From contig JAJZOG010000005.1 of assembly GCA_021811585.1 (NCBI GenBank), forward strand, positions 725 through 64,724: a DNA stretch of 64,000 bases, written 5' to 3'. Positions 1 to 64,000 of this stretch are shown one piece after another; within the stretch, counting starts at the first letter, position 1; the number at the start of each line of letters is the position of its first letter. Origin of the DNA: a bacterium. Its GTDB lineage: Bacteria; Patescibacteriota; Doudnabacteria; UBA920; VMFF01. The notes beneath the pieces were generated by a model. The model was not told where the DNA came from and ran no database searches. It was given only the letters and a program-made list of their open reading frames with translations. The position numbers and the translations under genes were made by a program.

Positions 1-216
1 GGAAAGGCCGGAAGAGTGCGCCTTATGGGTTGGCGCCCAACAGTCCGAGGCAAAGCCATGAATCCGGTTGACCATCCGCACGGAGGCGGCGAAGGCCACA
101 ACCCTATCGGCATGAAATATCCGAAAACCCCATGGGGCAAGCATGCCCTTGGAGTGAAGACAAGAAATAAGAAAAAAGCATCGAATAAATTTATTGTTAA
201 GCGCCGCATTAAATAA
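1..216 (+). CDS. rplB: 50S ribosomal protein L2, C-terminal part (5' end lies outside the window)
   Basis: Frame-1 translation ...[31 protein letters not shown]... matches the conserved uL2 C-terminus. Position is immediately upstream of rpsS. Confidence 0.9.
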
Positions 217-231
217 TCATTAATTACGACG

Positions 232-564
232 ATGTCCAGATCACTTAAAAAAGGTCCATATGTTGACGAACGGCTTTTAAAAAGAGTCATGTCGGCAAAA
301 TCCGGAGCCAAATTTAAAACTTGGCAAAGGGATTGCACCATTGCTCCCGAAATGGTCGGCTTTACTTTTGAGGTTCATAACGGCAAAACCTTCGTGCAGG
401 TTTATGTTACGGAAAACATGGTTGGCCATAAGCTTGGCGAATTTGCGATAACGCGCAAGTTCATAAGGCACGGCGGCAAGATGGCAAAAGAGCAGGAAGC
501 CGCAGCGGCAGAAGCTGAAAAGCAAAAACTTGCGGCCGCCAAAGAATCAACCGAGAAAAAATGA
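232..564 (+). CDS. rpsS: 30S ribosomal protein S19 with a short Lys/Ala-rich C-terminal tail
   Basis: [19 protein letters not shown]...[23 protein letters not shown] is the canonical uS19. Sits in the S10-operon order. Confidence 0.95.
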
Positions 565-571
565 AAAATAG

Positions 572-678
572 CTGATAGTTAGTAGTTGGTAGTTAATAGT
601 TAATAGTTATGGCGATTTCGCCTACCAACTGCCACCTATTAACTGTCACCTATTAACTACCAACTACTAACTATCAAT
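572..678. repeat. Heptamer-array hairpin element 1, (TAGTTRR)n / (YYAACTA)n inverted
   Basis: The rpsS-rplV spacer (about 118 nt) is filled by a run of TAGTTGG/TAGTTAA units, then ATGGCGATTTCGCC, then a run of CTACCAA/CTACTAA units. The outer 27 nt of the two arms are perfectly complementary. Confidence 0.85.
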
Positions 679-682
679 TTTT

Positions 683-1267
683 ATGGCTAAGACAACGGCA
701 CAACAGAATATTCCAAGAACAGCGGCAGCCCATGCGCGCTACCTTAGAATTAGCCCGCGCAAAATGCGCTTGGTCACAAATTTGGTTAAGGGCATGTGGG
801 CGCAGGAAGCGCTCGGCCAGCTGCGCTTTACAAATAAGAAAGCGGCAAAATATGTGGCTGATGTCGTTCTCTCCGCAATGGCCAATGCCGAAAACAATTT
901 TAAATTGAAGAAAGAAAATTTGTATATCAAAACCATTACCTGCGACGGCGGGCCCAAGCTGAAAAGATACATGCCGCGCGCGCAGGGCAGGGCCACTGAA
1001 ATTCGCAGGCCAACAAGCCATTTGCATGTTATTCTTGAAGAGCGCACTGGCATGGGCGCTAAAAAGCGCAAGGCCATATTTGCGCAAAGTAAATCCAAGC
1101 CCGAGCTGGCTGTCAAAGAAGAGGGCTTGCCCGAAGCCCAAGGCCAAAAAGCAGCGGCTGAAAAAGGGAAGATACAACATTCGGAAATTCAGAAAACCGG
1201 AAAGCAGATGAAAGAGAGCAAGGCCATGCAAAAGCGAAGATTATTTAACAGGAAGAGCGGAAGTTAG
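683..1267 (+). CDS. rplV: 50S ribosomal protein L22 with an about 80-aa Lys/Ala/Glu-rich C-terminal extension
   Basis: The N-terminal 110 aa match uL22 (AHARYLRISPRKMRLV...GMWAQEAL...). It follows rpsS as in the canonical order. Confidence 0.9.
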   Translation: MAKTTAQQNIPRTAAAHARYLRISPRKMRLVTNLVKGMWAQEALGQLRFTNKKAAKYVADVVLSAMANAENNFKLKKENLYIKTITCDGGPKLKRYMPRAQGRATEIRRPTSHLHVILEERTGMGAKKRKAIFAQSKSKPELAVKEEGLPEAQGQKAAAEKGKIQHSEIQKTGKQMKESKAMQKRRLFNRKSGS

Positions 1268-1307
1268 CCCGCTCCGGCCAGGATCAACATTTTAAACTCT
1301 AATTACA

Positions 1308-2009
1308 ATGGGACATAAAATTTCACCAACAAGCTTGCGTTTGAATATTACAGATACTTGGAAATCCAGGTGGTTTTCGAAGAATAATTTCGCGCGCACT
1401 TTGCAGCAGGATGTCCTTATTCGCGAGTTTTTACTGAAAGAACTGAAAAAAGCGGGAATCGTAAGGATAGACATTGAGCGCCTGAATGACGGCGCGCTCA
1501 CGGTGATCATCAAATCCACAAAGCCGGGCATGATTATAGGAAAATCCGGCGCCGGAATAGAAGATCTTAAAAAGAAGTTAAAGAAGGCCGTCAATTTTAA
1601 AAAGGAAATTAAAATTAACATAGAAGAAGTGCGCGATGTCAATTTGCAGGCAGCTGTTATTGCCCAGAATATTGCGGAATCACTTGAAAAACGGGCGTCG
1701 CACAGGCGGCTTATGAAGCAATCGATAGAGCAGGTTATGAATGCCGGCGCAAAAGGAATAAAAATCGCCATAGGCGGGCGCTTGGGCGGTGCCGATATTG
1801 CGCGCACCGAATGGCTTACCCAGGGCAAACTCCCTTTGCATACTTTAAGGTCAAACATAGATTTTGCCCGCGCCACCGCTTTTACAACTTTCGGCACGAT
1901 TGGAGTGAAGGTCTGGATAAACAAAGGGGAAATTTTTGAAAAGAATGATAAGCGGGAAGAAAGGCCTTTTGCGCGCCCGGGATTTGCATCCAAAGGCCGC
2001 AAGGAATAA
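1308..2009 (+). CDS. rpsC: 30S ribosomal protein S3
   Basis: MGHKISPTSLRLNITDTWKSRWF... shows the KH and S3-C domain pattern. Confidence 0.95.
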   Translation: MGHKISPTSLRLNITDTWKSRWFSKNNFARTLQQDVLIREFLLKELKKAGIVRIDIERLNDGALTVIIKSTKPGMIIGKSGAGIEDLKKKLKKAVNFKKEIKINIEEVRDVNLQAAVIAQNIAESLEKRASHRRLMKQSIEQVMNAGAKGIKIAIGGRLGGADIARTEWLTQGKLPLHTLRSNIDFARATAFTTFGTIGVKVWINKGEIFEKNDKREERPFARPGFASKGRKE

Positions 2010-2039
2010 TTTTACAAATCCTATTTTGAATTTATTTAT

Positions 2040-2453
2040 ATGTTAATACCAAAGAAGCTCAAACATCGCAAACATCATCGAGGCCACACCAAAGGCAAAT
2101 CCATGGCAGGCAACAGCATTGCTTTTGGCAGTTTCGCGCTCAAGTCCACTGAAAATTCCTGGCTCACTGCAAAGCAAATAGAAGCGGCGCGGCGCGCAAT
2201 GACAAGGTATATACAGAGGGGCGGAAAAATTTGGATACGCGTTTTTGCGGACAAACCGGTAACCGTGCATGGCAACGAATCCCCGATGGGCACCGGCAAA
2301 GGCGCTGTCGACCACTTTGTGGCAGTTGTGAAGAAAGGCAAAATATTGTTTGAAATGGACGGCGTGGCGGAAATTCTGGCAAAAGAAGCAATGCGCCTGG
2401 CATCTTATAAGCTTCCGGTTAAAACCAAATTTATAACCAAGGACGGGCAATAA
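2040..2453 (+). CDS. rplP: 50S ribosomal protein L16
   Basis: [15 protein letters not shown]...[14 protein letters not shown] matches uL16. Confidence 0.95.
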
Positions 2454-2454
2454 T

Positions 2455-2649
2455 ATGAAAATTAAGGAACTTAGGTTAAAAACCGATGCCGAACTTAGGA
2501 GCGATCTTGAGATGTTGCGTGAAAAAACCAGGGCAATGCGGTTTAAAATTCTTTCCCAAGAGGCCAAAAATGTGAAAGAGGTCTGGGCTATAAAAAAAGA
2601 TATTGCCAAAATTTTGACGCTTTTGAGGGAGAGGGAATTAGCCAATTAA
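2455..2649 (+). CDS. rpmC: 50S ribosomal protein L29
   Basis: MKIKELRLKTDAELRSDLEMLREK; 64 aa, correct position. Confidence 0.9.
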   Translation: MKIKELRLKTDAELRSDLEMLREKTRAMRFKILSQEAKNVKEVWAIKKDIAKILTLLRERELAN

Positions 2650-2653
2650 TAAT

Positions 2654-2893
2654 ATGGAAAAAATCAGAAGAATAAAAACCGGAATAATTGTTTCGGACAA
2701 GATGGATAAGACCGTTGTTGTGAGGGTTGATAGTGTCAGAATGCATCCGAAATACAAGAAAACCTATAAGGTTTCCAAGAAATTTAAGGCGCACGATGAA
2801 GATAACCGGTTCCACCTCGGAGATAAAGTGGAAATTCAGGAAGTGCGGCCGATCTCGAAAGACAAGCATTTTAAGGTTTTAAGAAAAGTATAA
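2654..2893 (+). CDS. rpsQ: 30S ribosomal protein S17
   Basis: GIIVSDKMDKTVVVRVDSVRMHPKYKK shows the uS17 OB-fold signature. Confidence 0.95.
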   Translation: MEKIRRIKTGIIVSDKMDKTVVVRVDSVRMHPKYKKTYKVSKKFKAHDEDNRFHLGDKVEIQEVRPISKDKHFKVLRKV

Positions 2894-2899
2894 TATTAT

Positions 2900-3271
2900 A
2901 TGCTACAAGTACGATCATGGCTTAAAATTGCAGATAACACAGGCGCGAAAATCGTCGGGGTATTTTCCGTGAACGGGAAAAATTCCAACAGGTTTGCGCG
3001 GCTTGGAGATGTGGTTGCCTGCTCGGTGAAAGAAGCGGCTCCAAAGGGCCAAGTGAAAAAAGGCGATAAAGTTTATGCCGTGATAGTGCGCACGCGCAAA
3101 GAAGTGCGCAGAAAAGACGGCTCTTACATCCGTTTCGACGATAATGCCGGGGTTTTGGTGGATAAAAACAGCTTGGAGCCAAAAGGCACGCGCATTTTCG
3201 GGCCGATTCCAAGAGAGCTTCGCGACAAGGGTTTCACAAAAATTATCAGTTTGGCGCCGGAGGTTATTTAA
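2900..3271 (+). CDS. rplN: 50S ribosomal protein L14
   Basis: [17 protein letters not shown]... is the canonical uL14 start. Confidence 0.95.
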
Positions 3272-3305
3272 ATGCTTGATTCCAATTTCGAAATTATATA
3301 AGTTT

Positions 3306-3632
3306 ATGAACAATCTAAATTTTAAAAAAGGCGATACGGTTTCAGTTTTGCAGGGCAAAGACAAAGGCAAAACAGGAAAGATAATTGAAGTTGACCGCAA
3401 AAACAGAAAAGTTGTTGTGGAAGGTCTGAACATCCATCACAAATTTAAAAAAGCGACAATCGGCACAACAGGAACCCAGGCAGGGCAGAAGATTTCTTTT
3501 CCGGCTCCAATGCTTTGTTCGAAGCTGATCTTGCTCTGCCCCAGCTGCAATAAGCCAACCAGAGTGGCGCATAATTTTTTGGAAAACGGCGCCAAGCAGA
3601 GAATTTGCAAAAAATGCGGAAAGGCGATATAA
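3306..3632 (+). CDS. rplX: 50S ribosomal protein L24 (KOW) with a C-terminal C4 zinc-ribbon extension
   Basis: Start moved to ATG 3306 (MNNLNFKKGDTVSVLQGKDKGKTGKII = uL24 KOW). The C-terminus is ...LLCPSCNKPTRVAHNFLENGAKQRICKKCGKAI (CxxC-N17-CxxC). Confidence 0.85.
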   Translation: MNNLNFKKGDTVSVLQGKDKGKTGKIIEVDRKNRKVVVEGLNIHHKFKKATIGTTGTQAGQKISFPAPMLCSKLILLCPSCNKPTRVAHNFLENGAKQRICKKCGKAI

Positions 3633-3636
3633 AACC

Positions 3637-4176
3637 ATGCAACGACTTAAAGAAAAATATCATAAGGAAGTAAGGCCTGCGCTTAAAAAGAAATTTGCTT
3701 TGGAAAATTCCATGGCAGTGCCGAAAGTGCTTAAGGTGGTTATTAATGCCGGCGTTGGCAAAACTTTGAAAGACCCCAAATATTTGGATGCGATTATCGC
3801 AGATTTAAAAACCATTACCGGCCAGCAGCCCGTTAAGACCATTGCACGCAAATCAATCGCCGGGTTTAAGATCCGCGAAGGGCAAGTTATTGGCGTAACA
3901 GTTACCTTGCGCGGGCAAAGAATGTACGATTTCCTGGATAAGCTTGTGAATATTACCCTTCCGCGCGTACGCGATTTCCGAGGCATCAGCGCAAAGGGTT
4001 TTGACGGCCGCGGCAATTATAATCTCGGCATTAAGGAACAGCTTGTTTTTCCGGAAATTTCCGAAGAAAGCATTGAGCATACGTTTGGATTTGAGATTTC
4101 CGTTGCCACAAATGCTGGCAACAATGAAAGAGGCAAAGAACTCTTAAAATCCCTGGGCTTTCCTTTTGCCGATTAA
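3637..4176 (+). CDS. rplE: 50S ribosomal protein L5
   Basis: MQRLKEKYHKEVRPALKKKF...VINAGVG matches uL5. Confidence 0.95.
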   Translation: MQRLKEKYHKEVRPALKKKFALENSMAVPKVLKVVINAGVGKTLKDPKYLDAIIADLKTITGQQPVKTIARKSIAGFKIREGQVIGVTVTLRGQRMYDFLDKLVNITLPRVRDFRGISAKGFDGRGNYNLGIKEQLVFPEISEESIEHTFGFEISVATNAGNNERGKELLKSLGFPFAD

Positions 4177-4190
4177 CCCCAATGCCTGTT

Positions 4191-4306
4191 TCCAACTCCC
4201 AACTCCCACCTATCAACTCCCAACTCCCAACTACTATCTACCAACTATTATCTACCAACTACCAACTACCAACTACTAACTACTAACTATCAATCACTAA
4301 CCACCA
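4191..4306. repeat. Heptamer-array element 2, one orientation only, (CCAACTM)n
   Basis: TCCAACTCCCAACTCCCACCTATCAACTCCCAACTCCCAACTACTATCTACCAACTA... with strict 7-nt periodicity. It fills the rplE-rpsH spacer. Confidence 0.85.
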
Positions 4307-4310
4307 ATTT

Positions 4311-4706
4311 ATGTTTACCGATCCAATTTCAGACATGTTAACAAGAATACGAAATGCGGCAGCTGCCAAAAAAGCAGAGGCAATTATGCCGTATTCCAAG
4401 CTGAAGCACGGCCTCGCGGACATCATGCTCGAAGAGGGTTATATTTCCGGAGTGGCTGTGCGCGAAAGCGGCTCGTTTAAGCAATTGGAGGTAAAGCTAA
4501 AGTATGATAAAGACGGAGGTGCGATTATAATGGGCATAAAGAGAATCAGTAAGCCGGGGCAGAGAATTTACGTTCCGGTTTCTGAAATCCCAAAATCAAA
4601 CGGAGGGCTTGGCATAACAATACTCTCCACTTCAAAGGGATTGATGACAGACCGCAAAGCCCGTAAGGAAAAGTATGGCGGCGAAGTAATTTGCCAATTA
4701 TGGTAA
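4311..4706 (+). CDS. rpsH: 30S ribosomal protein S8
   Basis: MFTDPISDMLTRIRNAAAAKK is the hallmark uS8 N-terminus. Confidence 0.95.
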   Translation: MFTDPISDMLTRIRNAAAAKKAEAIMPYSKLKHGLADIMLEEGYISGVAVRESGSFKQLEVKLKYDKDGGAIIMGIKRISKPGQRIYVPVSEIPKSNGGLGITILSTSKGLMTDRKARKEKYGGEVICQLW

Positions 4707-4715
4707 CCTTAACTC

Positions 4716-4800
4716 TTAATTCCCACCTACCAACTTCCAACTACCAACTATCATCTGCCAACTATCATCTATCAACTACCATCTATTAACTACCAACTAA
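4716..4800. repeat. Heptamer-array element 3, (CCAACTA / CCATCTA)n
   Basis: CCACCTACCAACTTCCAACTACCAACTATCATCTGCCAACTATCATCTATCAACTACCATCTATTAACTACCAACTAAC lies directly upstream of the rpsN ATG. Confidence 0.85.
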
Positions 4801-4801
4801 C

Positions 4802-4996
4802 ATGGCCAAGAAATCATTAATTGCAAAAGCGAAAAGATCGCGGATCAACCCCAAATTTAAGACCAGGGTTGTCAGGCGGTGCTGGAAATGCGGCCGCAAT
4901 CGCGGCTATATGCGCGATTTCGATTTGTGCAGAATTTGTTTCCGCGAGCTTGCTTCCAAAGGAGAAATCCCTGGAATTGTGAAATCGTCCTGGTAA
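4802..4996 (+). CDS. rpsN: 30S ribosomal protein S14 type Z (zinc-binding)
   Basis: 61 aa, ...[33 protein letters not shown] (CxxC...CxxC); close to Bacillus RpsZ. Confidence 0.95.
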
Positions 4997-5018
4997 ATTA
5001 ACGATAGTTTTTAAACAT

Positions 5019-5570
5019 ATGTCAAGAATTGGAAAAAAAATTGTTGTTCTCCCAAGCGGCGTGAAGGCCGAACTCAAGGATTTATCATTGGTTGTCACAG
5101 GGCCCAAAGGCAGCGTGGCGGTTTTGGTGCATCCGAAAGTTCATGTAAACATTGCCGAAAAGCAAATCACAGTGGATGTTGAGCATACGGAAAACAAACT
5201 GGAGAAATCCTTGTGGGGATTAACCCGTTCGCTTATTGCCAATGCCGTTCTAGGCGCGACTTCCGGGTTTGAAAAAAAATTGGAAATCAACGGCGTGGGT
5301 TTTCGCGGCGCAGTGGCAGGCGATAAAATTACATTAAGTTTGGGTTTTTCGCATCCAGTTGAAGTTCGGGTGCCAAAAGGCATTACCGCGGCCATAGAAA
5401 AAAATATCATCACCATCAGCGGAATAGACAAGCAGCTTGTGGGTGAATTTGCCGCCAAGATCCGCGGATTAAAAAAGCCGGAACCGTATAAAGGCAAGGG
5501 CATAAAATATATTGATGAAACCATTAGGCGCAAAGCCGGGAAAGTAATGAAAGCGGTTGGCGGCAAATAG
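5019..5570 (+). CDS. rplF: 50S ribosomal protein L6
   Basis: MSRIGKKIVVLPSGVKAELKD... shows the two-domain uL6 pattern. Confidence 0.95.
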   Translation: MSRIGKKIVVLPSGVKAELKDLSLVVTGPKGSVAVLVHPKVHVNIAEKQITVDVEHTENKLEKSLWGLTRSLIANAVLGATSGFEKKLEINGVGFRGAVAGDKITLSLGFSHPVEVRVPKGITAAIEKNIITISGIDKQLVGEFAAKIRGLKKPEPYKGKGIKYIDETIRRKAGKVMKAVGGK

Positions 5571-5574
5571 GCAA

Positions 5575-5719
5575 TCAACTACCATCTATCACCTACTAAG
5601 TCCTAACTACCATCTATCAACTACCAACTACCATATACCAACTACCGCCGCTCACCAACTATTAACTACCATCTATCAACCCCCAACTATCAACTACCAT
5701 CTACCAATTATCAACTACT
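5575..5719. repeat. Heptamer-array element 4, (CTACCAW / CTATCAA)n
   Basis: The roughly 145-nt rplF-rplR spacer consists of CAACTACCATCTATCACCTACTAAG...CTACCATCTACCAATTATCAACTACT. The six-frame ORF 5557-5856 that reads through it (TTIYHLLSPNYHL...) is an artefact. Confidence 0.85.
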
Positions 5720-6082
5720 ATGAACAATTTGAAGAAAAAAAATCAGAAAAAGCAAAGAAGGCACGCAAGGGTGCGTTCCAAGATATTCGGGACGTCGGCG
5801 TGTCCGCGCCTTGCGGTTTTCCGCGCGAACCAGCACATTTACGCGCAAATAATTGATGATCAAATCGGAAAAACCTTGGTTTCCGCGTCAAGCGCAGAGT
5901 TGAAAGCCGGCGCCAAGCAGACCAAGAAAACTGAAAAATCGGCGCAGGTGGGCGAACTGGTTGCCAAAAAAGCATTGGAAAAAAATATTTCCGAAGTTGT
6001 TTTTGACAGGGGCGGTTATCAGTATCATGGCAGGGTAAAAGCATTGGCAGAAGCCGCCAGGTCAGCGGGATTGAAATTTTAA
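5720..6082 (+). CDS. rplR: 50S ribosomal protein L18
   Basis: ...[18 protein letters not shown]...[19 protein letters not shown] matches uL18. Confidence 0.95.
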
Positions 6083-6100
6083 TATAATTTTAAGAATTTT

Positions 6101-6607
6101 ATGATAAGAAGAGAACATAAAGGTGAAAGAGGCCAGCGGGAAGGTGCAAGACGCGATTTTGACCAGAAAGTGATTGAAATCAAGCGCGTGACCCGCGTTG
6201 TTGCCGGCGGCAAAAGAATGCGCTTCCGCGCCCTGGTTGTTATTGGGGACAGGCGCGGCAAAGTCGGCATGGGTTTGCGTAAAGGCACTGATGTTTCGGA
6301 AGCCGTGAACAAAGCAGTGAATGCCGCGAAAAAGAGCATGGTTGTCGTGCCTTTGCAAAATGATACTATCCCGCATAAAGTACATATGAAATACAAATCC
6401 AGCAGGATTCTGCTTTTGCCGGCTGCACCCGGGACAGGAATTATTGCCGGCGGGGCTTTGCGCGGCGTTTTGGAGCTTGCGGGTGTAAAAAATATCCTCA
6501 GCAAAATGCAGGGATCATCCAATAAGGTGAATAATGTCAAGGCGCTTTTTACGGCATTCGGTAAAATGAAAAGCGTCGCTGAAATTAAAGAAAGATTAAA
6601 AGCATGA
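6101..6607 (+). CDS. rpsE: 30S ribosomal protein S5
   Basis: ...VIEIKRVTRVVAGGKRMRFRALVVIGD... shows the uS5 dsRBD and C-terminal domain. Confidence 0.95.
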   Translation: MIRREHKGERGQREGARRDFDQKVIEIKRVTRVVAGGKRMRFRALVVIGDRRGKVGMGLRKGTDVSEAVNKAVNAAKKSMVVVPLQNDTIPHKVHMKYKSSRILLLPAAPGTGIIAGGALRGVLELAGVKNILSKMQGSSNKVNNVKALFTAFGKMKSVAEIKERLKA

Positions 6608-7035
6608 TAAAATTGCACGGATTAAAAGTTTATAAAGGGTCGCGCAAGCGCAGAAAAGTGGTTGGCAGGGGCTTGGGCTCGGGCCATGGCACTTTCTCCA
6701 CGCGCGGCATCAAGGGCCAGCGCGCGCGCAAAAGCGGCAATTCCAGGCCCGGCTTTGAAGGCGGCAGGCAGCCGCTTATTCGCCAAATGCCGAAACTGCG
6801 GGGATTTAAAAGTCCTCATCCAAAAGCCGCGACAATTTTGCTGTCCCAGTTGAATAAATTTTCGGACGGCGAAGTGGTGAATATTGAATCGTTGCTGAAA
6901 AAAAATATTATCAGGCAAAAAGGTCCTGTTAAAATTTTGGCAGGCGGCGAAATCAAGCGCAAACTCGAAATTCAGGTGCCTGCTTCCGCGGGCGCAAAAG
7001 CCGCGATAGAAAAAGCCGGCGGCAAACTCTCATGA
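6604..7035 (+). CDS. rplO: 50S ribosomal protein L15 (directly follows S5; no L30 gene between them)
   Basis: MIKLHGLKVYKGSRKRRKVVGRGLGSGHG is the uL15 N-terminus. It overlaps the rpsE stop by 4 nt. Confidence 0.95.
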   Translation: MIKLHGLKVYKGSRKRRKVVGRGLGSGHGTFSTRGIKGQRARKSGNSRPGFEGGRQPLIRQMPKLRGFKSPHPKAATILLSQLNKFSDGEVVNIESLLKKNIIRQKGPVKILAGGEIKRKLEIQVPASAGAKAAIEKAGGKLS

Positions 7036-8324
7036 ACAAAATCGCTTTAATTTGGAAGACAAAAGGCCTTCGCAATAAAATATTGATTATGGTGGGTCTT
7101 TTGGTTTTGACCAGAATTTTAGCGCATATCCCGATTCCGGGAGTGAATATTGCGAATCTGCGCAACTTTTTCAACCAGAACGCTTTTGCCAACCTCTTGG
7201 ACATTTTTTCCGGCGGCGGGCTTTCCAACCTTTCCATTGCAATGATCGGCGTTGCCCCGTATATCACCTCTTCAATTATTATCCAGCTCCTTACGGTTAT
7301 TGTGCCGCGCTTCCAGGAAATGCAAAAAGAAGAAGGCGAAGCCGGCCGGGAGAAGCTCAACCAATATACGCGCTACCTGACGATTCCTTTGGCTGCATTG
7401 CAGGCCTTTGGAACCATCCGCCTATTGCAGTCCGGCACATTGGGTTCGGGCGCCGGCGCGCTTGGCGCATTTACGCCTTTCCAATGGTTCACTACAATTT
7501 TTGCCGTCACCACGGGCACCATGGTGATGATGTGGCTTGGCGAGCTTATTACCGAATATGGAATCGGCAACGGCATTTCTCTTATAATTTTTGCGGGAAT
7601 AATTTCCCGTTTGCCGCAGGCGCTGGATCAAATTCGCCTTTTGTATTTTACCCCGTATGATCCTTCCAAATTGCCAACCCTGCTCGGATTCGCGGCCCTG
7701 GCTTTAATCACCATTGTCGGCGTTGTTGTTGTTACCGAGGCGCAGCGTAATATACCCGTTTCTTACGCTAAAAAAGTGCAGGGCACAAAAACTTACGGCG
7801 GCATTGATACGCATTTGCCTTTGCGCGTAAACCAGGCAGGCGTTATGCCTATCATTTTTGCTATCTCGGTAATGCTTTTCCCGACATTTATCGGCAATTT
7901 TTTGCTTAGCGCAAGATCGGCCAAGCTGGCGCATTTCGCGCAAAGCACTGTGACGCTTTTCCAAAACCAGACCTTCTACGCGACGCTCTATTTTATTCTC
8001 GTTGTTTTATTCACTTATTTTTATACTGCGGTTGTTTTTAACCCAGAAGATATTTCGGAAAATATCCAGAAGAACGGCGGATTTATTCCCGGCATTCGCC
8101 CGGGCAGGCAGACCATAGAATTTCTTTACAGGATTTTGAACCGCATAACCACGTTCGGCGCCGTCTTCCTGGCAGTCATAGCTGTCCTGCCGTTTTTAAT
8201 GACAAAGGCATTCGGCAATTCCCAGGCGTTGAGCATCGGAGGCACCGGTCTTCTGATTGTGGTGGCTGTTGTGATTGAAACCATAAAAATCATCGAAGCG
8301 CAGATGATTGATTACCAGGCATAG
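7032..8324 (+). CDS. secY: Preprotein translocase subunit SecY
   Basis: 430 aa, ten predicted TM segments, ...LGVAPYITSSIIIQLL... shows the SecY signature. Confidence 0.95.
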   Translation: MNKIALIWKTKGLRNKILIMVGLLVLTRILAHIPIPGVNIANLRNFFNQNAFANLLDIFSGGGLSNLSIAMIGVAPYITSSIIIQLLTVIVPRFQEMQKEEGEAGREKLNQYTRYLTIPLAALQAFGTIRLLQSGTLGSGAGALGAFTPFQWFTTIFAVTTGTMVMMWLGELITEYGIGNGISLIIFAGIISRLPQALDQIRLLYFTPYDPSKLPTLLGFAALALITIVGVVVVTEAQRNIPVSYAKKVQGTKTYGGIDTHLPLRVNQAGVMPIIFAISVMLFPTFIGNFLLSARSAKLAHFAQSTVTLFQNQTFYATLYFILVVLFTYFYTAVVFNPEDISENIQKNGGFIPGIRPGRQTIEFLYRILNRITTFGAVFLAVIAVLPFLMTKAFGNSQALSIGGTGLLIVVAVVIETIKIIEAQMIDYQA

Positions 8325-8357
8325 GCGCTAAAAATTTTTTATGTTAAAATGGATTGA

Positions 8358-8390
8358 GAGCAGGAAATTTCCCGCTCGCATTATTTTTTA
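8358..8390 (+). terminator. Weak rho-independent terminator after secY
   Basis: GAGCAGG-aaattt-CCCGCTC imperfect stem followed by ATTATTTTTT. Confidence 0.35.
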
Positions 8391-8402
8391 AATATTCGAT
8401 CC

Positions 8403-9077
8403 ATGTTCAAATACCAAGCAATTATTTTTATCGGTCCGCAAGGTTCCGGGAAAGGAACCCAAGCCCGGCTGTTGATACCGAAAATAAGCGCAGAGTACGT
8501 GGAAATGGGCTATGTTTTGCGCACGATTGCGGCAAGCGGGACGGCATTCGGCGACCAAATCAAGCAAACCATTGATGGCGGCAACCTTGTTTCGGACAAG
8601 ATTTTGGAAAAAATAATTACCGAGAAGCTTGCGACACTCTCGCCGGACGCCCCGGTAATTTTTGACGGCGTGCCAAGGATGCTCCATCAGGCGGAATTTT
8701 TGATCGCGGATTTAAAACGCCTTGGCCGCGGCGCAATCGCAACTATTTTTATAGATCTTCCGCGAGACGCGGGCATTCAAAGAATCTTGACGCGTTTTTC
8801 ATGCCAAAACTGCAAAGCCCCGAAAACTTATGCCGGAGACGACGCCGCCGCGTGCGCGCGTTGCGGCGGCGTGATGGTGCGCAGAGTTGACGATTCCAGC
8901 GAGGAAGCTGTGGAGCGGCGCCTGGATACTTACGAGAGGGAAACTTTGCCTGTTTTGGATTATCTGAAAACAACAACGGATTTTTTCACCATCGACGGCA
9001 GGCCTTCTGTGCCTGAGGTTGAAAAGCAAATAGATAATTGCCTGGAGATAGAGCATGCCAAAACGCCGAGCAATTAA
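8403..9077 (+). CDS. adk: Adenylate kinase, long form with zinc-finger LID
   Basis: IFIGPQGSGKGTQARLL P-loop. LID has CQNCKAPKTY...CARCGG (C4). Confidence 0.9.
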   Translation: MFKYQAIIFIGPQGSGKGTQARLLIPKISAEYVEMGYVLRTIAASGTAFGDQIKQTIDGGNLVSDKILEKIITEKLATLSPDAPVIFDGVPRMLHQAEFLIADLKRLGRGAIATIFIDLPRDAGIQRILTRFSCQNCKAPKTYAGDDAAACARCGGVMVRRVDDSSEEAVERRLDTYERETLPVLDYLKTTTDFFTIDGRPSVPEVEKQIDNCLEIEHAKTPSN

Positions 9078-9732
9078 AAATGCGCCCGCCAAAGATGCGC
9101 CGGCGCTTAATTTGATTTTTTTGGGCGATCCGGCCTCTGGAAAAGCCACCCAATCAGCGCGCATTATGCGCAAATTTCCGATGCACAGCGTTGATTTTGG
9201 AAAATTTTTGCGCACTGCCCAGCATTCCAAGAGCAAAAATCCAGTTTACATAAAAATCAGGCAAGCCATGCGTAGAACTTATAATTTAGGCAAACCCTTT
9301 CCCACAAATTTTGCGCGGGAATATTTTAAAAAACAAATTTTTAGCGTGCCGAAAAACAGGGGGATTCTTTTTGATGGCAATCCGAAAATGCTCGGGGAAG
9401 CCAGATTGGTCCGCAAATGGATGCAAAAAAGCGGCAGGACAAAAAATTCGGTTCTGGTTTTGTATTTGCATATACCTTACGGCGAGGCCTTGAGCAGAAT
9501 TTCCAAGCGAAAAGAAAAAATAAACGGCAAATATATACGCCGCAGCGATGATGATATTGCCGCGTTGAAGAACCGCGTCGAATATTTCAGGGTGCACATC
9601 CCCGCGGTTTTGAAATTTTTAGCCGGACATTATGCCTTCAAGAAAATAAGCGGGCTCGGCAGCCGCGCCGAAGTTTACCGGAGAATAGAAAAGGAGATAA
9701 ATGAGTTTAATAAAAGACGAAAAGGAAATTAA
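9055..9732 (+). CDS. Second, divergent adenylate/NMP-kinase family paralog
   Basis: LIFLGDPASGKATQSARI P-loop. Overlaps adk by 23 nt and map by 32 nt. No zinc finger. Confidence 0.6.
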   Translation: MPKRRAIKNAPAKDAPALNLIFLGDPASGKATQSARIMRKFPMHSVDFGKFLRTAQHSKSKNPVYIKIRQAMRRTYNLGKPFPTNFAREYFKKQIFSVPKNRGILFDGNPKMLGEARLVRKWMQKSGRTKNSVLVLYLHIPYGEALSRISKRKEKINGKYIRRSDDDIAALKNRVEYFRVHIPAVLKFLAGHYAFKKISGLGSRAEVYRRIEKEINEFNKRRKGN

Positions 9733-10459
9733 TTTTCTCCGCGAAGGCGGAGCGATTTTGGCTGATATCCTCAGGCGTACCGCGGCCCTGGCGCTGGCCG
9801 GCGTGAGCACTTTCGAGCTTGATAAATTCGCTGAAAAAGAGATTTTGAAATCAGGCGGAACCCCGGCTTTCAAAAATTACGGCGACAAGAGAAACCCTTT
9901 TCCGGCGGCATTGTGCACATCCATAAATTCCGAAATTGTCCACGGCATTCCATCCAAAAAAATTATATTGCGCGAGGGTGATATCGTAAGCTTGGATATT
10001 GGCATGAAATACAAAGGCCTGTACACTGATACGGCTTTAACGGTTGGGGTCGGGAAAATTTCCGCGGAAGCGCAGCGGCTTTTACAGGTTACGGAAAAAG
10101 CGCGCGATTTGCAGGTTGCTGCGGTTTGTCCTGGCAGAACCATAGGCGATATCGGCCATGTCGCGCAGAAATATATAGAGGGGCAGGGTTTTGCGGTTGT
10201 CCGGGATTTGGTCGGCCACGGAATTGGCTACCAGCTTCATGAGGAGCCGCAAGTGCCTTCGTATGGCCAACCCGGGAGGGGCGCGGTTTTAAAAGAGCGT
10301 ATGGTTATTGCCATTGAACCCATGGTCACAGCAGGGAAATATTCTATAATTATTGAAGATGACGGCTGGACCATTTGTACTGCCGACAATTCACTTGCCG
10401 CACATTTTGAGCACACTATTATTGTTACAAAAACCGGCGCCGAAGTCCTGACAAAATAA
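9701..10459 (+). CDS. map: Methionine aminopeptidase type I
   Basis: ...DIVSLDIGMKYKGLYTDTALT...HGIGYQLHEEP... shows the MetAP metal-ligand pattern. Confidence 0.9.
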   Translation: MSLIKDEKEINFLREGGAILADILRRTAALALAGVSTFELDKFAEKEILKSGGTPAFKNYGDKRNPFPAALCTSINSEIVHGIPSKKIILREGDIVSLDIGMKYKGLYTDTALTVGVGKISAEAQRLLQVTEKARDLQVAAVCPGRTIGDIGHVAQKYIEGQGFAVVRDLVGHGIGYQLHEEPQVPSYGQPGRGAVLKERMVIAIEPMVTAGKYSIIIEDDGWTICTADNSLAAHFEHTIIVTKTGAEVLTK

Positions 10460-10655
10460 GGGTCCAACCCAATACCCCAACCTAAACCCCCAACCCAAAC
10501 CCCCAACCTAAACCCCTAATCCAAACCCCCAATCTAAGGATATTTATGCAATATATAAGGGAAACTCAATTAAAATATTATTAAAACACTTGCCTAAACA
10601 CCGCAATCGTGTCCTTAGATTGGGGTATTAGATTGGGGTATTGGGTTGGACCCGT
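10460..10655. repeat. TIR-bounded palindromic element: 21-bp perfect terminal inverted repeats enclosing (AACCYAAACCCCC)n 13-mer arrays and an AT-rich core
   Basis: GGGTCCAACCCAATACCCCAA at 10460-10480 is the exact reverse complement of TTGGGGTATTGGGTTGGACCC at 10635-10655. The left arm has 5.5 tandem 13-mers. The right arm has 2 units in the opposite orientation. Confidence 0.85.
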
Positions 10656-12443
10656 ATGAAAAAAACTAAAAATTTTAACCAATCTTGGGATCTTTCGGAG
10701 CTTTACAGTGGCGTGAATGATCCGAAGATATTTAAGGATTTGGCTGCTTTAGAAAAACGCGCGGAAAATTTCGAAAAGGAACATAAGGGCAAAGTGGCTG
10801 CCTATGGATTACCGCGGACACTCGCAGCAGTAAAAGAATTCGGCAAAATCCAGGAAAAACTACGTTTGCCCGTGGCTTTTGCTGAGCTTAGTTTTGCTGT
10901 TGACGGCGCAAATGTACAAATCAATTCCTTAAATCAAAAAGTCCAGGTGCAGTGCAGTGAAATACGCAACCATATAATCTTTTTTCCGCTTGAGCTGGGA
11001 AAGAATAAAAATCTCGCGGAGTTTGCAAAAAGCAAAAAGGCGCGGCCATTCAATATCCTTTTCAAAGATTTACTGGAAAATCGCAAATACCAGCTTTCGT
11101 TTGCCGAAGAGAAAATAATCAATATCAAAGCCACCACTTCTTCTGCCGGATGGATTCGGCTGCATGAAAAGCTGGAAAGCTCGCTGCGCATTAAATTAAA
11201 AAACAGTTTTGGAGAAATCAAGGAGCTTACTTTAGAGGAGGCCTTAAATTTTTCCCATTCGCCTAAAAGGCAGGAGCGCATTGCTGCTGCGCAGGGGATT
11301 TCGAACGCGTTGAAAGGCAATTTAGAAGTTTCTTCGCACATATATAATATGATTTTGCTCAATAAAGCTCGGGAAGATAAATTGCGCAATTGGCCATATC
11401 CCGAATCGCAGAGGCATGCCGCAAATTCTTTGAGTAAAAAGAGCGTGGATGCGCTGGCTGCTGCAACGCGGGAACATTTTGGCCTGGTTCCAAGATATTA
11501 CAAGCTCAAAAGGAAACTTTTGAAGTTAGACCGCCTTTTCGATTATGACAGGTATGCTCCGTTGCCGCAGAAGAGCGAAAGCAAATATACTTTTGAGCAG
11601 GCGGTCAAGGTTGTGCGGGCGGCATTCCACGCGTTTGATCCGGAATTCGAAAAATATTATTTGGATATTTTGGCTGCCGGGCATGTTGATGTCGTCCCGC
11701 GCAAAGGCAAACGCGCCGGCGCGTTTTGCGCTCACATGCCGCATCCGCATTTGCCGTATGTGCTTTTGAACCATGCGGGCAGCGGGAGGGATGTTGAAAC
11801 CCTTGCGCATGAGATGGGGCACGCTGTGCACGATTGTTTTGCCGAAAAGAATCCTTTTTTGGTAGCGCATCCGCCCTTGGCGCTTGCGGAAACGGCGAGC
11901 GTCTTTGGCGAGATGCTGGTATTTGAGTATTTGCTTGCGTCCGCCAAAACTAAAGCAGAACAGATTGCTTTGATTGCCGCGAAAATTGATATAATTTTTG
12001 CCACGATTCCCCGCCAAATATCCATGTTTTTTTTCGAACGCAAAGTGCATGATTTTGTCCGGCAAAACGGCGAGATCCCCGCGGAAAAAATAAATGAATT
12101 TTGGATGCAAATTCAAAGGGAAATGTTCGGCGACAGCGTGACCATCACTGAAAACTATTCTGTATGGTGGTCGTATATAATCCATTTCTTCGAGGTCCCG
12201 TTTTATACCTATGCTTATGCATTCGGAAATTTGTTGGTTTTTTCTTTATACGAACAATACAAAGAAGGCGCGCCAGGATTTGTGGAAAACTACAAAACCT
12301 TGCTTTCATTGGGCGGTGCAAAAACGCCTGCGCAGGCCTTGCAAACTTTCGGCTTTGATATAGAGAGAAAGGAATTTTGGCAAAGCGGCTTTAAAGTATT
12401 GGAAAAACTTATTGAACAGCTCGAATCCCTGTGCTATCATTAA
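10656..12443 (+). CDS. pepF: Oligoendopeptidase F (M3 family zinc metallopeptidase)
   Basis: HEMGHAVHD zinc motif. Length about 595 aa. Start moved to ATG 10656 (MKKTKNF) because the 10641 ATG lies inside the inverted repeat. Confidence 0.85.
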   Translation: MKKTKNFNQSWDLSELYSGVNDPKIFKDLAALEKRAENFEKEHKGKVAAYGLPRTLAAVKEFGKIQEKLRLPVAFAELSFAVDGANVQINSLNQKVQVQCSEIRNHIIFFPLELGKNKNLAEFAKSKKARPFNILFKDLLENRKYQLSFAEEKIINIKATTSSAGWIRLHEKLESSLRIKLKNSFGEIKELTLEEALNFSHSPKRQERIAAAQGISNALKGNLEVSSHIYNMILLNKAREDKLRNWPYPESQRHAANSLSKKSVDALAAATREHFGLVPRYYKLKRKLLKLDRLFDYDRYAPLPQKSESKYTFEQAVKVVRAAFHAFDPEFEKYYLDILAAGHVDVVPRKGKRAGAFCAHMPHPHLPYVLLNHAGSGRDVETLAHEMGHAVHDCFAEKNPFLVAHPPLALAETASVFGEMLVFEYLLASAKTKAEQIALIAAKIDIIFATIPRQISMFFFERKVHDFVRQNGEIPAEKINEFWMQIQREMFGDSVTITENYSVWWSYIIHFFEVPFYTYAYAFGNLLVFSLYEQYKEGAPGFVENYKTLLSLGGAKTPAQALQTFGFDIERKEFWQSGFKVLEKLIEQLESLCYH

Positions 12444-12446
12444 TGC

Positions 12447-13901
12447 ATGCAAGACAATAATAATCCCAACAATATCATTTCGGAAAACGCGGAAAATAAG
12501 CTTGCCGGGGAAAATCAAACGAAAGCGGAAAAGCCGCAAGCAGGGGCAGAAGCAAAAACAGAAGCAAAAATAAAAGCAACAGCAGCGGAAACGCCGGAAA
12601 CAAAAACAGAAGCAGAAAAAGCAACAGCACCGGGAAAATCGAAACAGGCAGAAACGCCCACCAAAACCCAGATTCAAACGCCCCCACAAACTCAGGCCCA
12701 AACCCAAATTATGAAGCTTGGGCGCGGATTAGTTTTCAGCATTTTGATTCTTAGCATTTTGGCCGGAGCGGTTGCCGGGTTTGCCGGAGGATTTGTGTTT
12801 GCGGGCGGAATGTTTGCCGCCAAGGGCGCGCCGGCAAAAACCGTCAGTGTCCAAGAGGATTCGGATATTATAAATGTTGTAAAAAAAGCCAGCCCAGCGG
12901 TTGTCTCCATAATTATTTCCAAGGATCTGCAACAAGCCAACAATTCCGACCCGTTTTCAAACCCGTTTTTCTTTGACCCGTTTTTTCAAAACAGGCAGCA
13001 GCAGCAAGGTTCCAACGCCCAGCCAACTTATCAGGAAGTAGGCGCTGGCAGCGGATTTTTTATCACTGCAAGCGGCTTGATCTTAACCAACAAGCATGTT
13101 GTTGCGGATACGCAGGCAAAATATACAGTAATCACCAGCGACGGGAAAGAATATGATGCCAGCGTTGTTGCGCGCGATCCTATAAACGATTTGGCTTTGG
13201 TGAAAATCAATATTCAAAACGCGCCGGTTTTGCAGCTCGCGGATTCTTCAAATTTGCAAATTGGCCAGCGCGTGATTGCGATTGGTGATTCCCTTGGCGA
13301 GTACAGTAACACGGTGACAACGGGAATTGTTTCCGGAATCGGCAGAAACGTTACGGCGGGCGGCGAAGGCACGTCCGAACAGCTTGAAGGCGTTATTCAA
13401 ACAGACGCGGCGATTAATCCGGGGAATTCCGGCGGCCCGCTTCTGGATATCCAAGGCCAGGTTATAGGAGTGAATACCGCAATAGACGAGCAGGGCCAGC
13501 TGGTGGGCTTTGCGATTCCCTCCAATGATGCGGCAAAAGACGTGCAAAGTTATGACAGTTACGGAGAGATAATAAAACCTTTCTTGGGAGTGCGCTACGT
13601 TATGATTACGCCGGACATTCAAAAGCAGCAAAATTTGCCGGTTGGCAACGGCGCCTGGATTACTTCCAATTACGGCATTAATTCTTCTTCCGAGCCGGCG
13701 GTTGTTCCCGGGAGCGCTGCCGACAAAGCAGGGCTCAAAGACGGCGATATCATAATTTCCGTAAACGGCGCCAAAATAGATGCGCGCAATACATTAACCG
13801 AGGTTTTGAAGAATTTTAATCCGGGGGAGACTATACATATGAGCGTGCTGCGCGGCGGGAAAGCCATGGATGTTGCCGTGACGCTCGGAGAGAAGAAATG
13901 A
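12447..13901 (+). CDS. HtrA/DegP-family serine protease with an N-terminal Lys/Ala/Glu/Thr-rich low-complexity region, one TM and a C-terminal PDZ
   Basis: Trypsin-like core ...GNSGGPLLDIQGQVIGVNTA... and HVV...D catalytic context. PDZ ...GDIIISVNGAKI.... Confidence 0.85.
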   Translation: MQDNNNPNNIISENAENKLAGENQTKAEKPQAGAEAKTEAKIKATAAETPETKTEAEKATAPGKSKQAETPTKTQIQTPPQTQAQTQIMKLGRGLVFSILILSILAGAVAGFAGGFVFAGGMFAAKGAPAKTVSVQEDSDIINVVKKASPAVVSIIISKDLQQANNSDPFSNPFFFDPFFQNRQQQQGSNAQPTYQEVGAGSGFFITASGLILTNKHVVADTQAKYTVITSDGKEYDASVVARDPINDLALVKINIQNAPVLQLADSSNLQIGQRVIAIGDSLGEYSNTVTTGIVSGIGRNVTAGGEGTSEQLEGVIQTDAAINPGNSGGPLLDIQGQVIGVNTAIDEQGQLVGFAIPSNDAAKDVQSYDSYGEIIKPFLGVRYVMITPDIQKQQNLPVGNGAWITSNYGINSSSEPAVVPGSAADKAGLKDGDIIISVNGAKIDARNTLTEVLKNFNPGETIHMSVLRGGKAMDVAVTLGEKK

Positions 13902-14311
13902 AAAGCGTCCTGGCAATTGATTACGGCGAAAAGAGAATGGGTCTTGCTGCGAGCGATTTGGAAAGGAAATTCTCATTTGAGATCGGGACTTGGCTAAATG
14001 ACAAAAATTTTTTCGCAAAACTTCGGGATTTGGCGCGGGAACGGGAAGCGGATACAATAGTATTGGGGTTCCCTTTGAATTTAAGCGGGCAGGAAACCAG
14101 GAAAAGTGGCGAGGTTTTGGAGTTCAGAAGCCGCTTGGAGCGCGAATTTCCGGAAATGAAAATCGAGCTTGCCGACGAGCGCTTAAGTTCAAAAATGGCT
14201 GAAAAGATTTCGGGACGAAACAAAAACATAGACGGCCTTGCGGCGCAAATTTTTTTGGAAGCATATTTGAAACGCAACAGGCAGGAACCCGAAGCCGCGG
14301 ATTTAAAATAA
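13898..14311 (+). CDS. ruvX: Putative pre-16S rRNA nuclease / Holliday-junction resolvase-like YqgF
   Basis: MKSVLAIDYGEKRMGLAASD; 137 aa. Confidence 0.8.
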   Translation: MKSVLAIDYGEKRMGLAASDLERKFSFEIGTWLNDKNFFAKLRDLAREREADTIVLGFPLNLSGQETRKSGEVLEFRSRLEREFPEMKIELADERLSSKMAEKISGRNKNIDGLAAQIFLEAYLKRNRQEPEAADLK

Positions 14312-14339
14312 AATAATTAATTAATAATTAAAAACAAAA

Positions 14340-14852
14340 ATGAAGAAAAAAAGGAATAAAGTGATTTTTAAAAACAGGTATTTTGCCTGGTTTTTTGCCG
14401 TTGCCATTATTGCCGGCATTGCCCTGATTTTTTACATAGCCATATCAAATCAAAACCTGGATGCCCAGTTTGTTTTTCCCTCGCTGAAGCGGGAAAAAAT
14501 TTACGTTGACAAGCAGGACGGATTCCTTCAGCGCTATCCCGCAAACTGGCAGCTGGAAAGGGATAACAGCGGCGCGACAACATTTGAAAATCCTTCGGAT
14601 TCTTCGGAATCGATCTCCATTGAGAGCGCAACCGCGAATACGCAAAAAGAAATTAAAAGCGCTTTCAATATAGTTAAGGAAACCGATTTTACCCGCAGCG
14701 GCGATTCTTATTCCATTTTCCTGGGGCAAGAACCGCATTCCGCCGATTATATCAATGCGGCTGTCGTAAAATCCGCATCCGGAAAATATTTTTACCTCTC
14801 AGGCCATTCCGCGGAGTTTAATTCCTTTGTCTTGAATTTTAATCCGTTTTAA
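14340..14852 (+). CDS. Hypothetical membrane-anchored protein
   Basis: N-terminal TM (FAWFFAVAIIAGIALIFYIAI). No recognisable motif. Confidence 0.5.
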   Translation: MKKKRNKVIFKNRYFAWFFAVAIIAGIALIFYIAISNQNLDAQFVFPSLKREKIYVDKQDGFLQRYPANWQLERDNSGATTFENPSDSSESISIESATANTQKEIKSAFNIVKETDFTRSGDSYSIFLGQEPHSADYINAAVVKSASGKYFYLSGHSAEFNSFVLNFNPF

Positions 14853-14855
14853 TTC

Positions 14856-15845
14856 ATGTCCCAGTTCAGGCAAAATCCGATTACCAAGCACTGGGTGCTC
14901 ATAGCGCCGAACCGCGCCAAGCGCCCGGAACAATTTAATACCAGCGCCGTGATGTCAAAAGGCCTGGCCGAAGTTGTGCCTGCTTGCATTTTTTGCCCTG
15001 GCAATGAATCCAAAAATGTGGAAATTGCGCGTTTTCCGCAGGGAAAAAATTGGCAAATTCGGATAATAGAAAATAAATTCGAGGCGCTTTCGCATGTGCC
15101 GCTTTCCCGCCGCGCTGACGAGCTTTATGTCAACCGTTCCGGAGACGGCGAACACGAGGTTATCATTACCAGAAAGCACAACGAGCCGGTTGCCTTGCAA
15201 TCAACCGAAACAGTCAAGGCGACTTTGCAGGTTTTCAAGCAGCGCATTATAGATTTGTCCAAGCGCTCGGACATCGCTTATATCCAAATTTTTCACAACC
15301 ACGGCCGAGATGCCGGCGCTTCGCTGATCCATCCGCATTATCAGATTTTGGCAACGCCGATAGTTCCGCAGACGCTGCATGATGAAATGCTCGGCTGCTA
15401 CCATTATTATCGGGCAAGCGGCTCCTGCATTTATTGCGATATTATCAAAGAAGAAATCGCGCAAAAAGAACGCGTTATCATCAACGGTGAGAATTTTTTG
15501 GTCATTGCCCCTTATGCTTCGCGCAGCCCTTTTGAATCCTGGATTCTCCCCAAAAAGCACCTTTCCAGGTTTGAGGACATCGGCGCCGAGCAAATCCAGG
15601 AATTGGCATATATTTTGAAGGTTGTTTTGGGCCAGCTCTACTTGAAGCTTTCCGATCCGCCGCTCAATTTTTATTTGCACACCATGCCGCCGGCGCGCAG
15701 CAAACACTTGGCATATGAGGAGCAGTCCTACCACTGGCATATCACTGTTTTTCCGCGAATTACAATTTGGGCCGGCTTTGAATATGCCACAGGAATTCCA
15801 ATTAACCCCATGCCTCCGGAAACAGCCGCGGGCTTTCTAAAATAA
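14856..15845 (+). CDS. galT: Galactose-1-phosphate uridylyltransferase-like (HIT superfamily branch)
   Basis: CIFCPGNE zinc site and HPHYQI (HxHxQ) active-site motif. Confidence 0.75.
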   Translation: MSQFRQNPITKHWVLIAPNRAKRPEQFNTSAVMSKGLAEVVPACIFCPGNESKNVEIARFPQGKNWQIRIIENKFEALSHVPLSRRADELYVNRSGDGEHEVIITRKHNEPVALQSTETVKATLQVFKQRIIDLSKRSDIAYIQIFHNHGRDAGASLIHPHYQILATPIVPQTLHDEMLGCYHYYRASGSCIYCDIIKEEIAQKERVIINGENFLVIAPYASRSPFESWILPKKHLSRFEDIGAEQIQELAYILKVVLGQLYLKLSDPPLNFYLHTMPPARSKHLAYEEQSYHWHITVFPRITIWAGFEYATGIPINPMPPETAAGFLK

Positions 15846-15868
15846 ATCTTATTTCCTAAAATAAATTC

Positions 15869-16564
15869 ATGAAGTATTTGGTTGCCAATTGGAAAATGAA
15901 TCCGGGTAGCGCAAAGGCCGCGCGGGCTTTGGCTGCGGCCGAAGCCGCCGCTTCGGGTAAAAAATCAAAAATCATAATTTGCCCGCCGTTTGTTTATATT
16001 CCCGAGCTTGCAGCGGCAAAGCACAAATTTGATTTGGGCTCGCAGGATATTTTTTGGGAAGATGGCGGCGCGCACACAGGGCAAATTTCCGGCCCAATGC
16101 TCAAGGCATATAATGTGAAATACGCCATAATCGGGCATTCGGAAAAGCGCGCCTTGGGCGAAACGGACGAACAAATTTCCCGCAAAGTGCAGGCAGCACT
16201 CGACAATAAAATTACTCCTCTTTTGTGCACGGGTTTTGGGGCGGAAAAAGGCATGGCAGAAGAAGATGTGCTCGCGCACATTCAGCGCCAATTGTCCGCG
16301 GATTTGCGCGGCGCCGATTGCGCCAGGGTCTTTGTTGCCTACGAGCCGGTTTGGGCAATCGGCACCGGCAAGCCGGCAACGCCCGAACACGCCGAGCGCG
16401 TTTGCATGTTTATAAAGATAAAATTTGGCGTCAAAAAAATCCTTTATGGAGGCAGTACGAATTCGGCCAATGCCGCGCAGTTCCTTTTCAAGGAAATTGA
16501 CGGTTTGCTTGTCGGCGGCGCGAGCTTGGATAAAAATGAATTTGTTAAAATGTCTTTAATTTAA
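15869..16564 (+). CDS. tpiA: Triosephosphate isomerase
   Basis: MKYLVANWKMN, IIGHSEKR, YEPVWAIGTG. Confidence 0.95.
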   Translation: MKYLVANWKMNPGSAKAARALAAAEAAASGKKSKIIICPPFVYIPELAAAKHKFDLGSQDIFWEDGGAHTGQISGPMLKAYNVKYAIIGHSEKRALGETDEQISRKVQAALDNKITPLLCTGFGAEKGMAEEDVLAHIQRQLSADLRGADCARVFVAYEPVWAIGTGKPATPEHAERVCMFIKIKFGVKKILYGGSTNSANAAQFLFKEIDGLLVGGASLDKNEFVKMSLI

Positions 16565-16568
16565 TTTT

Positions 16569-17153
16569 ATGATATATATTGCATCCGACCACGGCGGTTT
16601 TGAATTAAAAGAGCGTCTTGTGGCGCATCTGCAGGGCGCGGGATTGGAATTTGAGGACCTTGGCCCAAAGACGTATAATCTCGCAGACGATTATCCGAAA
16701 TTTGCTGCAAAAGTAGCGGAAAAAATTTCGCAAGCCGCAGGAAACAGGGCGGGCTCGGCAGCCGTCGACGGCACAGAGGCCGGCGTAAAATTTGCCGGTG
16801 CTGATGTTGGTGTTGGCGATGGCGATGGCGCCAATGGCGGTGCCGTCGTTGGCGCCGATGTGGACGCCGATGTTGGCGCGAATGCGGCAAAAGGAATTTT
16901 ATTGTGCCGAAGCGGCCAGGGAATGTGCATTTCGGCAAATAAATTTAAAGGGGTGCGCGCGGGCGTCTGCTGGAATGCGGAAGTCGCGGCTGCGGCAAAG
17001 CGCGACGACGATGTCAATGTTTTGTGCCTTCCTTCAGAGTATGTTTCGCCGGAAGAAGCCGTGCGAATTTTCGATGCTTGGAACAGCGCGCAATTTTCGC
17101 CTGAGCCGCGCTTTTCGCGGCGCCTGGAAGAAATAAGCGAATTGGAGAAATAA
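16569..17153 (+). CDS. rpiB: Ribose-5-phosphate isomerase B with a roughly 48-aa Gly/Ala/Asp/Val low-complexity insertion
   Basis: MIYIASDHGGFELKE...DDYPKFAAKVAEKI...[insert]...KGILLCRSGQGMCISANKFKGVRAGVC. Insert DNA at 16741-16900 is about 65% GC versus about 45% in the flanks. Confidence 0.8.
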   Translation: MIYIASDHGGFELKERLVAHLQGAGLEFEDLGPKTYNLADDYPKFAAKVAEKISQAAGNRAGSAAVDGTEAGVKFAGADVGVGDGDGANGGAVVGADVDADVGANAAKGILLCRSGQGMCISANKFKGVRAGVCWNAEVAAAAKRDDDVNVLCLPSEYVSPEEAVRIFDAWNSAQFSPEPRFSRRLEEISELEK

Positions 17154-17154
17154 C

Positions 17155-17844
17155 TTGCCGGCAATAATACCTTCAATTTTAGAAGAGGGAATCGATGCCT
17201 TTAAGGCAAAGTCGGTTGCCATTGAGAAAATCCCGCAGGTTACGGATATACAGGCGGATTTTTCGGATGGAATTTTTACTCCGCACAAAACCGTTTTGCC
17301 CGGCGATCTTGATGTTTTAAATCCGGCTTTTTCATGGGAGGCGCATTTAATGGTTCAAAATCCGAAAACGTTTTTTTTCGATTGCTGCCTCGCTGGTTTT
17401 AAAAAAATAATTTTTCATTTTGAATCAGTGCCAAGCGGGGAAATAAAATCCGCTTGCGCAACAGTGCGGGACTTGAGGATGTCTTGCGCCTTGGCTGTTT
17501 TGCCGGAAACGCCTCTTGAAGAAATTTTTCCCTTTGTTGAAAATTTTGACGGCGTTTTATTGCTTTCCGTGCAGCCGGGATACCAGGGCGGCCAGTTTTT
17601 GGAAGAAACCTATGGACGGCTTGAGAAACTAAAAAGCCATTTAAAAAATATCAAAAAAGATGTTAAGATAGAGATAGACGGCGGCATCAAGCCGAAAAAT
17701 GCCGGAAAATTGCTGGAACATGGGGCGGATTTTTTGGTCATTGGCTCTGGTTTGTTTGAAAAAGGCGAAGACGGCTCGGTTGAGCCGGAAAAGAACTTCG
17801 AAAAATTCCAGAGAGCGCTGCGCGCGCCCCAGGAGCAAAAATGA
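17155..17844 (+). CDS. rpe: Ribulose-phosphate 3-epimerase family protein
   Basis: PSILEEG...IQADFSDGIFTPHKT...EAHLMVQNP...IDGGI match the Rpe barrel motifs, diverged. Confidence 0.65.
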   Translation: MPAIIPSILEEGIDAFKAKSVAIEKIPQVTDIQADFSDGIFTPHKTVLPGDLDVLNPAFSWEAHLMVQNPKTFFFDCCLAGFKKIIFHFESVPSGEIKSACATVRDLRMSCALAVLPETPLEEIFPFVENFDGVLLLSVQPGYQGGQFLEETYGRLEKLKSHLKNIKKDVKIEIDGGIKPKNAGKLLEHGADFLVIGSGLFEKGEDGSVEPEKNFEKFQRALRAPQEQK

Positions 17845-18689
17845 CCGGTGAAAAAAAGGGAATTTTGGGGTTTTGGCCGCTTCTTTTTGAAAGCGGCGCG
17901 CGCGCGAACCGCCAGGTGAAAGCTCTTTTGAAAACGTTATTTTGGATATCCCTGTATTTTTTGCGCGACGCCGCAATCCCTGTTGTAATGCTGGCGGCAG
18001 CGTTTTGGATATCAAAGCGCGATATTTTATCCTCGGACATAATTTCTTTGGCGTCAATCTTATGGCTGGTTGTCTTGGGAATAAAATACGACGGGGCGGT
18101 TGGTTATATGTTTGCGTCCTTGCCCTTGGAAACCCCTTCGCGTGAAATTGCCCGCACAGCCGTGCGCCGCGGATTTAAATTTTTTATCAATGCCATAAAT
18201 ACGGGGGTGCTGCTTGTTTTCGGGCAAATGCTCCTGATTTGCCCCTGCTTCATTGCCATGGATAATTTTATCTTCAGCCCTTTCTTAATAATATATGAAG
18301 GGAGAAGCGGCGCGGATGCAAAGGAGCGTTCGCGCGAGCTGGCATCGGGATTCGGATATCTTGTTTTGTATCGGACGGTTTCATTTCTGCTTATTGCTTA
18401 TGCTTTTTTGGCTCTGGCAATTGCAATAATTTTTATCCGTGCGGAATGGCTGGCGCTTCTTGTCTTGGCTCTTGCCGGCATGTATATTTCCTTGATGCAA
18501 AGCAATTTTATAAGGCAAATATATTTGGAGATGCTGGGATTGCAGAGTTCCGGCGCCGCGCGCCCGGCTCAAGCCGGCATGCGCGGTACATTTCTGGCAA
18601 TCGGGTTTATGATTATTTTAGCTTTCCTTATTTACGCTATTTTTAAGTTTCTGCCTTTCTTGGTATTTGAAATTAACCGTTTGATTTGA
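17841..18689 (+). CDS. Hypothetical polytopic membrane protein embedded in the pentose-phosphate gene run
   Basis: At least six hydrophobic segments. Start overlaps the rpe stop by 4 nt. Confidence 0.5.
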   Translation: MTGEKKGILGFWPLLFESGARANRQVKALLKTLFWISLYFLRDAAIPVVMLAAAFWISKRDILSSDIISLASILWLVVLGIKYDGAVGYMFASLPLETPSREIARTAVRRGFKFFINAINTGVLLVFGQMLLICPCFIAMDNFIFSPFLIIYEGRSGADAKERSRELASGFGYLVLYRTVSFLLIAYAFLALAIAIIFIRAEWLALLVLALAGMYISLMQSNFIRQIYLEMLGLQSSGAARPAQAGMRGTFLAIGFMIILAFLIYAIFKFLPFLVFEINRLI

Positions 18690-18722
18690 ATCCGGTTTGA
18701 AAATTTGAAATAAAAAATAAAA

Positions 18723-19574
18723 ATGCAAAAATTAACAGCTTCGGAATTACAACTTAAAGCAAACGATCTGCGCCAGGATGTTATCGAGATGCTCCTGGAG
18801 GCGGGTTCCGGCCACAGTGCCGGGCCGCTTGGCACCGCGGATATTTTTGCCGCGCTTTATTTTAACGTTTTAAATCATGACCCGAAAAATCCAAAATGGG
18901 TGGGGCGTGACAGGTTGGTTCTTTCTTGCGGACATATCTGCCCGATTTTGTACGCTGCCCTTGCGGAAAGCGGATATTTTCCGACGGAAGAATTAAAAAC
19001 TCTTCGCAAGCTGGGCACCCGCCTGCAGGGCCATCCTCATAATTTAGATTTGCCGGGAATTGAAAATTCTTCCGGGCCTTTGGGGCAGGGTTTTTCGCAG
19101 GCAATCGGCATGGCTTTGGCGGCAAAATTAAACCATGAAAGGCACCGCATCTACTGCATCTCCAGCGACGGCGAGCATGATGAGGGCCAGATTTGGGAAG
19201 CAATTATGTTTGCGGGGAAAAACAAACTTAACAATTTAACGGTTATTTTAGACAGAAATAATATACAAATTGACGGCTATACCGAAGACGTTATGCCTTT
19301 GGAGCCGCTGCGCGATAAATACGAAGCGTTTAACTGGCACGTCTTGGAAATTGACGGCAATAATATTCATGAAATTATGGATGCCTGCGGCGAGGCAAAA
19401 ACAATTTACGAGAAGCCGACAATAATTATTGCGCATACTGTTCCCGGGAAAGGGGTTGGCTTCATGGAATTTGATTACAAATGGCACGGTACGCCGCCGA
19501 ACAAAGAACAAGCCGCGCGGGCATTGCATGAGCTGCGCACTTTGAGGGGCGCTATTAAGAGCGAGCATGAATAA
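18723..19574 (+). CDS. tkt: Transketolase, N-terminal (TPP-binding) subunit of a split enzyme
   Basis: GSGHSAGPLGTADIFAALYF, ...GHPH..., GPLGQG. Confidence 0.9.
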   Translation: MQKLTASELQLKANDLRQDVIEMLLEAGSGHSAGPLGTADIFAALYFNVLNHDPKNPKWVGRDRLVLSCGHICPILYAALAESGYFPTEELKTLRKLGTRLQGHPHNLDLPGIENSSGPLGQGFSQAIGMALAAKLNHERHRIYCISSDGEHDEGQIWEAIMFAGKNKLNNLTVILDRNNIQIDGYTEDVMPLEPLRDKYEAFNWHVLEIDGNNIHEIMDACGEAKTIYEKPTIIIAHTVPGKGVGFMEFDYKWHGTPPNKEQAARALHELRTLRGAIKSEHE

Positions 19575-19597
19575 AAGCGGAAATTTTCTAGATTAAT

Positions 19598-20626
19598 ATG
19601 AAAATCAAAGTTGAAAATAAAAAATTTACAGGGCTTGGCCTTGCTCCGCTTGCTCCGGATATCGGCAGAGCGGATATAAAACAGGTGCCAACAAGGAACG
19701 GCTACGGCGAAGCCCTGGTTGAGCTTGGGGAGAAAAATCCCGATGTTGTGGTTTTAACCGGGGATCTTTCGGATTCCACGCGCGCCGCGGAATTTGCCAA
19801 GAAATTTCCGGAGAGATTTTTTGAAGTCGGCGTTGCGGAGCAAAATTTAATGGGCATTGCAGCTGGCCTTGCTTTATCGGGAAAAACGCCGTTCGTTTCT
19901 TCCTATGCGACATTTTCTCCCGGGAGAAATTGGGACCAGTTGCGCGTGAGCGTTTGCTACAGCCGTGCGAACGTAAAAATTGCGGGAGCGCACACCGGCG
20001 TTTCGGTAGGGCCGGACGGCGCCACGCATCAGGCGCTCGAAGATATTGCCATTACCAGGGTTTTGCCGAATTTAACTGTTGTTGTCCCTTGCGATTCGCT
20101 GCAAACCAAAGCCGCTGCAATTGCCGCCTGCCAAATTCAGGGTCCGGTTTATTTTCGTTTTGCGCGGGAGGCAACGCCGGTTTTTACGACTCCTGAAACG
20201 CCGTTTGAAATAGGCAAGGCACAGCTTTTGCGGGACGGCGGCGATGTTGCGGTAATCGGCTGCGGGCCGGTTTTATATCATGCGCTTTTGGCTGCGCAGG
20301 AACTTGGAAAAGAAGGCCTGAGCGTTTTGGTTTTAAACAATCACACTATAAAGCCAATGGACGAGGAAGCTGTTGTTGCCTGTGCCGAAAAATGCGGAGC
20401 AGTTGTAACCTTGGAAGAGCACCAGGTGTCGGGCGGCGCGGGCAGCGCTGTCTGCGAGGCGCTTGCAAAATATTTTCCGGTTCCGGTGGAAATGGTTGGC
20501 ATGCAGGATACGTTCGGCGAAAGCGGGGAGCCGGCGGAACTTATAGAAAAGTACGGCATGGGCAAAGAAGCGGTTATCAGCGCGATTAAAAAAGTGTTAA
20601 CAAGAAAAAAGAAAGGGAATTCATGA
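19598..20626 (+). CDS. tkt: Transketolase, C-terminal (pyrimidine-binding and C-terminal) subunit
   Basis: ...RNGYGEALVELG...GVAEQNLMGIAAGLA...GPDGATHQALEDIA... Confidence 0.9.
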   Translation: MKIKVENKKFTGLGLAPLAPDIGRADIKQVPTRNGYGEALVELGEKNPDVVVLTGDLSDSTRAAEFAKKFPERFFEVGVAEQNLMGIAAGLALSGKTPFVSSYATFSPGRNWDQLRVSVCYSRANVKIAGAHTGVSVGPDGATHQALEDIAITRVLPNLTVVVPCDSLQTKAAAIAACQIQGPVYFRFAREATPVFTTPETPFEIGKAQLLRDGGDVAVIGCGPVLYHALLAAQELGKEGLSVLVLNNHTIKPMDEEAVVACAEKCGAVVTLEEHQVSGGAGSAVCEALAKYFPVPVEMVGMQDTFGESGEPAELIEKYGMGKEAVISAIKKVLTRKKKGNS

Positions 20627-21672
20627 AAGCAAATTATGATATTATCGGCATAGGCGATTGCACTTTGGATACTTTTGTAATTCTGGAAGAAGCCAACGTG
20701 CATTGCAATTTAAACCATGAGGATTGCCAGCTGTGCATGAGTTTTGCAAATAAAATTCCATACCAGAGCATGGTCCAGCTCTCCGCTGGGAATTCAAACA
20801 ATGTTTCTGTGGGCATGTCCCGGCTCGGATTTAAGTCGGCGTTTTACGGCACTGTCGGAGCGGATGAGCACGGCCGCATTATTTTGAATGCCTTGAAAAA
20901 AGACAAAGTCAATACTTCCATGATGAGCATCCAAAAAAAATTTCCCACAAATTTCCATATCGTCCTTTCTTTCAAGGGCGAGCGCACAATTTTAATAAAA
21001 CACCAGCCCTATGCTTACGAGCTGCCGCCGAATTTGGCGCGGACAAACTGGATTTATTTTTCTTCGGTGGGAGAAAGCGGATTGTCTTTGCATCCCAAGC
21101 TGGTAAAATTTTTGCAGGCCAATGCGCATATAAAAATGGCCTTTAACCCGGGGACTTTCCAATTGCGCCTGGGAATGGAAAAATTAATGCCGCTTATGCG
21201 CCGCACTGAAATTCTTTTCGTAAACAAGGAAGAGGCGGAACTTTTAGCCGGCAGGAACGGCGGCAGCATGGAAAAACTTGCGCGCGTTTTGCACAAGCAC
21301 GGGCCGAAAATAGTTGTTATTACGGACGGTCTGAACGGCTCTTACTGCTTTGATCGCGGCAATTTTTATTACATAGGCATTTATCCGCACCGCCCGATTG
21401 AAGCGACCGGAGCCGGCGACGCGTTTGCCACCGGCTTCACTGCGGCAATGATGCGCGGGCTTGGCGCCGATGAAGCCATGCGGTGGGGCGCGCGAAACGG
21501 CGCTTCGGTTGCCACGCAAATTGGCCCTCAGGCAGGGCTGGTTACAAAAAAGGAAATGCTTAATTCGCTCGGCGCGCACAAGCAGTTCCGCGCGCAATTG
21601 ATGAATGCTGAAAAAGCCGCGATGAAGGAGCGAATTAAGGCCGGCGCTGCCCAGGGCCGGCGCGGCCGTTAA
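20623..21672 (+). CDS. PfkB/ribokinase-family sugar kinase with a C-terminal charged tail
   Basis: GAGDAFATGF anion-hole motif. N-terminal GxGD-like IGIGDCTLD. Confidence 0.8.
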   Translation: MKANYDIIGIGDCTLDTFVILEEANVHCNLNHEDCQLCMSFANKIPYQSMVQLSAGNSNNVSVGMSRLGFKSAFYGTVGADEHGRIILNALKKDKVNTSMMSIQKKFPTNFHIVLSFKGERTILIKHQPYAYELPPNLARTNWIYFSSVGESGLSLHPKLVKFLQANAHIKMAFNPGTFQLRLGMEKLMPLMRRTEILFVNKEEAELLAGRNGGSMEKLARVLHKHGPKIVVITDGLNGSYCFDRGNFYYIGIYPHRPIEATGAGDAFATGFTAAMMRGLGADEAMRWGARNGASVATQIGPQAGLVTKKEMLNSLGAHKQFRAQLMNAEKAAMKERIKAGAAQGRRGR

Positions 21673-21722
21673 GCGCCGGTAATTCGCCGGCCGGCAGTTA
21701 ACTAAAAATTAATCAAAAATTT

Positions 21723-22748
21723 ATGAAACCAATCAAACTTGCCATAAACGGCTTCGGGCGCATAGGCCGCCAGGCATTCAAAATTGCGCTTGAAAAGCCG
21801 GAAATCGAAATCCTTGCAATAAACGATTTGACCAATCCGCAGGTGCTTGCGCATCTTTTAAAATACGATACAAATTACGGGATTTATCCCAAGGAAGTTT
21901 CCTTCGATGAAAATCATATCATAGTGGACGGCCAAAAAATTGTTGTTGTCGCGGAAAAAGATCCCGCACTTCTGCCTTGGGGAAAAATGGGCGTTGATGT
22001 TGTTATTGAATCCACGGGCAGGTTTACGGATTCGGAAAAATCTGCCGCGCATTTGAAAGCCGGCGCCAAAAGGGTCATAATTTCCGCTCCCGCAAAAGAT
22101 GCGGGCATCACCAAAACCTTTGTCCTTTCCGTAAACAATTCGGGTTATAAAGGCGAAGAAATAATTTCCAACGCATCCTGCACGACAAATTGCATTACCC
22201 CGGTTGCCCAGGTTTTGGTTGATAAGTTCGGCATAGAAAAAATAATGATGACCACGATTCACTCGTATACCGCAGAGCAGAATCTTGTCGACGGCCCTCC
22301 GCCGGGAGGCTTTTCCACTGATTTGCGTCGAGCCAGGAGCGCGTCCAACAATATAGTGCCCACAAGCACAGGGGCAACCGTTGCCGCCACCGAAGCCATC
22401 CCGCAGCTAAGAGGGCTTTTCCACGGGCTTTCAATTCGCGTGCCCACGCCGGTTGGTTCGCTTTCCGATTTTGTGGCCTTGCTTTCCAGAAAAACCACCA
22501 AAGAAGAAATTAACCGGGCATTTATGGATGCCGGCAAGGAAAAACGTTACGCGGGGATTTTGAGCGTCACAAGCGAACCGCTCGTTTCCTCGGATATTAT
22601 AGGCAACCCGAGCTCGGCAATAGTCGATTTATCTTTAACGGAAGTTGTTGGCGGCGATTTGGCTAAGGTTGTGGCTTGGTATGATAATGAGTTTGGCTAT
22701 TCGAACCGCTTGGTTGAGGAGGTTTTAATGGTCGGGCAATCAATATAA
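21723..22748 (+). CDS. gap: Glyceraldehyde-3-phosphate dehydrogenase
   Basis: INGFGRIGRQ, SNASCTTNCI. Confidence 0.95.
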   Translation: MKPIKLAINGFGRIGRQAFKIALEKPEIEILAINDLTNPQVLAHLLKYDTNYGIYPKEVSFDENHIIVDGQKIVVVAEKDPALLPWGKMGVDVVIESTGRFTDSEKSAAHLKAGAKRVIISAPAKDAGITKTFVLSVNNSGYKGEEIISNASCTTNCITPVAQVLVDKFGIEKIMMTTIHSYTAEQNLVDGPPPGGFSTDLRRARSASNNIVPTSTGATVAATEAIPQLRGLFHGLSIRVPTPVGSLSDFVALLSRKTTKEEINRAFMDAGKEKRYAGILSVTSEPLVSSDIIGNPSSAIVDLSLTEVVGGDLAKVVAWYDNEFGYSNRLVEEVLMVGQSI

Positions 22749-22756
22749 AGAGCAGG

Positions 22757-24019
22757 ATGGAATTTCTCCGCGAACAAAAAAATCTCAAAGGCAAAACCGC
22801 GCTTGTGCGCGCGGATTTGGATGCCCCGCACGAAAACGGGAAAATCCTCGACGATTACCGTATCGTAATTTCCGCGGCAACGGTTGCTTTTTTGCGCAAA
22901 GCCGGTGCAAAAATAATCGTTATTTCAAAATTGGGGCGACCGAATTTGGTTTCGGAAAGCGATTGGCAAAAAAATTCGCAGGAAAATTCCAAGGAGACCC
23001 TTTTCCCCGAAGCCGTCCGCCTCGGAGAAATTTTAAACCTGAAAGTTTCGGATGGTAGTGCCCGCCTGCCGGATTACGATATCGGGCAGATCGCGTTTTT
23101 TCGCGCGGATATCCGGGAAAAGAAAAATTTGGAAATGGTAAAAAATGCGCGGCCAAGCGAAATAATTATCCTTGAAAACATCCGTTTTTATGCCGAGGAA
23201 AAAAAATGCGATGAAAATTTTGCGAAAGCATTGGCGTCCTTGGCGGATTTTTACGTCGACGAGGCCTTTGCAATGGTCCACCGGAAAGAAGCAACTGTTG
23301 CTTTGCTGCCCAAATTCCTGCCCTCTTATGCGGGCTTGAATTTGGAAAAAGAAATTGCCGCTATGCGCCGCATCCTGGATATTAAGGAAAACCCTTTTCT
23401 GGTGATTGCCGGCGGCGTAAAAATTTCCGATAAAATCGGAGCCATAAAAAACCTGGGCAAGCGCGCGGATAAAATACTTGTCGGCGGAGCGCTGGCGAAT
23501 TTATTTTTCAGGGCAAAAGGATACGAAACAGGCCAATCGGTGCTGGAAGCGGACAAGCTCGAGCTTGCGCAAGAGCTTTTGCGCAATTTTAAAGATAAAA
23601 TTATTTTGCCCGATGACGTCGTTGTTGCGGAAACGCAGCCCGGGGAACACGCAGAATTTAAGAATATCAGGATTGCGCAACCTGCCGGGATCAAGCCCCG
23701 CGAAGCGGTTTTGGACATTGGCCCCAAGACAATCCTCAATTTTTCTTCATATATAAAGACAGCCAAAAAAATGGTTTGGAACGGGCCCATGGGATATTTT
23801 GAAAATAAATCCTTTTCCTACGGGACAATGAGCATTGCAAGAATTTTTGCTTCCAAGTGCAGAGCCAGGGCTTACGGCCTGGCTGGCGGCGGTGATACTT
23901 TAAGCGCAATACATCTGGCGCGGGTCGAGGATCAAATAGATTTTATTTCAACAGGCGGCAGTGCTATGCTGGATTTTCTGGCTGGCGAGGATTTGCCCGG
24001 AATTAAAGCATTGGAGTAA
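22757..24019 (+). CDS. pgk: Phosphoglycerate kinase
   Basis: ...LVRADLDAP...; GGGDT-like hinge. Length 420 aa. Confidence 0.9.
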   Translation: MEFLREQKNLKGKTALVRADLDAPHENGKILDDYRIVISAATVAFLRKAGAKIIVISKLGRPNLVSESDWQKNSQENSKETLFPEAVRLGEILNLKVSDGSARLPDYDIGQIAFFRADIREKKNLEMVKNARPSEIIILENIRFYAEEKKCDENFAKALASLADFYVDEAFAMVHRKEATVALLPKFLPSYAGLNLEKEIAAMRRILDIKENPFLVIAGGVKISDKIGAIKNLGKRADKILVGGALANLFFRAKGYETGQSVLEADKLELAQELLRNFKDKIILPDDVVVAETQPGEHAEFKNIRIAQPAGIKPREAVLDIGPKTILNFSSYIKTAKKMVWNGPMGYFENKSFSYGTMSIARIFASKCRARAYGLAGGGDTLSAIHLARVEDQIDFISTGGSAMLDFLAGEDLPGIKALE

Positions 24020-24020
24020 A

Positions 24021-24078
24021 ATGGTAGTGGTAGTTGGTAGTTGGTAGATGGTAGATGGTAGATGGTAGTTGGTGTTGA
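24021..24078. repeat. Heptamer-array element 5, (GGTAGTTGG / GGTAGATGG)n in the opposite orientation to elements 2-4
   Basis: ATGGTAGTGGTAGTTGGTAGTTGGTAGATGGTAGATGGTAGATGGTAGTTGGTGTTGATA lies in the pgk-gpmI spacer. Confidence 0.85.
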
Positions 24079-24099
24079 TAATCGCATTTATTTTTATTT

Positions 24100-25719
24100 A
24101 TGCAAATTTTTAAAAAAGTAATATTATTAATTCTGGACGGTTTTGGCGTGGCTTCGCCTTCGCGGGGAAATGCCATTTCCTTGTCAGAACCGCCGAATTT
24201 CAACAGGATTTTATCCGAATATCCTGCCACAACTTTGCAGGCATCTGGTCCGTTGGTGGGCTTGCCTTGGGGTGAGATGGGCAATTCCGAGGTTGGACAC
24301 TTAAATATCGGAGCAGGCCGAATTGTGGGCCAGGATTTGCCGCGCATTACCAGCAGCATCCAGAGCGGAGATTTTTTCAAAAACCAGGTCTTTTCCGAGG
24401 CCTGCGAGCATGTCAAAAAAAATAATTCCAAATTGCATTTGCTCGGAATGATAAGCCCTGGCGGAGTGCACAGCTACGACGAGCACCTTTACGCGCTCAT
24501 GGGCCTTGCGGCTGAACAGGGCGTTAAAAACGTTTTTATACACATGATCACCGACGGCCGCGACACCGAAGAGAAAATCGCGCTGGTGAGTTTGGAAAAA
24601 TTGCACACGCGCATCAGCCAGATAGGCGTGGGAAAAATCGCAACCGTTGCCGGAAGATTTTACGCCATGGATCGCGGCGGGCATTGGGAGCAAACAGAGC
24701 TTATGTATCAGGCAATGGCAAACGGGACCGGCGAGACCGCGAATTCCGCTTTGGATTGCATTGCTTCGAATTACGCGCGCGGCATTTATGATGAAATGAT
24801 AAGGCCGACAGTGATTTTGGAAAAAGACCATCCTGTCGCCAAAGTGGAGAGTGGCGATGCCGTAATATTTTTTAATTTCAGGCAAGACCGCGCCATACAG
24901 CTGACGGTTGCTTTTGTGGCGCCGGAGCGCATGAAAATAGAGCAGCCGCACGCAAAAATCGAGAATTTGTTTTTTGTCACAATGACTTCGTATTTGCCGG
25001 AGCTTCCTGTAAAAGTCGCCTTCCCTCCGTTAAAAATAGAAAATGATATTGCCGCCGTGGTTTCCCAGGCGGGCTTGAAGCAATTTCACGCTGCTGAAAG
25101 CGAAAAGTTTGCGCATGTTACTTCTTTTTTCAACGGCGGGAAAATGGATCCGCTCCGCGGCGAAGACCGCATGATAATTTCCAGCCCCGATAATACGCAT
25201 AATTACATTGACCATCCGGAAATGTCCGTGGAGAAGCTCACGGATACGCTCGTGGATAAGGTTGCGCACTCGGACATTAATTTTTTCGTCGTCAATTTCG
25301 CAAATGCCGATATGGTCGGCCACACCGGCAGCTTGCCTGCGACAATCGCGGCTGTTAAGGCAATTGATGCCCAAATAGGCAGGATAGAGCAGGCGGCAAT
25401 TGCCGCAGGCGCTTGCTTTATAATTACCGCTGACCATGGCAATGCCGAGCAGATGATTAATGTCCAGACAGGCGAAATTGATAAAGACCACACCACTTCA
25501 CCCGTGCCTTTTGTCTTGATCGCCCAGGAATTTAAGCGTAAAATTCCCGAGAAAATGGATTATAATTACCTTTCTTCGCTTATGCCCGAGGGCGCGCTTT
25601 CGGATATTGCTCCCACGGTTTTGGCGCTTTTGGGAATCCCCAAATCGCCGCAAATGACCGGAGTAAGCTTGCTGCCTGTTTTCGAAAAAAATGCTTATGC
25701 GGGAAATTTGGAACATTAA
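24100..25719 (+). CDS. gpmI: 2,3-bisphosphoglycerate-independent phosphoglycerate mutase
   Basis: ILLILDGFGVA..., ...HLLGMISPGGVHS..., ...ADHGNAEQM. Confidence 0.9.
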   Translation: MQIFKKVILLILDGFGVASPSRGNAISLSEPPNFNRILSEYPATTLQASGPLVGLPWGEMGNSEVGHLNIGAGRIVGQDLPRITSSIQSGDFFKNQVFSEACEHVKKNNSKLHLLGMISPGGVHSYDEHLYALMGLAAEQGVKNVFIHMITDGRDTEEKIALVSLEKLHTRISQIGVGKIATVAGRFYAMDRGGHWEQTELMYQAMANGTGETANSALDCIASNYARGIYDEMIRPTVILEKDHPVAKVESGDAVIFFNFRQDRAIQLTVAFVAPERMKIEQPHAKIENLFFVTMTSYLPELPVKVAFPPLKIENDIAAVVSQAGLKQFHAAESEKFAHVTSFFNGGKMDPLRGEDRMIISSPDNTHNYIDHPEMSVEKLTDTLVDKVAHSDINFFVVNFANADMVGHTGSLPATIAAVKAIDAQIGRIEQAAIAAGACFIITADHGNAEQMINVQTGEIDKDHTTSPVPFVLIAQEFKRKIPEKMDYNYLSSLMPEGALSDIAPTVLALLGIPKSPQMTGVSLLPVFEKNAYAGNLEH

Positions 25720-27355
25720 GCAGAGGACTGAAAAAGATCTTTTGCACCAGCTTTTAAAGAATCGCGCAATCGCCGAGGCGAACGCGGATTCTTTTTTAAA
25801 TCCCGATTACGGCGAATTGCACGATCCTTTTCTTTTCACCGAGATGCACAAGGCAACGGACAGGATTTGGGAGGCGATTGAAAAAGGCGAGAAAATTTTA
25901 ATTTACAGCGATTATGACGCTGATGCCGTGACCGCGAATGCGACCATTTTCCGGGCTTTGAAATTTTTGGGAGCAACCGCGGAAGTTTATATACCGGACA
26001 GATTTTCCGAAGGATATGGTTTGAATTTGCAGGCGTTTGAAAGCATAAAAGCGCAAGGTGTGCGGGTTGTCATTACTGTTGATTGCGGCACGAATTCGGT
26101 TGCTGAAGCGCAATTTTGCAAAAAGAACGGCATTAATTTGATAATCACTGACCATCACGAAATAACAGGGGAAAAGCCGCGGGCCTTTGCGCTCATAAAT
26201 CCCAAGAACCCCGGCGAGAAATATCCGTATTGCGAGCTTACCGGCGTTGCGGTTGCCTGGAAGCTGGTTTGCGCGCTTTTTTCATCCAAAGAAAAAAGCG
26301 GTTTGCCCGGGGGTTTTGAAAAATGGTTTTTGGATTTTGTTGCCATAGGCACGATTGCGGATTGCCATTCGCTTTTGGGTGAAAACAGGATTCTTGTAAA
26401 ATTCGGCTTGCAGGTCCTGGCGAAGACAAAATGGCCCGGGCTCCGCGCTTTAATAGAAAGCGCGGCGCCGCGCGAGTTGGATGCTTATGCCGTCAGCTTT
26501 ATGATCGCGCCGCGCATTAATGCCGCCGGCAGAATAGACCATGCGCGCATTGCCTTTGATTTGCTTGTTGAAGACGATCCCGGGCGCGCGCGCCAAATGG
26601 CAGCGGAGCTGGAAAAATTAAATTCCAAAAGGCAAATGCTCACCGAAGTCGTGGTTTCCGAAGCGCGCGCCCAGCTTGCCCAGCTGGAAAACAGAAAAAT
26701 TTTGCTCGCTTCCGGCACTGATTGGCCCAAAGGCGTTGTCGGCTTGGTTGCAGGGAAGCTTTGCGAAGAGTTTGGCAAGCCGGTTTTGGTAATGGAAAAA
26801 GGCGCTGAGCATGCGACCGGTTCGGCGCGCAGCACCCCTTCTTTCAATATTGTCAATGCGCTTTCGTATTCCAAGGAATTCCTGGTAAAATACGGTGGGC
26901 ATGCCGCGGCCGCAGGTTTTACCTTGCGCAGTTCGGATATTGATTTTCTATACAAAAAGCTTTTGGAATATGCGGACGAAAATTTGCGCGAAGAGGATTT
27001 GGCAAAAACCCTGGAATTGGAAGCGGAAATTTATCCCGGTGAAATAAATTTTCAAACATTCGGCGAGATTGAAAAATTGGCTCCTTTCGGGGTTGATAAT
27101 CGCCGCCCGCGGTTCGCGCTTCCGGGGTTGATCCTGGAAGAATTCCGCACCGTCGGCAAGGGACAGGCCCATTTGCAATTGAGCGCGCGCGCCGGCGAAA
27201 AGATTTTCAGATGCATAGGGTTTAATCTCGGCTGGGCGTCCGCGGAATTAAAGCCCGGAGATAAAATCGACCTCGCCTGCGAGCTTATCAGCGACGAATG
27301 GAACGGCTTTAAGAATTTAAAATTAAGAATTTTGGATTTCAGGAAAAATGAATGA
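25691..27355 (+). CDS. recJ: Single-stranded-DNA-specific exonuclease RecJ
   Basis: DHH motifs: IYSDYDADAVTANA, ITVDCGTN, ITDHHE, plus DHHA1. Confidence 0.85.
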   Translation: MLMREIWNIKQRTEKDLLHQLLKNRAIAEANADSFLNPDYGELHDPFLFTEMHKATDRIWEAIEKGEKILIYSDYDADAVTANATIFRALKFLGATAEVYIPDRFSEGYGLNLQAFESIKAQGVRVVITVDCGTNSVAEAQFCKKNGINLIITDHHEITGEKPRAFALINPKNPGEKYPYCELTGVAVAWKLVCALFSSKEKSGLPGGFEKWFLDFVAIGTIADCHSLLGENRILVKFGLQVLAKTKWPGLRALIESAAPRELDAYAVSFMIAPRINAAGRIDHARIAFDLLVEDDPGRARQMAAELEKLNSKRQMLTEVVVSEARAQLAQLENRKILLASGTDWPKGVVGLVAGKLCEEFGKPVLVMEKGAEHATGSARSTPSFNIVNALSYSKEFLVKYGGHAAAAGFTLRSSDIDFLYKKLLEYADENLREEDLAKTLELEAEIYPGEINFQTFGEIEKLAPFGVDNRRPRFALPGLILEEFRTVGKGQAHLQLSARAGEKIFRCIGFNLGWASAELKPGDKIDLACELISDEWNGFKNLKLRILDFRKNE

Positions 27356-27767
27356 AGAACTAACCATATTTACGGACGGAGGCGCAAGAGGCAATCCAGG
27401 CCCCGCGGGTATTGGCATTGTTTTTAAGATCGGCTCCAAAACCGCGGCGCACATAAAACAATACATAGGCGAGCACACCAATAATTTTGCCGAATACACG
27501 GCATTGATAACTGCCCTTGAAAAGGCCTTGGAGCTTGGCCATAAAAACGTCCGGTGTTTTTTGGACAGCGAATTGGTTGTCCGCCAGCTGAACGGCCAAT
27601 ATAAAATTAAAGAGCCAAGTATAAAAATCTTGGCGCAAAAGGCGCTCGCACTCACGAATAAGTTTCAGGCCGTAACTTTTTCGCACGTGCCGCGCGAAAA
27701 AAACAGCGAAGCAGACCGGCTTGTCAACCAAGCCATAGACGAAGCCACAGGTGAACGCTTCGCCTAG
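27348..27767 (+). CDS. rnhA: Ribonuclease HI
   Basis: IFTDGGARGNPGPAGIG..., ...TNNFAEYTALI... Confidence 0.9.
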   Translation: MNEELTIFTDGGARGNPGPAGIGIVFKIGSKTAAHIKQYIGEHTNNFAEYTALITALEKALELGHKNVRCFLDSELVVRQLNGQYKIKEPSIKILAQKALALTNKFQAVTFSHVPREKNSEADRLVNQAIDEATGERFA

Positions 27768-29104
27768 CGTATTATGAGCTGTGCCAAATGGCCGCCGCTT
27801 TGGTAAAATATGCGGCTGGCGTCGCTGGTGACGTAATATTTGGAATCCAGGCCCTTTGCCTGCGTGAAAATATAATTGTTTTGAGTGTCGCGATTGTCAA
27901 TCTCAATTGCCTGGATCTTGCCCTGGTTCATAAAAAAGACCCAGCCGTAATCCGGGAAATAGGTTGGATTTGAAATTGCTTCTGTTGAGCGCGTCACAAA
28001 AGAAACTGCTTGGGTCGCGGGATTATATAAATCAATCTCATTGCCTGTGGCGTAGAGCACGCTGCTGGCGTTTAGTATTTGCACTTTGCCGACAAAATCG
28101 GAGATGTGCCGGAGGTTTTGGGAAACCGCGTAAAGGGAGCTGTCCCCTAAAATGAAAATTTGGTTTTGCGGGCTTATGAAAATTTGCGCCTGGTCCCATG
28201 CGGGCAGATTCGAGGCAAGCGCGGCGCTGGCCATGCTTGGCATCTGTGCGCGCAACAGGGAAGTGCCGCCCTCCGGATTGGCGCTTATGTAATAAATGGC
28301 ATTCCCGCTGACAACGAAAGCAGAGGCATTTTCGAGGATTTTTGTTTTTGAATTTGCCTGCCAGTTTATTTGGAAAAGCGAAGGAGATTGTTGGCCCTGC
28401 CCCTGGGGCAGCCGGGCAAGCGCATAAAGGGCATCTGAACTTGAAAATTGCAAGGCGCCTTTTTCAGCGAGCGTGCCCGAAAGCAAGCTGCTGATATTTA
28501 CGGCAGTATTTTTTTGCGCATCCAATAGGAGATATTCGGAGCCGTCGGAAATTACAAAATAATTTTCGTCCGGCGAAGGGATGATTTTCGGCCGCATGCT
28601 TGAGGTGAAATTCGCCGGCAGCGGCACTTGGGTGACGCTGTTGGGAGAATTGATGCCCGCAATATTTATCTCATTTGAAGTTAAATAAACCAGCCGGTTA
28701 TTGCCGGCAAAAAAATTAAGGACGTCGTCTGAAATTGGCGTCTTTTGCGGCGAAGAAAAAAATAAAATAAGACTTTTTAAATTCAGGTTCGCGTAAGTTA
28801 CATATTGCGTGTTTACCTCCAGGCGTTTCTGCCAATCAAAATATCCCGGCTTGCTGATTTTTATAGCATAACTGCCCGGGCTGAGGAAGCGAATTTGCTT
28901 GGGGGTTGTGCCGTAATATTTTCCGTTTAGGTAAATTTGCGCGCCTTTGGGGCTGGTCTGCGCAACCAAAACGCCGGTTTTTAAAAAACGGTGCGTTTTG
29001 AAATCGTATCGCGTGCCTGTCGTAAACAGGACAATTAGCGGCGCTAGAATGATAAATGCGATGATTCCGGTGGAAATAAGGGCATACCTGTGTTTGGGTT
29101 TCAT
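27764..29104 (-). CDS. PEGA-domain membrane-anchored protein with a large extracytoplasmic beta-rich domain
   Basis: N-terminal TM. PEGA-like ...YLNGKYYGTTPKQIRFLSPGSYAIKISKPGYFDWQKRLEV... Confidence 0.65.
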   Translation of the reverse strand: MKPKHRYALISTGIIAFIILAPLIVLFTTGTRYDFKTHRFLKTGVLVAQTSPKGAQIYLNGKYYGTTPKQIRFLSPGSYAIKISKPGYFDWQKRLEVNTQYVTYANLNLKSLILFFSSPQKTPISDDVLNFFAGNNRLVYLTSNEINIAGINSPNSVTQVPLPANFTSSMRPKIIPSPDENYFVISDGSEYLLLDAQKNTAVNISSLLSGTLAEKGALQFSSSDALYALARLPQGQGQQSPSLFQINWQANSKTKILENASAFVVSGNAIYYISANPEGGTSLLRAQMPSMASAALASNLPAWDQAQIFISPQNQIFILGDSSLYAVSQNLRHISDFVGKVQILNASSVLYATGNEIDLYNPATQAVSFVTRSTEAISNPTYFPDYGWVFFMNQGKIQAIEIDNRDTQNNYIFTQAKGLDSKYYVTSDASRIFYQSGGHLAQLIIR

Positions 29105-29159
29105 GGGGTTATTTTAGCAGGAACACGGATTTATTGACAAAATAGGAGAAAAATTAAAT

Positions 29160-29188
29160 TTGTCCTTGCGATGGTTTTTCGCTACAAT
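29160..29188 (+). promoter_or_regulatory. Putative sigma70-like promoter for mreB, TTGTCC-N17-TACAAT
   Basis: TTGTCC (29160-29165), 17-nt spacer, TACAAT (29183-29188), about 45 nt upstream of the mreB ATG, in a divergent spacer. Confidence 0.35.
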
Positions 29189-29231
29189 AGGGAAACAGGT
29201 TTAAAATTATCCTTATTTTGGAAATCGGCAT

Positions 29232-30230
29232 ATGAAAATCGGCATTGATCTTGGAACCGCGAATACGTTGGTTTATATCCCCAAAAAGGGCATTGTCATA
29301 AACGAGCCCACGGTTGTTGCAATTTCCATTGATGATAATAAGGTTTTGGCAGTGGGCCAGGAAGCCAAAGAAATGCTTGGGCGCACGCCGGAAACCATTG
29401 TTGCCTCGCGCCCCATGAAAGACGGCGTCATTGCCGATTATAAAGTCACCGAAGCAATGCTGCGCTACTTCATAAACAAGGCGCTCGGCAGCGTGCGGTT
29501 TTTCCGCCCCGAGGTGATGATTTCCGTTCCCGGAGGGATAACATCCACCGAGCGGCGCGCGGTTATTGATGCGGCCACAGCCGCGGGTGCAAAAGCAGCA
29601 TATGTTATCAAAGAAACGGTTGCCGCTGCAATCGGCGCAGGCATCCCAATCGGTTCTGCATCCGGAAATTTAATTATTGATATTGGCGGCGGCACAACGG
29701 ATGTTGCCGTGCTTTCGCTTGGCGGAATTGTCAATTCAACTTCAGTGCGCGTTGCGGGAAATAAAATAGACCAGGCAATTGCGGATTATGTCCGACGCAA
29801 GCACGGCCTGGCAATTGGCGACCGCACAGCGGAAGAAATAAAAATAAGCATTGGTTCGGCGCTGCCTGTTTCAGAAGAAGAATCCATTGAAATTAAGGGC
29901 CGGGACATGATTCAGGGTTTGCCGCGCACAATAGCCATTTCCACGAACGAAGTCGTAGAAGCCATTCAGGACGAGCTCCGCGAAATTGTCCGTGCGGTTA
30001 AAACCGTTTTGCAGGAAACGCCCCCGGAACTTTCTTCCGATATCATAGACAAGGGCATGGTTTTAACAGGCGGCTCTTCGCTGCTGCGAAATTTGGACAG
30101 GATGATTTCCCAGGCAGTTGGCGTGCCGGCATATGTGGCTGAAAATACGATTTTATGCGTTGCCAAAGGCACGGGCATTGCGCTGGAAAATTTGGAGAGT
30201 TATAAAAAGAGCATCCTTTCGGCAAGATAG
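29232..30230 (+). CDS. mreB: Actin-like rod-shape protein MreB, paralog 1
   Basis: IGIDLGTANTLVY...; ...IDIGGGTTDVAV... Confidence 0.9.
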   Translation: MKIGIDLGTANTLVYIPKKGIVINEPTVVAISIDDNKVLAVGQEAKEMLGRTPETIVASRPMKDGVIADYKVTEAMLRYFINKALGSVRFFRPEVMISVPGGITSTERRAVIDAATAAGAKAAYVIKETVAAAIGAGIPIGSASGNLIIDIGGGTTDVAVLSLGGIVNSTSVRVAGNKIDQAIADYVRRKHGLAIGDRTAEEIKISIGSALPVSEEESIEIKGRDMIQGLPRTIAISTNEVVEAIQDELREIVRAVKTVLQETPPELSSDIIDKGMVLTGGSSLLRNLDRMISQAVGVPAYVAENTILCVAKGTGIALENLESYKKSILSAR

Positions 30231-30314
30231 CGGCTTTCGAGGGCATGAAGGGCGCGGCTTTTATCTTTTTGGCGCGTGAATCCGTTTTCATGCGTTTTAT
30301 GTTATAATTGTCAT

Positions 30315-31217
30315 ATGTGGAAGGTGATAGGACACAAAAACCAAAAAGAACTCCTGGATAAGGCAATAGCTAAAAAACAGTATGCCCATGCCTATCTTTT
30401 CTGCGGTCCCCAGGGCATTGGCAAAAAAACCTTGGCCTTGGAATTTGCCGTCGGGATTTTAACTGGGGATGGGTTGATGGCAAAGGATGGGCTGAAGGCA
30501 AAAAATATCCTGAAGGCAGAAACCGTCAGCGCGGCACAATCCTGCGCCTCCCCGGAATTTAATCCGGATTTAATAATTTTGGATCAGGAAAAAATCAAGA
30601 TTGAGGATATAAGAAATCTTATTTCGGCGCTTTCATTAAGGCCTTATTTTTATAATCGGAAAATAGCTGTTATAGATAATTTTGAAAGCGCCACGCCAGA
30701 GGCGGCAAACAGCATTTTAAAAACCCTCGAAGAGCCGAATAGCAGCACTGTAATTATTTTGATCGCCCAGAGCAGAAAATCCGTGTTACCGACAATTGCT
30801 TCGCGCACGCAAATTATAAATTTCAGCCGGCTTTCCGAAGACGAGATGTTGCAAGCCGCGGTTGATAGGGAAGCAAAAAAATACCTGCGTTTTTTTAACG
30901 GCAAACCCGGCAAAATGTTCAGTTTCCAAAGCGGCGACGCTTTCCGTGAGAGCTTCATTCAAAATTTAAAGGTTTTGCAAAATCTGAAACTGCAAAAACC
31001 GGCGGGCAGGCTCTCATTTATTAAAGAATTTTCGGATTTTGATTCCGGGGAAATTGCGCGCGTTTTGGACAATTGGATGGATGTCGAGCAATCCGCGGTT
31101 GCCGGGCAGCCGCACGGCAGTAAAAATCTGCGGCTTTTTTTGGAAGCAATATCCGGCTTAAAAAAGAATTTTAATAAAAAAATGGTTTTGGAAAGAGTAT
31201 TTTTGGAAATGGTATGA
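30315..31217 (+). CDS. holB: DNA polymerase III delta-prime-like clamp-loader subunit
   Basis: MWKVIGHKNQKELLDKAIAKKQYAHAYLFCGPQGIGKKT (AAA+ Walker A). Start placed at ATG 30315 rather than the ORF-track start 30276. Confidence 0.7.
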   Translation: MWKVIGHKNQKELLDKAIAKKQYAHAYLFCGPQGIGKKTLALEFAVGILTGDGLMAKDGLKAKNILKAETVSAAQSCASPEFNPDLIILDQEKIKIEDIRNLISALSLRPYFYNRKIAVIDNFESATPEAANSILKTLEEPNSSTVIILIAQSRKSVLPTIASRTQIINFSRLSEDEMLQAAVDREAKKYLRFFNGKPGKMFSFQSGDAFRESFIQNLKVLQNLKLQKPAGRLSFIKEFSDFDSGEIARVLDNWMDVEQSAVAGQPHGSKNLRLFLEAISGLKKNFNKKMVLERVFLEMV

Positions 31218-32263
31218 AAATAACACGCAACCAAATTGCAATTTTATTGATACTTTTTGCCGGCGCTGGGTGCAATATTTTCGGAAGCAGCGGCCCTTTG
31301 GGCGTTCTGCGCACAGTGGACGGCGGCACAACCTGGCAATCATCAAACGCCATCCAAAATAGCCAACAATTTATTTCCGGGCTGCAAGTAACCAAAATGC
31401 ATATTGACCCAAAAAATAATGCCAATATATATTTAAGCGCGACCAATGATGGCTTGTGGCAGAGTTCGGATAACGGCCAATCTTGGAAGCAGATTCTTTC
31501 CAAAATAGTCGCTTACGGCTTTTATGTGGAGCCGGACGATCCAAATACGATTTTCGTGTCCGGGATTTATTCCGGCCATGGGAAAATCGTGCGCACGACA
31601 AACGGCGGCAACACCTGGGACGCTGTTTATAACGAGGCCAGTGCCAATAATTCCGTAATCGCAGTCAGCGGAAATCCCAGCAAGCCGGATGAAATTTATG
31701 CGGCGCTCTCCTCAGGCCAGCTTATAAAAAGCTTGGACGGCGGAGTGGATTGGTTTGTCATTTATGATTTTAAGAGCAGAATAATGGATATCAAATACAG
31801 CTCTGCAAACAGAGGATTGTACGTTCTGCTCCGAACATCCGGGGTTGCGGAAAGTACTGATGGCGGCAATAATTGGACTTATGTAACTTCGCCCCTGACC
31901 CAGAATTATGCGGCCATAAACAGTTACGTGCCAGCAGGATTCAGTTATTTTGAAAAAATGGCAATAGACGATTCGGAGCCGGACGTTATTTACATAACCA
32001 CTTCGGGCGGCCTTTTCAAAACCTTGAATAATGGCAAAAATTGGGATTTTATAAATTTGCCCATAAGGCGTTCGCAGGATATCCCCCGTGCCGTTGCCGA
32101 AAGCAAGGGGGGCATGATAGCATATACCAGCATTGGCAATACTGTTTATAAGAGCATGGATGGCGGACAAAGCTGGCAAACCGAATCCATTCCGTCCACG
32201 GCGCAGGTAAATGTAATAGTAATTGACCCTGTCATGAGCCAGGTGGCTTATGCGGGATTGTAA
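31214..32263 (+). CDS. BNR/Asp-box repeat protein (Ycf48 / sialidase-like beta-propeller), probable lipoprotein or secreted
   Basis: Repeated S-x-D-x-G-x-T-W motifs (TVDGGTTWQ, SSDNGQSWK, TTNGGNTWD, STDGGNNW, SMDGGQSWQ). N-terminal signal peptide with Cys. Confidence 0.75.
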   Translation: MKITRNQIAILLILFAGAGCNIFGSSGPLGVLRTVDGGTTWQSSNAIQNSQQFISGLQVTKMHIDPKNNANIYLSATNDGLWQSSDNGQSWKQILSKIVAYGFYVEPDDPNTIFVSGIYSGHGKIVRTTNGGNTWDAVYNEASANNSVIAVSGNPSKPDEIYAALSSGQLIKSLDGGVDWFVIYDFKSRIMDIKYSSANRGLYVLLRTSGVAESTDGGNNWTYVTSPLTQNYAAINSYVPAGFSYFEKMAIDDSEPDVIYITTSGGLFKTLNNGKNWDFINLPIRRSQDIPRAVAESKGGMIAYTSIGNTVYKSMDGGQSWQTESIPSTAQVNVIVIDPVMSQVAYAGL

Positions 32264-32273
32264 AAAGAAAAAA

Positions 32274-32390
32274 CTAGTTAATAGTTGGTAGTTAGTAGTT
32301 AATAGTTAGTAGTTGGTAGTTAATAGTTGGGGGGCGATCCATCTGCCACCTACCACCTACTAACTACTATCTACCAACTACCACTTATCC
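32274..32390. repeat. Heptamer-array hairpin element 6, inverted arms around a GGGGGGCGATCCATCTGCCACC core
   Basis: CTAGTTAATAGTTGGTAGTTAGTAGTTAATAGTTAGTAGTTGGTAGTTAATAGTTGG, then the core, then ACCTACCACCTACTAACTACTATCTACCAACTACCACTTATCC. Lies directly upstream of the frr ATG. Confidence 0.85.
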
Positions 32391-32394
32391 ATTT

Positions 32395-32931
32395 ATGAAT
32401 AAAGAAAAATTTGAGCCAATTTTAGAACATTTGAAACACGAGTTTGTCTCTTTGCGCACAGGCCGGGCAAGCGCTGGCCTTGTTGAAGGCGTGATGGTTG
32501 AAAGTTACGGCGCAAAAATGCCGCTTACGCATATTGCTTCTGTAAATATTCCGGATGCGCGCACGATTGCGATTCAGCCGTGGGACAAGGCGAATTTGGG
32601 TCCCATTGAAAAAGCCATACAGGCCTCGAATTTGGGGCTAAATCCGATTAATGACGGCACTCTTATTCGTTTGAACATGCCGCAGATGACTGAGGAGCGC
32701 AGAAAGGAAATGGTCAAGATTGTCGGCCAGCTTGCGGAGAAAGCGCGAATTTCCGTGCGCAACATTCGCGAAGAAATTTTAAAAGAGCTCAAGCGCGCAG
32801 AAGAAGAAAACAGGATTACTAAAGATGATTTGGAGGCCGAGAAAAAGAAATTGCAGGAAGAAGTGGATGGTTATAACGAAAAAATCAAAGAAATTTCAGA
32901 ATCCAAAGAAAAGGAGATTTTGACGATTTGA
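32395..32931 (+). CDS. frr: Ribosome recycling factor
   Basis: 178 aa, ...IPDARTIAIQPWDK...RNIRRE... matches RRF. Confidence 0.9.
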   Translation: MNKEKFEPILEHLKHEFVSLRTGRASAGLVEGVMVESYGAKMPLTHIASVNIPDARTIAIQPWDKANLGPIEKAIQASNLGLNPINDGTLIRLNMPQMTEERRKEMVKIVGQLAEKARISVRNIREEILKELKRAEEENRITKDDLEAEKKKLQEEVDGYNEKIKEISESKEKEILTI

Positions 32932-34094
32932 TGCATTTTTTAATTTCAGCAATTGTTTTTATAATTATTTTGGCCCTGCTCGTGCTCGCGCACGAGTTCG
33001 GTCATTTTATCGTTGCAAAAAAATCGGGGATGGAAGTCAAAGAATTCGGTTTTGGTTTTCCGCCCAGGATTTTCGGGATTAAAAAAGGGGAGACAACCTA
33101 TTCGGTTAATTGGCTTCCTCTCGGCGGTTTTGTAAAAATTACCGGCGAAGACGGCGAAGAGGCGGATTTGTCCGCCGGGGCGAATGCGGCAGATAGTGCG
33201 AATGCGGGAGACGCGGCGAATGTTGCAAACAGGGCGACCACTGGAAATCCGCGGAGTTTTGTTAACAAGGGTTTTTGGGCCAGGTTTGGCACGCTTATTG
33301 CCGGCGTTGTCATGAATGTGATTTTGGCATGGTTTCTTTTTTCAATCGGCTTTATGTTCGGTTTGCCAACAGCAGTTGTCCCCGGAGAGCAGCTGCCGGC
33401 GCACGCCTATGTCCGCTCGCAATCAATAAGCATTTTGGATACGTCTGCAGGATCGCCTGCCGCAAATGCGGGACTGCAGACAGGCGATAAAATTTTATTG
33501 GTGGATGGCAGGCAATTTGCGGATTTGGATTCTCTCGTAAATTTCGTGCACGCGCAGGAAGGCAAAACTGTTGACCTGGAAATTTCCCGGGGAAACCGGT
33601 CCATGGATTTCAAGGTGCTTGCGCGGCAAAACCCTCCGGCTGGCCAAGGTTCTTTGGGCGTTGATCTGGGTTATGTCGGGCTTTTGTACTTCCACCCATG
33701 GTATTATTCTTTTTACGAGGGCATTGGCGCAACCTGGCAAGTGGTGCAGGAGACCGCAAACGGCATTTATCAAATTTTTGTTTCGCACCAGGGCTTGGGC
33801 GCCATTGGAGGGCCTGTTAAAATTGCCAGTTTGACAGGGCAGGTTACAACTTTGGGAATCGCTTACATCATAAATTTCACAGCACTCCTTTCGGTGAACC
33901 TGGCTATATTAAACGTGATTCCGTTTCCGGCGCTGGACGGCGGCAGAATTTTATTTCTCTTGATAGAAAAAATACGCGGCAAGAAAAATAACCGGCAAGT
34001 GGAGCAGTGGTTTAATATGATAGGTTTTGCTATTCTTATATTGTTGATTGTGTTGGTGAGCATCCGGGATGTCGGGACATTGATTAAAAAATAA
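32928..34094 (+). CDS. rseP: RseP-like site-2 protease (M50 zinc metalloprotease with PDZ)
   Basis: HEFGHFIVAK HExxH in the first TM. PDZ ...GLQTGDKILLVDG.... LDGG motif near the C-terminus. Confidence 0.85.
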   Translation: MMHFLISAIVFIIILALLVLAHEFGHFIVAKKSGMEVKEFGFGFPPRIFGIKKGETTYSVNWLPLGGFVKITGEDGEEADLSAGANAADSANAGDAANVANRATTGNPRSFVNKGFWARFGTLIAGVVMNVILAWFLFSIGFMFGLPTAVVPGEQLPAHAYVRSQSISILDTSAGSPAANAGLQTGDKILLVDGRQFADLDSLVNFVHAQEGKTVDLEISRGNRSMDFKVLARQNPPAGQGSLGVDLGYVGLLYFHPWYYSFYEGIGATWQVVQETANGIYQIFVSHQGLGAIGGPVKIASLTGQVTTLGIAYIINFTALLSVNLAILNVIPFPALDGGRILFLLIEKIRGKKNNRQVEQWFNMIGFAILILLIVLVSIRDVGTLIKK

Positions 34095-35347
34095 TGCTGC
34101 AATCAAAAATTTTTGCGAAACTGGCGAAGGAGGACCCTAAAGACGAGCAGTCCTTGAATGCGCGCTTGCTTTCACGCGCCGGTTTTATTGAAAAAGCAAT
34201 GGCAGGGGTTTATAATTTTTTGCCGCTGGGCAGTCGCGTTTTGCATAAGATTGAAAATATTATCCGGCAGGAAATGGATGCGTTTGGCTCGGAAATCCTG
34301 ATGCCGTCGCTTCAGCCAAAAGAAAATTGGGAACAGACAGGCAGATGGAAGGAATTTGACGTGCTTTTCCGCTTAAAATCCATGCACGCTTTCGAATATG
34401 CCCTTGGCCCGACGCATGAAGAAATTGTCACGCCTTTGGCAAAAAAGGCGATCATGTCTTACAGGGATCTTCCTGTTGCTGTCTATCAAATACAGACAAA
34501 ATTCCGCGATGAATTGCGCGCCAAATCCGGATTGTTGCGCGGCAGGGAATTCCGCATGAAGGATTTGTACAGTTTTCATGCTTCGCAGGATGATTTGGAA
34601 AAATATTATTCGGAGGTCCAACGTGCTTACAGCCGGATTTTTGAGCGCTTGGGATTGCGCGCGATTCTGACTGAAGCGAGCGGCGGAAGTTTTGCCAAGT
34701 ATTCCCATGAATTTCAAGTTGTGTTGCCTTCGGGCGAAGACGAGATTTTTATTTGCGAAAAATGCGGCTTGGCAAAAAATAAGGAAATTTTTTCTTCGCC
34801 TGAAACCGAAAAATGCTCTAATTGCGGCCAAACTTCCTGGAAACGGGAAAATGCCTCTGAAATCGGGAATATTTTTCGGTTGGGCACGAAATTCAGCTCA
34901 GCCTTTAATGTTAAATTTTTAGATAGCGAGGGCAAGGAGCAATTGGTGGTTATGGGTTGTTACGGGATGGGCACAACGCGGCTGATGGGAGTGATTGCTG
35001 AAATGCACAACGATGAAAACGGCTTAATTTGGCCGCAAAACGTGGCGCCGTTTGAATATCATATTGTTCCGTTATTTTCAAAAGATGCGGACCTTCGCAA
35101 AAAAATAGAAGCCGCTGCGTGGAAAATATTTTCAACTTTGCAAAAGCAAGGCATTGAGGTATTATTAGATGACAGGGATGAAAGCCCGGGCGTGAAATTT
35201 AAAGACGCGGATTTAATAGGCATCCCCAAAAGAGTGGTGCTTTCGGAAAAAACAGTGGAAAAAGACGAGGTGGAAATCAAAGGGCGCGCCGAGAGCAAAG
35301 CCGGCAATATGAAAATTTCAGATTTTTTGAAGCATGCGGCTGGGTGA
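34094..35347 (+). CDS. proS: Prolyl-tRNA synthetase, short form without the bacterial INS editing domain, with a C4 zinc-ribbon insertion
   Basis: Class II motifs ...FRDELRAKSGLLRGREFRMKDLYSFH...; CEKCGLAKNK...CSNCGQ; 417 aa. Confidence 0.8.
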   Translation: MLQSKIFAKLAKEDPKDEQSLNARLLSRAGFIEKAMAGVYNFLPLGSRVLHKIENIIRQEMDAFGSEILMPSLQPKENWEQTGRWKEFDVLFRLKSMHAFEYALGPTHEEIVTPLAKKAIMSYRDLPVAVYQIQTKFRDELRAKSGLLRGREFRMKDLYSFHASQDDLEKYYSEVQRAYSRIFERLGLRAILTEASGGSFAKYSHEFQVVLPSGEDEIFICEKCGLAKNKEIFSSPETEKCSNCGQTSWKRENASEIGNIFRLGTKFSSAFNVKFLDSEGKEQLVVMGCYGMGTTRLMGVIAEMHNDENGLIWPQNVAPFEYHIVPLFSKDADLRKKIEAAAWKIFSTLQKQGIEVLLDDRDESPGVKFKDADLIGIPKRVVLSEKTVEKDEVEIKGRAESKAGNMKISDFLKHAAG

Positions 35348-35426
35348 ACCGGCCTAACGTTGCGCCAAAACAAAAATAAAAATAAAAGTTAATCCTTGGA
35401 AGTTAACTATCTGCCAGTTATTTTTT

Positions 35427-36488
35427 ATGTCACTATTCGATCCATTTTTTGAAAAATTCAGTAAAGACATTGGCATTGATCTCGGTACGGCAAATACGCT
35501 TGTTTATGTGAAAGGCAAGGGCATTGTTATAAACGAGCCGTCTGTTGTTGCGCTGAATATCAAGACCAAGCAGATTTTGGCTATTGGCAATGATGCCAAA
35601 CGCATGGTCGGAAGAACGCCGCCGCATATTGTTGCCAGCCGGCCGCTGGTGGATGGCGTTATTTCGGATTTTGAAATTACGGAGCAAATGCTGCGCTACT
35701 TTATAGACAAGGTCCACCAGCAAACGTATTCTTTTTTGCGCAGGCCGCGCGTGGTTATCGGCATCCCTTCCGGCGTTACCGAGGTTGAGAAGCGCGCCGT
35801 GCAGGATGCGGCGCTAAACGCTGGTGCGCGCATGGCATATTTGATAGAGGAGCCCATGGCAGCCGCAATAGGCGCGCGCCTTCCGGTGCAAGATCCGGCA
35901 GGAAGCATGATAGTGGATATGGGCGGCGGCACAACGGAAATTGCGGTCCTTTCGCTGGGCGGTGTTGTCATTTCCAAGAGTATACGGGTGGCTGGCGATA
36001 AAATGAACGAGAGCATTATCCAGTATGCGCGCGACCATTTTAATTTGCTTCTTGGGGAGCGCACCGCTGAAGACGTCAAAATTAAAATCGGCTCCGCATA
36101 TCCGCTTGAAAAGCCGCTGGAAGCCGTGATGCGCGGGCGCGATTTGGTTACCGGCTTGCCCAAGGAAGTTACTGTTGACGACAGCCATATCCGGGATGCG
36201 CTAATGCACTCTGTGCGCGTTATCGTAAATAACATCAAGAGCGCCGTTGAGGAGACGCCGCCGGAACTTGTGGCTGATATTATGTATAAAGGAATAACCC
36301 TGGCAGGCGGAGGCGCGTTGCTGCGCGGCTTGGATAAGCTGATTGCCGAAGAAACGCAGATCCCGGTGAATATTGCCGACGATCCGCTGACAGCTGTCTG
36401 CAGGGGCGCCGGCGTTGTTGTCGAGGACTTGGAAAGCTTGAAAGACGTGCTTGTGAATACTTCTTTTGAAAAGGCCCCCACTTACTGA
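35427..36488 (+). CDS. mreB: Actin-like rod-shape protein MreB, paralog 2 (linked to mreCD and PBP2)
   Basis: IGIDLGTANTLVYVKGKGIVINEPSVVA...VDMGGGTTEIAVLS... Confidence 0.9.
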   Translation: MSLFDPFFEKFSKDIGIDLGTANTLVYVKGKGIVINEPSVVALNIKTKQILAIGNDAKRMVGRTPPHIVASRPLVDGVISDFEITEQMLRYFIDKVHQQTYSFLRRPRVVIGIPSGVTEVEKRAVQDAALNAGARMAYLIEEPMAAAIGARLPVQDPAGSMIVDMGGGTTEIAVLSLGGVVISKSIRVAGDKMNESIIQYARDHFNLLLGERTAEDVKIKIGSAYPLEKPLEAVMRGRDLVTGLPKEVTVDDSHIRDALMHSVRVIVNNIKSAVEETPPELVADIMYKGITLAGGGALLRGLDKLIAEETQIPVNIADDPLTAVCRGAGVVVEDLESLKDVLVNTSFEKAPTY

Positions 36489-37285
36489 TGCGTTTCATAT
36501 ACACCAAACAATTTGTAATTTTTGCCGTCTTGCTGGCGGTTTCCGCCTTGCTGATGTTTTTGCATTCCACCGGCGATTTGCGCGCCATAGAAAGTGCGGC
36601 AGCTGAAACGCCACGCCCTTTTATTTATGTTATTTCGGGATTTGGCAAAGGCGCTGAAAATATTTTCTCGTATTTTTCATCAGTTTCGCTGCTGAACAAG
36701 ACAAACGCAGATCTCAAAAACCAGGTCATAGCCCTGCGCGAGGAAAACGCGCTTCTGGAACAATATAAGCTGGAGAATAACGTTTTAAAACAGGAATTGG
36801 ATTATCGCTCCGGCGCGCCTTTCAAGCTGGTGCTCGCAAGCGTAGTGGGGTATGATACTGCCGCAAACAGCGATGCCATGGTTATCGCGGCAGGTATGGG
36901 CCAGGGCGTTTCCACAGGAGATGCTGTTGTTGCCCAGGGGGTTTTGATTGGCGAGATTTCCGAAGCAGATGCTTATACTTCCAAAGTGTTGTTGCTTACA
37001 GACCCTTCTGTAAAATTGGAGGCGGGAATTTCGGGCACCGGCGATAACGGCATTTTGCGCGGGGATTATTCGGGCATAACCTTGGGGATGATTTCCCAGG
37101 CCGCGCAAATTTCAAAAGGCCAGGAAGTTATTAGCGCCGGGCTTTCGGGGAAAATCCCCAGCGGCTTGCTCATAGGCACAATAGGAGACATCAAATCGAA
37201 CAAAAGCGACCTTTTGCAATCAGCCACAGTGCTTTCATCCGCGGAGTTGAGCAACCTTTCGCTTGTTGACGTTATCATAAAATAA
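36488..37285 (+). CDS. mreC: Rod shape-determining protein MreC
   Basis: N-terminal TM, coiled coil (LKNQVIALREENALLEQYKLENNVLKQE), C-terminal beta domain. Position between mreB and mreD. Confidence 0.8.
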   Translation: MRFIYTKQFVIFAVLLAVSALLMFLHSTGDLRAIESAAAETPRPFIYVISGFGKGAENIFSYFSSVSLLNKTNADLKNQVIALREENALLEQYKLENNVLKQELDYRSGAPFKLVLASVVGYDTAANSDAMVIAAGMGQGVSTGDAVVAQGVLIGEISEADAYTSKVLLLTDPSVKLEAGISGTGDNGILRGDYSGITLGMISQAAQISKGQEVISAGLSGKIPSGLLIGTIGDIKSNKSDLLQSATVLSSAELSNLSLVDVIIK

Positions 37286-37286
37286 A

Positions 37287-37790
37287 ATGGCAAAAATCGC
37301 AGTTTATTTTTTCTCTATCATATTGTTATTTGCGGCAAATTCGGCATTACCCGCGCTTGCGCCGGCTCCGAATCTGCTCTTTCTTTTCGCGGTTTTGTAT
37401 GCTTTCAAAAAAAACGAGCCGGACTTCCTTTGGATAGCTTTTTTTTCCGGATTCCTTTTGGATGTTTTTTCCGGCGGCGCTTTTGGAGCGTACATGGTTT
37501 CGCTTTTGATTGTCGCTTTTATGGTAAATTATGCTACGCGCAATTTTTTCAGTGCAGATCCAAATCCGGCAGTAATGCTTGCGGTTATTTTCGCGGCAAA
37601 TCTATCCATGCTGGCTTTGGTATATTTTATAAATCTTATGATTGCGCGCTTCGGCTCTTTGGCGCTGTTTTCGCCGCAAATTTCGCTCGGCTCCGAGGCC
37701 TGGATTTCAGTGGGATTGAATTTGATTTTTGCCCCGCTGGTATATCTGCTCACGATTTTTGACGATCATTTATTAAAAGCCGGAACATGA
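37287..37790 (+). CDS. mreD: Rod shape-determining protein MreD
   Basis: 167-aa polytopic membrane protein between mreC and PBP2. Confidence 0.7.
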   Translation: MAKIAVYFFSIILLFAANSALPALAPAPNLLFLFAVLYAFKKNEPDFLWIAFFSGFLLDVFSGGAFGAYMVSLLIVAFMVNYATRNFFSADPNPAVMLAVIFAANLSMLALVYFINLMIARFGSLALFSPQISLGSEAWISVGLNLIFAPLVYLLTIFDDHLLKAGT

Positions 37791-39715
37791 AAGATCCGTT
37801 TTCAATTTACGATTCTCCGCACAAAGAAAAGCGCAGGCGCGTGCATTCTTTGGATTTTGAAGAATCCTCTTTTGCGGAAGCTGAAAATCCGGAAGAATAC
37901 GCTGCCAGCCCTATTCCTTCCAAAGGCATCGCCGCGGCGCTCTGCATTTTGTTGATAATTTTCGGAGCGCTGTTCGGGCGCCTGGCTTATTTGCAGATTT
38001 CAAAAGGAAAATTTTACGCGGCGCTGGCGCGTGGCAACAATACCAGGGTTCAGGAAATTCTTGCGCCGCGCGGCATTATTTATGATTCGCAAGGAACGCC
38101 CCTGGTTCAAAACGTTCCGAGCTTTGAGCTTGTGGTTACGCCGGTGGATTTGCCTAAAAATTACGAAGATGAAATTGCGGCGCTCTCAAAATTCATGGGC
38201 TTTGATGCCAATGTGCTGGCAGCGCAAATAAAAAAGTACGGGCGCAATACGTTTCAGCCAATAAGCGCAGTACAGGATGTGCCCAGGGATGCGGCGCTTG
38301 CTTTCGAAACCAGGCAAGCCGAATTTCCGGGATTTGCGATTGAAGACAACCCGGTAAGAAATTATCTAAATTCTTTGATTTTTTCCCATTTGCTCGGCTA
38401 TACCGGGAAGATAAACGATAGTGAGCTTGCCGCCAACCCCAATAGCGGTTACTTGCTTGACGATTACATCGGGAAAAACGGCTTGGAATATTCTTATGAA
38501 AAATATTTGCGCGGCATTGACGGCGAAAAACAGGTGGAAGTGGACGCGTTGGGAAAAGTTCGCTCTGCGCTTGGGGAAATTCCGCCTCAAAACGGGGATA
38601 ATCTTTATTTGAATGTAGATGCCGGGCTGCAAACCTTTTTATATAATGATATTGTTGCCAAAAACGGGAATAAAAAAGCCGCGGCAGTTGCGGTGGATCC
38701 GCAGACAGGGCAGGTTTTGGCGCTTGTGAGCGTGCCCGGATATGACGACAATCTTTTTGCACGCGGCATTTCGGAAACAGATTATGCAAAATTGGAAAAT
38801 GATCCGAACCATCCTTTGTTTGACCGCGCAATTTCCGGCTTGTACCCGCCGGGATCCACAATCAAGCCGGTCATAGCTTCTGCCGGCCTGCAGGAAGGCG
38901 TTATCAATGAAAATACGAAAATTCTTGATAACGGCGATTTGGTTGTCGGCGGATATAATTTTCATGGCTGGAAGCCGGGCGGCCTTGGCTTAATGGATGT
39001 GCGTTCGGCAATTGCCATGTCTTCTGATATTTATTTTTATACTGTTGGCGGGGGCCAGCAGAAATTGGGAATTTCAGGGCTTGGCATCGAGCGCCTAGCA
39101 AAGTATGATTATCTTTTCGGGATGGGGCAAAAATTGGGCATTGATTTGCCAGGAGAAGCCGCTGGTGTGATAGGAAGTCCGGAGTGGCGCAAAGAGCATT
39201 ATAGCGATCCGGCGAAGCAGGCCTGGTATTTGGGGGATACGTATCACGAATCAATTGGACAGGGCGACATGGAAGTTACTCCTCTGCAGGATATAATGTG
39301 GACTGCTGCTGTTGCCAATGGCGGCACTTTATATCGGCCTTATGTTGTCAATAAAGTTGTGGATAATAAGGGCAACGTGGTTTTGCAAAACAAGCCGCAG
39401 GTAATCCGCAGCGGATTTATTGACCCGAAAAATATTCAAATTGTCCGGCAAGGCATGAGGCAGACAGTATTGTCCGGCACGGCCCAGAGCTTAAAATCAT
39501 TACCAATCACTTCAGCTGGGAAAACCGGCACAGCGCAATTTGACAGCGCAAACCCCATGGCAGCGCACGCATGGTTTACGGCCTTTGCGCCTTATGAAAA
39601 TCCCCAAATCGCGATTGTGGTCTTAATTGAAGCCGGAGGCGAAGGTTTTTCCGCTGCCGAGCCGATTGTGAAAGACACCTTGCAGTGGTGGGCCCAGAAC
39701 AGGTATTTAAAATAA
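37787..39715 (+). CDS. mrdA: Penicillin-binding protein 2 (elongasome transpeptidase)
   Basis: N-terminal TM, dimerisation domain, transpeptidase motifs STIKP (SxxK), SSD-like, KTGTAQ (KTG). Confidence 0.85.
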   Translation: MKDPFSIYDSPHKEKRRRVHSLDFEESSFAEAENPEEYAASPIPSKGIAAALCILLIIFGALFGRLAYLQISKGKFYAALARGNNTRVQEILAPRGIIYDSQGTPLVQNVPSFELVVTPVDLPKNYEDEIAALSKFMGFDANVLAAQIKKYGRNTFQPISAVQDVPRDAALAFETRQAEFPGFAIEDNPVRNYLNSLIFSHLLGYTGKINDSELAANPNSGYLLDDYIGKNGLEYSYEKYLRGIDGEKQVEVDALGKVRSALGEIPPQNGDNLYLNVDAGLQTFLYNDIVAKNGNKKAAAVAVDPQTGQVLALVSVPGYDDNLFARGISETDYAKLENDPNHPLFDRAISGLYPPGSTIKPVIASAGLQEGVINENTKILDNGDLVVGGYNFHGWKPGGLGLMDVRSAIAMSSDIYFYTVGGGQQKLGISGLGIERLAKYDYLFGMGQKLGIDLPGEAAGVIGSPEWRKEHYSDPAKQAWYLGDTYHESIGQGDMEVTPLQDIMWTAAVANGGTLYRPYVVNKVVDNKGNVVLQNKPQVIRSGFIDPKNIQIVRQGMRQTVLSGTAQSLKSLPITSAGKTGTAQFDSANPMAAHAWFTAFAPYENPQIAIVVLIEAGGEGFSAAEPIVKDTLQWWAQNRYLK

Positions 39716-39738
39716 AGCTCAGGTATTTAAAATAAGAC

Positions 39739-40566
39739 ATGGTTATTAATGGAAAAATAATTGCAGACCGCATTTTCTCCGGCTTAAAGCGGGAAATTTC
39801 AAATCTCGGCTTTGTCCCAAAGCTTATTGATATTTATGTCGGCGGCAACAGCGTAATAGAATCATATGTCAATATAAAAGGAAGGCGCGCCCGAGAAATC
39901 GGGATGGGATTTGAGGCCGTGCATTTTCCGGAAACCGCCACGCAGGAAGAAATAGAAAATAAAATAAGGCAGGCGAATTCCAGGCGCGAAGTTTGCGGCA
40001 TCATCGTCCAGTTGCCTTTGCCGCAAAATTTGGACAAGAAAAAAATCTTGGATGCCATAAGCCCGGCTTTGGACGTGGATGCCATCGGCACAGTGAATTC
40101 AGAAAAGTTCATCTCAGGGCAGGAAATTTTCCTTCCGCCAACAGCAGGGGCAATTTTACAAATTTTAGAGCAGTATAAAATTGGCATCGGTTCCGCGAAG
40201 ATCTTGGTAATCGGGGCAGGCGATCTTGTGGGCAAGCCGGTTGCTGTCCTGCTAAAGCGCCGCGGCGCGCAAATTAAAATTGCGGATTCGCAAACGCGCA
40301 ACCTGAAAGAATTGTCCCTGGCAGCGGATATAATAATATCAGGAGCAGGGTCTCCGAAATTGGTCAAGGCAGATATGGTAAAAGAGGGTGCCATTGTGAT
40401 TGACGCCGGCACTTCGGAATCCGGCGGCAGCATTGCAGGGGATGTTGATTTTGAAACTGTCGCTCCGAAATGTTCTCTAATTACGCCTGTGCCGGGCGGG
40501 GTTGGCCCGGTTACAGTGGCAATGCTTTTGCGCAATGCCTTAATGGCCGCCAAGGCAAGGCATTGA
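39739..40566 (+). CDS. folD: Bifunctional methylenetetrahydrofolate dehydrogenase/cyclohydrolase
   Basis: ...GIIVQLPLP..., ...ISPALDVD..., ...VIGAGDLVGKPVA... Confidence 0.85.
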   Translation: MVINGKIIADRIFSGLKREISNLGFVPKLIDIYVGGNSVIESYVNIKGRRAREIGMGFEAVHFPETATQEEIENKIRQANSRREVCGIIVQLPLPQNLDKKKILDAISPALDVDAIGTVNSEKFISGQEIFLPPTAGAILQILEQYKIGIGSAKILVIGAGDLVGKPVAVLLKRRGAQIKIADSQTRNLKELSLAADIIISGAGSPKLVKADMVKEGAIVIDAGTSESGGSIAGDVDFETVAPKCSLITPVPGGVGPVTVAMLLRNALMAAKARH

Positions 40567-40643
40567 CAAGTCCTGTAAAACTCTTTAAAATCATAAACAA
40601 TTGCGGCAAATAAGGTCGCATATTTAATTAATCAATCAAAATC

Positions 40644-41123
40644 ATGTCTCAAAAGAAATATTTGTTGACTCCAGAAGGCCTGGAAAAAATAAAAGCCGAA
40701 TTGCAGACGCTTGTGAACGAAAGGCGCAAGGAAGTCATCGAGCGCATTCAGGAAGCTGTTGCCCACGGCGATCTTTCCGAGAACGCCGATTATGCGCAAG
40801 CCAAGGAAGAGCAGTCCTTTATTGAAGGAAGGATCCAGGAGCTTGAAGATATGATAAAAAACGCCGAAATCATCAGTCCAGGCGCAAAACATTCGTCCGT
40901 AACAGTTGGCTCTACGGTTACAGTGTTTGTGGAGGGCAAAGATAATAGCAAACAGGAAAAAAAGTACAGGATAGTCGGCTTCAACGAAGCCAATCCTGCG
41001 CAAGGAAAAATCTCAAACGAATCATTGGTCGGAAAGATTTTGCTTGGAAAAAAGGTAGGTGACAAGACAGCGGTACAGACGCCTGCCGGTGAGATTTATT
41101 ACGAAATTAAGGAAATAGAGTAA
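40644..41123 (+). CDS. greA: Transcription elongation factor GreA
   Basis: ...HGDLSENADYAQAKEEQSFIEGRIQELE... (N-terminal coiled coil with acidic tip) plus a C-terminal FKBP-like domain. Confidence 0.9.
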   Translation: MSQKKYLLTPEGLEKIKAELQTLVNERRKEVIERIQEAVAHGDLSENADYAQAKEEQSFIEGRIQELEDMIKNAEIISPGAKHSSVTVGSTVTVFVEGKDNSKQEKKYRIVGFNEANPAQGKISNESLVGKILLGKKVGDKTAVQTPAGEIYYEIKEIE

Positions 41124-41175
41124 AACGGGAATTGAGTAAAACGCCATAATGCAGGATCAGGATAAGGAGGAACAT

Positions 41176-41364
41176 ATGAAAGGTATGTGGCGGGGTATGC
41201 GGCGGATTGTTATTTCAAAGCGCCGTATCTGTCCATATACGGACAGGTGCGGAGCAAGTATAAAATCCGTGCGGCATGGATATTATTGTGCCGCGCACGG
41301 TTTTTTTCGCGGGTTTCGCGTCGGATTTAAAAAATTTGCAGTAAGGATAGCAATCGGCAAATAG
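41176..41364 (+). CDS. Small Arg/Lys-rich, Cys-containing ORF (62 aa) of unknown function; the region may instead be a structured leader RNA
   Basis: AAGGAGG sits 5 nt upstream of ATG 41176: MKGMWRGMRRIVISKRRICPYTDRCGASIKSVRHGYYCAAHGFFRG.... The ORF spans a strong hairpin plus T-run at about 41268-41308. Confidence 0.3.
   Translation: MKGMWRGMRRIVISKRRICPYTDRCGASIKSVRHGYYCAAHGFFRGFRVGFKKFAVRIAIGK
41268..41308 (+). terminator. Terminator/attenuator-like hairpin inside the greA-lysS spacer
   Basis: CCGTGCGGC-atggatattattgt-GCCGCGCACGG followed by TTTTTTT. A second hairpin AGCTAC-N11-GTAGCT plus TCTTTTTT lies at about 41391-41422. Confidence 0.4.
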
Positions 41365-41460
41365 CGAATCAGCCAGAATTAAATTTTTTAGCTACTCTTT
41401 ATCAGGGTAGCTTCTTTTTTGCCCAAACTGCCCTAAATTGTTATACTTTATAGGTATTAA

Positions 41461-42942
41461 TTGGATTTTAGCGAAAAACAAATGTCAGAACGGTTGGAAG
41501 ATATAATTGAAAACAGAAGGAAAAAACTGGAAGCCCTGCGAAAACTCGGGATAGACCCATATCCTTCCTCAACAGCACGCGATCATTGTGCGCGCGAGGC
41601 GCTGGATAAATTTAGGGCGCTTTCGAAAAAACAGGCGACAATAACCTTGGCAGGCAGAATAAGAAGCATGCGCGCCCAGGGCAAAATTGCCTTTGCGCAC
41701 ATTGAAGACGGTTCCGGGAGAATCCAGCTTTTTTTCAAGTCAAACGATCTTGGCAAGAAATTTGCTTTGCTGGATTTTTTTGATGTCGGAGATTTTATAG
41801 AAGCCGCGGGCACGCTGTTCACCACAAAAACCGGAGAGAAAACTTTAAATGTCAAAAATTTCCGCATGCTTGCAAAATCCCTGCGGCCATTGCCGAGCGA
41901 ATTTTACGGCTTGGAAAACCAGGAATTGCGCCTGCGAAAAAGGTATTTGGATTTGCTCATGCGCGAGGATGTGCGCGAACTTTTCGCGAAAAAAGCGAAA
42001 TTCTGGCTTGCCATGCAATCCTTTTTGCTTGCCAAGGGCTTTATGCCGGTTGAATTGCCGGTTCTTGAAACAGTGCCGGGCGGCGCTGAAGCCGAACCAT
42101 TTACAACCCATCATAACGCCCTGGACCGCGATTTCTTTCTGCGCATTTCTTTGGAGCTGCCGCTTAAAAAACTCATTGTCAGCGGATATGAAAAAGTTTT
42201 TGAAATCGGAAGGATTTTCCGCAACGAAGGAATCTCCACCGAACATCTCCAGGATTATACTCAAATGGAGTTTTATTGGGCTTATGCCGATTTTGAGGCC
42301 TTAAAAGATTTTGTCCGCGAAATGTACCAACACGTTATCAAGCAAACATTCGGTTCGCTTAAAACGGTATTTCAAGGCAAGGAAATAGATTGGAGCGGCA
42401 AGTGGCCGGAGCAGGATTATTTCAAACTTTTTAAAAAATATACCGGTCTGGATTTAAATGCGGCTTCTGATGCGGATCTTAAAAAATACGCCGAGAGCGG
42501 AAAAATAAAATACGAAAAATTTGCCGGCAGGGGCCGCTTAATAGATTTGATTTTTAAAAAAGTTGTGCGCGTACTCCCGAAGGTCTCGCTGCAGCCCTCG
42601 TTTTTGGTAAATCCTCCCGTGGAAATAGAGCCGCTGGCAAAAAGAAATCCTAAAAATCCGCGCACAGTACAGCGCCTCCAGGTTTTGGCTTGCGGCAGCG
42701 AGCTTGGCAAAGGTTTCGGGGAACTGAATGATCCTCTTGACCAGCGCGCGCGCTTTGAAGAACAAATGAGATTGCGCGAAAAAGGTGATAAGGAAGCCCA
42801 AATGATAGATGAAGATTATTTGGAAGCCATGGAATACGGCATGCCGCCTTTGGCCGGGTTTGGCGTTTCCGAGCGCCTTTTTGCGATCCTAACAGATAAA
42901 TCCATTCGCGAAACTGTTTTGTTTCCGCCAATGGCATCTTAA
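41461..42942 (+). CDS. lysS: Lysyl-tRNA synthetase, class II
   Basis: N-terminal OB anticodon-binding domain. Class II motifs ...FRNEGISTEHLQDYTQMEFYWAY..., ...GFGELNDP.... Confidence 0.9.
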   Translation: MDFSEKQMSERLEDIIENRRKKLEALRKLGIDPYPSSTARDHCAREALDKFRALSKKQATITLAGRIRSMRAQGKIAFAHIEDGSGRIQLFFKSNDLGKKFALLDFFDVGDFIEAAGTLFTTKTGEKTLNVKNFRMLAKSLRPLPSEFYGLENQELRLRKRYLDLLMREDVRELFAKKAKFWLAMQSFLLAKGFMPVELPVLETVPGGAEAEPFTTHHNALDRDFFLRISLELPLKKLIVSGYEKVFEIGRIFRNEGISTEHLQDYTQMEFYWAYADFEALKDFVREMYQHVIKQTFGSLKTVFQGKEIDWSGKWPEQDYFKLFKKYTGLDLNAASDADLKKYAESGKIKYEKFAGRGRLIDLIFKKVVRVLPKVSLQPSFLVNPPVEIEPLAKRNPKNPRTVQRLQVLACGSELGKGFGELNDPLDQRARFEEQMRLREKGDKEAQMIDEDYLEAMEYGMPPLAGFGVSERLFAILTDKSIRETVLFPPMAS

Positions 42943-42946
42943 CCAT

Positions 42947-44221
42947 ATGCTGGACATAAAATTTATCCGTGAAAATCCGGAGGCAGTAAAACAGGGTGCG
43001 GCCGCGAAAAATGCGGACGTGGATGTTTATCGGGTAATTGAAATTGACGAGAAGCGCCGCTTGCTTTTGTCGCAGCTGGAATCCCTGCAGGCAACCAAAA
43101 ATTCCGTGTCCAAAGAAATTCCAAAACTTTCCCCCGCGGACCGCGAGGCAAAGATTTTGGAAATGAAAAACGTAGACGTGCAATCGGAAAAAGTGCGCGC
43201 CGAATTGGATGCCGCTGAAAAAGAATTTAACGCTCTGATGCTGAATATCCCGAACTTGCCGAAAGAAGACGTCAAGATAGGCAAGGATGACAGTGAAAAT
43301 TACGTTATTCGCACCGCAGGAGAACCAACCAGGTTTCCGTTCAAGCCCAAAGATTATATGGAATTGGGCGCTGCTTTGGATATAATCGATACCGAGCGTG
43401 CCGCAAAAACTTCGGGTGCGCGCTTTGGCTTCCTCAAAGGCGGCGGCGCGCTTTTGGAAATAGCCATTTTGAATTTCACAATCGCAAAGCTTTTAAAGCA
43501 CGGCTTCAAACTTATTTTGCCGCCGTACATGGTTAAAGAGGAAATCATGCGCGGCATGGGATATTTGGAACACGGCGGCATTGAAGAAGTGTACTATTTG
43601 GAGAAAGACGGCTTGTATTTGATAGGCACATCAGAGCAGGTCATCGGCGGAATGCATGCCGGAGAAATTTTAAAAGCAGAGGATTTGCCCCTTCGCTATG
43701 CGGGCTTTTCTTCGTGTTTCAGGCGCGAGGCGGGCTCTTATGGAAAAGATACCAAGGGAATTCTGCGCGTGCACCAGTTCGACAAAATTGAAATGTTTTC
43801 ATTCACAACTCCGCAAGAGAGCGATAAGGAGCATGATTTTTTGCTCTCCGTTGAAGAGGAACTAATGCGGGATCTGAAATTGCCTTACCAGGTTTTGGGA
43901 ATTTGCAGCGGAGATTTGGGCGACAGCGCCGCGCGCAAATACGACATTGAAACCTGGATACCTTCCCAGGAAAAATACCGCGAAACCCATTCCACTTCCA
44001 CGACAACGGATTTTCAATCCCGGCGGCTGAACATCCGCTATAAAAACAAAGAAACAGGCAAAAACGAGCTCGTGCACATACTTAACGGTACGGCTTTTGC
44101 AATGGGCAGAATTATTATTGCCATTATTGAAAATTATCAGCAGGAAGACGGCTCGGTAAGAATTCCCGAAGTTCTCCAGCCGTACATGTTCGGCGTGAAT
44201 AAGCTGGTAGTTGGTAGGTAG
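42947..44221 (+). CDS. serS: Seryl-tRNA synthetase
   Basis: MLDIKFIRENPEAVKQ N-terminal coiled coil. Class II core ...FRREAGSYGKDTKGILRVHQF... Confidence 0.9.
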   Translation: MLDIKFIRENPEAVKQGAAAKNADVDVYRVIEIDEKRRLLLSQLESLQATKNSVSKEIPKLSPADREAKILEMKNVDVQSEKVRAELDAAEKEFNALMLNIPNLPKEDVKIGKDDSENYVIRTAGEPTRFPFKPKDYMELGAALDIIDTERAAKTSGARFGFLKGGGALLEIAILNFTIAKLLKHGFKLILPPYMVKEEIMRGMGYLEHGGIEEVYYLEKDGLYLIGTSEQVIGGMHAGEILKAEDLPLRYAGFSSCFRREAGSYGKDTKGILRVHQFDKIEMFSFTTPQESDKEHDFLLSVEEELMRDLKLPYQVLGICSGDLGDSAARKYDIETWIPSQEKYRETHSTSTTTDFQSRRLNIRYKNKETGKNELVHILNGTAFAMGRIIIAIIENYQQEDGSVRIPEVLQPYMFGVNKLVVGR

Positions 44222-44408
44222 TAGGTAGTAGCTGATAGTTGGTAGTTAGTAGGTGGTAGTTGGTAGTTGGTAGGTAGTAGTTGGTAGTTGGTAGGTAGTA
44301 GTTGATAGTTGGTAGGTAGTAGTTGATAGTTAGTAGTTAGTAGGTGGTAGTTAGAAGGGAATTTAGTTTGCGTCGCTGTTTTTATCTTAACTACCATCTA
44401 TTATCTAC
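44213..44408. repeat. Heptamer-array element 7 (longest): about 140 nt of GGTAGTTGG units with a 21-nt super-period, plus a short inverted CTACCATCTA segment
   Basis: GGTAGGTAGTAGTTGGTAGTT / GGTAGGTAGTAGTTGATAGTT repeated. It yields the spurious minus-strand ORF 44137-44397 (PTNYQLL)n. Starts at the serS stop codon. Confidence 0.85.
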
Positions 44409-44424
44409 TATTAATAGGAATTTT

Positions 44425-45447
44425 ATGGATACGCGGAGGTTTAATAATCCTTCATACAAACGGCAAATTAACGCGGTGCGCCATTACAGGCGCAATGTTG
44501 TTCCGCGCCCGGAAAGCGCGCTTGGAAGAATTTTCGGCGCCATTGGCCTGGGCAGCGTTTTTCGCAAAATTTGTGCTGCGCTGGTTTTGTTTTTGGCAAT
44601 ATATCTGGTTTATTTTGCCAAATTCCTGCAAATTACGCAGGCGCAAATCTCCGGTGCAGACCAAAAGCAGGAAGCGCAAATTTCTTCGCGTCTCGCTGAT
44701 TATGAAAGGACTTTTAATTTTATTTTCCCGCAAAAAAATATTCTCTTTTTCAGTTCCAAAGGGTTTTCCAAATATCTGCTCGGAAGCGACGTTTCCATTT
44801 CTTCGGTTGCAGGCATCCGGCGCAAACCATTCCATTCTTTGTCAATAACAGTCGTGCAAAAAGTTCCGGCTTTTGTCCTGCAAAGCAACGGGAATTTTTT
44901 TATTTTAAATTCCGACGGCTCGCTTGGCATGGAACTGCCCCCGGGTGATCCGCAAATTTCCGCATACCCCAAAGTCATCGATACCGCGGCTGAAACCGTT
45001 TCGGCCGGGGAAAAATTTTTGCCGCAAAATGAATTTGGCTTTTTATCGTATATGCGGGAAAATTTTCAAAAAGACCTCCGAACAGCCGTGGATCATTTTG
45101 AAATTCCCGGAAAAAACTCCGGTTACCTTACCTTGTATTTGCAAACAGGGGCAAGAATTTATTTTAACAGCGCCGATGATCCGCAAATTTACATGCAAAA
45201 GCTTTTGGGCTTGTGGAATAGCTTGTCAGCAGACCAGCAAAAAAATTTGGCCTATTTTGATTTGCGTTTTAACCCGGATGCTTACGGGTGTTTCCTGGGT
45301 TCTGCGTGCGCCGTCTCGGCTGCCCCGCAATTGCCGCAAGGGCAGCAAAACGGGGCGCAAACGCAATCTCCGGACACTACGCCTTCACAGCCGCCGGCTT
45401 TGCCTGCGCCTGCGCCTGGTTCTGCCTCAGGCAGCACGAATTTGTGA
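44425..45447 (+). CDS. Hypothetical membrane-anchored protein with a Gln/Pro-rich C-terminal tail (FtsQ/DivIB-like topology, unverified)
   Basis: Start placed at ATG 44425 (MDTRRFNNPSYKR...), downstream of the repeat. One TM (IFGAIGLGSVFRKICAALVLFLAIYLVYFA), then an extracytoplasmic domain. Confidence 0.5.
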   Translation: MDTRRFNNPSYKRQINAVRHYRRNVVPRPESALGRIFGAIGLGSVFRKICAALVLFLAIYLVYFAKFLQITQAQISGADQKQEAQISSRLADYERTFNFIFPQKNILFFSSKGFSKYLLGSDVSISSVAGIRRKPFHSLSITVVQKVPAFVLQSNGNFFILNSDGSLGMELPPGDPQISAYPKVIDTAAETVSAGEKFLPQNEFGFLSYMRENFQKDLRTAVDHFEIPGKNSGYLTLYLQTGARIYFNSADDPQIYMQKLLGLWNSLSADQQKNLAYFDLRFNPDAYGCFLGSACAVSAAPQLPQGQQNGAQTQSPDTTPSQPPALPAPAPGSASGSTNL

Positions 45448-45459
45448 TAATATAATTTT

Positions 45460-45837
45460 ATGGACAGCGATAAAAAACTTGCAAAAGAGATTGAACAATA
45501 TCAGGAGATTGCTGACCAAACCGGCGGCAAGGTTGATGTTAGCGCCTTAATGCTGGATGCCCTGGAAAAATCCCAGAACAATCTCATTTCATCCAAACAA
45601 AAACACTGGGCATATTTGGTTTCTCTGGGTTTGCCGCCGCTGGGATTGATTTTTTCTTTGGTATTTTGGCTTGGCGGAAAAGACGATGGCAAACGGCAAG
45701 CCATAATTTGTATTATCTTAACCGCGATTTCTCTTATACTCGCCTGGGTTACAATTCAGGCCATGTTTTCAACCGCAGGCGTTAATTACAACCAGCTTCA
45801 GCAGGCGCCGGCGCAACTACAGCAATTATTGCAGTAA
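45460..45837 (+). CDS. Small hypothetical membrane protein
   Basis: 125 aa. Two hydrophobic segments (WAYLVSLGLPPLGLIFSLVFWL; IICIILTAISLILAWVTIQAMF). Confidence 0.45.
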   Translation: MDSDKKLAKEIEQYQEIADQTGGKVDVSALMLDALEKSQNNLISSKQKHWAYLVSLGLPPLGLIFSLVFWLGGKDDGKRQAIICIILTAISLILAWVTIQAMFSTAGVNYNQLQQAPAQLQQLLQ

Positions 45838-45841
45838 GGTC

Positions 45842-47380
45842 TTATTTAACAAGGTATTTGTCCACCACAATATTAGTTCCAAGATATGGCCTAACATCTG
45901 GCCAGGAATGATGGCTTTTCTCTTGCCAATTCAAAGGCACTGCCGGCGCGGTGCCGCCAAAGCCATTTGTCCAGATTACCCAGACAATGTTTCCAGGAGA
46001 AGCGTTTTCGCTGAAATTTTTCAAGATATCATCTGCACTCATAAGCGCGGTGCCGGAAAAATGCGGTAAATTTTGTATGGAAAGCCCGTCAGTATAGAGT
46101 TGGGGTTTTATTCCCGTATGGTTGTAATATTTGAAATTAAAGAATTCAAAAGAAGAAGCAACGTCTATTTTTTGCCCGCCCTGGGCATTATCATTCAAAA
46201 ATTGTGCTGCCGCGGACATTCCCGGCCTTTGCGAAACATCCAGGTTTTGCCAATTCTTCCGGAAATTGTACAAATTAACGGCAATCAAGGCCGCGAGCAA
46301 GGCATATCCCACGGCTTTTCTTTTTATGTTTAGTAAGAAAATCACCAGTGCAATTGTATAAAACAGGGAAGCAAATATAAAATAGCGATCCAGGAAAATG
46401 GATTGCTTCAGCGAAAGTAGAACCGCTCCTGCAAAAGGCGCGAGCACGCCGAGTATCACCAGCCATTTTTCAAAGTGTTTTTCCGTTTTCGCGAACCTGT
46501 ACAGAAAATAAATCGTAAATATGGTCGCCAGGGCAAGAACAATTTTTACCGCTGTTTTGTTCGCATCTGCCTGCGCGCCTGTCAGGAGTTCATAAAGCGT
46601 CAGCGGAATTGACCAGATGTTCATCTTTGGGATCCAGTAGCTTGCCTGCACTTGCTTGAATTGGAATATAAATGTTTTCAGCCAGGGCACGTAGGACAGC
46701 AAAACCAAAACATATGCGGCTATAAAATAGCGCCACTGTTCCCATTTGAATTTAAAATTCTTATATAAATAGAAGAGACCGTACAAGCCGATTCCGGCGG
46801 CTGTAAAGAAAAGGTAGTAGTGCGTGTAAATGCTTAAGGATGTTGCCAGCGCGAACAAAAACCAGTTGCCCCAAACCGCATCTATGGCTTTGTGCGATAT
46901 TGCGCCGGCGGTTTTTTCCGCAAAATATTGGCGCTGCGCCTTAAACGCCTTAACTAGAAAGTAGGCGGAAATAAGCGCCAGAAACGTTCCCAAAGTGTAC
47001 ATTCTTGCTTCTGTAACATATTGGGTTTGGAAAGGATTTATGGCCAGGATCAAGGCGCAAAAAAGCGCGGCTTTCTCGTTGCCAAATGCTTCTTTTACAA
47101 AAAGGTAGCCGGCAAGAACCATGCCTACGCCGAAGAAAACCGAAAAACCGCGCAAAGCGAATACCGACCAGCCGAATACATAATACCAGAATCGCAGCAG
47201 CACATAATAAATCGGCGGATGCACATCCAGGCCTATCCTGTAAAACATTTCATGCCAGGGATATTTAATCAGTAATGCGGAGAATGCCTCGTCGTGCCAC
47301 AGCGAAATTGCGGCAACATGGTAGAGGCGCAATGCCGTTGCTAAAATTAAAATGAGCACGAGCAAAAGTTTGGAGCGCAT
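45842..47380 (-). CDS. GT-C fold glycosyltransferase (ArnT/PMT, GT39/83-like), paralog A
   Basis: 512 aa, about 11 TM. First extracytoplasmic loop ...RLYHVAAISLWHDEAFSALL... (DE motif region). Confidence 0.7.
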   Translation of the reverse strand: MRSKLLLVLILILATALRLYHVAAISLWHDEAFSALLIKYPWHEMFYRIGLDVHPPIYYVLLRFWYYVFGWSVFALRGFSVFFGVGMVLAGYLFVKEAFGNEKAALFCALILAINPFQTQYVTEARMYTLGTFLALISAYFLVKAFKAQRQYFAEKTAGAISHKAIDAVWGNWFLFALATSLSIYTHYYLFFTAAGIGLYGLFYLYKNFKFKWEQWRYFIAAYVLVLLSYVPWLKTFIFQFKQVQASYWIPKMNIWSIPLTLYELLTGAQADANKTAVKIVLALATIFTIYFLYRFAKTEKHFEKWLVILGVLAPFAGAVLLSLKQSIFLDRYFIFASLFYTIALVIFLLNIKRKAVGYALLAALIAVNLYNFRKNWQNLDVSQRPGMSAAAQFLNDNAQGGQKIDVASSFEFFNFKYYNHTGIKPQLYTDGLSIQNLPHFSGTALMSADDILKNFSENASPGNIVWVIWTNGFGGTAPAVPLNWQEKSHHSWPDVRPYLGTNIVVDKYLVK

Positions 47381-47384
47381 GGTT

Positions 47385-49307
47385 TTAATATTTATTTGCT
47401 TTTATTATTCCGAAATTTTTTATGATTTTGCCGGCAGCGTTGTAGGCAATTGCCTTAAAATATAAGTTTGATTTTGTACCGTCAAGGTAAGTATAATCGG
47501 TATTGGAAAGATAATCGTTTTGCCCGTTGTCTTTAACCAGAGTTTTTTCCCGGCAGGCAGGGTCAGCGCACTGCCAGATTTTTATGTCCCAATGGTTAAA
47601 AGATTGGTTTTTCCAAGACCAATCAAGGCGGTTGCCGTAGTTTACAATCCAAAACGAGCCGTCGCTGTTTTGCGAATAGCTTGGCGCGGGATTATTTCTG
47701 GTTTCTTCTTCAATGAGCATGTCCGCGTTCAGCAGGCTGGCATTATCAACGCCAAATTGATTGTGCGCGATTGCAATGGCTTTAACGTGCGGATGATATT
47801 GGTTAAATTTTATGCTGTCAAAAAGCGTCGAGGCGGTGAAAATTATTCTGTCGCCTTTGTTTAAGTGAAGCTTGTAGGAATTTGCGGGGTCAATTTCGAT
47901 GTAAGGATTGCCGGTTTGCGTTGTAAGGAAATCCACTGTTTGCACGGAGAACTGGTCGAGCACAAGATAGTTGCGGGTTTTGTCGGGATGTTCGTTCAAA
48001 TAAGTGCTCACGGTTGTGAGGTCGGATCGAAATGCCGCAAAATTTTCCGGAGAATTGTAGGCGTATACAAAATACGAAGAATACGCCTGTATCGTAAGTG
48101 TCGCAAGAAAGAGTGCCAGCGCCGCGGCATAAAGGTATTCCATCCATTTTGGATGCCAGAGCCTGAGCACGGCTCTGCAGAAATAAATTAACCCTGCAGC
48201 AGTGATGCTAAAAACAGCCGGTATTACGCCAATAAGCCGGAGTCCGTGAGGGATGCCTTCGTCTGTTGCAAGTTCCGGAATTGCCATTATCCAGAATATG
48301 GCAACAAGCACAAGGTATTTAAAATGCGCGTTATTTTGTTTGCCGGAAAAGGATTGCCAAATGAATTTAAGCGCCAACCAGAGCATTACAAGCATGGCTA
48401 TGCCGAAGAACGGGCTCACCAGCGGCGGCAAGAACGGATCTCCTGAAATATTTTGCCGCCAGTTTAAATCGCCGTGCGTGAAAAAACCTTCGACAGTTTT
48501 TTTGATGACCTGCAATTCGGTTGCAACCAGGTGGCCGTGGTTCAAATCCTTGTTAAAAACAGAAACCTGGGAAGCCCTGCCGATAAATGATCCGGGATGT
48601 TTGGCAAAATACCAGGCAAGAGGGGAGAAGACAATTATGCCGGAAATCGCTGCAATCCCCAAGGCGCGCTTATATTTGTGCCACCATTGAAAGTTTTGCC
48701 GCCTGTCGATTATAAAAAGAATTATTGCCAGCAGTATCAGCACAGCGGCCAAAGCGCGGTAAGCGATATAGGTGTAAACTCCTCCTGCCAAAAATGCTCC
48801 TGCAAAAATCGCGGACCAAATTTCTTCTTTTTTGGTTTTTGCCTGTATGGCCCTGGCCATGAAATAAAAAGCAAAGCCAGTGAACAGCGGCACAAGGATG
48901 GCGCGAAAACCGGTGCGCGACAAAACAATATGCCAGGAATTTACAGCCATTAAGAAAGCTGCAAGCAAGGCGGTTTTTTTATCAAACAGCCGTACAGTGA
49001 AAAAATATGCCGCAAGAACCGAAAGCGTTCCGATTGCCGCCGCGACAATATGCAACTGCCAGACGCCGCGCCCGAAAATTGCCACGCTCATTGCTTCCAG
49101 CAAAAAGAAAAGCCCTTCGCGGCCGTTGCCGCGGCCGTAAAATGGCTGAACATGCCCTTTTAAAATATTGTTCACATCCAGCCCGTTTGCCGCTTCATCC
49201 GGGAAAAGGCCGCCTGGCATTTGTTTTATAAGGTAAAACCGAAAAAATGCGGCCAGCGCTAAAATTGCCAAAATTGCAATTAAAATCCAAAAATTTTTTT
49301 TACCCAT
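47385..49307 (-). CDS. GT-C fold glycosyltransferase (ArnT/PMT-like), paralog B, with a large C-terminal extracytoplasmic domain
   Basis: 640 aa. ...FRFYLIKQMPGGLFPDEAANGLDV.... Multi-TM N-terminal half, soluble C-terminal about 200 aa. Confidence 0.7.
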   Translation of the reverse strand: MGKKNFWILIAILAILALAAFFRFYLIKQMPGGLFPDEAANGLDVNNILKGHVQPFYGRGNGREGLFFLLEAMSVAIFGRGVWQLHIVAAAIGTLSVLAAYFFTVRLFDKKTALLAAFLMAVNSWHIVLSRTGFRAILVPLFTGFAFYFMARAIQAKTKKEEIWSAIFAGAFLAGGVYTYIAYRALAAVLILLAIILFIIDRRQNFQWWHKYKRALGIAAISGIIVFSPLAWYFAKHPGSFIGRASQVSVFNKDLNHGHLVATELQVIKKTVEGFFTHGDLNWRQNISGDPFLPPLVSPFFGIAMLVMLWLALKFIWQSFSGKQNNAHFKYLVLVAIFWIMAIPELATDEGIPHGLRLIGVIPAVFSITAAGLIYFCRAVLRLWHPKWMEYLYAAALALFLATLTIQAYSSYFVYAYNSPENFAAFRSDLTTVSTYLNEHPDKTRNYLVLDQFSVQTVDFLTTQTGNPYIEIDPANSYKLHLNKGDRIIFTASTLFDSIKFNQYHPHVKAIAIAHNQFGVDNASLLNADMLIEEETRNNPAPSYSQNSDGSFWIVNYGNRLDWSWKNQSFNHWDIKIWQCADPACREKTLVKDNGQNDYLSNTDYTYLDGTKSNLYFKAIAYNAAGKIIKNFGIIKANKY

Positions 49308-49314
49308 TTTTATT

Positions 49315-49704
49315 TTGAAAAAATACCGAATTTCCTGTATAATGCAGGAAATGCACAGAAATTTTTTTAAATTTTTCGGCAGGGATCTTTTGTTTCCTTG
49401 GTCAGTATCTCTGTTGATAAATATTATATCATGGGCTGTAGTTTATTTCAAAATCAGGCCGGATTCCCAGACAGTCCCCCTGCACTATAATCTGTTTTAC
49501 GGCATAGATATTGCCGGTTCGGGTTACATGATTTATTTTATAACCGCCACGGGGCTTGCGATTTTGGCGGTTAATTTTTTGTTTTTCAGGTATGCCAAGT
49601 CCAGGGATGTGTTCGCCGCCAACACCGCTGCCGCGGTTGCCTTGGTTGCCCAGCTGTTTATACTCGCCGCGATCCTGTTTTTAAAAAGCATAATTGTAAT
49701 TTAA
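49315..49704 (+). CDS. Small membrane protein (3-4 TM), possibly a GtrA-like flippase accessory; start codon uncertain
   Basis: Divergent from the GT-C gene with only a 7-nt spacer. Alternative starts at 49342 or 49351. Confidence 0.4.
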   Translation: MKKYRISCIMQEMHRNFFKFFGRDLLFPWSVSLLINIISWAVVYFKIRPDSQTVPLHYNLFYGIDIAGSGYMIYFITATGLAILAVNFLFFRYAKSRDVFAANTAAAVALVAQLFILAAILFLKSIIVI

Positions 49705-49707
49705 AGC

Positions 49708-51426
49708 ATGCCGTTTCGGAAAAGAAAATTTCAAGAGAGAATCTGGGAAATCGTCCCGGGAGCCATGTTTTGGGCAACGGTTTTTTTTGCTTTGTTTTTT
49801 TCCAGGAATCATCCTGTCTGGGTCGCGCTTTTTATAATTTTGTTTGATTTGTACTGGCTCTTCAAAGCCATAAACGGAGCGCTTCACTTATTGAGCGCTT
49901 ATAAAATTTTTAGATTTTTTGAGACCATTAATTGGCTTTCATATTGCGACAAGCTCCTTGATTTCAAAAGTTATCTTCTCTTTCTGGAAGAAAAAGAACG
50001 CGGCGCGGGAAAAAGGGTTGCCCAAAGATATTATGAGCACGAACAATCGCGCATCCGAAAATTATTGGCTTTAGGCAGGGCAGGTGGTAATTACCGCGAT
50101 TATTACCATTTGATTGTTTTGCCTTTTGTGAATGAGAGTGCCGAGGTTTTAAGGACCACCTTTGAAGCGCTGGAGAAAGCAAATTATCCTCAAAACCGGC
50201 TTATGGTTGTTTTGGCCAGCGAAGAACGCGCCGGAGAAAAGGCCGCGCAGACAGCGCGCGAAATTTCGGACAAATTTGGAGCGGCATTTTATAAATTGTT
50301 TGTGACAGTGCATCCGGACGGCTTGGAAGGGGAAATCAAGGGCAAAAGCGCGAATGCCAGCTGGGCTGTGAAATCCGTTTTGCCTGAATTGGAACGCCTC
50401 GGCATTGGCATAGACAATGTCCTGGTTTCCAATTTTGATTCCGATACAATAGTGCACCGAGAATATTTCGGCAGGGTTATGTACGAATTTCTTACAGCGG
50501 AAAAGCCGTACAGGCGCAGTTATCAGCCGATCGCGCTTTATAACAATAATATTTGGGATTCGCCGTCGTTTATAAGGGTTGTTTCCGTAAGTAATTCTTT
50601 TTGGCAATTTATAGAGTCCTCGCGGCCAAACCGTTTGCGGACTTTTTCTTCCCACAGCATGACTTTGCGCGCGCTTGTTGACGTTGATTTTTGGCGCAGG
50701 GATTTGGTAAATGAAGACGGCTATATATTTTGGCAGTGTTTTTTCCGCTACGCGGGTGATTATGAAGTTGTGCCGCTGTTTATTTCCATTTCTTTGGATA
50801 CTTGCCTGGATGCAAGCTATAAACAAACGCTTATAAATCAGTACAAGCAAAAAAGGCGCTGGGCCTATAATGTCGAATATTATCCTTCGCTCATGCCGGC
50901 TTTGCTTAAAATGAAAATTTCCGCATGGGAAAAAATTTATAAGGTTTACCAGTTTATAGAAGGCAATTACACTTGGGCAACAGCTTCCATCGTAATTTCC
51001 GCGCTTGGCTGGCTGCCTCTAATTATTGGAGGCCAGAATTTTAAAGAATCGGTTGTGGCTTTCAATCTGCCGCAGATTACTTCGGTGCTCATGACCATTG
51101 CCACCATATTTTTGATTTTTTCCGTTTTAATAAATATTGTCCTCCTGCCGCCGCGTCCCGCCAAGTACAGCGTCTGGCGGACAATCAATATGTATTTGCA
51201 GTGGTTTTTGGTTCCCATTGTTTCGGTTGTTTTTGGAAGTTTGCCGGCAGCGGACGCGCAGACGCGGCTGATGGCAGGCCGCTACATGGAATTTTGGGTT
51301 ACGCCTAAAACTCGCAAGGGCGCCATTCAGGCATCAATGGGCAGGACTGGCGGAGCCGACTCGGACGGCAAAAGCGCCGCGGCAGCAAACGCGCCTGGCG
51401 CAAAAGCTAATTCGGGTTTAAAGTAA
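49708..51426 (+). CDS. Membrane-embedded processive family-2 glycosyltransferase (cellulose/chitin-synthase-like)
   Basis: D,D,D,QxxRW pattern: ...VSNFDSDT..., ...EDGY..., QYKQKRRWAY. TM helices at both ends. 572 aa. Confidence 0.7.
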   Translation: MPFRKRKFQERIWEIVPGAMFWATVFFALFFSRNHPVWVALFIILFDLYWLFKAINGALHLLSAYKIFRFFETINWLSYCDKLLDFKSYLLFLEEKERGAGKRVAQRYYEHEQSRIRKLLALGRAGGNYRDYYHLIVLPFVNESAEVLRTTFEALEKANYPQNRLMVVLASEERAGEKAAQTAREISDKFGAAFYKLFVTVHPDGLEGEIKGKSANASWAVKSVLPELERLGIGIDNVLVSNFDSDTIVHREYFGRVMYEFLTAEKPYRRSYQPIALYNNNIWDSPSFIRVVSVSNSFWQFIESSRPNRLRTFSSHSMTLRALVDVDFWRRDLVNEDGYIFWQCFFRYAGDYEVVPLFISISLDTCLDASYKQTLINQYKQKRRWAYNVEYYPSLMPALLKMKISAWEKIYKVYQFIEGNYTWATASIVISALGWLPLIIGGQNFKESVVAFNLPQITSVLMTIATIFLIFSVLINIVLLPPRPAKYSVWRTINMYLQWFLVPIVSVVFGSLPAADAQTRLMAGRYMEFWVTPKTRKGAIQASMGRTGGADSDGKSAAAANAPGAKANSGLK

Positions 51427-51430
51427 TGCT

Positions 51431-52549
51431 ATGCAATATGTAGCGCTGTTTGTTTTGTCCTGCCTCATAGGCGTTTTGCTTGTTCCTCTTGTAAAACGGC
51501 TGGCTTTCCGTTTGGGCGCAGTGGATAATCCCGATATTCCGCGCAAAATCCACAAAACGCCAATTCCGCTTTTAGGCGGATTGGCAATTTATGCCAGCTT
51601 CACCGTTTCTCTTATTGTTTATGTTTTTGTGCTTCATCCGGATTACCACATTGTGCCCTTAAAATTTTTCCTGGGCATAATTTTCGGCGGGCTGGTTTTG
51701 ATGGTCGGCGGCGTTTTAGACGATAAATTCAACCTTGCCCCCAAGTATCAAATTATTCCCACTGCAATCGCTGTTTTGATTCTTATTTTTTCAGGCGTTG
51801 GCGTGGGCATCACCGCAATTTCAAATCCTTTCAATTCCGCGCACCCCATAAATTTGGCTTTCAGTATTTTAGGCATTCCGTTTTCAGCGATTTTTGTTTT
51901 TTTGTTTATGCTCGGCATGGTTTATACGACAAAATTTTTGGATGGCATGGACGGCCTTGCCGGCGGCATTTCTTTCATTGCCGGCGCGACGTTGTTTTTT
52001 CTTTCCCTGACTCCAAAAGTGAACCAGAGCATCACCGCAAGCATGACAATAATTTTTTGCGGAGCGGTTTTCGCTTTTTTGATTTTCAATTTTAACCCGG
52101 CTTCGATTTTTTTGGGAGAATCAGGCAGCACGTTCGTGGGCTTTGCTTTGGGTGCTATTTCCATTTTCCTGGGAGGGAAAATTGCTACCGCGGTTTTGGT
52201 CATGGGCATTCCGATTATGGACGTGGCCTGGGTCATTGTCCGGCGCATTTGGTACGGCAACTCGCCTTTTAAGGCCGACAGGAAGCATTTGCATTTTCGT
52301 TTGCTGGACATCGGCTTTTCCCAAAAAGAAACAGTTTTAATTTTATATTTGATTGCCGCCAGTTTCGGGATAGTGGCAATTTTTTTGCAATCACTGGGAA
52401 AACTCATTTCCTTGCTGATCCTTTTGGCCATAATGATTGTTTTAGCCATTACCACTGTTTTGATTTATAAAAAAAGATATCTTGTCGCTTCCGGCGCTGC
52501 TGCACAAAATTCGGGCAATAGCGAAAGCCGCGACGAATTGACCAAATAG
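51431..52549 (+). CDS. Polyprenyl-phosphate N-acetylhexosamine-1-phosphate transferase (WecA/TagO/MraY family)
   Basis: ...FLDGMDGLAGG.... Multi-TM, 372 aa. Lies in a glycosylation cluster rather than the mur cluster. Confidence 0.75.
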   Translation: MQYVALFVLSCLIGVLLVPLVKRLAFRLGAVDNPDIPRKIHKTPIPLLGGLAIYASFTVSLIVYVFVLHPDYHIVPLKFFLGIIFGGLVLMVGGVLDDKFNLAPKYQIIPTAIAVLILIFSGVGVGITAISNPFNSAHPINLAFSILGIPFSAIFVFLFMLGMVYTTKFLDGMDGLAGGISFIAGATLFFLSLTPKVNQSITASMTIIFCGAVFAFLIFNFNPASIFLGESGSTFVGFALGAISIFLGGKIATAVLVMGIPIMDVAWVIVRRIWYGNSPFKADRKHLHFRLLDIGFSQKETVLILYLIAASFGIVAIFLQSLGKLISLLILLAIMIVLAITTVLIYKKRYLVASGAAAQNSGNSESRDELTK

Positions 52550-52615
52550 CCGTTATTTGTTATTATTAGCGGGCTGAAACCAAAGGTTAAGCATTTTTTA
52601 ATTAAACTGAAAAAT

Positions 52616-52924
52616 ATGAACTTGGCTGTAATTGAAACAGGCGGGAAGCAGTATCTGGTTTCTCCTGACTCTAAAATACAAGTGGAAAAAATAAGCGGCA
52701 ATGCCGGCGATGTTGTCTCGCTTGATAAAGTTTTATTTAAAGCCGGCGATTCCTCGGTGGAAGTTGGCAAACCGTTTTTGAAGGATGCTGTTGTGCAGGC
52801 CAAGATTTTAAAGCAAGGCAGAAGCAAAAAAATTCTTGTTTTCAAATACAAGGCAAAATCAAAGTACAGGCGCAAGCAAGGCCACAGGCAGCATTATACC
52901 GAACTGTTAATCACAAAAATTTAA
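52616..52924 (+). CDS. rplU: 50S ribosomal protein L21
   Basis: MNLAVIETGGKQYLVSPDSKIQVEKI... matches bL21. No rpmA follows. Confidence 0.9.
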   Translation: MNLAVIETGGKQYLVSPDSKIQVEKISGNAGDVVSLDKVLFKAGDSSVEVGKPFLKDAVVQAKILKQGRSKKILVFKYKAKSKYRRKQGHRQHYTELLITKI

Positions 52925-52946
52925 AAACGGCTTTGGCCGTTTTTTG
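52924..52946 (+). terminator. Rho-independent terminator immediately after rplU
   Basis: AAAACGGC-tttg-GCCGTTTT followed by a T-run. Confidence 0.7.
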
Positions 52947-53037
52947 TTTTCCACAAGGGTGGATAATTCCGCGTGTTGAGCCCTGTTTGCCTATCTGTTA
53001 ATATGGATTTAAGATTTATTTAATAAAGGGCTTTCAT

Positions 53038-54441
53038 ATGGAAAACCTCGCCACGACCAGCAGAATTCCCCCGCAGAATCTTGAGGCAGAAGCAGGGGTT
53101 TTAGGGTCTTTAATGCTTGATAAGGACGCTATTATTAAAATTGCGGATATTTTGCATAGCGAGGATTTTTATGATGAAAAGCATAAGGCCATTTATTTGG
53201 CAATGCTGGAGCTCTATGAGAAAAATGTTTCCATAGACATACTCACTGTTTCAAATCTTTTGGATGAGCAAAGAAAATTGGAAATGATCGGAGGATCAAG
53301 CTACCTCGCGACCCTGGTCAATTCCGTGCCAACGGCCGCGCACGTAATTCATTACGCGACAATTATCAGGCGCAAGGGGACATTGCGCCGCCTCATAAAC
53401 GCGGCTAATGAAATTACTAACATCAGTTATAACGAAGATGGGGCTATTGAAGGCATCTTGGATCAGGCGGAACAAAAACTTTTCGGGGTTTCCCAGAAAT
53501 TTTTGAAGCAGAATTTCATTCCATTAACTCAGGTTTTGCACGAAACCTTTGAGCGCCTTGACGAGCTGCACAAGAATAAAGGGCAGCTGCGCGGGCTGGC
53601 TACTGGTTTTGCGGATTTGGATAATTTCCTCGGTGGCCTTCAGAAATCAGACCTTGTGGTTCTTGCTGCCAGGCCTTCAATGGGAAAAACATCTTTGGCT
53701 TTGGACATTGCCAGGCATGTTGGCGTGAACCTGAAAAGGTGCGTAGGCCTTTTTTCGTTGGAAATGAGCAAGGACCAGCTCGCGGATCGCCTGCTTTCTT
53801 CCGAATCAGACGTTAATTTATGGAAATTGCGCACAGGCCATCTTTCGGATGACGGACAGAACAACGATTTTCAGCGCATAGGCGAAGCCATGGGACGGCT
53901 TTCAGAGGCGCCAATTTTTATAGACGATACTGCCGGCGCCAGTGTCATGGAAATTCGCACCAAAGCGCGCAGGTTGCAGGCAGAACACGATCTTGGCATG
54001 GTTATAATTGATTATTTGCAGCTCATGCAGGGCCATAATCCGGAAAACAGAGTGCAAGAGGTTTCGGAAATTTCCAGGTCTCTTAAGGGCCTTGCCAGAG
54101 AATTAAATGTCCCTGTGCTGGCGCTTTCGCAGCTGAACCGCGCTGTGGAGACAAGGCCTGATAAAAGGCCGCTTCTTGCCGATTTGCGCGAATCAGGTTC
54201 AATTGAACAGGATGCAGATGTTGTTATGTTTATTTATAGGGAAGATATGTATAAGGGAAAAGAATCACAGAAGCCGCACATAGCCGAAATTCAAATTGCC
54301 AAGCACAGGAACGGAGCAACCGGCAGGGTGGAATTGTATTTTGACAGCGAACGAACCAGTTTTAGAAATTTGGACAAGACCTTTTCAGATGCAATGCCAA
54401 GCCCGGCTGAAATAATGGCTCCGCAAGACGACGATATATAA
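53038..54441 (+). CDS. dnaB: Replicative DNA helicase DnaB
   Basis: N-terminal domain, then Walker A ARPSMGKTSLAL, then ...VIIDYLQLM.... No intein. Confidence 0.95.
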   Translation: MENLATTSRIPPQNLEAEAGVLGSLMLDKDAIIKIADILHSEDFYDEKHKAIYLAMLELYEKNVSIDILTVSNLLDEQRKLEMIGGSSYLATLVNSVPTAAHVIHYATIIRRKGTLRRLINAANEITNISYNEDGAIEGILDQAEQKLFGVSQKFLKQNFIPLTQVLHETFERLDELHKNKGQLRGLATGFADLDNFLGGLQKSDLVVLAARPSMGKTSLALDIARHVGVNLKRCVGLFSLEMSKDQLADRLLSSESDVNLWKLRTGHLSDDGQNNDFQRIGEAMGRLSEAPIFIDDTAGASVMEIRTKARRLQAEHDLGMVIIDYLQLMQGHNPENRVQEVSEISRSLKGLARELNVPVLALSQLNRAVETRPDKRPLLADLRESGSIEQDADVVMFIYREDMYKGKESQKPHIAEIQIAKHRNGATGRVELYFDSERTSFRNLDKTFSDAMPSPAEIMAPQDDDI

Positions 54442-54445
54442 AATT

Positions 54446-55042
54446 ATGATTCGCCTCCCCAAATCAATAGAAAAACTTATAAATGAATTTTCAAAATTGC
54501 CGGGCATAGGCCAAAAAACAGCCCACCGCCTGGCATTTTATCTTTTAAAGCGTCCGGAAGTTGATCTGCAAATTTTTTCCGAAGCACTGGCGAATTTAAA
54601 GAAAGAAGTTTTTTTTTGTGCGGTTTGCCGCAACATGTCGGATACTGAAGTTTGTGCGGTGTGTGCCGATGCTTCGCGCGACAACGGCATTATCTGCGTT
54701 GTTGAGGAACCGCTGGATGCCCAGGCAATAGAACAAACAGGGTTTCGCGGCACTTATCATATTTTAGGCGGTGTAATTTCCCCGCTGGACGGCATTGGGC
54801 CCCAGCAGCTTAATATTGATTCTCTGGTTGGCAGGATTAAAGGGAAAAGCATCAAGGAAGTTATTTTAGCAACAAATCCGTCTTTGGAAGGGGAAGTGAC
54901 ATCCATGCAGCTGGTTGAGCTTATAAGGCCTTTGGGCGTCAAAATAACGCGCCTGGCGCGAGGCCTGCCTGTTGGCGGGGACATCGAATACTCTGATGAG
55001 GTGACTATTTCCAGGGCCATGGAAGGCAGAAAAGAAATATAG
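54446..55042 (+). CDS. recR: Recombination protein RecR
   Basis: LPGIGQKTAHRLAFYLL HhH. C4 zinc finger CAVCRNMSDTEVCAVC. Toprim domain. Confidence 0.95.
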   Translation: MIRLPKSIEKLINEFSKLPGIGQKTAHRLAFYLLKRPEVDLQIFSEALANLKKEVFFCAVCRNMSDTEVCAVCADASRDNGIICVVEEPLDAQAIEQTGFRGTYHILGGVISPLDGIGPQQLNIDSLVGRIKGKSIKEVILATNPSLEGEVTSMQLVELIRPLGVKITRLARGLPVGGDIEYSDEVTISRAMEGRKEI

Positions 55043-55043
55043 A

Positions 55044-55186
55044 TGATAGTTGGTAGATGGTAGATGGTAGTTGGGGGCCGATCCAACTACTAACTACTAA
55101 CTATCAACTATTTTTTATCGCCAACTACTAACTACCAACTACTAACTACCAACTATTAGCTACCAACTACTAATTGCCAACCCGCA
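55044..55186. repeat. Heptamer-array hairpin element 8, inverted arms around GGGGGCCGATCC, then a further direct CCAACTA array
   Basis: GATAGTTGGTAGATGGTAGATGGTAGTTGG, then GGGCCGATCC, then AACTACTAACTACTAACTATCAAC, then ...CCAACTACTAACTACCAACTACTAACTACCAACTATTAGCTACCAACTACTAATTGCCAA. Starts 2 nt after the recR stop. Confidence 0.85.
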
Positions 55187-55211
55187 AAAGCGGGGGTTTT
55201 TTTAATTTGTT
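55187..55211 (+). terminator. Rho-independent terminator after recR and element 8
   Basis: ACCCGC-aaaa-GCGGGGG followed by TTTTTTT. Confidence 0.75.
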
Positions 55212-55259
55212 TTTAATGTCTGAAAAGTATGAATGTTGTTAGAAATAATTTAAGATATT

Positions 55260-58163
55260 ATGCGCAAGATTTTATCCTTCGTAATTTTATGCGTTTTGGT
55301 GCGGGCTTTGTCTCTGGCTGCATTTATGCCAATAGCAAAAGCAGATACATCCGGTGCGACATCTTCACCTTCTCCACAGCCGGCCCCTGCTCCATGCCAT
55401 GCTATTTCAGCCCAAGGATATTTATATGATAATTATGAGAAAGCCGAATATATAAACGGCTACCTTGCCCTGCACTTAAAGTTAAAAGCGCCTTACAATG
55501 ACGGCCGCGTTGGCGGCAATGGTTTGGATTTATATGCGGCTGATTGCACTTTTGAGGTTTTTCCAAACCCAACTCCGGGAATTGCTTTCCGGCCGGGCAT
55601 GCAATATTTCAGCATTAGGTTTGATTCCCCAACGCACTATGATTATTGGGATGACGAGCAAGATATAAAAATGGATTGCCAGGCATGTTCCGTAACCATT
55701 CCGCCTGTTTCGCCGAGCGGCAAAATTTATACAACAGTGGGGTTTGAGGCATTTATTGATGGTTATGCGTCATTTTTGAATTCCGGTTCTTATTCAATCA
55801 CAGGCATTAGCCAAAATCGGAATCCTTTAATAATTATTCCTGGTATTCTGGGCAGCGTGTTTTCTTCTCCTGATCAGGTCTTGTGGCCAAACCTGGATAA
55901 AATGGTCTCAGATCCCGGCGATTCTTTCATGGATCCTTTGCAAATGGATTCAGCAGGCAGGCCAACCGACGGAACAATCCACGATACCGGCGTACTTTCG
56001 TCAATAAATTATGTTTTCGGGCAATTCCATTACAGCGATCAGCTGGAAAATTATTTACAGCAAAATGGTTATACTCTTGGACAAAATTTATTTTTATTTC
56101 ATTATGATTGGCGCCAGGATGCCAGCAGCATTGCAGATACCTTAAAAAATGAAATAGCAGAAGTTCTTCAGCAAACAGGGAGTTCTCAAGTTGATTTTAT
56201 CGCGCACAGTTACGGCGGCCTTGTTTTAAAACAATATCTGCTTTCGGCTCAGGATTCGCAAATCGGAAAAATAATTTTTGTTGCTGTTCCCAACCTGGGA
56301 AGCGCGGCAGCTGCCAAGGCGCTTATTTTTGGCGATAACTTGAATATTCCTTTGTTGAGTTCGGATGAAATCTTTAAGCTCGCCCAAAACATGCCCAGTA
56401 TTTATGACCTTTTGCCAACTCAAGAATATTTTAAGCACATCCCCGGATTTTACGATGATTTAAGCACCGCCAAAGTTAAAAATATTCTGGGATATGCCGA
56501 TACAAAGGCAATGTTTTTAAATTTGAATAAAAATAATGCGCTTATAAATGCGGCAGAAGCACTGCATATCAATTCGTTGGACAGCATGGATTTAAGTCAA
56601 AAGCCGTATAGTGTTTACAATATTGTCGGTTGCGGCACATTCACAGTTGAAACAATAAATAAAATGTATGCAGGCGAACCAAACTTGCTCGAGCGCGCCA
56701 TAGTAGGACCCAAATACAGGATAATGGCAGACAGCGGAGACGGCACTGTTCTTTTACAGAGCGCCGAACATTTGGGTTTGCCGCAGGGCCATTTGTATTT
56801 TGCATATAAAGCAAAACATGCGGAGATGTTGAGCAACCCCGATATTATTAATTTGATCGGCAGTTTGCTTTTGGGCGCGGGCGCTGCGCAATACGATTCT
56901 ACAAAGATTGGCACTGATGTTTCGGGGTGCTCATTGAGCGGCAAATTAATTTCTTTTTCCAGCGGACTTGAATTTACCGTACAAACAAGCTCGGGCAAGG
57001 TTTTAAATCCCGGGGATTACATAAGTACGACAGTTGGCCATGATACGCATGTTTTTATCCCCGATGATCATGCATATAAGGTAATCATTAAGCCCGAACA
57101 GCCAAAGCAGGCGGAAAATATTTCCCTCACGAGAATTAGCCAAAATCAAAATATGCAGGTAAATACGCAAATTGTAAATTATAAAAATGTGGTTGTGAAT
57201 CAGGATTTGCTTGTGGATTTGCCTGCTGCTGCAGGCAGTGGTGGCACTGATAATGGCGGTGTTGGAAGCGGTCTTACGGGCAATAGCGGGGATACTGTTG
57301 AGAACCAGGATTCCACTGGAGCCGAACAGGATGTGGCGCCTTCAGAGGTCTTGGATGATAATTTTCAACCGGTGCAAAGCGCGGTTTCAACGCAAATTTA
57401 TTCAGCCGCAGGGGCTGCTGCTGATAATGATAATATTTTAATGCTTGATCCGGGGAACGCTTACATTTATTTTAAGGCGCAGAGCTCGGCAGCGGATATT
57501 TTAGATACGCAATATTCATTGGACAGCGGACAGACCTGGAACGTTGTCGGCAGCGGAGAGCAGATGATTGCCATCCCCCTTAATGTTTCGCAGGTAGATT
57601 TTTATAGTGAAGACAAAGCCGGAAATATTGAAGACCAGAAAAACGTGGTAATAAAATGGCAGGCGCCTGCGCCGCCGCCCCAGCAGGCCTCACAGCCGTC
57701 CCTGCCGCAGGCGATAATTGTGCAGCCGCAAACGCCTTTGTTGCAAGGCGCAGGCGCCCTTTCTCCACAAAGTCAGCAGGATTCATCCTTTTCTCAGGCG
57801 GCCTCGCAGGATTATGGAGACCAGGTTTATTCCGGGCATGATTCGACCAGCCAGGATACGCAGAATGACACTGCTAATCAGGAAAACAACTCCGGTGATG
57901 TCCATGCGGATTCCAATGTAGATCCTTATGTGGATTCTTTGTCAGGCACGCCGCCAAATCTAAATATTAATTTGCAACTTCCCAGGCAGCCGCAGAATTC
58001 CGAGCCCAGAATCATATATATTATGCCGAGGGAAACAGACAAGAGTAATACAATGCATGCGCAGCCGCAAGTAAATGTGCGTGAACGCCCTGCAAATTAC
58101 TGGGGCTTTATAAAGAAAATTTATGATTTTCTCAGGTTTTCCACGGATTTAATGTTTTTTTAA
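55260..58163 (+). CDS. Large secreted/surface alpha/beta-hydrolase (lipase/esterase-like, PGAP1/LCAT-type) with a long beta-rich C-terminal region and a Gln/Ser/Pro-rich tail
   Basis: Signal peptide MRKILSFVILCVLVRALSLAAFMPIAKA. Lipase box ...PLIIIPGILGS... and nucleophile elbow IAHSYGGLV (GxSxG). 967 aa. Confidence 0.7.
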   Translation: MRKILSFVILCVLVRALSLAAFMPIAKADTSGATSSPSPQPAPAPCHAISAQGYLYDNYEKAEYINGYLALHLKLKAPYNDGRVGGNGLDLYAADCTFEVFPNPTPGIAFRPGMQYFSIRFDSPTHYDYWDDEQDIKMDCQACSVTIPPVSPSGKIYTTVGFEAFIDGYASFLNSGSYSITGISQNRNPLIIIPGILGSVFSSPDQVLWPNLDKMVSDPGDSFMDPLQMDSAGRPTDGTIHDTGVLSSINYVFGQFHYSDQLENYLQQNGYTLGQNLFLFHYDWRQDASSIADTLKNEIAEVLQQTGSSQVDFIAHSYGGLVLKQYLLSAQDSQIGKIIFVAVPNLGSAAAAKALIFGDNLNIPLLSSDEIFKLAQNMPSIYDLLPTQEYFKHIPGFYDDLSTAKVKNILGYADTKAMFLNLNKNNALINAAEALHINSLDSMDLSQKPYSVYNIVGCGTFTVETINKMYAGEPNLLERAIVGPKYRIMADSGDGTVLLQSAEHLGLPQGHLYFAYKAKHAEMLSNPDIINLIGSLLLGAGAAQYDSTKIGTDVSGCSLSGKLISFSSGLEFTVQTSSGKVLNPGDYISTTVGHDTHVFIPDDHAYKVIIKPEQPKQAENISLTRISQNQNMQVNTQIVNYKNVVVNQDLLVDLPAAAGSGGTDNGGVGSGLTGNSGDTVENQDSTGAEQDVAPSEVLDDNFQPVQSAVSTQIYSAAGAAADNDNILMLDPGNAYIYFKAQSSAADILDTQYSLDSGQTWNVVGSGEQMIAIPLNVSQVDFYSEDKAGNIEDQKNVVIKWQAPAPPPQQASQPSLPQAIIVQPQTPLLQGAGALSPQSQQDSSFSQAASQDYGDQVYSGHDSTSQDTQNDTANQENNSGDVHADSNVDPYVDSLSGTPPNLNINLQLPRQPQNSEPRIIYIMPRETDKSNTMHAQPQVNVRERPANYWGFIKKIYDFLRFSTDLMFF

Positions 58164-58210
58164 TGATTTTCTAATATACTATATTAAAAGAACATTAATA
58201 GGGGAGATAC

Positions 58211-59050
58211 ATGAGGTATGCAAATACATTGCCTACCAAATTGGCATTGTTTGACCTGCCAATCATAAAATATGGTCAGCACAAGCAATCGTTCAGCCAC
58301 AAAATATTTAAGCACCTGCTTATTCTGGATACCCTTGAGGATGACGATTGCACAAAGGTCGTGGAGGAAGCAGTATATGAGCTTGGCCGCGAGGACATCT
58401 CTTTTGAAGAACCGTTCCTGCAGTCGTTCGGCCACTATTTGGGAATTTCCAAATATCTGGCGCGATGGAGAAAAATGCGGCAAGACCACAATCATTACAT
58501 TCAGCATGAGATTAGGCGCCGCAATTCGGAAAATCCGTATTATAATCCAACACCCGACAATTTTAAGTCCTGGGATATGCTGCCGGATTTTTCCAGGCAA
58601 AAATTAAATCAGCCATGGCAGTTTGACGCTCTTTTTAAAGAAATCCAAAGGATCAGCGGCGGAGTTTTTGAGCTCGCAAAAGCATATGAGAACCAAAAAG
58701 ACAAAGATGTTTTCAGGATTAAGGTCAACGGCATGCTGGCTCCGGCAAAAATTATTTTTGCCCTGGACAGCGCGGAGAATGTTTATAATTTTACCGAGCA
58801 CGAATTAAGCATTGTAAACATAAAATTGGGCCTTGATGCTTATAAAGCCGCATACATATTTATTCAGAGAGTTATGGAATCATTGCATAAGCTCAGTTGG
58901 GCCGGCAAAAGCCCCATGGCAAAAGCCGCGGAAGAATGGATTGCCTCTGCAGCGGATTTTTCCGAAAAGCTTAAAAGGCGAATTGAGGAAATGGAGCGGA
59001 GGTTCATGCTTTTCCTGGAATATGATTCTGATGAATATGTTGAATCCTGA
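58211..59050 (+). CDS. Hypothetical cytoplasmic protein; 3' end embedded in a 21-nt tandem repeat
   Basis: 279 aa, no recognisable motif. Imperfect 21-nt tandem copies at 59029-59094. Confidence 0.5.
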   Translation: MRYANTLPTKLALFDLPIIKYGQHKQSFSHKIFKHLLILDTLEDDDCTKVVEEAVYELGREDISFEEPFLQSFGHYLGISKYLARWRKMRQDHNHYIQHEIRRRNSENPYYNPTPDNFKSWDMLPDFSRQKLNQPWQFDALFKEIQRISGGVFELAKAYENQKDKDVFRIKVNGMLAPAKIIFALDSAENVYNFTEHELSIVNIKLGLDAYKAAYIFIQRVMESLHKLSWAGKSPMAKAAEEWIASAADFSEKLKRRIEEMERRFMLFLEYDSDEYVES

Positions 59051-59209
59051 AATGAACATCCTGAATTCCGAGATGAACATATTGAATCCCGAATAGGGGG
59101 TGATTTACAAAAGCCGTTGTTTAGTGTATACTCTTTATGCATCACCCTTAAGTTTTATTTTTGTTAGGATTTATATAAGGGTGCGAGTAGATCCTAAGAA
59201 AGGCCAATA

Positions 59210-59530
59210 ATGGCAAGATTGTTCGTAGGTGACCTCCCTTGGGCCACCACCAATGAAGAGCTTTCAGAGCTTTTCAGTAAAGCAGGTCAGGTTATGTCCG
59301 CAACCATAGTTCAGGACAAAATGACAGGTAAAAGCAGGGGATTTGGTTTTGTGGAAATGTCCGACGGGGATGCTTCCAAAGCAATTGAAATGCTAAACGG
59401 CCAGGAATATGGCGGAAGGAAATTGGTTGTCAATGAAGCAAAACCAAGAGAAGACCGCCCGCGCAGATCATTCGGAGGCGGCCGCGGAGGTTATGACAGA
59501 GGTCATGGCCGCAGCGATTATAACGATTAA
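59210..59530 (+). CDS. RRM-type RNA-binding protein with a Gly/Arg-rich C-terminal tail
   Basis: RNP2 LFVGDL and RNP1 RGFGFVEM. C-terminus RRSFGGGRGGYDRGHGR. Confidence 0.85.
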   Translation: MARLFVGDLPWATTNEELSELFSKAGQVMSATIVQDKMTGKSRGFGFVEMSDGDASKAIEMLNGQEYGGRKLVVNEAKPREDRPRRSFGGGRGGYDRGHGRSDYND

Positions 59531-59541
59531 TTCACTTTTTC

Positions 59542-59574
59542 GTTAGATTGGAAAACCATCAACCTTTTGGCTGA
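59542..59574 (+). terminator. Rho-independent terminator after the RRM protein gene
   Basis: AAAACCATCA-N11-TGATGGTTTT with TTTTTTT. Confidence 0.7.
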
Positions 59575-59689
59575 TGGTTTTTTTATTATTTAATTTTTGA
59601 TTGGCCGCATTTTTGCGCGGATTTGGATTTTGCCTTAATATATAAGAAAGTGAACGAACGTTCCATCATATTAAGCCGCGCTTAAAAAT

Positions 59690-60943
59690 ATGGGCCACAA
59701 AATTATTTTGCATATAGACATGAATTCTTATTTTGCTTCCTGCGAACAGCAGGCAAACCCTTTTTTGCGCGGCAAGCCGATCGGCGTTTGCGAGCATTTA
59801 GGCGGCATTATTATTGCGCCATCCATTGAAGCCAAGCGCTTGGGCATAAAAACAGGGACCCCTGTTTGGGATGCAAAAAAAATTTGTCCGAAAATAACAT
59901 TGCTTTACACTGATCCGGACAAATACAGGGATACAACAAGAAAATTTCTGGAAATTTTTTATGAATATACCGAAGCAGTGGAAAAGTACAGCATTGACGA
60001 GGCCTTTTTGGATATTACGGCAGATGTTCGCGCCTGCACGGATCCATGGGCCGGGGCAGAAGGCATTGCGCGCGAAATTAAGAAAAAAATAAGCAGGCGC
60101 GCAGGCGAGTGGATACGCTGTTCCGTTGGAATAGGCGAAAGCAAGCTCGTAGCGAAAATTGCAAGCGATCTGCAAAAGCCGGATGGCCTTGTGCTTGTGC
60201 GGCCTGAAGAAAAAAGCCGTTTGTACGATATTTTGAAACTCACGGATATTCCTGGAATTTCACACAGGACCCAAGAAGCGCTTAATGCTTTGGGAATTAA
60301 GAGCTTAAGGGATTTGCGCGATTTTCCGGTTTCAAAGCTCACGGCAAATTTCGGAGTGCGCGGACATCACCTGCATCAAATGGGCAATTTAAACGGAAGC
60401 TGGCATGAAGAATTCTCGGAAAGCGGCAGCGGGGAAGATGCCGCGAAATCCATGGGGCATGCTTACACTTTGGGCAAGGCCTGCACAGACGTGAAAACAG
60501 CCATGCAAGTCCTTTATAAACTTTCGGAGATGGTCGGCAGGCGCCTGCGCGCCGCGAATCTTTGCGGGAACATAATTTATTTTCATTGCAGCGATAGGAA
60601 TCACGTGCATTTCGGCAAACGCAAAACGCTTAATTTTCATACTGACAATGGCAGCGAGATTTTTAAAGAAGCCGCGGATTTGCTGGAATCGTGCCTGTTT
60701 CGGGAATTTAAGCTTATTGGCGTAACTGTTGCCGGTTTGGAAGAAGCGGCTGGCCAGCAATTTCTGTTTAAAAAAGATTCTGATAATAAAAAATTGGCTT
60801 CGGCGCTGGATAAGATAAACGATAAGTACGGCGATTTCACGATTTCACCGGCGCCTGTTCTTCAGGCAGGAAAATTAATAAGGGATTCCATTGGTTTTGG
60901 CAGGATGAAAGAATTTAAGGTAAACTTTAAAGCGAGAGGATAG
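59690..60943 (+). CDS. dinB: DNA polymerase IV (Y-family translesion polymerase)
   Basis: ILHIDMNSYFASCEQ..., ...SIDEAFLDIT..., ...SVGIGESKLVAKIASD... Confidence 0.9.
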   Translation: MGHKIILHIDMNSYFASCEQQANPFLRGKPIGVCEHLGGIIIAPSIEAKRLGIKTGTPVWDAKKICPKITLLYTDPDKYRDTTRKFLEIFYEYTEAVEKYSIDEAFLDITADVRACTDPWAGAEGIAREIKKKISRRAGEWIRCSVGIGESKLVAKIASDLQKPDGLVLVRPEEKSRLYDILKLTDIPGISHRTQEALNALGIKSLRDLRDFPVSKLTANFGVRGHHLHQMGNLNGSWHEEFSESGSGEDAAKSMGHAYTLGKACTDVKTAMQVLYKLSEMVGRRLRAANLCGNIIYFHCSDRNHVHFGKRKTLNFHTDNGSEIFKEAADLLESCLFREFKLIGVTVAGLEEAAGQQFLFKKDSDNKKLASALDKINDKYGDFTISPAPVLQAGKLIRDSIGFGRMKEFKVNFKARG

Positions 60944-60956
60944 AGCGGAAAAATTT

Positions 60957-61430
60957 ATGCGAGATGAAAAAAGATTTTACGTCATCTGCCAAAACATCAG
61001 AAGCTTGTTTAATGTCGGTTCCATTTTCCGGACAGCGGACGCTTTTGGAGTTGATAAAATTTATCTTACGGGCATAACCGGCATGCCGCCACGCGCGGAA
61101 ATTTCCAAAGTCGCCCTGGGTGCGGAAAATTTTGTCCCTTGGGAATATGTTCGCCAGCCCGCACGGCTTGTGCGCCGCCTTAAAAGCGAGGGCGTCCATA
61201 TTATTGCTTTGGAACAATCCAAAGCCAAAACCGTTTTCTTAAATCAATTTAAGCCGAGATTCCCGCTGGCGCTGATACTCGGCTATGAACCAACGGGATT
61301 GCCAAAGGGCCTGCTAAAATTATCGGACACGATTGTAGAAATAAAAATGTACGGCAAAAAGGAAAGTTTGAATGTGGGCGTGGCCTTTGGGATTGCAGCC
61401 AAGCACATCAGCGATTTCCGAAGGGTGTAA
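60957..61430 (+). CDS. SpoU/TrmH-family RNA 2'-O-methyltransferase (TrmL-like, 157 aa)
   Basis: ...NVGSIFRTADAFGVDKIYLTG... SPOUT knot motifs. Length fits the TrmL class. Confidence 0.75.
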   Translation: MRDEKRFYVICQNIRSLFNVGSIFRTADAFGVDKIYLTGITGMPPRAEISKVALGAENFVPWEYVRQPARLVRRLKSEGVHIIALEQSKAKTVFLNQFKPRFPLALILGYEPTGLPKGLLKLSDTIVEIKMYGKKESLNVGVAFGIAAKHISDFRRV

Positions 61431-61530
61431 CAGTTTGGCACATATTTGCTTTTCTTTTGAAACATAGATGAAAAAGAGTGGATAACATTCCGGATTATAC
61501 AAAAAGGCCGGGGTTCTCTGAAAAAGTTAA

Positions 61531-61554
61531 AAATCGCTTGCGAAAGCGATTTTT
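61531..61554 (+). terminator. Rho-independent terminator upstream of the dcw cluster
   Basis: AATCGCTT-gcga-AAGCGATT followed by TTTTTT. Confidence 0.65.
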
Positions 61555-61616
61555 TATTTGTTTTGCAGATATAGGCGCCTATTTTTCATACCAGATATTG
61601 TGGTGAAACAGACATT

Positions 61617-61646
61617 TTGACCCTATGGCAGTTTGTGGGGTATAAT
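61617..61646 (+). promoter_or_regulatory. Putative sigma70-like promoter of mraZ/dcw operon, TTGACC-N18-TATAAT
   Basis: TTGACC (61617-61622) and TATAAT (61641-61646), about 50 nt upstream of the mraZ start. Confidence 0.45.
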
Positions 61647-61696
61647 GTAAATGTAGTGGTGAAAAGTGGTTAAAAATGGGGATAAGTGGAAAACTA

Positions 61697-62128
61697 ATGT
61701 TTATTGGCGAATACACTGTTAGCATCGATGAAAAAGGCAGGATTGCTATCCCTGCCAAATTTCGCCATGAACTTAAAGGCAGGGTAGTGGTGACCCGCGG
61801 CCTGGATAACTCTCTGTTTTTATATTCACTGGGCGAATGGCAAAAGCTTGCCGAAAAGCTTTCGGCGCTTCCGATTTCAAAAGCAAACACCCGTGCGTTT
61901 TCGCGGCTCATGCTTGCAGGCGCAATGGATTGCGAATTGGACAAGGCCGGAAGAATAATTTTGCCGGATTATTTACGCTCTTTTGCGGCCCTTACCAAGC
62001 ACGCCGTAATTGCCGGATTGTATAATCGGCTGGAAATTTGGTCAGAGGCGGCTTGGAAAAAATACAAGCAGAGCACTGAAAAGGATAGCTCCCAAATTGC
62101 CGAACAGCTCGGCGAGATAGGCGTTTAA
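61697..62128 (+). CDS. mraZ: Transcriptional regulator MraZ
   Basis: MFIGEYTVSIDEKGRIAIPAKFR..., second repeat ...DKAGRIILPDYLR.... Start placed at ATG 61697 by analogy to the MF.G....D.KGR N-terminus; 61676 is also possible. Confidence 0.85.
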   Translation: MFIGEYTVSIDEKGRIAIPAKFRHELKGRVVVTRGLDNSLFLYSLGEWQKLAEKLSALPISKANTRAFSRLMLAGAMDCELDKAGRIILPDYLRSFAALTKHAVIAGLYNRLEIWSEAAWKKYKQSTEKDSSQIAEQLGEIGV

Positions 62129-62140
62129 GGCAGCGCCAGC

Positions 62141-63142
62141 ATGGAATTTCACACGCCTGTTCTTTTAAAAGAGGTTTTGGAATATTTTGCACCCGCACCC
62201 GGGGAGGTTTTCGTGGATTGCACTTTGGGCGGGGCAGGGCACGCCCTGCCTGTTGCCAAAAAGATTGCGGTTGGATGGCCTAACAAGCGCGGCGCTTTGG
62301 TTGGCATTGATTTGGACGGTGAAAGTTTAAAAACCGCAAAAGACGTTTTCGATATCGCGCGAAGCGAAGGGGAGCTTCCCGAAGATTTTCCGGTGCATTT
62401 GGTGCGGGATAATTACAAGAATATTGCCAAAATTTTGCGCGAACTTGGGATTTCACGGCCAAACGGAATTTTGGCGGACATAGGACTTTCGAGTTTTGAT
62501 TTGAATTTATCAGGAAGGGGATTTTCTTTTCAAAAAGACGAGCCCCTGGACATGCGTTTTAATGGCGACGGCCTCGATGACGGCGCCAAGCGCGGCAGGA
62601 AAATTTTTAATGCCCAATTTATTTTGGAAACTTATACAGAAAAAGAATTGGCGGAAATTTTCAGCCGGTATGGAGAAGAAAATTTTTCCCCGCAAATTGC
62701 CAGAGCAATATTAAAATTCAGGCAAACGGGAAAAATAGAAAGCACAAAACAGTTCTTTTCGATTATTGAATCAGCTTTGCCGCCGCGCGCACGATTCCGC
62801 GCCGCTGACAGCGCCCGCAGGATTTTCCAGGCCTTGCGCATCGAGGTCAATGGGGAACTTGAAAATTTGAAAGCATTTTTGCCCCAGGCGTTTGCCGCGT
62901 TAAGTCCGGGCGGCCGGCTGGGAGTAATAAGCTTCCATTCCCTTGAAGACAGAATGGTTAAAGAATTTTTCAGAGAAAAGGCAAAAGGATGCATCTACCC
63001 TCCGGATTTTCCAAAATGCGCCTGCGGAAGAAACCCGGAAGGTAAAATTTTGACAAAAAAACCGCTTGTACCAAGTGCGGAAGAAATAGAAAGCAATCCG
63101 CGCAGCAGGCCCTCCAAATTAAGGATCATTCAAAAAATTTAA
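62141..63142 (+). CDS. rsmH: 16S rRNA (cytosine1402-N4)-methyltransferase RsmH
   Basis: MEFHTPVLLKEVLEYFAPAPGEVFVDCTLGGAGHA. Confidence 0.9.
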   Translation: MEFHTPVLLKEVLEYFAPAPGEVFVDCTLGGAGHALPVAKKIAVGWPNKRGALVGIDLDGESLKTAKDVFDIARSEGELPEDFPVHLVRDNYKNIAKILRELGISRPNGILADIGLSSFDLNLSGRGFSFQKDEPLDMRFNGDGLDDGAKRGRKIFNAQFILETYTEKELAEIFSRYGEENFSPQIARAILKFRQTGKIESTKQFFSIIESALPPRARFRAADSARRIFQALRIEVNGELENLKAFLPQAFAALSPGGRLGVISFHSLEDRMVKEFFREKAKGCIYPPDFPKCACGRNPEGKILTKKPLVPSAEEIESNPRSRPSKLRIIQKI

Positions 63143-63185
63143 AATAATTTCGCGGGCAAGCCCGAGATCAAAAAAAACAAAAAAT

Positions 63186-63548
63186 ATGGGAAAACATTTT
63201 GCTTTAGCTCTACAAGTGCCGCTCTATAAAACCGAACAGAAAAAAAAGAAAACACCCGCGCGGCGCGGCCTTAAGACGTCTCACATTGGCTTTGCTTTAT
63301 TTTTTGCCTGCTGCGCGTTGGTTTTGGCATATTTAATACAAGTAAACGGCATTTCTACAAAGGGATATGAGATTGGCAATTTGCAGGGCAAAATAGGGGA
63401 TTTGCAGACAAGTTATCAAAATTTGGAAGTTAAAGCCGCGCAATTGCAATCCATTCAGCGCCTGCAATCAGATCCTGAAATTGCGGCAATGGTGCCGGTA
63501 ACTTCCATCACTTACATCCAGGAAGATCCGATTTTAACCCAAAGATAA
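63186..63548 (+). CDS. Small bitopic protein in the FtsL position (putative FtsL-like division protein)
   Basis: One TM (IGFALFFACCALVLAYLIQV) followed by a coiled coil. Lies between rsmH and ftsI. Confidence 0.5.
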   Translation: MGKHFALALQVPLYKTEQKKKKTPARRGLKTSHIGFALFFACCALVLAYLIQVNGISTKGYEIGNLQGKIGDLQTSYQNLEVKAAQLQSIQRLQSDPEIAAMVPVTSITYIQEDPILTQR

Positions 63549-63559
63549 ACATCCAACAG

Positions 63560-64000
63560 ATGAGCCCGAAAGACCAGAACAAATCCTTCCAAAACAGGAT
63601 TTTAGCATTTCAAATATTTTTGCTCTTGTTTATAGCCCTGATTATTCTGCGGCTATTTATTATTTCAGTTGCCCAGCATCCTTATTACCAAGCGCTGGCC
63701 GAAGGCCAGCACAGTTTTTTTGAAAAGCTGGTCCCCAAACGCGGGGAAATTTTTATAACCGATAAATATTCTTCGCAACCGTACGTAGTGGCAGGTAATC
63801 TTGAGGAGAATATGGTTTATGCCGTGCCAAAGGAAGTGCAAGATCCTGCCGGCACTGCGGCGCGCCTGGCGCAAATTTTAAATTTGGATGAGGGTACGCT
63901 GCAACAAAAACTTTCAGACCAAAGCAAGTGGTATGAGCCCATAATGCACCAGCTTACAGACAGTCAGTCCTCGCAGATCCAGCAGGCAAAGCTCGCTGGG
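63560..64000 (+). CDS. ftsI: Penicillin-binding protein FtsI/PBP3-like, N-terminal 147 codons (3' end outside the window)
   Basis: The frame is open to the window end: MSPKDQNKSFQNRILAFQIFLLLFIALIILRLF (TM)...KRGEIFITDKYSSQPYVV (PBP dimerisation-domain motif R-G-x-I-x-D). Confidence 0.75.
   Translation, partial: MSPKDQNKSFQNRILAFQIFLLLFIALIILRLFIISVAQHPYYQALAEGQHSFFEKLVPKRGEIFITDKYSSQPYVVAGNLEENMVYAVPKEVQDPAGTAARLAQILNLDEGTLQQKLSDQSKWYEPIMHQLTDSQSSQIQQAKLAG

Follow-up and report, generated by a model that had tools for sequence, protein, structure and literature searches.

Degenerate heptamer arrays in core-operon spacers of a Doudnabacteria-like Patescibacteria genome

The window analysed here (the whole stretch of DNA, 64,000 nt) carries 7-nt-periodic sequence in spacers between ribosomal-protein and other core genes, which raises the question of what these arrays are, how they arose and how they persist beside start and stop codons. 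The first-pass annotation had counted nine loci and placed the family outside the described repeat classes. Eight intergenic loci of this Doudnabacteria-like Patescibacteria MAG (GCA_027365855.1) were found to consist of in-phase 7-nt units that follow the consensus TAG[T>A>G]T[G>A][G>A] or are complementary to it; what had been counted as a ninth is the second of the sub-arrays at recR. Based on Tandem Repeats Finder and inspection, the eight lay where they had been placed or a few bases off, and all gene names given to them (rpsS-rplV, rplE-rpsH, rpsH-rpsN, rplF-rplR, pgk-gpmI, frr upstream, serS 3' and recR 3') were upheld.

Loci and structure of the arrays

E1, 567-677, + strand: rpsS-rplV spacer; TAGTTRR arm (567-609), centre GGCGATTTCGCC, CCAACTA-type arm (622-677)
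E2, 4189-4308, + strand: rplE-rpsH spacer; CCAACTA-type direct array only; MFE 0 kcal/mol
E3, 4716-4800, + strand: rpsH-rpsN spacer; CCAACTA-type direct array reaching the rpsN ATG; MFE 0
E4, 5575-5719, + strand: rplF-rplR spacer; CCAACTA / CCATCTA / TCAACTA direct array, ca. 20 units, up to the rplR ATG; periods 7 and 28 (Tandem Repeats Finder); MFE 0
E5, 24021-24078, + strand: pgk-gpmI spacer; TAGTTGG / TAGATGG direct array starting 2 nt past the pgk stop
E6, 32274-32390, + strand: spacer upstream of frr; TAGTTRR arm (32274-32330), centre GGGGCGATCC, CCACCTA / CTAACTA arm (32339-32390)
E7, 44205-44412, + strand: serS 3' end and spacer; TAGTTGG / TAGGTAG array (44205-44358), ca. 22 units
E8a, 55039-55118, + strand: recR 3' end; TAGATGG / TAGTTGG arm, centre GGGCCGATCC, CCAACTA-type arm
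E8b, 55121-55181, + strand: a further direct array, of CCAACTA / CTAACTA units, separating the E8a hairpin from the intrinsic terminator
Terminator, 55181-55205, + strand: canonical intrinsic terminator, CCCGCAAAAGCGGG then a T run, ending the recR transcription unit; not a repeat unit

The arrays occupied 966 of the 3,093 intergenic nt of the window and clustered inside the S10-spc ribosomal-protein cluster. All 36 exact copies of TAGTTGG in the window fell inside them, compared with 3.8 +/- 1.9 expected from dinucleotide shuffles, and TAGTTRRTAGTTRRTAGTT occurred 19 times against an expectation of 0. A period-7 autocorrelation scan of the entire window gave a signal at the eight loci only. 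Tandem Repeats Finder (spans 567-677, 4192-4308, 4723-4799, 5576-5718, 24021-24077, 32275-32384, 44205-44358 and 55040-55181) recovered period 7 as well as the higher-order periods 14, 21 and 28, the latter pointing to block duplication. The units (TAGTTGG, TAGTTAG, TAGTTAA and TAGATGG) were degenerate, their copy number was erratic (4 to 22), and their order varied between loci, arguing against assembly duplication. As originally described, the arrays are genuine: a non-coding family of degenerate heptamers, dispersed and in both orientations, that is not CRISPR.

Direct arrays without an inverted arm were present at four of the eight loci, and folding confirmed the three inverted arrays as long hairpins, with a partial fourth at serS. 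In the rpsS-rplV spacer, the 37-nt arms were 92% complementary (-50.5 kcal/mol, z -11.6), and the hairpin, with A5 to its left and U5 to its right, ended 6 nt before the rplV ATG. The hairpin upstream of frr, which encodes RRF, folded with -46.2 kcal/mol (z -5.05) and stopped 4 nt short of the ATG, and that at recR folded with -40.6 kcal/mol (z -9.4) and looked terminator-like because U6 lies directly 3' of it. The centres of these three hairpins have GG(C/G)CGAT in common. At recR, E8b could pair alternatively with the 5' arm of E8a (83% complementarity). The serS locus, with a short inverted CCATCTA-type arm at 44388-44412 and the next ATG at 44425, folded with -59.2 kcal/mol (z -4.9) into a long hairpin that was partial only. 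RNA folding gave no significant structure for E5, where an AT-rich leader of 21 nt (24079-24099) is retained ahead of the gpmI ATG; the neighbouring genes encode PGK and iPGM.

Two arrays extended into coding sequence, further than first proposed. The serS array is present but starts at 44205 rather than 44213, coding for the final five serS codons and the TAG stop; the C-terminus here reads ...NKLVVGR before the stop, compared with ...SEIKR and ...KEIKK in relatives. Similarly, the recR array starts at 55040 rather than 55044 and includes the recR stop codon, a TAG provided by the E8a arm.

The ENA/MEGAHIT contigs ERZ27237454 and ERZ27233565 and the Logan contigs of SRR13221994, assemblies possibly built from shared reads, were 100% identical to the window across the arrays. 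Some short contigs end within arrays. The arrays fit exactly between stop and start codons, with the adjoining reading frames unbroken, and an assembly artefact is an unlikely source for them. Because all available assemblies are identical, no copy-number polymorphism was observable.

Orientation relative to start and stop codons

All seven sub-arrays whose end lies 15 nt or less from a start codon were of the CCAACTA type on the mRNA strand (two-sided binomial ~0.016, with hairpin arms not being independent), and all five TAGTTGG-type sub-arrays began within 11 nt of a stop codon or overlapped one. Four ATG codons had a G-free run ending precisely at their AT, those of rpsH (124 nt), rplR (71 nt), frr (51 nt) and rpsN (46 nt); in shuffle controls, the longest G-free run averaged 35 nt and never exceeded 54 nt. 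On the mRNA, the CCAACTA form contains no G, no AUG, GUG or UUG and no Shine-Dalgarno (SD)-like sequence, and the direct arrays E2, E3 and E4 had a predicted fold of 0 kcal/mol. The TAGTTGG form is tolerated next to stop codons because it offers TAG in all three frames. As the genes adjoining arrays all lie on the + strand, orientation relative to transcription is inseparable here from orientation relative to replication.

Of 69 genes, only 10 had an SD core upstream, and leaders were A/U-rich and G-poor; the organism presumably initiates translation without SD pairing. TMV Omega-type leaders, which are reportedly G-free, CA-rich, unstructured and capable of SD-independent, S1-mediated initiation in bacteria, offer a functional analogy to the CCAACTA arrays, not a homology. 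A G-free leader of this kind would be an Omega-like, S1-type standby site.

These observations bear on the alternative that the arrays follow no orientation logic at all, being either neutral simple-sequence junk or a product of misassembly. The low complexity of the sequence, the breaks of short-read contigs inside arrays and the wide distribution of TAGTTRR arrays, viral contigs included, are compatible with such an origin. However, three assemblies agree base for base across the arrays, placement between stop and start codons is exact with flanking frames intact, and the G-free orientation of all seven start-proximal arrays, with runs ending exactly at ATG, would be unlikely under neutrality (~0.016, again with non-independent hairpin arms). 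We therefore regard this explanation as very improbable.

Relatives and known repeat classes

At six orthologous junctions, the closest relatives lacked arrays and had spacers that were short and AT-rich, and neither the sister genome (loci L123 and L131; SecY 90% and PBP2 78% identical) nor three further relatives carried period-7 arrays in orthologous regions. Spacers at the matching junctions measured 3-57 nt in relatives, in agreement with the initial view that such spacers are normally very short: 27 nt for rplE-rpsH and 38 nt for rplF-rplR in L123, where the rpsH-rpsN spacer was also short and AT-rich; 10 and 9 nt upstream of frr in L131 and L132; and 32 and 1 nt 3' of serS in two relatives. 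Arrays present here and absent from the relatives examined indicate a recent lineage-specific burst and not a conserved operon architecture.

Beyond the window, TAGTTRR arrays occurred at at least 120 loci in other genomes (among them 34 in cyanobacteria, 45 in Bacteroidota/Ignavibacteria/Chlorobium and four in Patescibacteria), as well as in viral contigs. Some adjoin other heptamer arrays; at cyanobacterial loci, TAGTTGA/TAGTTGG arrays directly abut them. Just upstream of starts, AACTA on the sense strand was favoured by ca. 2-3 to 1 in these genomes, a modest bias (p = 0.03 to 0.15). The proposal that the family lies outside described classes was thus not supported: it matches the bacterial heptanucleotide tandem repeats (STRR, LSSR and TAACTGA), and the arrays are a long-described class of heptamer repeats rather than a new class of element. 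What the window adds is this known and so far unexplained kind of repeat in a Doudnabacteria-like Patescibacteria genome.

Like the arrays here, cyanobacterial STRRs are head-to-tail 7-nt units, dispersed, intergenic and in both orientations, and their inverted arrays fold as hairpins between cistrons of one operon. They differ in their cyanobacterial host, and the present arrays are unusually degenerate and concentrated in the S10-spc cluster. The classical STRR1-3 units also differ from the unit set found here. STRR hairpins lie between cistrons such as hupS-hupL; their function is unknown, with transcript stability or translational coupling proposed (PMC2670836). Long simple sequence repeats (LSSRs), as summarised in PMC4679880 (Mrazek 2007), similarly have units of 5-11 nt dominated by heptamers, a sporadic phylogenetic distribution and a proposed origin in polymerase slippage; as a statistical category, LSSRs do not predict the orientation rule, hairpin modules or shared centres seen here.

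TAACTGA direct repeats, described in marine Beggiatoaceae as well as in some Cyanobacteria and Bacteroidetes, immediately precede SD-less starts in forward orientation, also within ribosomal-protein operons; they are missing from close relatives and break contigs (MacGregor 2015, PMC4679880). The arrays here share all of these properties, namely start-abutting position, fixed orientation, location inside ribosomal-protein operons, absence in close relatives and assembly breaks, together with an AACT core on the sense strand. In contrast, they are much longer (8-22 units versus mostly 2-6) and G-free, and half are paired with an inverted array as hairpins, whereas only one indirect repeat was reported for TAACTGA in BOGUAY. 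No TAACTGA was found on the + strand of the window, nor were tandem copies present on either of the strands.

A regulon-type binding-site role has been proposed for TAACTGA repeats (PMC4679880), and reporter data from Nostoc point to a modulation of expression by heptamer arrays (bioRxiv 10.1101/2022.06.06.494920). By extension, the present arrays might be sites for a sequence-specific single-strand RNA/DNA-binding protein (S1, cold-shock or RRM) governing a post-transcriptional regulon of translation and central-metabolism genes. The orientation rule seen at start codons, the AACT core with the same polarity as TAACTGA, the Nostoc data, the highly expressed core genes that bear arrays and an RRM_1 protein encoded at 59210-59530 are consistent with this role. 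We nevertheless consider it unlikely, since the closest relatives run those essential operons without arrays, the units are degenerate and erratic in number, the binder is hypothetical, and the G-rich orientation and hairpins would present a different single-stranded site.

REP/BIME elements and MITEs are likewise short, dispersed, intergenic, hairpin-forming and co-transcribed in operons (as predicted here). A non-autonomous module of hairpin form (TAGTTGG arm, GGSCGATCC centre, CCAACTA arm) could owe its spread to a transposase whose gene lies elsewhere, such as a RAYT or IS200-like enzyme, with direct arrays as decayed or slipped half-elements. Copies are dispersed and missing at orthologous sites of relatives, the three modules are alike in arm order and have similar centres, the serS and recR stop codons were overwritten by the insertions, and every unit preceded by G yields GTAG, the tetranucleotide conserved in REPs. 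On the other hand, the arrays have no fixed consensus, termini or length and no target-site duplications; arm unit order varies between copies; half of the loci are pure direct arrays; and the internal structure is that of a microsatellite, not a unique palindrome. No transposase, RAYT or recombinase gene occurred in the window plus ca. 19 kb of flanking contig (ca. 83 kb), and all 41 matches to the loop motif plus arm in JGI metagenomes were chance matches, none in an array context. The REP/MITE role suggested in the first-pass annotation is accordingly not supported and is considered unlikely.

Origin and retention of the arrays

We consider it reasonably probable that these are slippage-expanded arrays of the STRR/LSSR kind, produced by a recent burst in one Doudnabacteria-like lineage and filtered for expression-compatible orientation. 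The TAGNTRR unit would have multiplied through replication slippage and the duplication of blocks, and would have been copied from one intergenic site to another, in part as two-arm modules with inverted arms. Copies appear to survive only at sites and in an orientation harmless to expression: near starts, it is always the G-free, non-folding CCAACTA form that is kept, and near stops, the TAGTTGG form is tolerated, its arrays having overwritten the serS and recR stops. As unstructured leaders for SD-independent initiation, the G-free arrays would be acceptable and perhaps even favourable, while the inverted-pair hairpins may serve as 3'-end or terminator structures, as at recR, or as intercistronic stabilisers. 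An essential or conserved function of the arrays is not implied.

Two features go beyond slippage alone, which gives no account of how the TAGNTRR unit reached eight separate spacers or why GG(C/G)CGAT is common to three hairpin centres. Separately, the -50 kcal/mol hairpin located 6 nt before the rplV start is a hard fit for a purely expression-friendly filter.

Heptamer arrays in gene spacers

At eight loci in the window, direct reading of the sequence showed in-phase heptamers of the TAGTTGG or CCAACTA type running almost without interruption. Tandem Repeats Finder reported a period of 7 at each locus, and higher-order periods of 14, 21 and 28 also occurred among them.

Period-7 arrays of the window (Tandem Repeats Finder)
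567-677, + strand: E1, rpsS-rplV spacer
4192-4308, + strand: E2, rplE-rpsH spacer
4723-4799, + strand: E3, rpsH-rpsN spacer
5576-5718, + strand: E4, rplF-rplR spacer
24021-24077, + strand: E5, pgk-gpmI spacer
32275-32384, + strand: E6, upstream of frr
44205-44358, + strand: E7, 3' of serS
55040-55181, + strand: E8, 3' of recR (sub-arrays E8a and E8b)

An autocorrelation scan at period 7 over all 64 kb recovered these eight loci and nothing else. The window forms part of a 220-kb contig in the MAG GCA_027365855.1, and the nearest named homologues of its SecY and PBP2 come from Candidatus Doudnabacteria/Patescibacteria. The heptamer-array family described in the first-pass annotation is real, although its count of nine loci becomes eight; Pfam agreed with the gene names it had assigned at the arrays, and unit parsing bore out its remark that each locus has its own unit order. 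TAGTTGG occurred 36 times in the window, compared with 3.8 +/- 1.9 in dinucleotide shuffles, and all 36 copies lay inside arrays; the three-unit pattern TAGTTRRTAGTTRRTAGTT was found 19 times (0 expected). The parsed unit consensus was T-A-G-(T 63%, A 24%, G 8%)-T-(G 81%, A 18%)-(G 63%, A 35%), with TAGTTGG as the most frequent unit, followed by TAGATGG, TAGTTAA/TAGTTAG and TAGTTGA. The 12 sub-arrays at the eight loci were intergenic or touched gene ends only, made up 966 of the 3,093 nt of intergenic DNA in the window, and filled 8 of its 18 spacers of at least 75 nt. Contig extensions of ca. 9.7 kb upstream and ca. 9.5 kb downstream contained no more arrays and no transposase, the region examined for arrays being ca. 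83 kb (window plus flanks).

The units are contiguous, 7 nt long and free of spacers, which ruled out a CRISPR array (a constant repeat of ca. 24-48 nt with unique spacers), as the first reading had held. Coding-repeat and phase-variation readings were discarded on structure and context. An Rfam scan of the whole window gave no match at the gathering threshold, and a tRNA/tmRNA scan of the window found nothing.

Several short contigs stopped within arrays (window positions 599, 4264 and 4293), indicating that the arrays hinder assembly; one stopped at 10488, within a second repeat between map and pepF. The arrays hamper assembly, yet assemblers passing through them agree, possibly on shared reads. 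MEGAHIT-type ENA contigs (ERZ27237454 and ERZ27233565) and Logan contigs of SRR13221994 were 100% identical to the window through the arrays, contrary to the assembly artefact that the first-pass annotation had named as a refuting case. The fetched loci L002, L127, L128, L129 and L130 were 100% identical to the window, possibly deriving from shared reads, and showed no length differences. The reading frames flanking the arrays were intact.

In practice, the arrays break short-read assemblies and probably misguide gene callers. Public gene calls near the arrays (record L001) at 4311-4706, 4802-4996 and 5720-6082 look wrong. The S8 call starts at an internal ATG and gives 106 aa, whereas the 131-aa form carries the canonical MFTDPISDMLTRIRNA N-terminus. 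No call covers S14, and the L18 call is 17 aa shorter than the candidate 120-aa ORF. Repeat-filled spacers probably mislead start-site prediction.

Gain of the arrays relative to related genomes

Orthologous regions of five relatives were fetched, and 15-22 kb were compared. The closest is a sister genome whose two loci lie on one 134-kb contig (L123 and L131; SecY 90% and PBP2 78% identical to the window), followed by L124 (SecY 74%), L125/L126 (SecY 71%) and L132 (PBP2 70%). No period-7 arrays were found in these orthologous 15-22 kb, and the corresponding spacers were short.

Spacer lengths in the window and in relatives
S19-L22: window 118 nt; L124 and L125, 21-30 nt
L5-S8: window 134 nt; L123, 27 nt
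S8-S14: window 95 nt; L123, 24 nt, AT-rich (read from the sequence)
L6-L18: window 149 nt; L123, 38 nt; L124, 3 nt
BNR protein-frr: window 131 nt; L131, 10 nt; L132, 9 nt
serS-next gene: window 203 nt; L131, 32 nt; L132, 1 nt

These comparisons indicate that the arrays are a recent gain specific to this lineage and not conserved operon architecture. The presence/absence difference between close relatives is clear, and all assemblies of the array-bearing organism are identical. The comparison of orthologous spacers proposed in the first-pass annotation thus revealed presence/absence, the relatives' junctions being short and array-free. Two arrays have also eaten into genes, serS and recR: the last five codons and stop of serS consist of array sequence (...NKLVVGR*, compared with ...SEIKR* and ...KEIKK* in relatives), and so does the recR stop codon.

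Other peculiarities of the region were noted. The order rplE-rpsH-rpsN(Zn-type)-rplF at 3637-5570 departs from the canonical L5-S14-S8-L6 by a swap of S8 and S14. The closest relative, the array-free L123 (1086-2854), shares the swap, which is therefore independent of the arrays, and a connection between the two was ruled out; the more distant Doudnabacteria-like L124 (6777-8542) and L125 have the canonical S14-S8 order. L22 (683-1267) is 194 aa long against a bacterial norm of ca. 110 aa; relatives have 190-198 aa, so the length is typical of the lineage and does not stem from the arrays. Downstream of secY lie two adjacent, overlapping adenylate kinase genes (8403-9077 and 9055-9732, both PF00406), a duplication kept in L123 and L125.

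Array orientation, leaders and hairpins

All genes adjacent to arrays are on the + strand. On this strand, G-type arrays (TAGTTGG...) carry TAG in all three reading frames, whereas C-type arrays (CCAACTA...) are G-free. All five G-type sub-arrays started within 11 nt of the upstream stop codon or overlapped it. The sub-arrays that ended no more than 15 nt before a start codon were C-type in 7 of 7 cases; their sense strand carries the AACT core, and their leaders are devoid of an SD core. Where both types occurred, the order was invariably G-type, centre, C-type, which yields a hairpin. E5 was the sole G-type array facing a start codon, and an AT-rich leader (24079-24099) intervenes before its ATG. 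Among the G-free stretches of the + strand, the longest (124, 71, 46 and 51 nt) preceded rpsH, rplR, rpsN and frr, respectively, each terminating precisely with the A and T of the ATG; the longest run in shuffles was ca. 35 nt, with a maximum of 54 nt. The orientation rule is thus sharp, with G-free leaders stopping exactly at AUG and all-frame TAG arrays taking over stop codons. A purely neutral or artefactual origin would need no such rule, and although short contigs do break in the arrays, we consider this origin very improbable.

G-free RNA contains no AUG, GUG, UUG or SD-like GGAGG and cannot form G-C or G-U pairs. Consistent with this inability to pair, the predicted minimum free energy of E2, E3 and E4 (95-149 nt) was 0 kcal/mol. 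An SD core (GGAG, GAGG or AGGA at -18 to -6) preceded only 10 of 69 genes, several of these cores falling inside overlapping upstream genes. Leaders were A/U-rich, with 4-13% G over the last six positions, and native spacers of the sister genome were AT-rich and lacked SD sequences. Together, these features indicate that the organism starts translation largely without SD pairing. SD-independent initiation, as in Bacteroidota and Cyanobacteria, relies on unstructured leaders. Under these conditions, a G-free array would be a benign substitute for the native leader, perhaps even a favourable one. A functional precedent is provided by the TMV Omega leader, a G-free and CAA-rich sequence that acts via S1 in E. 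coli.

The proposal that inverted arrays form hairpins held in folding calculations. E1 (-50.5 kcal/mol, z -11.6), E6 (-46.2 kcal/mol, z -5.05) and E8a (-40.6 kcal/mol, z -9.4) were predicted to fold strongly (z -5 to -11.6), and the values for E7 were -59.2 kcal/mol and z -4.9. Translation of rplV starts 6 nt downstream of the E1 hairpin (about -50 kcal/mol). At the recR 3' end, the E8a hairpin is directly followed by U6, then by a second C-type array and a canonical terminator (55181-55205), so that the predicted arrangement looks like a tandem terminator pair. The G-type arm in this region (55039-55205) can pair with 55083-55118 (78% complementary) or 55121-55156 (83%), an arrangement that could be either a switch or a tandem terminator. 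In simple scans for promoters and terminators, the arrays were left unflagged, and the canonical terminator at 55181 alone was marked.

The centres of the three hairpins are alike (GGGGCGATCC, GGGCCGATCC and GGCGATTTCGCC), and this similarity hints at copying between modules as opposed to independent formation. A scan of JGI metagenomes with the hairpin centre joined to an arm (TAGTTGGGGGSCGATCC) returned 41 matches, all by chance and none in a heptamer array, and hence gave no evidence of the module as a mobile unit elsewhere. The first-pass annotation had listed REP/MITE-like selfish elements among the candidate roles. REP/BIME elements are conserved, imperfect palindromes of 20-40 nt with a fixed consensus and a cognate RAYT (Y1 transposase) gene, whereas the arrays have no fixed consensus or length. 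The genes annotated in the window and its ca. 19 kb of flanks included no transposase, whether of the Y1 (RAYT) kind or another. MITEs have terminal inverted repeats with defined ends, bordered by target-site duplications; E1, E6 and E8a have no flanking target-site duplications and no defined ends, and their flanking A-run (left) and T-run (right) simply prolong the stem. A transposase-driven, MITE/REP-like origin is therefore unlikely.

Between map and pepF, the window contains a second, different repeat element (10460-10657). It consists of C-rich 13-nt units (CCAACCCAAACCC), an AT-rich centre of ca. 75 nt and an inverted G-rich partner overlapping the pepF start, with a predicted fold of -74.2 kcal/mol (z -8.3) and an arm order opposite to that of the heptamer hairpins. 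The map-pepF spacer of the sister genome is 26 nt, and one Logan contig breaks within the window element.

Relation to known heptamer repeats and possible origin

Heptamer arrays such as STRR and TAACTGA have been on record since about 1990. The first-pass annotation did not recognise the family; the arrays nevertheless belong to this class of bacterial heptamer repeats, which is known although still unexplained, and are not a new class. Cyanobacterial STRR are 7-bp tandem repeats that form hairpins between cistrons, for example hupS-hupL (PMC2670836). Like STRR, the window arrays consist of in-phase, head-to-tail 7-nt units, are dispersed over many intergenic sites (eight loci) and include inverted, hairpin-forming arrays between cistrons (E1, E6 and E8a). 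Mrazek surveyed long simple sequence repeats, with heptamers as the dominant class and polymerase slippage as the proposed source (as summarised in PMC4679880). For Beggiatoaceae, Cyanobacteria and Bacteroidetes, MacGregor (2015) reported direct repeats of TAACTGA that occur in a single orientation directly upstream of SD-less starts, including inside r-protein operons, are missing from close relatives and break contigs (PMC4679880). The + strand of the window lacks the TAACTGA unit itself; its complement is present twice, each time singly, and the unit is nowhere in tandem. The AACT core and polarity are common to both, and the fixed orientation before SD-less starts is matched in 7 of 7 cases. 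Reporter data from Nostoc suggest that heptamer arrays affect expression (bioRxiv 10.1101/2022.06.06.494920). No account of arrays of this kind in Patescibacteria appeared in the literature searched.

When one genome per species was scanned for three TAGTTRR units, at least 120 loci were returned, and most matches listed sit within longer period-7 arrays. By record titles, 34 of the loci listed were cyanobacterial, 45 belonged to Bacteroidota/Ignavibacteria/Chlorobium and 4 to Patescibacteria, with the remainder scattered; viral contigs also carried such arrays. In L095 and L100, both patescibacterial, an ATG adjoins a short C-type array. Among the non-window loci listed, AACTA lay on the sense strand directly upstream of long ORFs in 17-20 cases versus 6-11 (p = 0.03 to 0.15). 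An excess of the TAG-bearing orientation after stops in other genomes (56:19) was rejected as artefactual, since an array by itself closes open frames; when a stop was required before the array, the downstream bias disappeared among the listed loci (22:26). In cyanobacterial loci L021 (1-143), L083 (730-838) and L076 (1907-2001), TAGTTGA/CAACTAT arrays merge into CAACTGT, AATGACC and other units. Such grading within one tract suggests unit drift and a common AACT-core superfamily.

We consider it probable that these heptamer arrays are of the STRR type, that an expression filter has shaped them and that they have no essential function. The arrays may have expanded through slippage and block duplication and been copied between sites, while selection would have filtered them for orientations compatible with expression; standby leaders or 3' hairpins are possible roles. 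A broader proposal is doubtful, namely that G-free CCAACUA arrays are a selected, modular 'clean leader' recruiting ribosomes via S1 or an RRM/Csp-type protein, within a cross-phylum system. Unstructured and free of start codons and SD-like sequence, they could act in this way in lineages without SD pairing, and neighbouring S10-spc cistrons would be uncoupled. AACT-core heptamers (YAACTRN: TAACTGA, CAACTAC, CAACTGT and others) would then be one cis-element system with horizontal spread and a common mechanism, spanning Cyanobacteria, Bacteroidota, Beggiatoaceae and Patescibacteria. A dedicated protein-binding regulon, in which the arrays would be bound by a protein of their own, is likewise improbable.

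In this CPR genome, the S10-spc cluster has an unusually high density of arrays. Recent arrays in the most conserved operon of a tiny, streamlined genome, with array-free relatives at six orthologous junctions for comparison, constitute an unusually clean natural experiment, from which predictions follow on SD-independent initiation and on what selection permits in intercistronic spacers. As a separate observation, the window encodes a 106-aa RNA-binding protein with an RRM_1 domain (59210-59530), a conceivable binder of single-stranded heptamer RNA.

What the first reader, a model, noticed from the sequence alone, without database searches (positions are those of the whole stretch)
10460..10655. 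196-bp element with perfect 21-bp terminal inverted repeats and internal C4A2-like 13-mer arrays between map and pepF (MITE-like)
GGGTCCAACCCAATACCCCAA at 10460-10480 is the exact reverse complement of 10635-10655. Inside the left end, AACCYAAACCCCC repeats 5.5 times. The right end carries two copies in inverted orientation (TATTAGATTGGGG). The centre is AT-rich (about 80 nt). The structure is that of a miniature inverted-repeat element or a large cruciform or hairpin. It sits directly after the map stop codon and overlaps the annotated pepF start (10641), forcing a start at 10656. This is a different family from the heptamer arrays. The resemblance of the unit to Tetrahymena telomeric CCCCAA is presumably coincidental.
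Basis: seen in the sequence. Interest (0 to 1): 0.55.

Follow-up and report, generated by a model that had tools for sequence, protein, structure and literature searches.

The report
Single-copy repeat-built hairpin between map and pepF
A real 194-bp insertion, made of 13-base tandem repeats arranged as a long hairpin, fills the gap between two housekeeping genes of an uncultured CPR-like bacterium; no second copy or target-site duplication was found, so it looks like a locally grown hairpin within an operon, not a demonstrated jumping element.

Summary
The element is real, but the right repeat lies at 10633-10653, not 10635-10655, so it spans 10460-10653 (194 bp). Both arms start with GGGTCC+AACCCAATACCCC and end with AATCTAAGGA. 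The left arm has five 13-nt units, the right has two, and a 71-nt centre (72% AT) separates them. As RNA it folds at -74 kcal/mol (z = -8.5), placing the map stop codon and the pepF start codon at the base of the stem.

Relatives keep the adk-adk-map-pepF-htrA order but have spacers of 6, 26 and 58 nt, so the element is lineage-specific. I found no other copy in about 84 kb of this genome or in the four public collections searched. There is no convincing target-site duplication, and no transposase, recombinase or internal promoter.

Three heptamer-array hairpins of the same architecture lie elsewhere in the window. The start codons of pepF and L22, each just downstream of such a hairpin, are the two least accessible of 58.

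Best reading: a hairpin formed in place by inverted duplication and slippage, transcribed between the two genes, which makes pepF translation depend on map translation or on RNA cleavage. MITE membership is not established. Interest is modest.

The parts
10460..10653 (+). Whole element (194 bp): left arm, AT-rich centre, right arm
10460..10480 (+). Left terminal inverted repeat GGGTCCAACCCAATACCCCAA (GGGTCC, first 13-nt unit, then AA)
   Evidence: exact match; 0 matches in any of 100 shuffles
10633..10653 (-). Right terminal inverted repeat, exact reverse complement of 10460-10480
10466..10530 (+). Left array of five 13-nt units: AACCCAATACCCC, AACCTAAACCCCC, AACCCAAACCCCC, AACCTAAACCCCT, AATCCAAACCCCC. 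It shows 26-nt periodicity. Its antisense strand is G-quadruplex-prone.
   Evidence: (periods 13 and 26)
10486..10526 (+). About three surplus left-arm units, which form a 41-nt bulge in the predicted RNA hairpin
   Evidence: dot-bracket
10527..10543 (+). Left strand of the inner stem (17 pairs in RNA; 14 exact Watson-Crick pairs at 10527-10540); contains AATCTAAGGA
10541..10611 (.). Centre or loop, 71 nt, 72% AT.
10609..10625 (+). Right strand of the inner stem
10615..10640 (+). Exact 13-nt tandem duplication TTAGATTGGGGTA x2 in the right arm
   Evidence: (D5)
10457..10459 (+). map stop codon TAA, at the base of the stem (U and A of the codon are paired in the fold)
10656..10658 (+). pepF start codon ATG, 2 nt after the right repeat; A and U pair with 10456-10457 in the fold
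9701..10459 (+). map (methionine aminopeptidase, Peptidase_M24), the upstream gene
10656..12443 (+). pepF (M3 oligoendopeptidase F), the downstream gene

Best explanation
The element is a single-copy, lineage-specific palindromic insertion between two genes of one operon, built from a 13-nt repeat. It is the 13-mer counterpart of the heptamer-array hairpins that fill other gene-to-gene spacers in this genome.

Origin (inferred). A roughly 29-nt inverted duplication formed first: GGGTCC-AACCCAATACCCC-AATCTAAGGA around an AT-rich centre. Each arm then grew separately by replication slippage. The left arm grew in 26-nt steps to five units. The right arm gained one exact 13-nt duplication to reach two units.

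Action (inferred from geometry). The element is co-transcribed with map and pepF. The RNA folds into a hairpin of about -74 kcal/mol that loops out the 194 nt and sets the map UAA and the pepF AUG side by side at the stem base. The genome rarely uses Shine-Dalgarno sites and relies on open AT-rich leaders, so the buried pepF start should be poorly available for independent initiation. A ribosome terminating at the map stop would melt the lower stem and free the AUG (translational coupling or re-initiation). Alternatively, cleavage of the 21-28-bp perfect duplex by a double-strand RNase (RNase III type) would separate and unmask the pepF message.

What is shown: the anatomy, its absence from relatives, the single copy in the DNA that could be reached, the lack of an internal promoter or terminator, and the low predicted accessibility of the start. 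What is inferred: co-transcription, coupling, cleavage and the mode of origin. The element may have no adaptive function and may simply be tolerated because the hairpin keeps stop and start close together.
For: - Anatomy and significance of the hairpin.
- Both arms share identical outer (GGGTCC + unit 1) and inner (AATCTAAGGA) ends and differ only in unit number. The right arm has a 100% tandem duplicate and the left arm a 26-nt period. This fits slippage after an inverted duplication.
- The paired blocks are pure Watson-Crick (21/21 and 14/14). That points to a recent DNA-level origin, not long selection on RNA.
- Relatives with the same gene order have spacers of 26, 58 and 6 nt and no arrays. 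map is 252 aa in this genome and in the two nearest relatives, so the insertion is exactly intergenic.
- No sigma-70-like promoter and no terminator inside the element. All neighbouring genes are co-oriented with tiny spacers.
- Only 15 of 59 starts have even a loose Shine-Dalgarno match.
- Among 58 starts, pepF (P unpaired 0.21) and L22 (0.14), both just downstream of array hairpins, are the two least accessible. L22 is an essential ribosomal protein inside the S10 operon, so such hairpins evidently do not prevent translation.
- Three other stop-hairpin-start or stop-hairpin arrays with z of -4.3 to -9.5 lie in the window.
Against: - There are no transcript data, so co-transcription, coupling and cleavage are untested.
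- Only about 84 kb of the genome could be searched, so other copies (true mobility) are not excluded.
- The closest relative found is distant (60% PepF identity), so an empty site in a close relative, which would date or type the event, is missing.
- The 13-mer unit and the orientation differ from the heptamer hairpins: here the C-rich arm comes first and the G-rich arm abuts the start codon. 'Same class' therefore rests on architecture only.
- Two assemblies break at the element although it holds no repeated k-mer of 24 nt or more. This is unexplained and could point to heterogeneity that this model does not predict.
Confidence: 0.5

Rival explanations
1. It is a genuine MITE: a non-autonomous transposon mobilised in trans, with further copies and a parent insertion sequence elsewhere in the roughly 90% of the genome not visible here.
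For: - Perfect 21-bp terminal inverted repeats, small size, no coding capacity and a very stable fold.
- Present here but absent from the syntenic spacers of relatives.
- Its orientation is opposite to that of the heptamer hairpins, as expected of something that can insert either way round.
Against: - No second copy, even with up to 4 mismatches, in about 84 kb of the same genome. None in GTDB genomes (array-pattern scan only), JGI metagenomes, IMG/VR, plasmids or phages; every hit was chance or low-complexity.
- No direct repeat abuts the perfect repeat ends (AA| ... |GT). Only an uninformative AAA appears if the ends are moved outward.
- No transposase in the window or flanks.
- The terminal repeat is just the first unit of the internal array.
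- The element fills a 0-2-nt gap exactly between a stop and a start codon, which would be an improbable random target.
Confidence: 0.2
2. It is a DNA or RNA quadruplex / i-motif element. The telomere-like C4-5 tracts form a G-quadruplex on the template strand of the left arm (with an i-motif on the sense strand). This competes with the hairpin and modulates transcription or replication at the end of the ribosomal-protein operon.
For: - The antisense strand of the left arm is the only G3+ N1-9 x4 motif in 64 kb on either strand. It has the highest G4Hunter score in the window (2.12), and the right arm is second (1.68).
- G-rich intergenic repeats that form quadruplexes in vitro are a described bacterial class (PMC4692102).
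Against: - It is a single locus, not a genome-wide class: no similar array in 84 kb.
- The unit is 13 nt, not the GGGNATC-type heptamer, and its position and strand preferences differ from those reported in PMC4692102.
- Every G tract has a perfectly complementary C tract in the other arm or strand, so a duplex or hairpin should win.
- The motif is absent from relatives, so it is not an ancestral control site.
Confidence: 0.1
3. It is an invertible DNA switch (inverton): site-specific recombination between the 21-bp inverted repeats flips a promoter-bearing centre to turn pepF on or off.
For: - Perfect inverted repeats flank about 150 bp directly upstream of a gene.
- Two assemblies break at the element without any internal repeat of 24 nt or more, as could happen with mixed orientations.
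Against: - No promoter-like site on either strand inside the element.
- No recombinase or invertase in the window or flanks.
- The contig junction (node 10542-10682; Logan contig end at 10488) does not coincide with the edge of either repeat pair, where orientation variants would diverge.
- pepF is a housekeeping peptidase in a conserved operon.
Confidence: 0.03
4. It is an integron attC-like recombination site. The ends contain GTCCAAC ... GTTGGAC, which formally fit the attC core consensus RYYYAAC / GTTRRRY.
For: Direct reading of the sequence. The consensus itself is from my own knowledge of integron attC sites.
Against: - A 7-nt degenerate consensus inside a 21-nt inverted repeat is expected by chance at the level of a few percent.
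- No integrase and no cassette array; the flanking genes are core genes in conserved order.
- At 194 bp it exceeds the usual 57-141 bp.
Confidence: 0.02

Closest known systems
Pneumococcal BOX elements (boxA-boxB(n)-boxC); listed in PMC3184786, module details from my own knowledge
   Same: An intergenic, non-coding, modular element. Its two ends are complementary, and an internal unit is tandemly repeated a variable number of times. It folds into a stable RNA hairpin when co-transcribed.
   Different: BOX is a multi-copy family (over 100 copies per genome) with defined A, B and C modules of 45-59 nt. Here only one copy is known, the repeat unit is 13 nt, and the repeats make up the arms themselves.
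Correia / NEMIS elements of Neisseria, and ERIC of enterobacteria (MITEs; PMC3184786)
   Same: 100-160-bp elements with 20-26-bp terminal inverted repeats. They often lie next to or between genes and are transcribed into mRNA hairpins. From my own knowledge, Correia hairpins are RNase III substrates. This is the best analogue for how the present element probably behaves in RNA.
   Different: Those are high-copy, have TA target duplications, and carry IHF sites or promoters. None of these was found here.
Mycobacterial interspersed repetitive units (MIRU); from my own knowledge
   Same: Tandem-repeat insertions confined to spacers inside operons and arranged so that translational coupling between flanking genes is preserved.
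   Different: MIRUs are 46-101-nt direct repeats carrying small ORFs that overlap the neighbouring stop and start codons. They are not hairpins and they are multi-locus.
Intergenic heptamer direct repeats, TAACTGA type (MacGregor 2015, PMC4679880)
   Same: Short tandem repeats placed within a few nucleotides of start codons, including inside ribosomal-protein operons, in genomes with few canonical ribosome-binding sites. This matches the CCAACTA arrays of this window and the genomic setting of the 13-mer element.
   Different: Those are almost always direct repeats (169 direct sets against one indirect) of a 7-nt unit. The present element has a 13-nt unit and is palindromic.
G-quadruplex-forming GGGNATC / GGGGAYT repeats of Xanthomonas and Nostoc (Rehm 2015, PMC4692102)
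   Same: G-tract tandem repeats between co-oriented genes. They are transcribed and quadruplex-capable.
   Different: Those are heptameric, occur at hundreds of loci, and show a different strand and position bias. Here it is one locus with a complementary arm.

Membership tests
Bacterial MITE (criteria as in PMC3184786) | Terminal inverted repeats flanking a short non-coding core | tested here: met
   21/21 perfect repeat at 10460-10480 / 10633-10653; 194 bp. The only ORFs are a 12-codon chance ORF in the loop (read directly from the sequence) and the tail of an 89-aa antisense ORF at 10237-10506 that mostly overlaps map.
Bacterial MITE (criteria as in PMC3184786) | Flanking target-site duplication (direct repeats) | tested here: not met
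   The flanks are ...AAAATAA|GGGTCC and GGACCC|GTATGAA. No shared bases abut the perfect ends. Only AAA/AAA appears if the ends are moved to 10456/10657, which is uninformative in an A-run.
Bacterial MITE (criteria as in PMC3184786) | Multiple dispersed copies in the genome | tested here: not met
   No copy (up to 4 mismatches) in the window plus 20 kb of flanks. None in the public collections searched. Only about 84 kb of the genome could be reached, so this is not exhaustive.
Bacterial MITE (criteria as in PMC3184786) | Terminal repeats matching those of an autonomous insertion sequence / a transposase acting in trans | tested here: inconclusive
   No transposase Pfam hit in any gene of the window or flanks. 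The rest of the genome was not seen.
Bacterial MITE (criteria as in PMC3184786) | Filled versus empty sites in related genomes | tested here: inconclusive
   Relatives have spacers of 6-58 nt without the element. They are only 47-60% identical in PepF, so this cannot separate insertion from growth in place.
Tandem-repeat hairpins of this genome (heptamer-array hairpins at 567-677, 32275-32388, 55040-55113) | Tandem array, loop, then inverted array, filling a spacer between co-oriented genes from stop codon to start codon | tested here: met
   stop-to-stem and stem-to-start distances are 0-17 nt in three of the four.
Tandem-repeat hairpins of this genome (heptamer-array hairpins at 567-677, 32275-32388, 55040-55113) | Heptamer unit TAGTTGG/CCAACTA, with the G-rich arm first and the loop motif GGGGSCGATCC | tested here: not met
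   The unit is 13 nt, the C-rich arm comes first, and the 71-nt AT-rich loop is unrelated. Only the CCAAC core is shared.
Invertible promoter switch (inverton) | Promoter inside the segment bounded by the inverted repeats | tested here: not met
   No promoter-like site on either strand within 10460-10653.
Invertible promoter switch (inverton) | Site-specific recombinase; both orientations present in the population | tested here: inconclusive
   No recombinase in about 84 kb. The assembly break points do not sit at the repeat edges.
Intrinsic (Rho-independent) terminator | GC-rich stem followed directly by a U-run | tested here: not met
   The stem is followed by GUAUGAAAAAAA, and the scan found no terminator there.
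Integron attC site | R''/R' core sites RYYYAAC ... GTTRRRY | tested here: met
   GTCCAAC at 10462-10468 and GTTGGAC at 10645-10651. This is a weak, degenerate criterion.
Integron attC site | Adjacent intI integrase and an array of mobile cassettes; length 57-141 bp | tested here: not met
   No integrase; core genes in conserved order; length 194 bp.
G-quadruplex-forming intergenic repeats (PMC4692102) | Four or more G-tracts of at least 3 separated by short loops | tested here: met
   Antisense strand of the left arm, for example GGGGGTTTGGGTTGGGGGTTTAGGTTGGGG. It is the only such motif in the window, with G4Hunter 2.12.
G-quadruplex-forming intergenic repeats (PMC4692102) | Heptameric GGGNATC-type unit, present at many loci | tested here: not met
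   13-nt unit at a single locus.
Any curated RNA family (Rfam 15) | Match at or above the gathering score | tested here: not met
   Nothing at gathering thresholds. Only generic long-hairpin miRNA-precursor models at 34-36 bits against cut-offs of 120-230.

The most novel reading that the evidence does not exclude
This CPR-like lineage may have evolved a system of tandem-repeat hairpins placed exactly between the stop and start codons of adjacent genes (S19|L22, map|pepF, the gene upstream of RRF). The hairpins would act as programmed 'stop-start bridges'. They would bury the downstream start so that translation is strictly coupled to the upstream gene, or gated by a double-strand RNase or a repeat-binding protein. 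In a genome that hardly uses Shine-Dalgarno sites, open CA-rich heptamer arrays would do the opposite and enhance initiation. The 13-mer element would be a second, independently arisen module of this system, with an added hairpin/quadruplex alternative.
Probability: 0.1. Interest if true: 0.6.

Novelty: new member of a known kind. Interest (0 to 1): 0.3.

Why it matters
On its own this is one more intergenic palindromic repeat, so the value is limited. It does show that the spacers of a very compact, uncultured CPR-like genome are being filled with repeat-built hairpins, even inside the ribosomal-protein operons. Those hairpins span exactly from stop codon to start codon. If they enforce translational coupling or RNA processing, they would be a simple, testable example of how inserted repeats are tolerated, or put to use, in operons of organisms that initiate translation without Shine-Dalgarno sites. 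In practical terms, the element breaks short-read assemblies and misleads start-codon calling (TTG 10641 versus ATG 10656).

Tried and rejected
- **Other copies.** I searched the window, all loci from the same organism with up to 4 mismatches, and blastn-short with both the centre and the whole element. I also ran the array pattern against GTDB genomes: 3 hits, all unrelated AAAACCC-type low-complexity arrays in a Verrucomicrobia MAG, a Shewanella and a Bacteroidia MAG. The TIR 19-mer against JGI metagenomes gave 1 hit, inside a GC-rich 947-aa ORF. An 18-mer against IMG/VR gave 3 chance hits. Plasmids and phages gave none.
- **Rfam.** Nothing at gathering thresholds; only generic long-hairpin models at E-value level.
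- **Promoter or terminator in the element.** None found.
- **Replication origin (iterons plus an AT-rich region).** Rejected. Cumulative GC skew rises monotonically across the window with no switch, and there are no dnaA/dnaN genes nearby.
- **Coding or read-through extension of map.** A 13-nt period is not a multiple of 3, and a stop follows 19 codons after the TAA. map is 252 aa here and in the two nearest relatives.
- **Strain variation.** The Logan contig L017 is 100% identical to the ENA contig, so no second strain was available.
- **Assembly breaks.** I tried to explain them by internal repeats. No k-mer of 24 nt or more recurs in the element, so the breaks remain unexplained.
- **Naming the organism.** Cluster look-up returned no names. 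The lineage is judged CPR/Patescibacteria-like only from the absence of L30, the gene content, and the Patescibacteria label on some homologues.
- **One failed look-up.** The PBP2 gene look-up failed, probably because of a wrong start codon.

Full report
**Observation**

GGGTCCAACCCAATACCCCAA lies at 10460-10480, and its exact reverse complement lies at 10633-10653, not 10635-10655. None of 100 dinucleotide-preserving shuffles of the window gave any match. The element is therefore 194 bp. With one mismatch the repeat extends to ATA(A/C)GGGTCC, that is 10456-10458 pairing with 10655-10657.

Tandem Repeats Finder reports a 13-nt period with 5.3 copies at 10464-10532, with a 26-nt super-period. 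It also reports an exact 13-nt tandem duplicate, TTAGATTGGGGTA x2, at 10615-10640.

Read unit by unit, the two arms are:
- Left arm: GGGTCC | AACCCAATACCCC | AACCTAAACCCCC | AACCCAAACCCCC | AACCTAAACCCCT | AATCCAAACCCCC | AATCTAAGGA.
- Right arm (reverse complement): GGGTCC | AACCCAATACCCC | AATCTAATACCCC | AATCTAAGGA.

The arms thus share identical outer and inner ends and differ by three units. The centre, 10541-10611, is 71 nt and 72% AT.

As RNA the region folds at -74.2 kcal/mol (shuffles -40.5 +/- 4.0, z = -8.5). The fold has an outer stem of 3+21+4 pairs, a 41-nt left bulge made of the surplus units, and an inner stem of 17 pairs. As DNA, z = -6.8. An independent ENA contig contains the identical complete element.

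**Setting**

The window is a compact stretch with nearly all genes on the + strand. It holds the S10-spc ribosomal-protein cluster, secY, two adk genes and map, followed by pepF, htrA, ruvX and sugar-phosphate metabolism genes. S5 is followed directly by L15 with no L30 gene. The best named homologues include Patescibacteria.

The map stop codon TAA (10457-10459) touches the left end of the element. The pepF ATG (10656) lies 2 nt after the right end. The TTG at 10641 is inside the right arm, and the 595-aa product from the ATG is the one on record.

**Comparison with relatives**

The closest PepF homologues among about 5.8 billion clustered proteins are only 60%, 48% and 47% identical. Their contigs keep the order adk-adk-map-pepF, and htrA-ruvX follows wherever the contig extends far enough. 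Their map-pepF spacers are 26, 58 and 6 nt and have no similarity to the element. Their syntenic regions also lack tandem arrays.

map is 252 aa here and in the two nearest relatives. The element is therefore a lineage-specific, strictly intergenic gain and not a conserved regulatory hairpin.

**Copy number and mobility**

- No second copy of the terminal repeat (up to 4 mismatches) or of the 13-mer unit exists in the window or in 20 kb of extra flanks from the same organism, about 84 kb in all.
- A degenerate two-unit pattern scanned over 185,579 species genomes gave three unrelated CA-rich low-complexity arrays.
- The terminal repeat scanned over JGI metagenomes and IMG/VR gave only chance hits inside coding sequence.
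- Plasmid and phage collections gave nothing.
- No direct repeat abuts the perfect ends.
- No transposase, integrase or invertase domain occurs in any gene of the window or flanks.

Measured against the MITE criteria summarised by Delihas (PMC3184786), the element meets 'terminal repeats, small, non-coding, stable fold'. It fails 'target duplication' and, as far as could be tested, 'multiple copies'.

**Relation to the heptamer arrays**

The window holds many (CCAACTA)n / (TAGTTGG)n arrays. Three of them are hairpins with the same plan as the 13-mer element: array, loop, then inverted array, filling a spacer from stop codon to start codon or terminator. They lie at 567-677 (S19|L22), 32275-32388 (upstream of RRF) and 55040-55113. 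Their RNA fold energies are -51.8, -46.2 and -40.6 kcal/mol, with z from -4.3 to -9.5.

The 13-mer element differs from these in three ways: its unit, its long AT-rich loop, and its orientation (C-rich arm first). It resembles them in architecture, and its arrays begin with the same CCAAC core.

Each arm carries its own recent duplications: an exact 13-mer on the right and a 26-mer period on the left. Both paired blocks are pure Watson-Crick. From this I infer an inverted duplication of about 29 nt followed by independent slippage in each arm. Long-term selection on an RNA helix would be expected to leave G-U pairs or compensated changes, and none are seen.

**Likely action**

Nothing promoter-like or terminator-like lies within the element on either strand, so read-through from map is the default expectation. 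The genome rarely uses Shine-Dalgarno sequences: 15 of 59 starts have even a loose match. Leaders are typically AT-rich and open.

I ran partition-function folding of the -230 to +40 region for 58 starts:
- The two least accessible initiation regions are those just downstream of array hairpins: L22 at 683 (mean P unpaired 0.14) and pepF at 10656 (0.21).
- Three of the five most accessible are the starts preceded by single-stranded CCAACTA arrays, at 4311, 5720 and 4802 (0.74-0.81).

L22 is essential, so such hairpins cannot block expression. The simplest mechanism is that a ribosome finishing the upstream gene melts the stem base, which holds both the stop and the next start, and hands over to the downstream AUG. 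Cleavage of the 21-28-bp perfect duplex by a double-strand-specific RNase is the alternative. Both are inferences, because no transcript data were available. The element may equally be non-adaptive and merely tolerated because the hairpin loops the insert out.

**Other readings considered**

- G-quadruplex. The antisense strand of the left arm is the only canonical four-tract G-quadruplex motif in the 64-kb window. It has the top G4Hunter score (2.12), and the right arm is second (1.68). This links the element loosely to the quadruplex-forming intergenic repeats of Xanthomonas and Nostoc (PMC4692102). The unit, the copy number and the presence of a fully complementary arm argue against that as the main role.
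- Inverton. This is unlikely: there is no internal promoter and no recombinase, and the assembly break points are not at the repeat edges.
- attC site. The ends formally fit the attC core consensus, but there is no integrase or cassette context.
- Replication origin, coding extension and curated RNA families were all excluded.

**Unexplained**

The Logan (k=31) contig stops at 10488. Two MEGAHIT k141 contigs meet in a shared 141-mer at 10542-10682. The element contains no repeated k-mer of 24 nt or more, so the reference sequence itself does not explain these breaks. They suggest read-level heterogeneity in unit number, or poor sequencing through the hairpin. Only read mapping can tell.

**Verdict**

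This is a real, statistically strong, lineage-specific palindromic element built from a 13-nt tandem repeat, sitting between two genes of one operon. It works most like co-transcribed bacterial MITE or BOX hairpins, but it does not pass the membership test for a MITE. It is best seen as another member of this genome's repeat-hairpin population. Novelty: new member of a known kind. Interest: about 0.3. The genome-wide pattern of stop-to-start repeat hairpins and open CA arrays in a CPR-like organism that rarely uses Shine-Dalgarno sites is the more interesting lead.

Noticed in passing
window 4192-4308, 4723-4799, 5576-5718: Single-stranded (CCAACTA)n arrays fill the spacers right up to the ATGs of S8, S14 and L18 inside the spc operon. 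These starts have no Shine-Dalgarno site and are among the most accessible of 58 (P unpaired 0.74-0.81). They resemble the TAACTGA repeats of Beggiatoaceae (PMC4679880).
   Followed up: partly
window 567-677, 32275-32388, 55040-55113: Three heptamer-array hairpins of the form (TAGTTGG)n-loop-(CCAACTA)n, with RNA z-scores of -9.5, -4.3 and -7.8. Two share the loop motif TTGGGGG(G/C)CGATCCA, which suggests common descent. The third is followed by a T-run and looks like a terminator.
   Followed up: partly
window 24021-24077 and 44205-44358: Arrays of (TGGTAGT)n, G-rich on the + strand, directly after stop codons. The second (about 150 nt, 21 units) overlaps the end of serS, and the mechanically called start of the next ORF (GTG 44344) lies inside it, so that start is doubtful.
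   Followed up: no
L007 and L009 (relatives), whole loci: The syntenic ribosomal-protein and pepF regions of the nearest relatives found (47-60% PepF identity) contain none of the heptamer or 13-mer arrays. The whole repeat population is specific to this lineage.
   Followed up: partly
window 10488 and 10542-10682; also 4264-4293: Independent short-read assemblies break at the 13-mer element and at a heptamer array. The 13-mer element contains no repeated k-mer of 24 nt or more. This suggests heterogeneity or a sequencing problem at the hairpin.
   Followed up: partly
window-wide starts: Only 15 of 59 genes have even a loose Shine-Dalgarno match within 20 nt of the start. Leaders are mostly AT-rich.
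   Followed up: partly
window 8403-9077 and 9055-9732: Two tandem adenylate kinase genes lie between secY and map. The pair is conserved in all relatives examined.
   Followed up: no
window 4311-4987: The gene order is L5-S8-S14-L6, not the usual L5-S14-S8-L6. S14 appears to be a short zinc-type form that the gene callers missed (read from the sequence). There is no L30 between S5 and L15.
   Followed up: no
window 59210-59530: A 106-aa RRM_1 RNA-binding protein. It is a candidate binder of single-stranded repeat arrays, but this is pure speculation.
   Followed up: no
window 10546-10584: A 12-codon ORF (MQYIRETQLKYY) in the loop of the element, preceded by AAGGA 5 nt upstream. It is probably chance, given the low Shine-Dalgarno usage.
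   Followed up: no
L004 7130-7185; L006 760-930: Unrelated bacteria (a Verrucomicrobia MAG and a Bacteroidia MAG) carry intergenic AAAACCC/AACCC-type arrays. In L006 these sit next to a GTGAAAA array. This suggests that C/A-rich intergenic tandem arrays recur widely.
   Followed up: no

What the first reader, a model, noticed from the sequence alone, without database searches (positions are those of the whole stretch)
32274..32390. Conserved central core (GGSGATYC ... CTGCCACCTA) shared by the hairpin-type heptamer elements
Element 1 has ...TAGTT-ATGGCGATTTCGCC-TACCAACTGCCACCTATTAACT... at 572-678. Element 6 has ...TAGTTGGGGGGCGATCCATCTGCCACCTACCACCTACTAACT... at 32274-32390. Element 8 has ...GGTAGTTGGGGGCCGATCCAACTACTAACT... 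at 55044-55100. The arms are variable heptamer arrays, but the loop region shares GGCGAT/CCGAT plus, in two copies, CTGCCACCTA. A conserved core flanked by variable inverted arrays suggests a defined element with a functional centre, either a protein-binding site or a loop motif, rather than random microsatellite expansion.
Basis: seen in the sequence. Interest (0 to 1): 0.6.

Follow-up and report, generated by a model that had tools for sequence, protein, structure and literature searches.

The report
Shared tip of heptamer-repeat hairpins
Three intergenic hairpins in this uncultured (Candidatus Doudnabacteria) genome have arms built from 7-base microsatellite repeats. They share a short G/C-rich tip, most likely because they are recent copies of one another, not because the tip is a proven functional site.

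Summary
Each element is a long hairpin: a left arm of TAGTTGG-type heptamers, a short non-repetitive tip, and a right arm of CCAACTA-type heptamers. RNA folding gives -40 to -50 kcal/mol.

E6 and E8 have nearly the same 8-nt tip (GGGGCGAT and GGGCCGAT). E1 and E6 share GGCGAT plus the rare unit pair CCA[A/T]CTG-CCACCTA. This is more than chance (p about 1e-4 to 2e-3).

The claim needs three corrections:
- CTGCCACCTA is made of arm units, not loop sequence.
- Two further hairpin-type elements of the same genome lack the motif.
- The motif is absent from all hairpin-type TAGTTGG elements sampled in other genomes and from metagenome scans.

The closest relatives have 10-24 nt spacers at the frr junction and no arrays, so the elements are lineage-specific insertions.

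Best reading: these are paralogous copies of a palindromic heptanucleotide-microsatellite element. The arms change fast by slippage. The unique tip changes only by point mutation, so it looks conserved. A functional centre is neither shown nor excluded.

This belongs to a known kind: heptanucleotide repeats of the STRR, TAACTGA and Xanthomonas GGGAATC type, including inverted pairs. Interest is low to moderate.

The parts
32275..32330 (+). E6 left arm: 8 heptamer units (TAGTTAA/TAGTTGG/TAGTTAG)
32331..32338 (+). E6 tip (apex) GGGGCGAT. This is the only non-heptamer sequence of the element and contains GATC together with the next C
32339..32388 (+). E6 right arm: CCATCTG CCACCTA CCACCTA CTAACTA CTATCTA CCAACTA CCACTTA. 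It is 78% complementary to the left arm.
573..610 (+). E1 left arm (TGA TAGTTAG TAGTTGG TAGTTAA TAGTTAA TAGTTAT), between rpsS (232-564) and rplV (683-1267)
611..624 (+). E1 tip GGCGATTTCGCC+TA. GGCG/CGCC forms a 4-bp G-C clamp around an ATTT loop
625..677 (+). E1 right arm (CCAACTG CCACCTA TTAACTG TCACCTA TTAACTA CCAACTA CTAACTA TCA), with a 14-nt internal duplication. The outer 27 bp are perfectly complementary to the left arm in mirrored unit order. The arm is followed by TTTTT
55040..55074 (+). E8 left arm (TAG ATGA TAGTTGG TAGATGG TAGATGG TAGTTGG). It begins at the recR stop codon
55075..55082 (+). E8 tip GGGCCGAT, identical to the E6 tip at 7 of 8 positions
55083..55112 (+). E8 right arm (CCAACTA CTAACTA CTAACTA TCAACTA), followed by TTTTTT
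55117..55122 (-). A fourth GGCGAT directly abutting a heptamer array end. The minus strand reads TAGTTGGCGATAAAAAA. It is not at a hairpin tip
55123..55181 (+). One-directional CCAACTA-type array after E8, followed by a canonical terminator at 55181-55204
44331..44410 (+). Fourth hairpin-type element: 23-nt arms, 87% complementary, 34-nt loop without the core motif. Its left arm is the end of the long array 44205-44354, which also supplies the serS stop codon
4192..4308 (+). One-directional CCAACTA-type array between rplE and rpsH, of the same unit family
4723..4801 (+). One-directional CCAACTA-type array between rpsH and rpsN, ending at the S14 start codon
5576..5719 (+). One-directional CCAACTA-type array between rplF and rplR. 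It contains an internal CCCCCAACTA (TAGTTGGGGG on the minus strand)
24022..24077 (+). One-directional TAGTTGG/TAGATGG array between pgk and gpmI. Relatives have a 0-1 nt spacer here

Best explanation
E6 (32275-32388) belongs to a small, lineage-specific family of intergenic palindromic elements in a Candidatus Doudnabacteria genome. The arms are heptanucleotide microsatellite arrays: TAGTTGG-family units on one arm and their complement CCAACTA on the other. The short tip is the only non-repetitive part.

The three elements with the shared tip (E1, E6, E8) are paralogues. A founder hairpin was copied to other gene junctions, by an unknown route (recombination between arrays or a MITE/REPIN-like process). 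Afterwards the arms diverged quickly by replication slippage, which adds, removes or homogenises units. The tip can change only by point mutation or small indels. The 'conserved core between variable arms' is therefore mainly a difference in mutation rate, not evidence of a functional centre.

Once transcribed, each element folds into a long hairpin that loops the inserted ~110 nt out of the mRNA. For E1 and E6 this puts the upstream stop codon and the downstream start codon within about 14-35 unpaired nt of each other. That would explain why such insertions are tolerated in operon junctions that are 10-24 nt long in relatives.

Shown: the anatomy, the hairpin potential, the non-chance tip similarity, lineage specificity, and absence of the motif elsewhere. 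Inferred: common descent, the slippage-versus-point-mutation argument, and tolerance through looping out.
For: - Hairpins are real.
- Tip similarity is beyond chance, and E1 and E6 share a rare tip-adjacent unit pair.
- E1's arms mirror three different unit variants perfectly over 27 bp. Independent slippage in each arm would not produce this.
- G[GC]CGAT lies within 16 nt of 4 of 17 TAGTT-array ends in this genome, against 0 of 170 in other genomes. The motif is therefore specific to this genome, as expected for shared descent.
- Four relatives with 70-75% Frr identity have 10-24 nt spacers at the BNR-frr junction. The two that also cover the pgk-gpmI junction have 0-1 nt there. None has a heptamer array in about 82 kb.
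- The motif is missing from 2 of 5 hairpin-type elements of the same genome.
- Inverted heptamer arrays with unrelated centres occur in many phyla.
- This genome holds a second dispersed palindromic family, so small palindromic elements do spread in it.
- Slippage as the driver of heptanucleotide arrays, and strain-level indels in 7-nt steps, are described in the literature: PMC4679880 and PMC4692102.
Against: - Only three copies carry the motif, so descent cannot be separated from constraint.
- No target-site duplications, transposase or RAYT gene were seen (Pfam was run on only 21 proteins), so the copying route is unknown.
- No close relative or strain variant was available. All independent assemblies were 100% identical, so faster evolution of arms than tip was not observed directly.
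- GGCGAT also abuts an array end that is not a hairpin tip (55117-55122). This fits a boundary motif at least as well as a tip.
- E6 itself could not be checked in an independent assembly.
Confidence: 0.55

Rival explanations
1. Functional centre. The G-rich/CGATYC tip is a recognition site in the hairpin loop for a DNA- or RNA-binding protein, or a loop-loop contact. The arms merely present it.
For: The tip similarity is non-random. In three elements the tip sits exactly at the apex of a stable hairpin. E1's tip forms its own G-C clamp with a 4-nt loop.
Against: - The consensus is loose, and only E6 fits GGSGATYC exactly.
- Two of five hairpin-type elements of the same genome lack it.
- It is absent from all sampled hairpin-type elements in other genomes and from metagenome and viral scans.
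- Relatives lack the elements altogether, so no conserved function at these junctions depends on it.
- No Rfam family matches.
Confidence: 0.1
2. Array-boundary or strand-switch by-product. G(G)CGAT is a sequence that flanks the 3' end of TAGTT arrays in this genome. Hairpin forms arise when replication switches template at that boundary and copies the array back, which leaves the boundary sequence as the loop.
For: GGCGAT abuts an array end that is not a hairpin tip (55117-55122, minus strand). The motif is near 4 of 17 array ends, against 0 of 170 elsewhere. TAGTTGGGGG also occurs inside an array. E1's mirrored unit order fits an inverted duplication.
Against: Most one-directional arrays in the window (4192, 4723, 5576, 24022, 44205) do not end in the motif. 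The model does not by itself explain the shared right-arm units CCAxCTG-CCACCTA of E1 and E6.
Confidence: 0.15
3. The whole hairpin, not its tip, is an RNA-level regulatory element. It could be a partial intrinsic terminator or attenuator, an RNase III processing site, or a 3' stabiliser of the upstream cistron, as REP elements are in E. coli.
For: The stems are very stable. E1 and E8 are flanked by an A-tract on the 5' side and T5-T6 on the 3' side. All elements lie between co-directional genes immediately after stop codons.
Against: - E6 is followed only by TTT, and the consensus scan flags none of the elements.
- E8 is followed by a separate canonical terminator.
- A terminator between rpsS and rplV would split an essential operon.
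- No strand is consistently favoured. For E1 and E6 the antisense RNA folds as well or better: -52.6 and -53.2 against -50.5 and -46.2 kcal/mol.
- Relatives do without any element.
Confidence: 0.15
4. Coincidence. Short G/C-rich loops resemble each other by chance, helped by G-run slippage of the TAGTTGG unit.
For: GGCGAT is a common hexamer. GGGGSCGATCC with up to 1 mismatch occurs as often as expected. The motif was defined after seeing the data. The fifth element shows no significant similarity.
Against: Simulation p-values are 1.5e-4 to 2e-3, even with loop base composition. Both exact matches to GGGGSCGATCC lie exactly at hairpin tips. E1 and E6 additionally share 13 of 14 nt of a rare unit pair.
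Confidence: 0.07

Closest known systems
Heptanucleotide long simple-sequence repeats: cyanobacterial STRR (Mazel 1990), LSSR (Mrazek 2007) and TAACTGA repeats of Beggiatoaceae, Cyanobacteria and Bacteroidetes (MacGregor 2015, PMC4679880)
   Same: - 7-nt tandem units in mixed variants.
- Almost exclusively intergenic, often right before start codons that lack a Shine-Dalgarno motif.
- Present inside ribosomal-protein operons.
- Absent from the same junctions in close relatives.
- Scattered across phyla.

   Different: The unit family is TAGTTGG/CCAACTA. The host is a CPR (Patescibacteria) bacterium. Several loci are inverted pairs with a shared short tip, which those papers do not describe.
Convergent (inverted) GGGAATC heptamer repeat pairs in Xanthomonas (Rehm et al. 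2015, PMC4692102)
   Same: Two heptamer arrays in opposite orientation lie close together and can form stem-loops or cruciforms. They are mostly intergenic between co-directional genes, and lengths and positions are not conserved between related species.
   Different: The Xanthomonas units are G-rich and can form G-quadruplexes. The units here are not G4-prone. A shared tip sequence was not reported there.
REP / REPIN / BIME elements with RAYT transposases
   Same: Dispersed intergenic imperfect palindromes lying after genes within operons, absent at syntenic sites of relatives, and forming mRNA hairpins. Every unit here contains GTAG, the tetranucleotide conserved at REP 5' ends (this last point is from my own knowledge).
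   Different: REPs have conserved stems and variable loops, the opposite of what is seen here. REPs occur in hundreds of copies, and a RAYT gene is the family hallmark. Only 5 elements were seen in about 104 kb, and no RAYT was seen in the proteins scanned.
MITEs (miniature inverted-repeat transposable elements)
   Same: Small, non-coding, with terminal inverted repeats. They fold into hairpins and are scattered in intergenic DNA.
   Different: No target-site duplication is visible at E1, E6 or E8. The ends are variable microsatellite arrays rather than conserved transposase-binding TIRs.
Rho-independent terminators
   Same: A hairpin followed by a T-run at E1 and E8, with an A-tract upstream.
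   Different: The stems are very long and A/T-rich, and the elements lie inside operons. E6 lacks a T-run, and the consensus scan does not call any of them.

Membership tests
Heptanucleotide SSR arrays (STRR/LSSR class) | Head-to-tail repeats of a 7-nt unit, three or more copies, with variant units | tested here: met
   TRF found period-7/14/21 arrays at 8 loci. TAGTTNRTAGTT occurs 36 times against 0.02 expected.
Heptanucleotide SSR arrays (STRR/LSSR class) | Intergenic location | tested here: met
   All arrays lie between annotated genes. Only the serS stop codon and last 5 codons overlap an array.
Heptanucleotide SSR arrays (STRR/LSSR class) | Rapid turnover: not conserved at the same junctions in related genomes | tested here: met
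   Four relatives with 70-75% Frr identity have short spacers and no arrays in about 82 kb.
Heptanucleotide SSR arrays (STRR/LSSR class) | Copy-number polymorphism in 7-nt steps between strains | tested here: inconclusive
   The ENA and Logan assemblies of the same population are 100% identical, and no other strain was available.
Inverted heptamer-array pairs (Xanthomonas type) | Two arrays of complementary units in convergent orientation within a short distance | tested here: met
   E1, E6, E8 and 44331-44410, compared with the description in PMC4692102.
REP/REPIN | Conserved palindromic stem sequence with a 5' GTAG and a variable loop | tested here: not met
   Here the stems vary in unit number and order and the tip is the shared part. 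GTAG is present in every unit, but as part of the repeat.
REP/REPIN | Associated RAYT (Y1 HUH transposase) gene in the genome | not tested
   Only 21 window proteins were scanned with Pfam, and all are housekeeping proteins. The rest of the genome was not available.
MITE | Terminal inverted repeats | tested here: met
   Arms are 78-92% complementary. E1 and E8 share the outer ends TGATAGTT...AACTATCA.
MITE | Target-site duplication flanking the element | tested here: not met
   No direct repeat flanks E1, E6 or E8. The flanks are an A-tract and a T-tract that extend the stem.
Intrinsic terminator | G+C-rich stem with a 3-8 nt loop, followed directly by a U-tract | tested here: inconclusive
   E1 and E8 have T5-T6 after the stem and E6 has TTT. 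The stems are A/T-rich, and the scan calls none of them although it does call the canonical terminator at 55181.
Any Rfam RNA family | Covariance-model score at or above the gathering threshold | tested here: not met
   No hits at gathering thresholds. With the permissive E-value threshold there were only sub-threshold hits to plant miRNA precursor models, which are generic long hairpins.

The most novel reading that the evidence does not exclude
The hairpins are a previously undescribed, self-propagating palindromic element of CPR bacteria. The conserved tip would be the recognition or cleavage site of a hairpin-specific enzyme (HUH/RAYT-like or a nuclease), and the heptamer arms would grow outward as a consequence of that enzyme's action or of hairpin-templated repair. 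The recurrence of the same TAGTTGG unit in arrays of more than ten phyla would then point to a shared enzymatic origin of heptanucleotide arrays rather than plain slippage.
Probability: 0.06. Interest if true: 0.7.

Novelty: new member of a known kind. Interest (0 to 1): 0.25.

Why it matters
Heptanucleotide arrays are the most over-represented long microsatellites in bacterial intergenic DNA, yet neither their origin nor their function is settled. This window shows them in a reduced CPR genome. They are wedged into essential operon junctions (S19-L22, L5-S8-S14-L6-L18, pgk-gpmI, BNR-frr) that are nearly spacer-free in relatives.

The shared tip gives a handle on their history. It marks which hairpins are copies of one another, and it could be used to time array growth against point mutation. 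If the tip turned out to be a recognition site, it would identify a new mobile-element mechanism. As it stands, the finding is a modest extension of a known phenomenon. It is also a caution that 'conserved core, variable arms' does not by itself imply function.

Tried and rejected
1. Rfam at gathering and at permissive thresholds: nothing real. No tRNA genes in the window.
2. Core plus arm pattern TAGTTGGGGGNCGATCCANCT: 0 hits in JGI metagenomes and 0 in IMG/VR.
3. E1 core 20-mer in IMG/VR: one hit, inside a coding region with no arrays, judged to be chance.
4. Unbiased search for (TAGTTGG)2-N4-16-(CCAACTA)2 in metagenomes: only 3 hits, with unrelated loops.
5. Walking along the same genome by about 40 kb (L126, L127, L130, L135). 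This found no further arrays on the right and one weak fifth hairpin-type element on the left, without a significant core.
6. Checking E6 in an independent assembly failed. frr and three neighbouring proteins are not on record.
7. Covariation analysis (R-scape style) was not attempted. With three copies whose arms differ in unit number, no positional alignment of the stems is meaningful.
8. Sense-strand RNA selection through G-U pairs: only E8 favours the sense strand, while E1 and E6 do not. Rejected as evidence.
9. Promoter idea: no sigma-70-like site in E6.
10. A Shine-Dalgarno role was considered. The genome as a whole rarely has SD motifs, so their absence next to arrays says nothing.

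Full report
WHAT IS THERE

The window carries eight intergenic loci built from one heptamer family. The units are TAGTTGG, TAGTTAG, TAGTTAA, TAGATGG and TAGGTGG, and on the other strand CCAACTA and its variants. TAGTTNRTAGTT occurs 36 times against 0.02 expected, and TRF reports period-7/14/21 arrays at 567-677, 4192-4308, 4723-4799, 5576-5718, 24022-24077, 32275-32384, 44205-44358 and 55040-55181.

All arrays lie between co-directional + strand housekeeping genes: S19|L22, L5|S8, S8|S14, L6|L18, PGK|iPGM, BNR-repeat protein|Frr, SerRS|unknown, and RecR|hydrolase.

Four loci have inverted arms. These are E1 (573-677), E6 (32275-32388), E8 (55040-55112) and a looser one at 44331-44410. E1, E6 and E8 fold as RNA at -50.5, -46.2 and -40.6 kcal/mol, with z-scores of -11.7, -5.4 and -9.0. 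They also fold as single-stranded DNA.

ANATOMY OF THE 'CORE'

Read in heptamer register, the only non-repetitive sequence in each element is a short tip:
- E1: TAGTTAT|GGCGATTTCGCC TA|CCAACTG CCACCTA
- E6: TAGTTGG|GGGGCGAT|CCATCTG CCACCTA
- E8: TAGTTGG|GGGCCGAT|CCAACTA CTAACTA

With up to 1 mismatch it occurs 8 times, always inside arrays, including arrays that are not hairpins. E1's tip forms its own GGCG/CGCC clamp around ATTT. Part of the E6/E8 resemblance is a G-run extension of the unit, because TAGTTGGGGG also occurs inside the 5576-5718 array.

IS IT MORE THAN CHANCE?

GGCGAT on its own is an ordinary hexamer, with 45 found against 49 expected. The combination is not ordinary:
- The E6 and E8 tips match at 7 of 8 positions (p = 5e-4, or 1.6e-3 with loop base composition).
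- All three tips share a 6-mer with at most 1 mismatch (p = 1.5e-4 to 1.8e-3).
- E1 and E6 both start the right arm with the unit pair xxxxCTG + CCACCTA. These units make up 4/119 and 7/119 of all units.
- G[GC]CGAT lies within 16 nt of 4 of 17 TAGTT-array ends in the window, against 0 of 170 such ends in other genomes.
- One of those four (55117-55122, minus strand) is an array boundary, not a hairpin tip.

The resemblance is therefore real, but it is loose. Only E6 fits GGSGATYC exactly.

ADDITIONAL COPIES

The organism is a Candidatus Doudnabacteria (CPR), judged from Frr homologues. The same genome is present in ENA and Logan assemblies, which are 100% identical to the window where they overlap. 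These gave about 40 kb of extra flank.

The flank contains no further arrays on the right. On the left it has one short, weakly folding hairpin-type element downstream of fusA (L135:8700-8790; -24 kcal/mol, z = -1.8). Its 39-nt loop is not significantly similar to the E1, E6 or E8 tips (p = 0.09, 0.5 and 0.87). The window's fourth hairpin (44331-44410) also lacks the motif. So 3 of the 5 hairpin-type elements known in this genome carry it.

RELATIVES

Four relatives with 70-75% Frr identity keep the same gene order. Their spacers before frr are 10-24 nt, against 131 nt in the window. Two of them also cover the pgk-gpmI junction, where the spacer is 0-1 nt against 80 nt in the window. None has a heptamer array in about 82 kb. 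The elements are therefore lineage-specific insertions or expansions in junctions that are normally almost spacer-free.

OTHER GENOMES

The loci come from Cyanobacteria, Bacteroidota, Acidobacteriota, Planctomycetota, Verrucomicrobiota, Chlamydiota, Omnitrophota, Firmicutes, Chloroflexota and several CPR groups.

In these loci period 7 dominates the tandem repeats (275 arrays, 110 unit classes). Twenty of the arrays are inverted pairs, and their centres are 4-72 nt long and mutually unrelated. Two elements of one Planctomycetota genome share a TCGAC centre, so within-genome sharing of a tip is not unique to this window.

Further scans gave no support for a conserved tip:
- Core plus arm pattern: 0 hits in JGI metagenomes and 0 in IMG/VR.
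- Canonical (TAGTTGG)2-loop-(CCAACTA)2 hairpins in metagenomes: 3 hits, with unrelated loops.
- One 20-mer hit in a viral contig lies in a coding region and is chance.
- No Rfam family matches.

WHAT IS KNOWN

Heptanucleotide arrays are a described class but an unexplained one:
- STRR repeats in cyanobacteria.
- The over-representation of 7-nt long SSRs, for which polymerase slippage has been proposed as the cause.
- TAACTGA repeats, which lie before SD-less start codons and inside ribosomal-protein operons and are absent from the same junctions in close relatives (PMC4679880).
- GGGAATC repeats of Xanthomonas, with 70-75 convergent inverted pairs per genome that can form stem-loops (PMC4692102).

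The present elements meet the defining features of this class. They do not meet those of REP/REPIN elements, which have conserved stems and variable loops. They also do not meet those of MITEs, because no target-site duplication is present.

MECHANISM

The best-supported reading is that E1, E6 and E8 are paralogous copies of one palindromic microsatellite element. The mirrored order of three different unit variants over 27 perfect base pairs in E1 points to inverted duplication or hairpin-templated correction, not to independent slippage in each arm.

After copying, the arms change quickly by slippage. The tip cannot slip, so it keeps the ancestral sequence. This produces 'conserved core, variable arms' without any selection on the core.

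Folding loops the insert out of the mRNA. In E1 only about 14 unpaired nt remain between the S19 stop codon and the L22 start codon, and in E6 about 35 nt remain. This is close to the spacer length in relatives and is a plausible reason why such insertions are tolerated.

No strand is consistently favoured for folding. E6 has no T-run, and the consensus scans call neither promoters nor terminators in E6. A terminator, attenuator or RNase III role for the whole hairpin remains possible but is not supported. A functional tip is neither shown nor excluded.

VERDICT

A defined element family exists, but a functional centre is not demonstrated. This is a new member of a known kind: heptanucleotide repeat arrays, including inverted pairs, here in a CPR genome. 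Interest is low to moderate.

Noticed in passing
window 10461-10652; L135:9567-9630 (same genome, about 20 kb upstream of the window): A second dispersed palindromic family, unrelated to the heptamers. The terminal inverted repeats are GGGTCCAACCCAATACCCCAACC... and GGGTTGAACCCAATACCCTAACC.... The window copy has internal 13-mer tandem repeats (CCAACCCAAACCC) and a ~70-nt loop. The second copy is a compact hairpin of -43 kcal/mol. ENA contigs of this genome break at the window copy.
   Followed up: partly
window 4192-5018: The gene order is L5-S8-S14-L6 (S8 at 4311-4706; S14 at 4802-4996, Pfam PF00253). From my own knowledge, the order in bacteria is almost always L5-S14-S8-L6, so S8 and S14 are swapped here. 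S8 is bracketed by two heptamer arrays in the same orientation (4192-4308 and 4723-4801), which hints at array-mediated rearrangement. This was not checked in relatives.
   Followed up: partly
window 44205-44221: The last five codons and the TAG stop codon of serS are supplied by the heptamer array (...AAG CTG GTA GTT GGT AGG TAG). TAGTTGG-orientation arrays place a stop codon in every reading frame within 21 nt. CCAACTA-orientation arrays contain neither stop nor start codons.
   Followed up: partly
Period 7 accounts for 275 of the tandem arrays in those loci, with 110 different unit classes. Why 7 nt, and why the same unit in unrelated phyla, remains unexplained.
   Followed up: partly
whole window: Most genes lack a Shine-Dalgarno motif and have A/T-rich leaders. 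Arrays run right up to start codons: S8, S14, L18 and frr start 0-10 nt after an array.
   Followed up: partly
L127:7200-7334 (S10-L3 spacer, same genome): A 135-nt hairpin that is not made of heptamers (56-nt arms, 79% complementary) fills the S10-L3 spacer of the same ribosomal-protein operon.
   Followed up: no
L128, L129 and the ENA contig ends: Independent short-read assemblies of this population end inside the repeats. L128 stops at window 4293, inside an array. L129 stops at 599, in the left arm of E1. The two ENA contigs overlap only at 10548-10682. Array lengths near or above the k-mer size (for example 44205-44358) may therefore be collapsed.
   Followed up: partly
L064:2962-3200 and L064:4439-4605: A bin labelled Limosilactobacillus gorillae holds two hairpin-type TAGTTGG elements with homologous 72-nt centres. 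The centres look like a small SD-preceded ORF (GGAG...ATGAAGATT.../AGGAG...ATGAGAATT...).
   Followed up: no
L028:5311-5384 and L114:2608-2782: Two hairpin-type heptamer elements of one Planctomycetota MAG meet at nearly the same tiny centre (..TCGTCGACAAAC.. and ..TTGCTCGACGAAC..). Within-genome sharing of the tip is therefore seen elsewhere too.
   Followed up: partly
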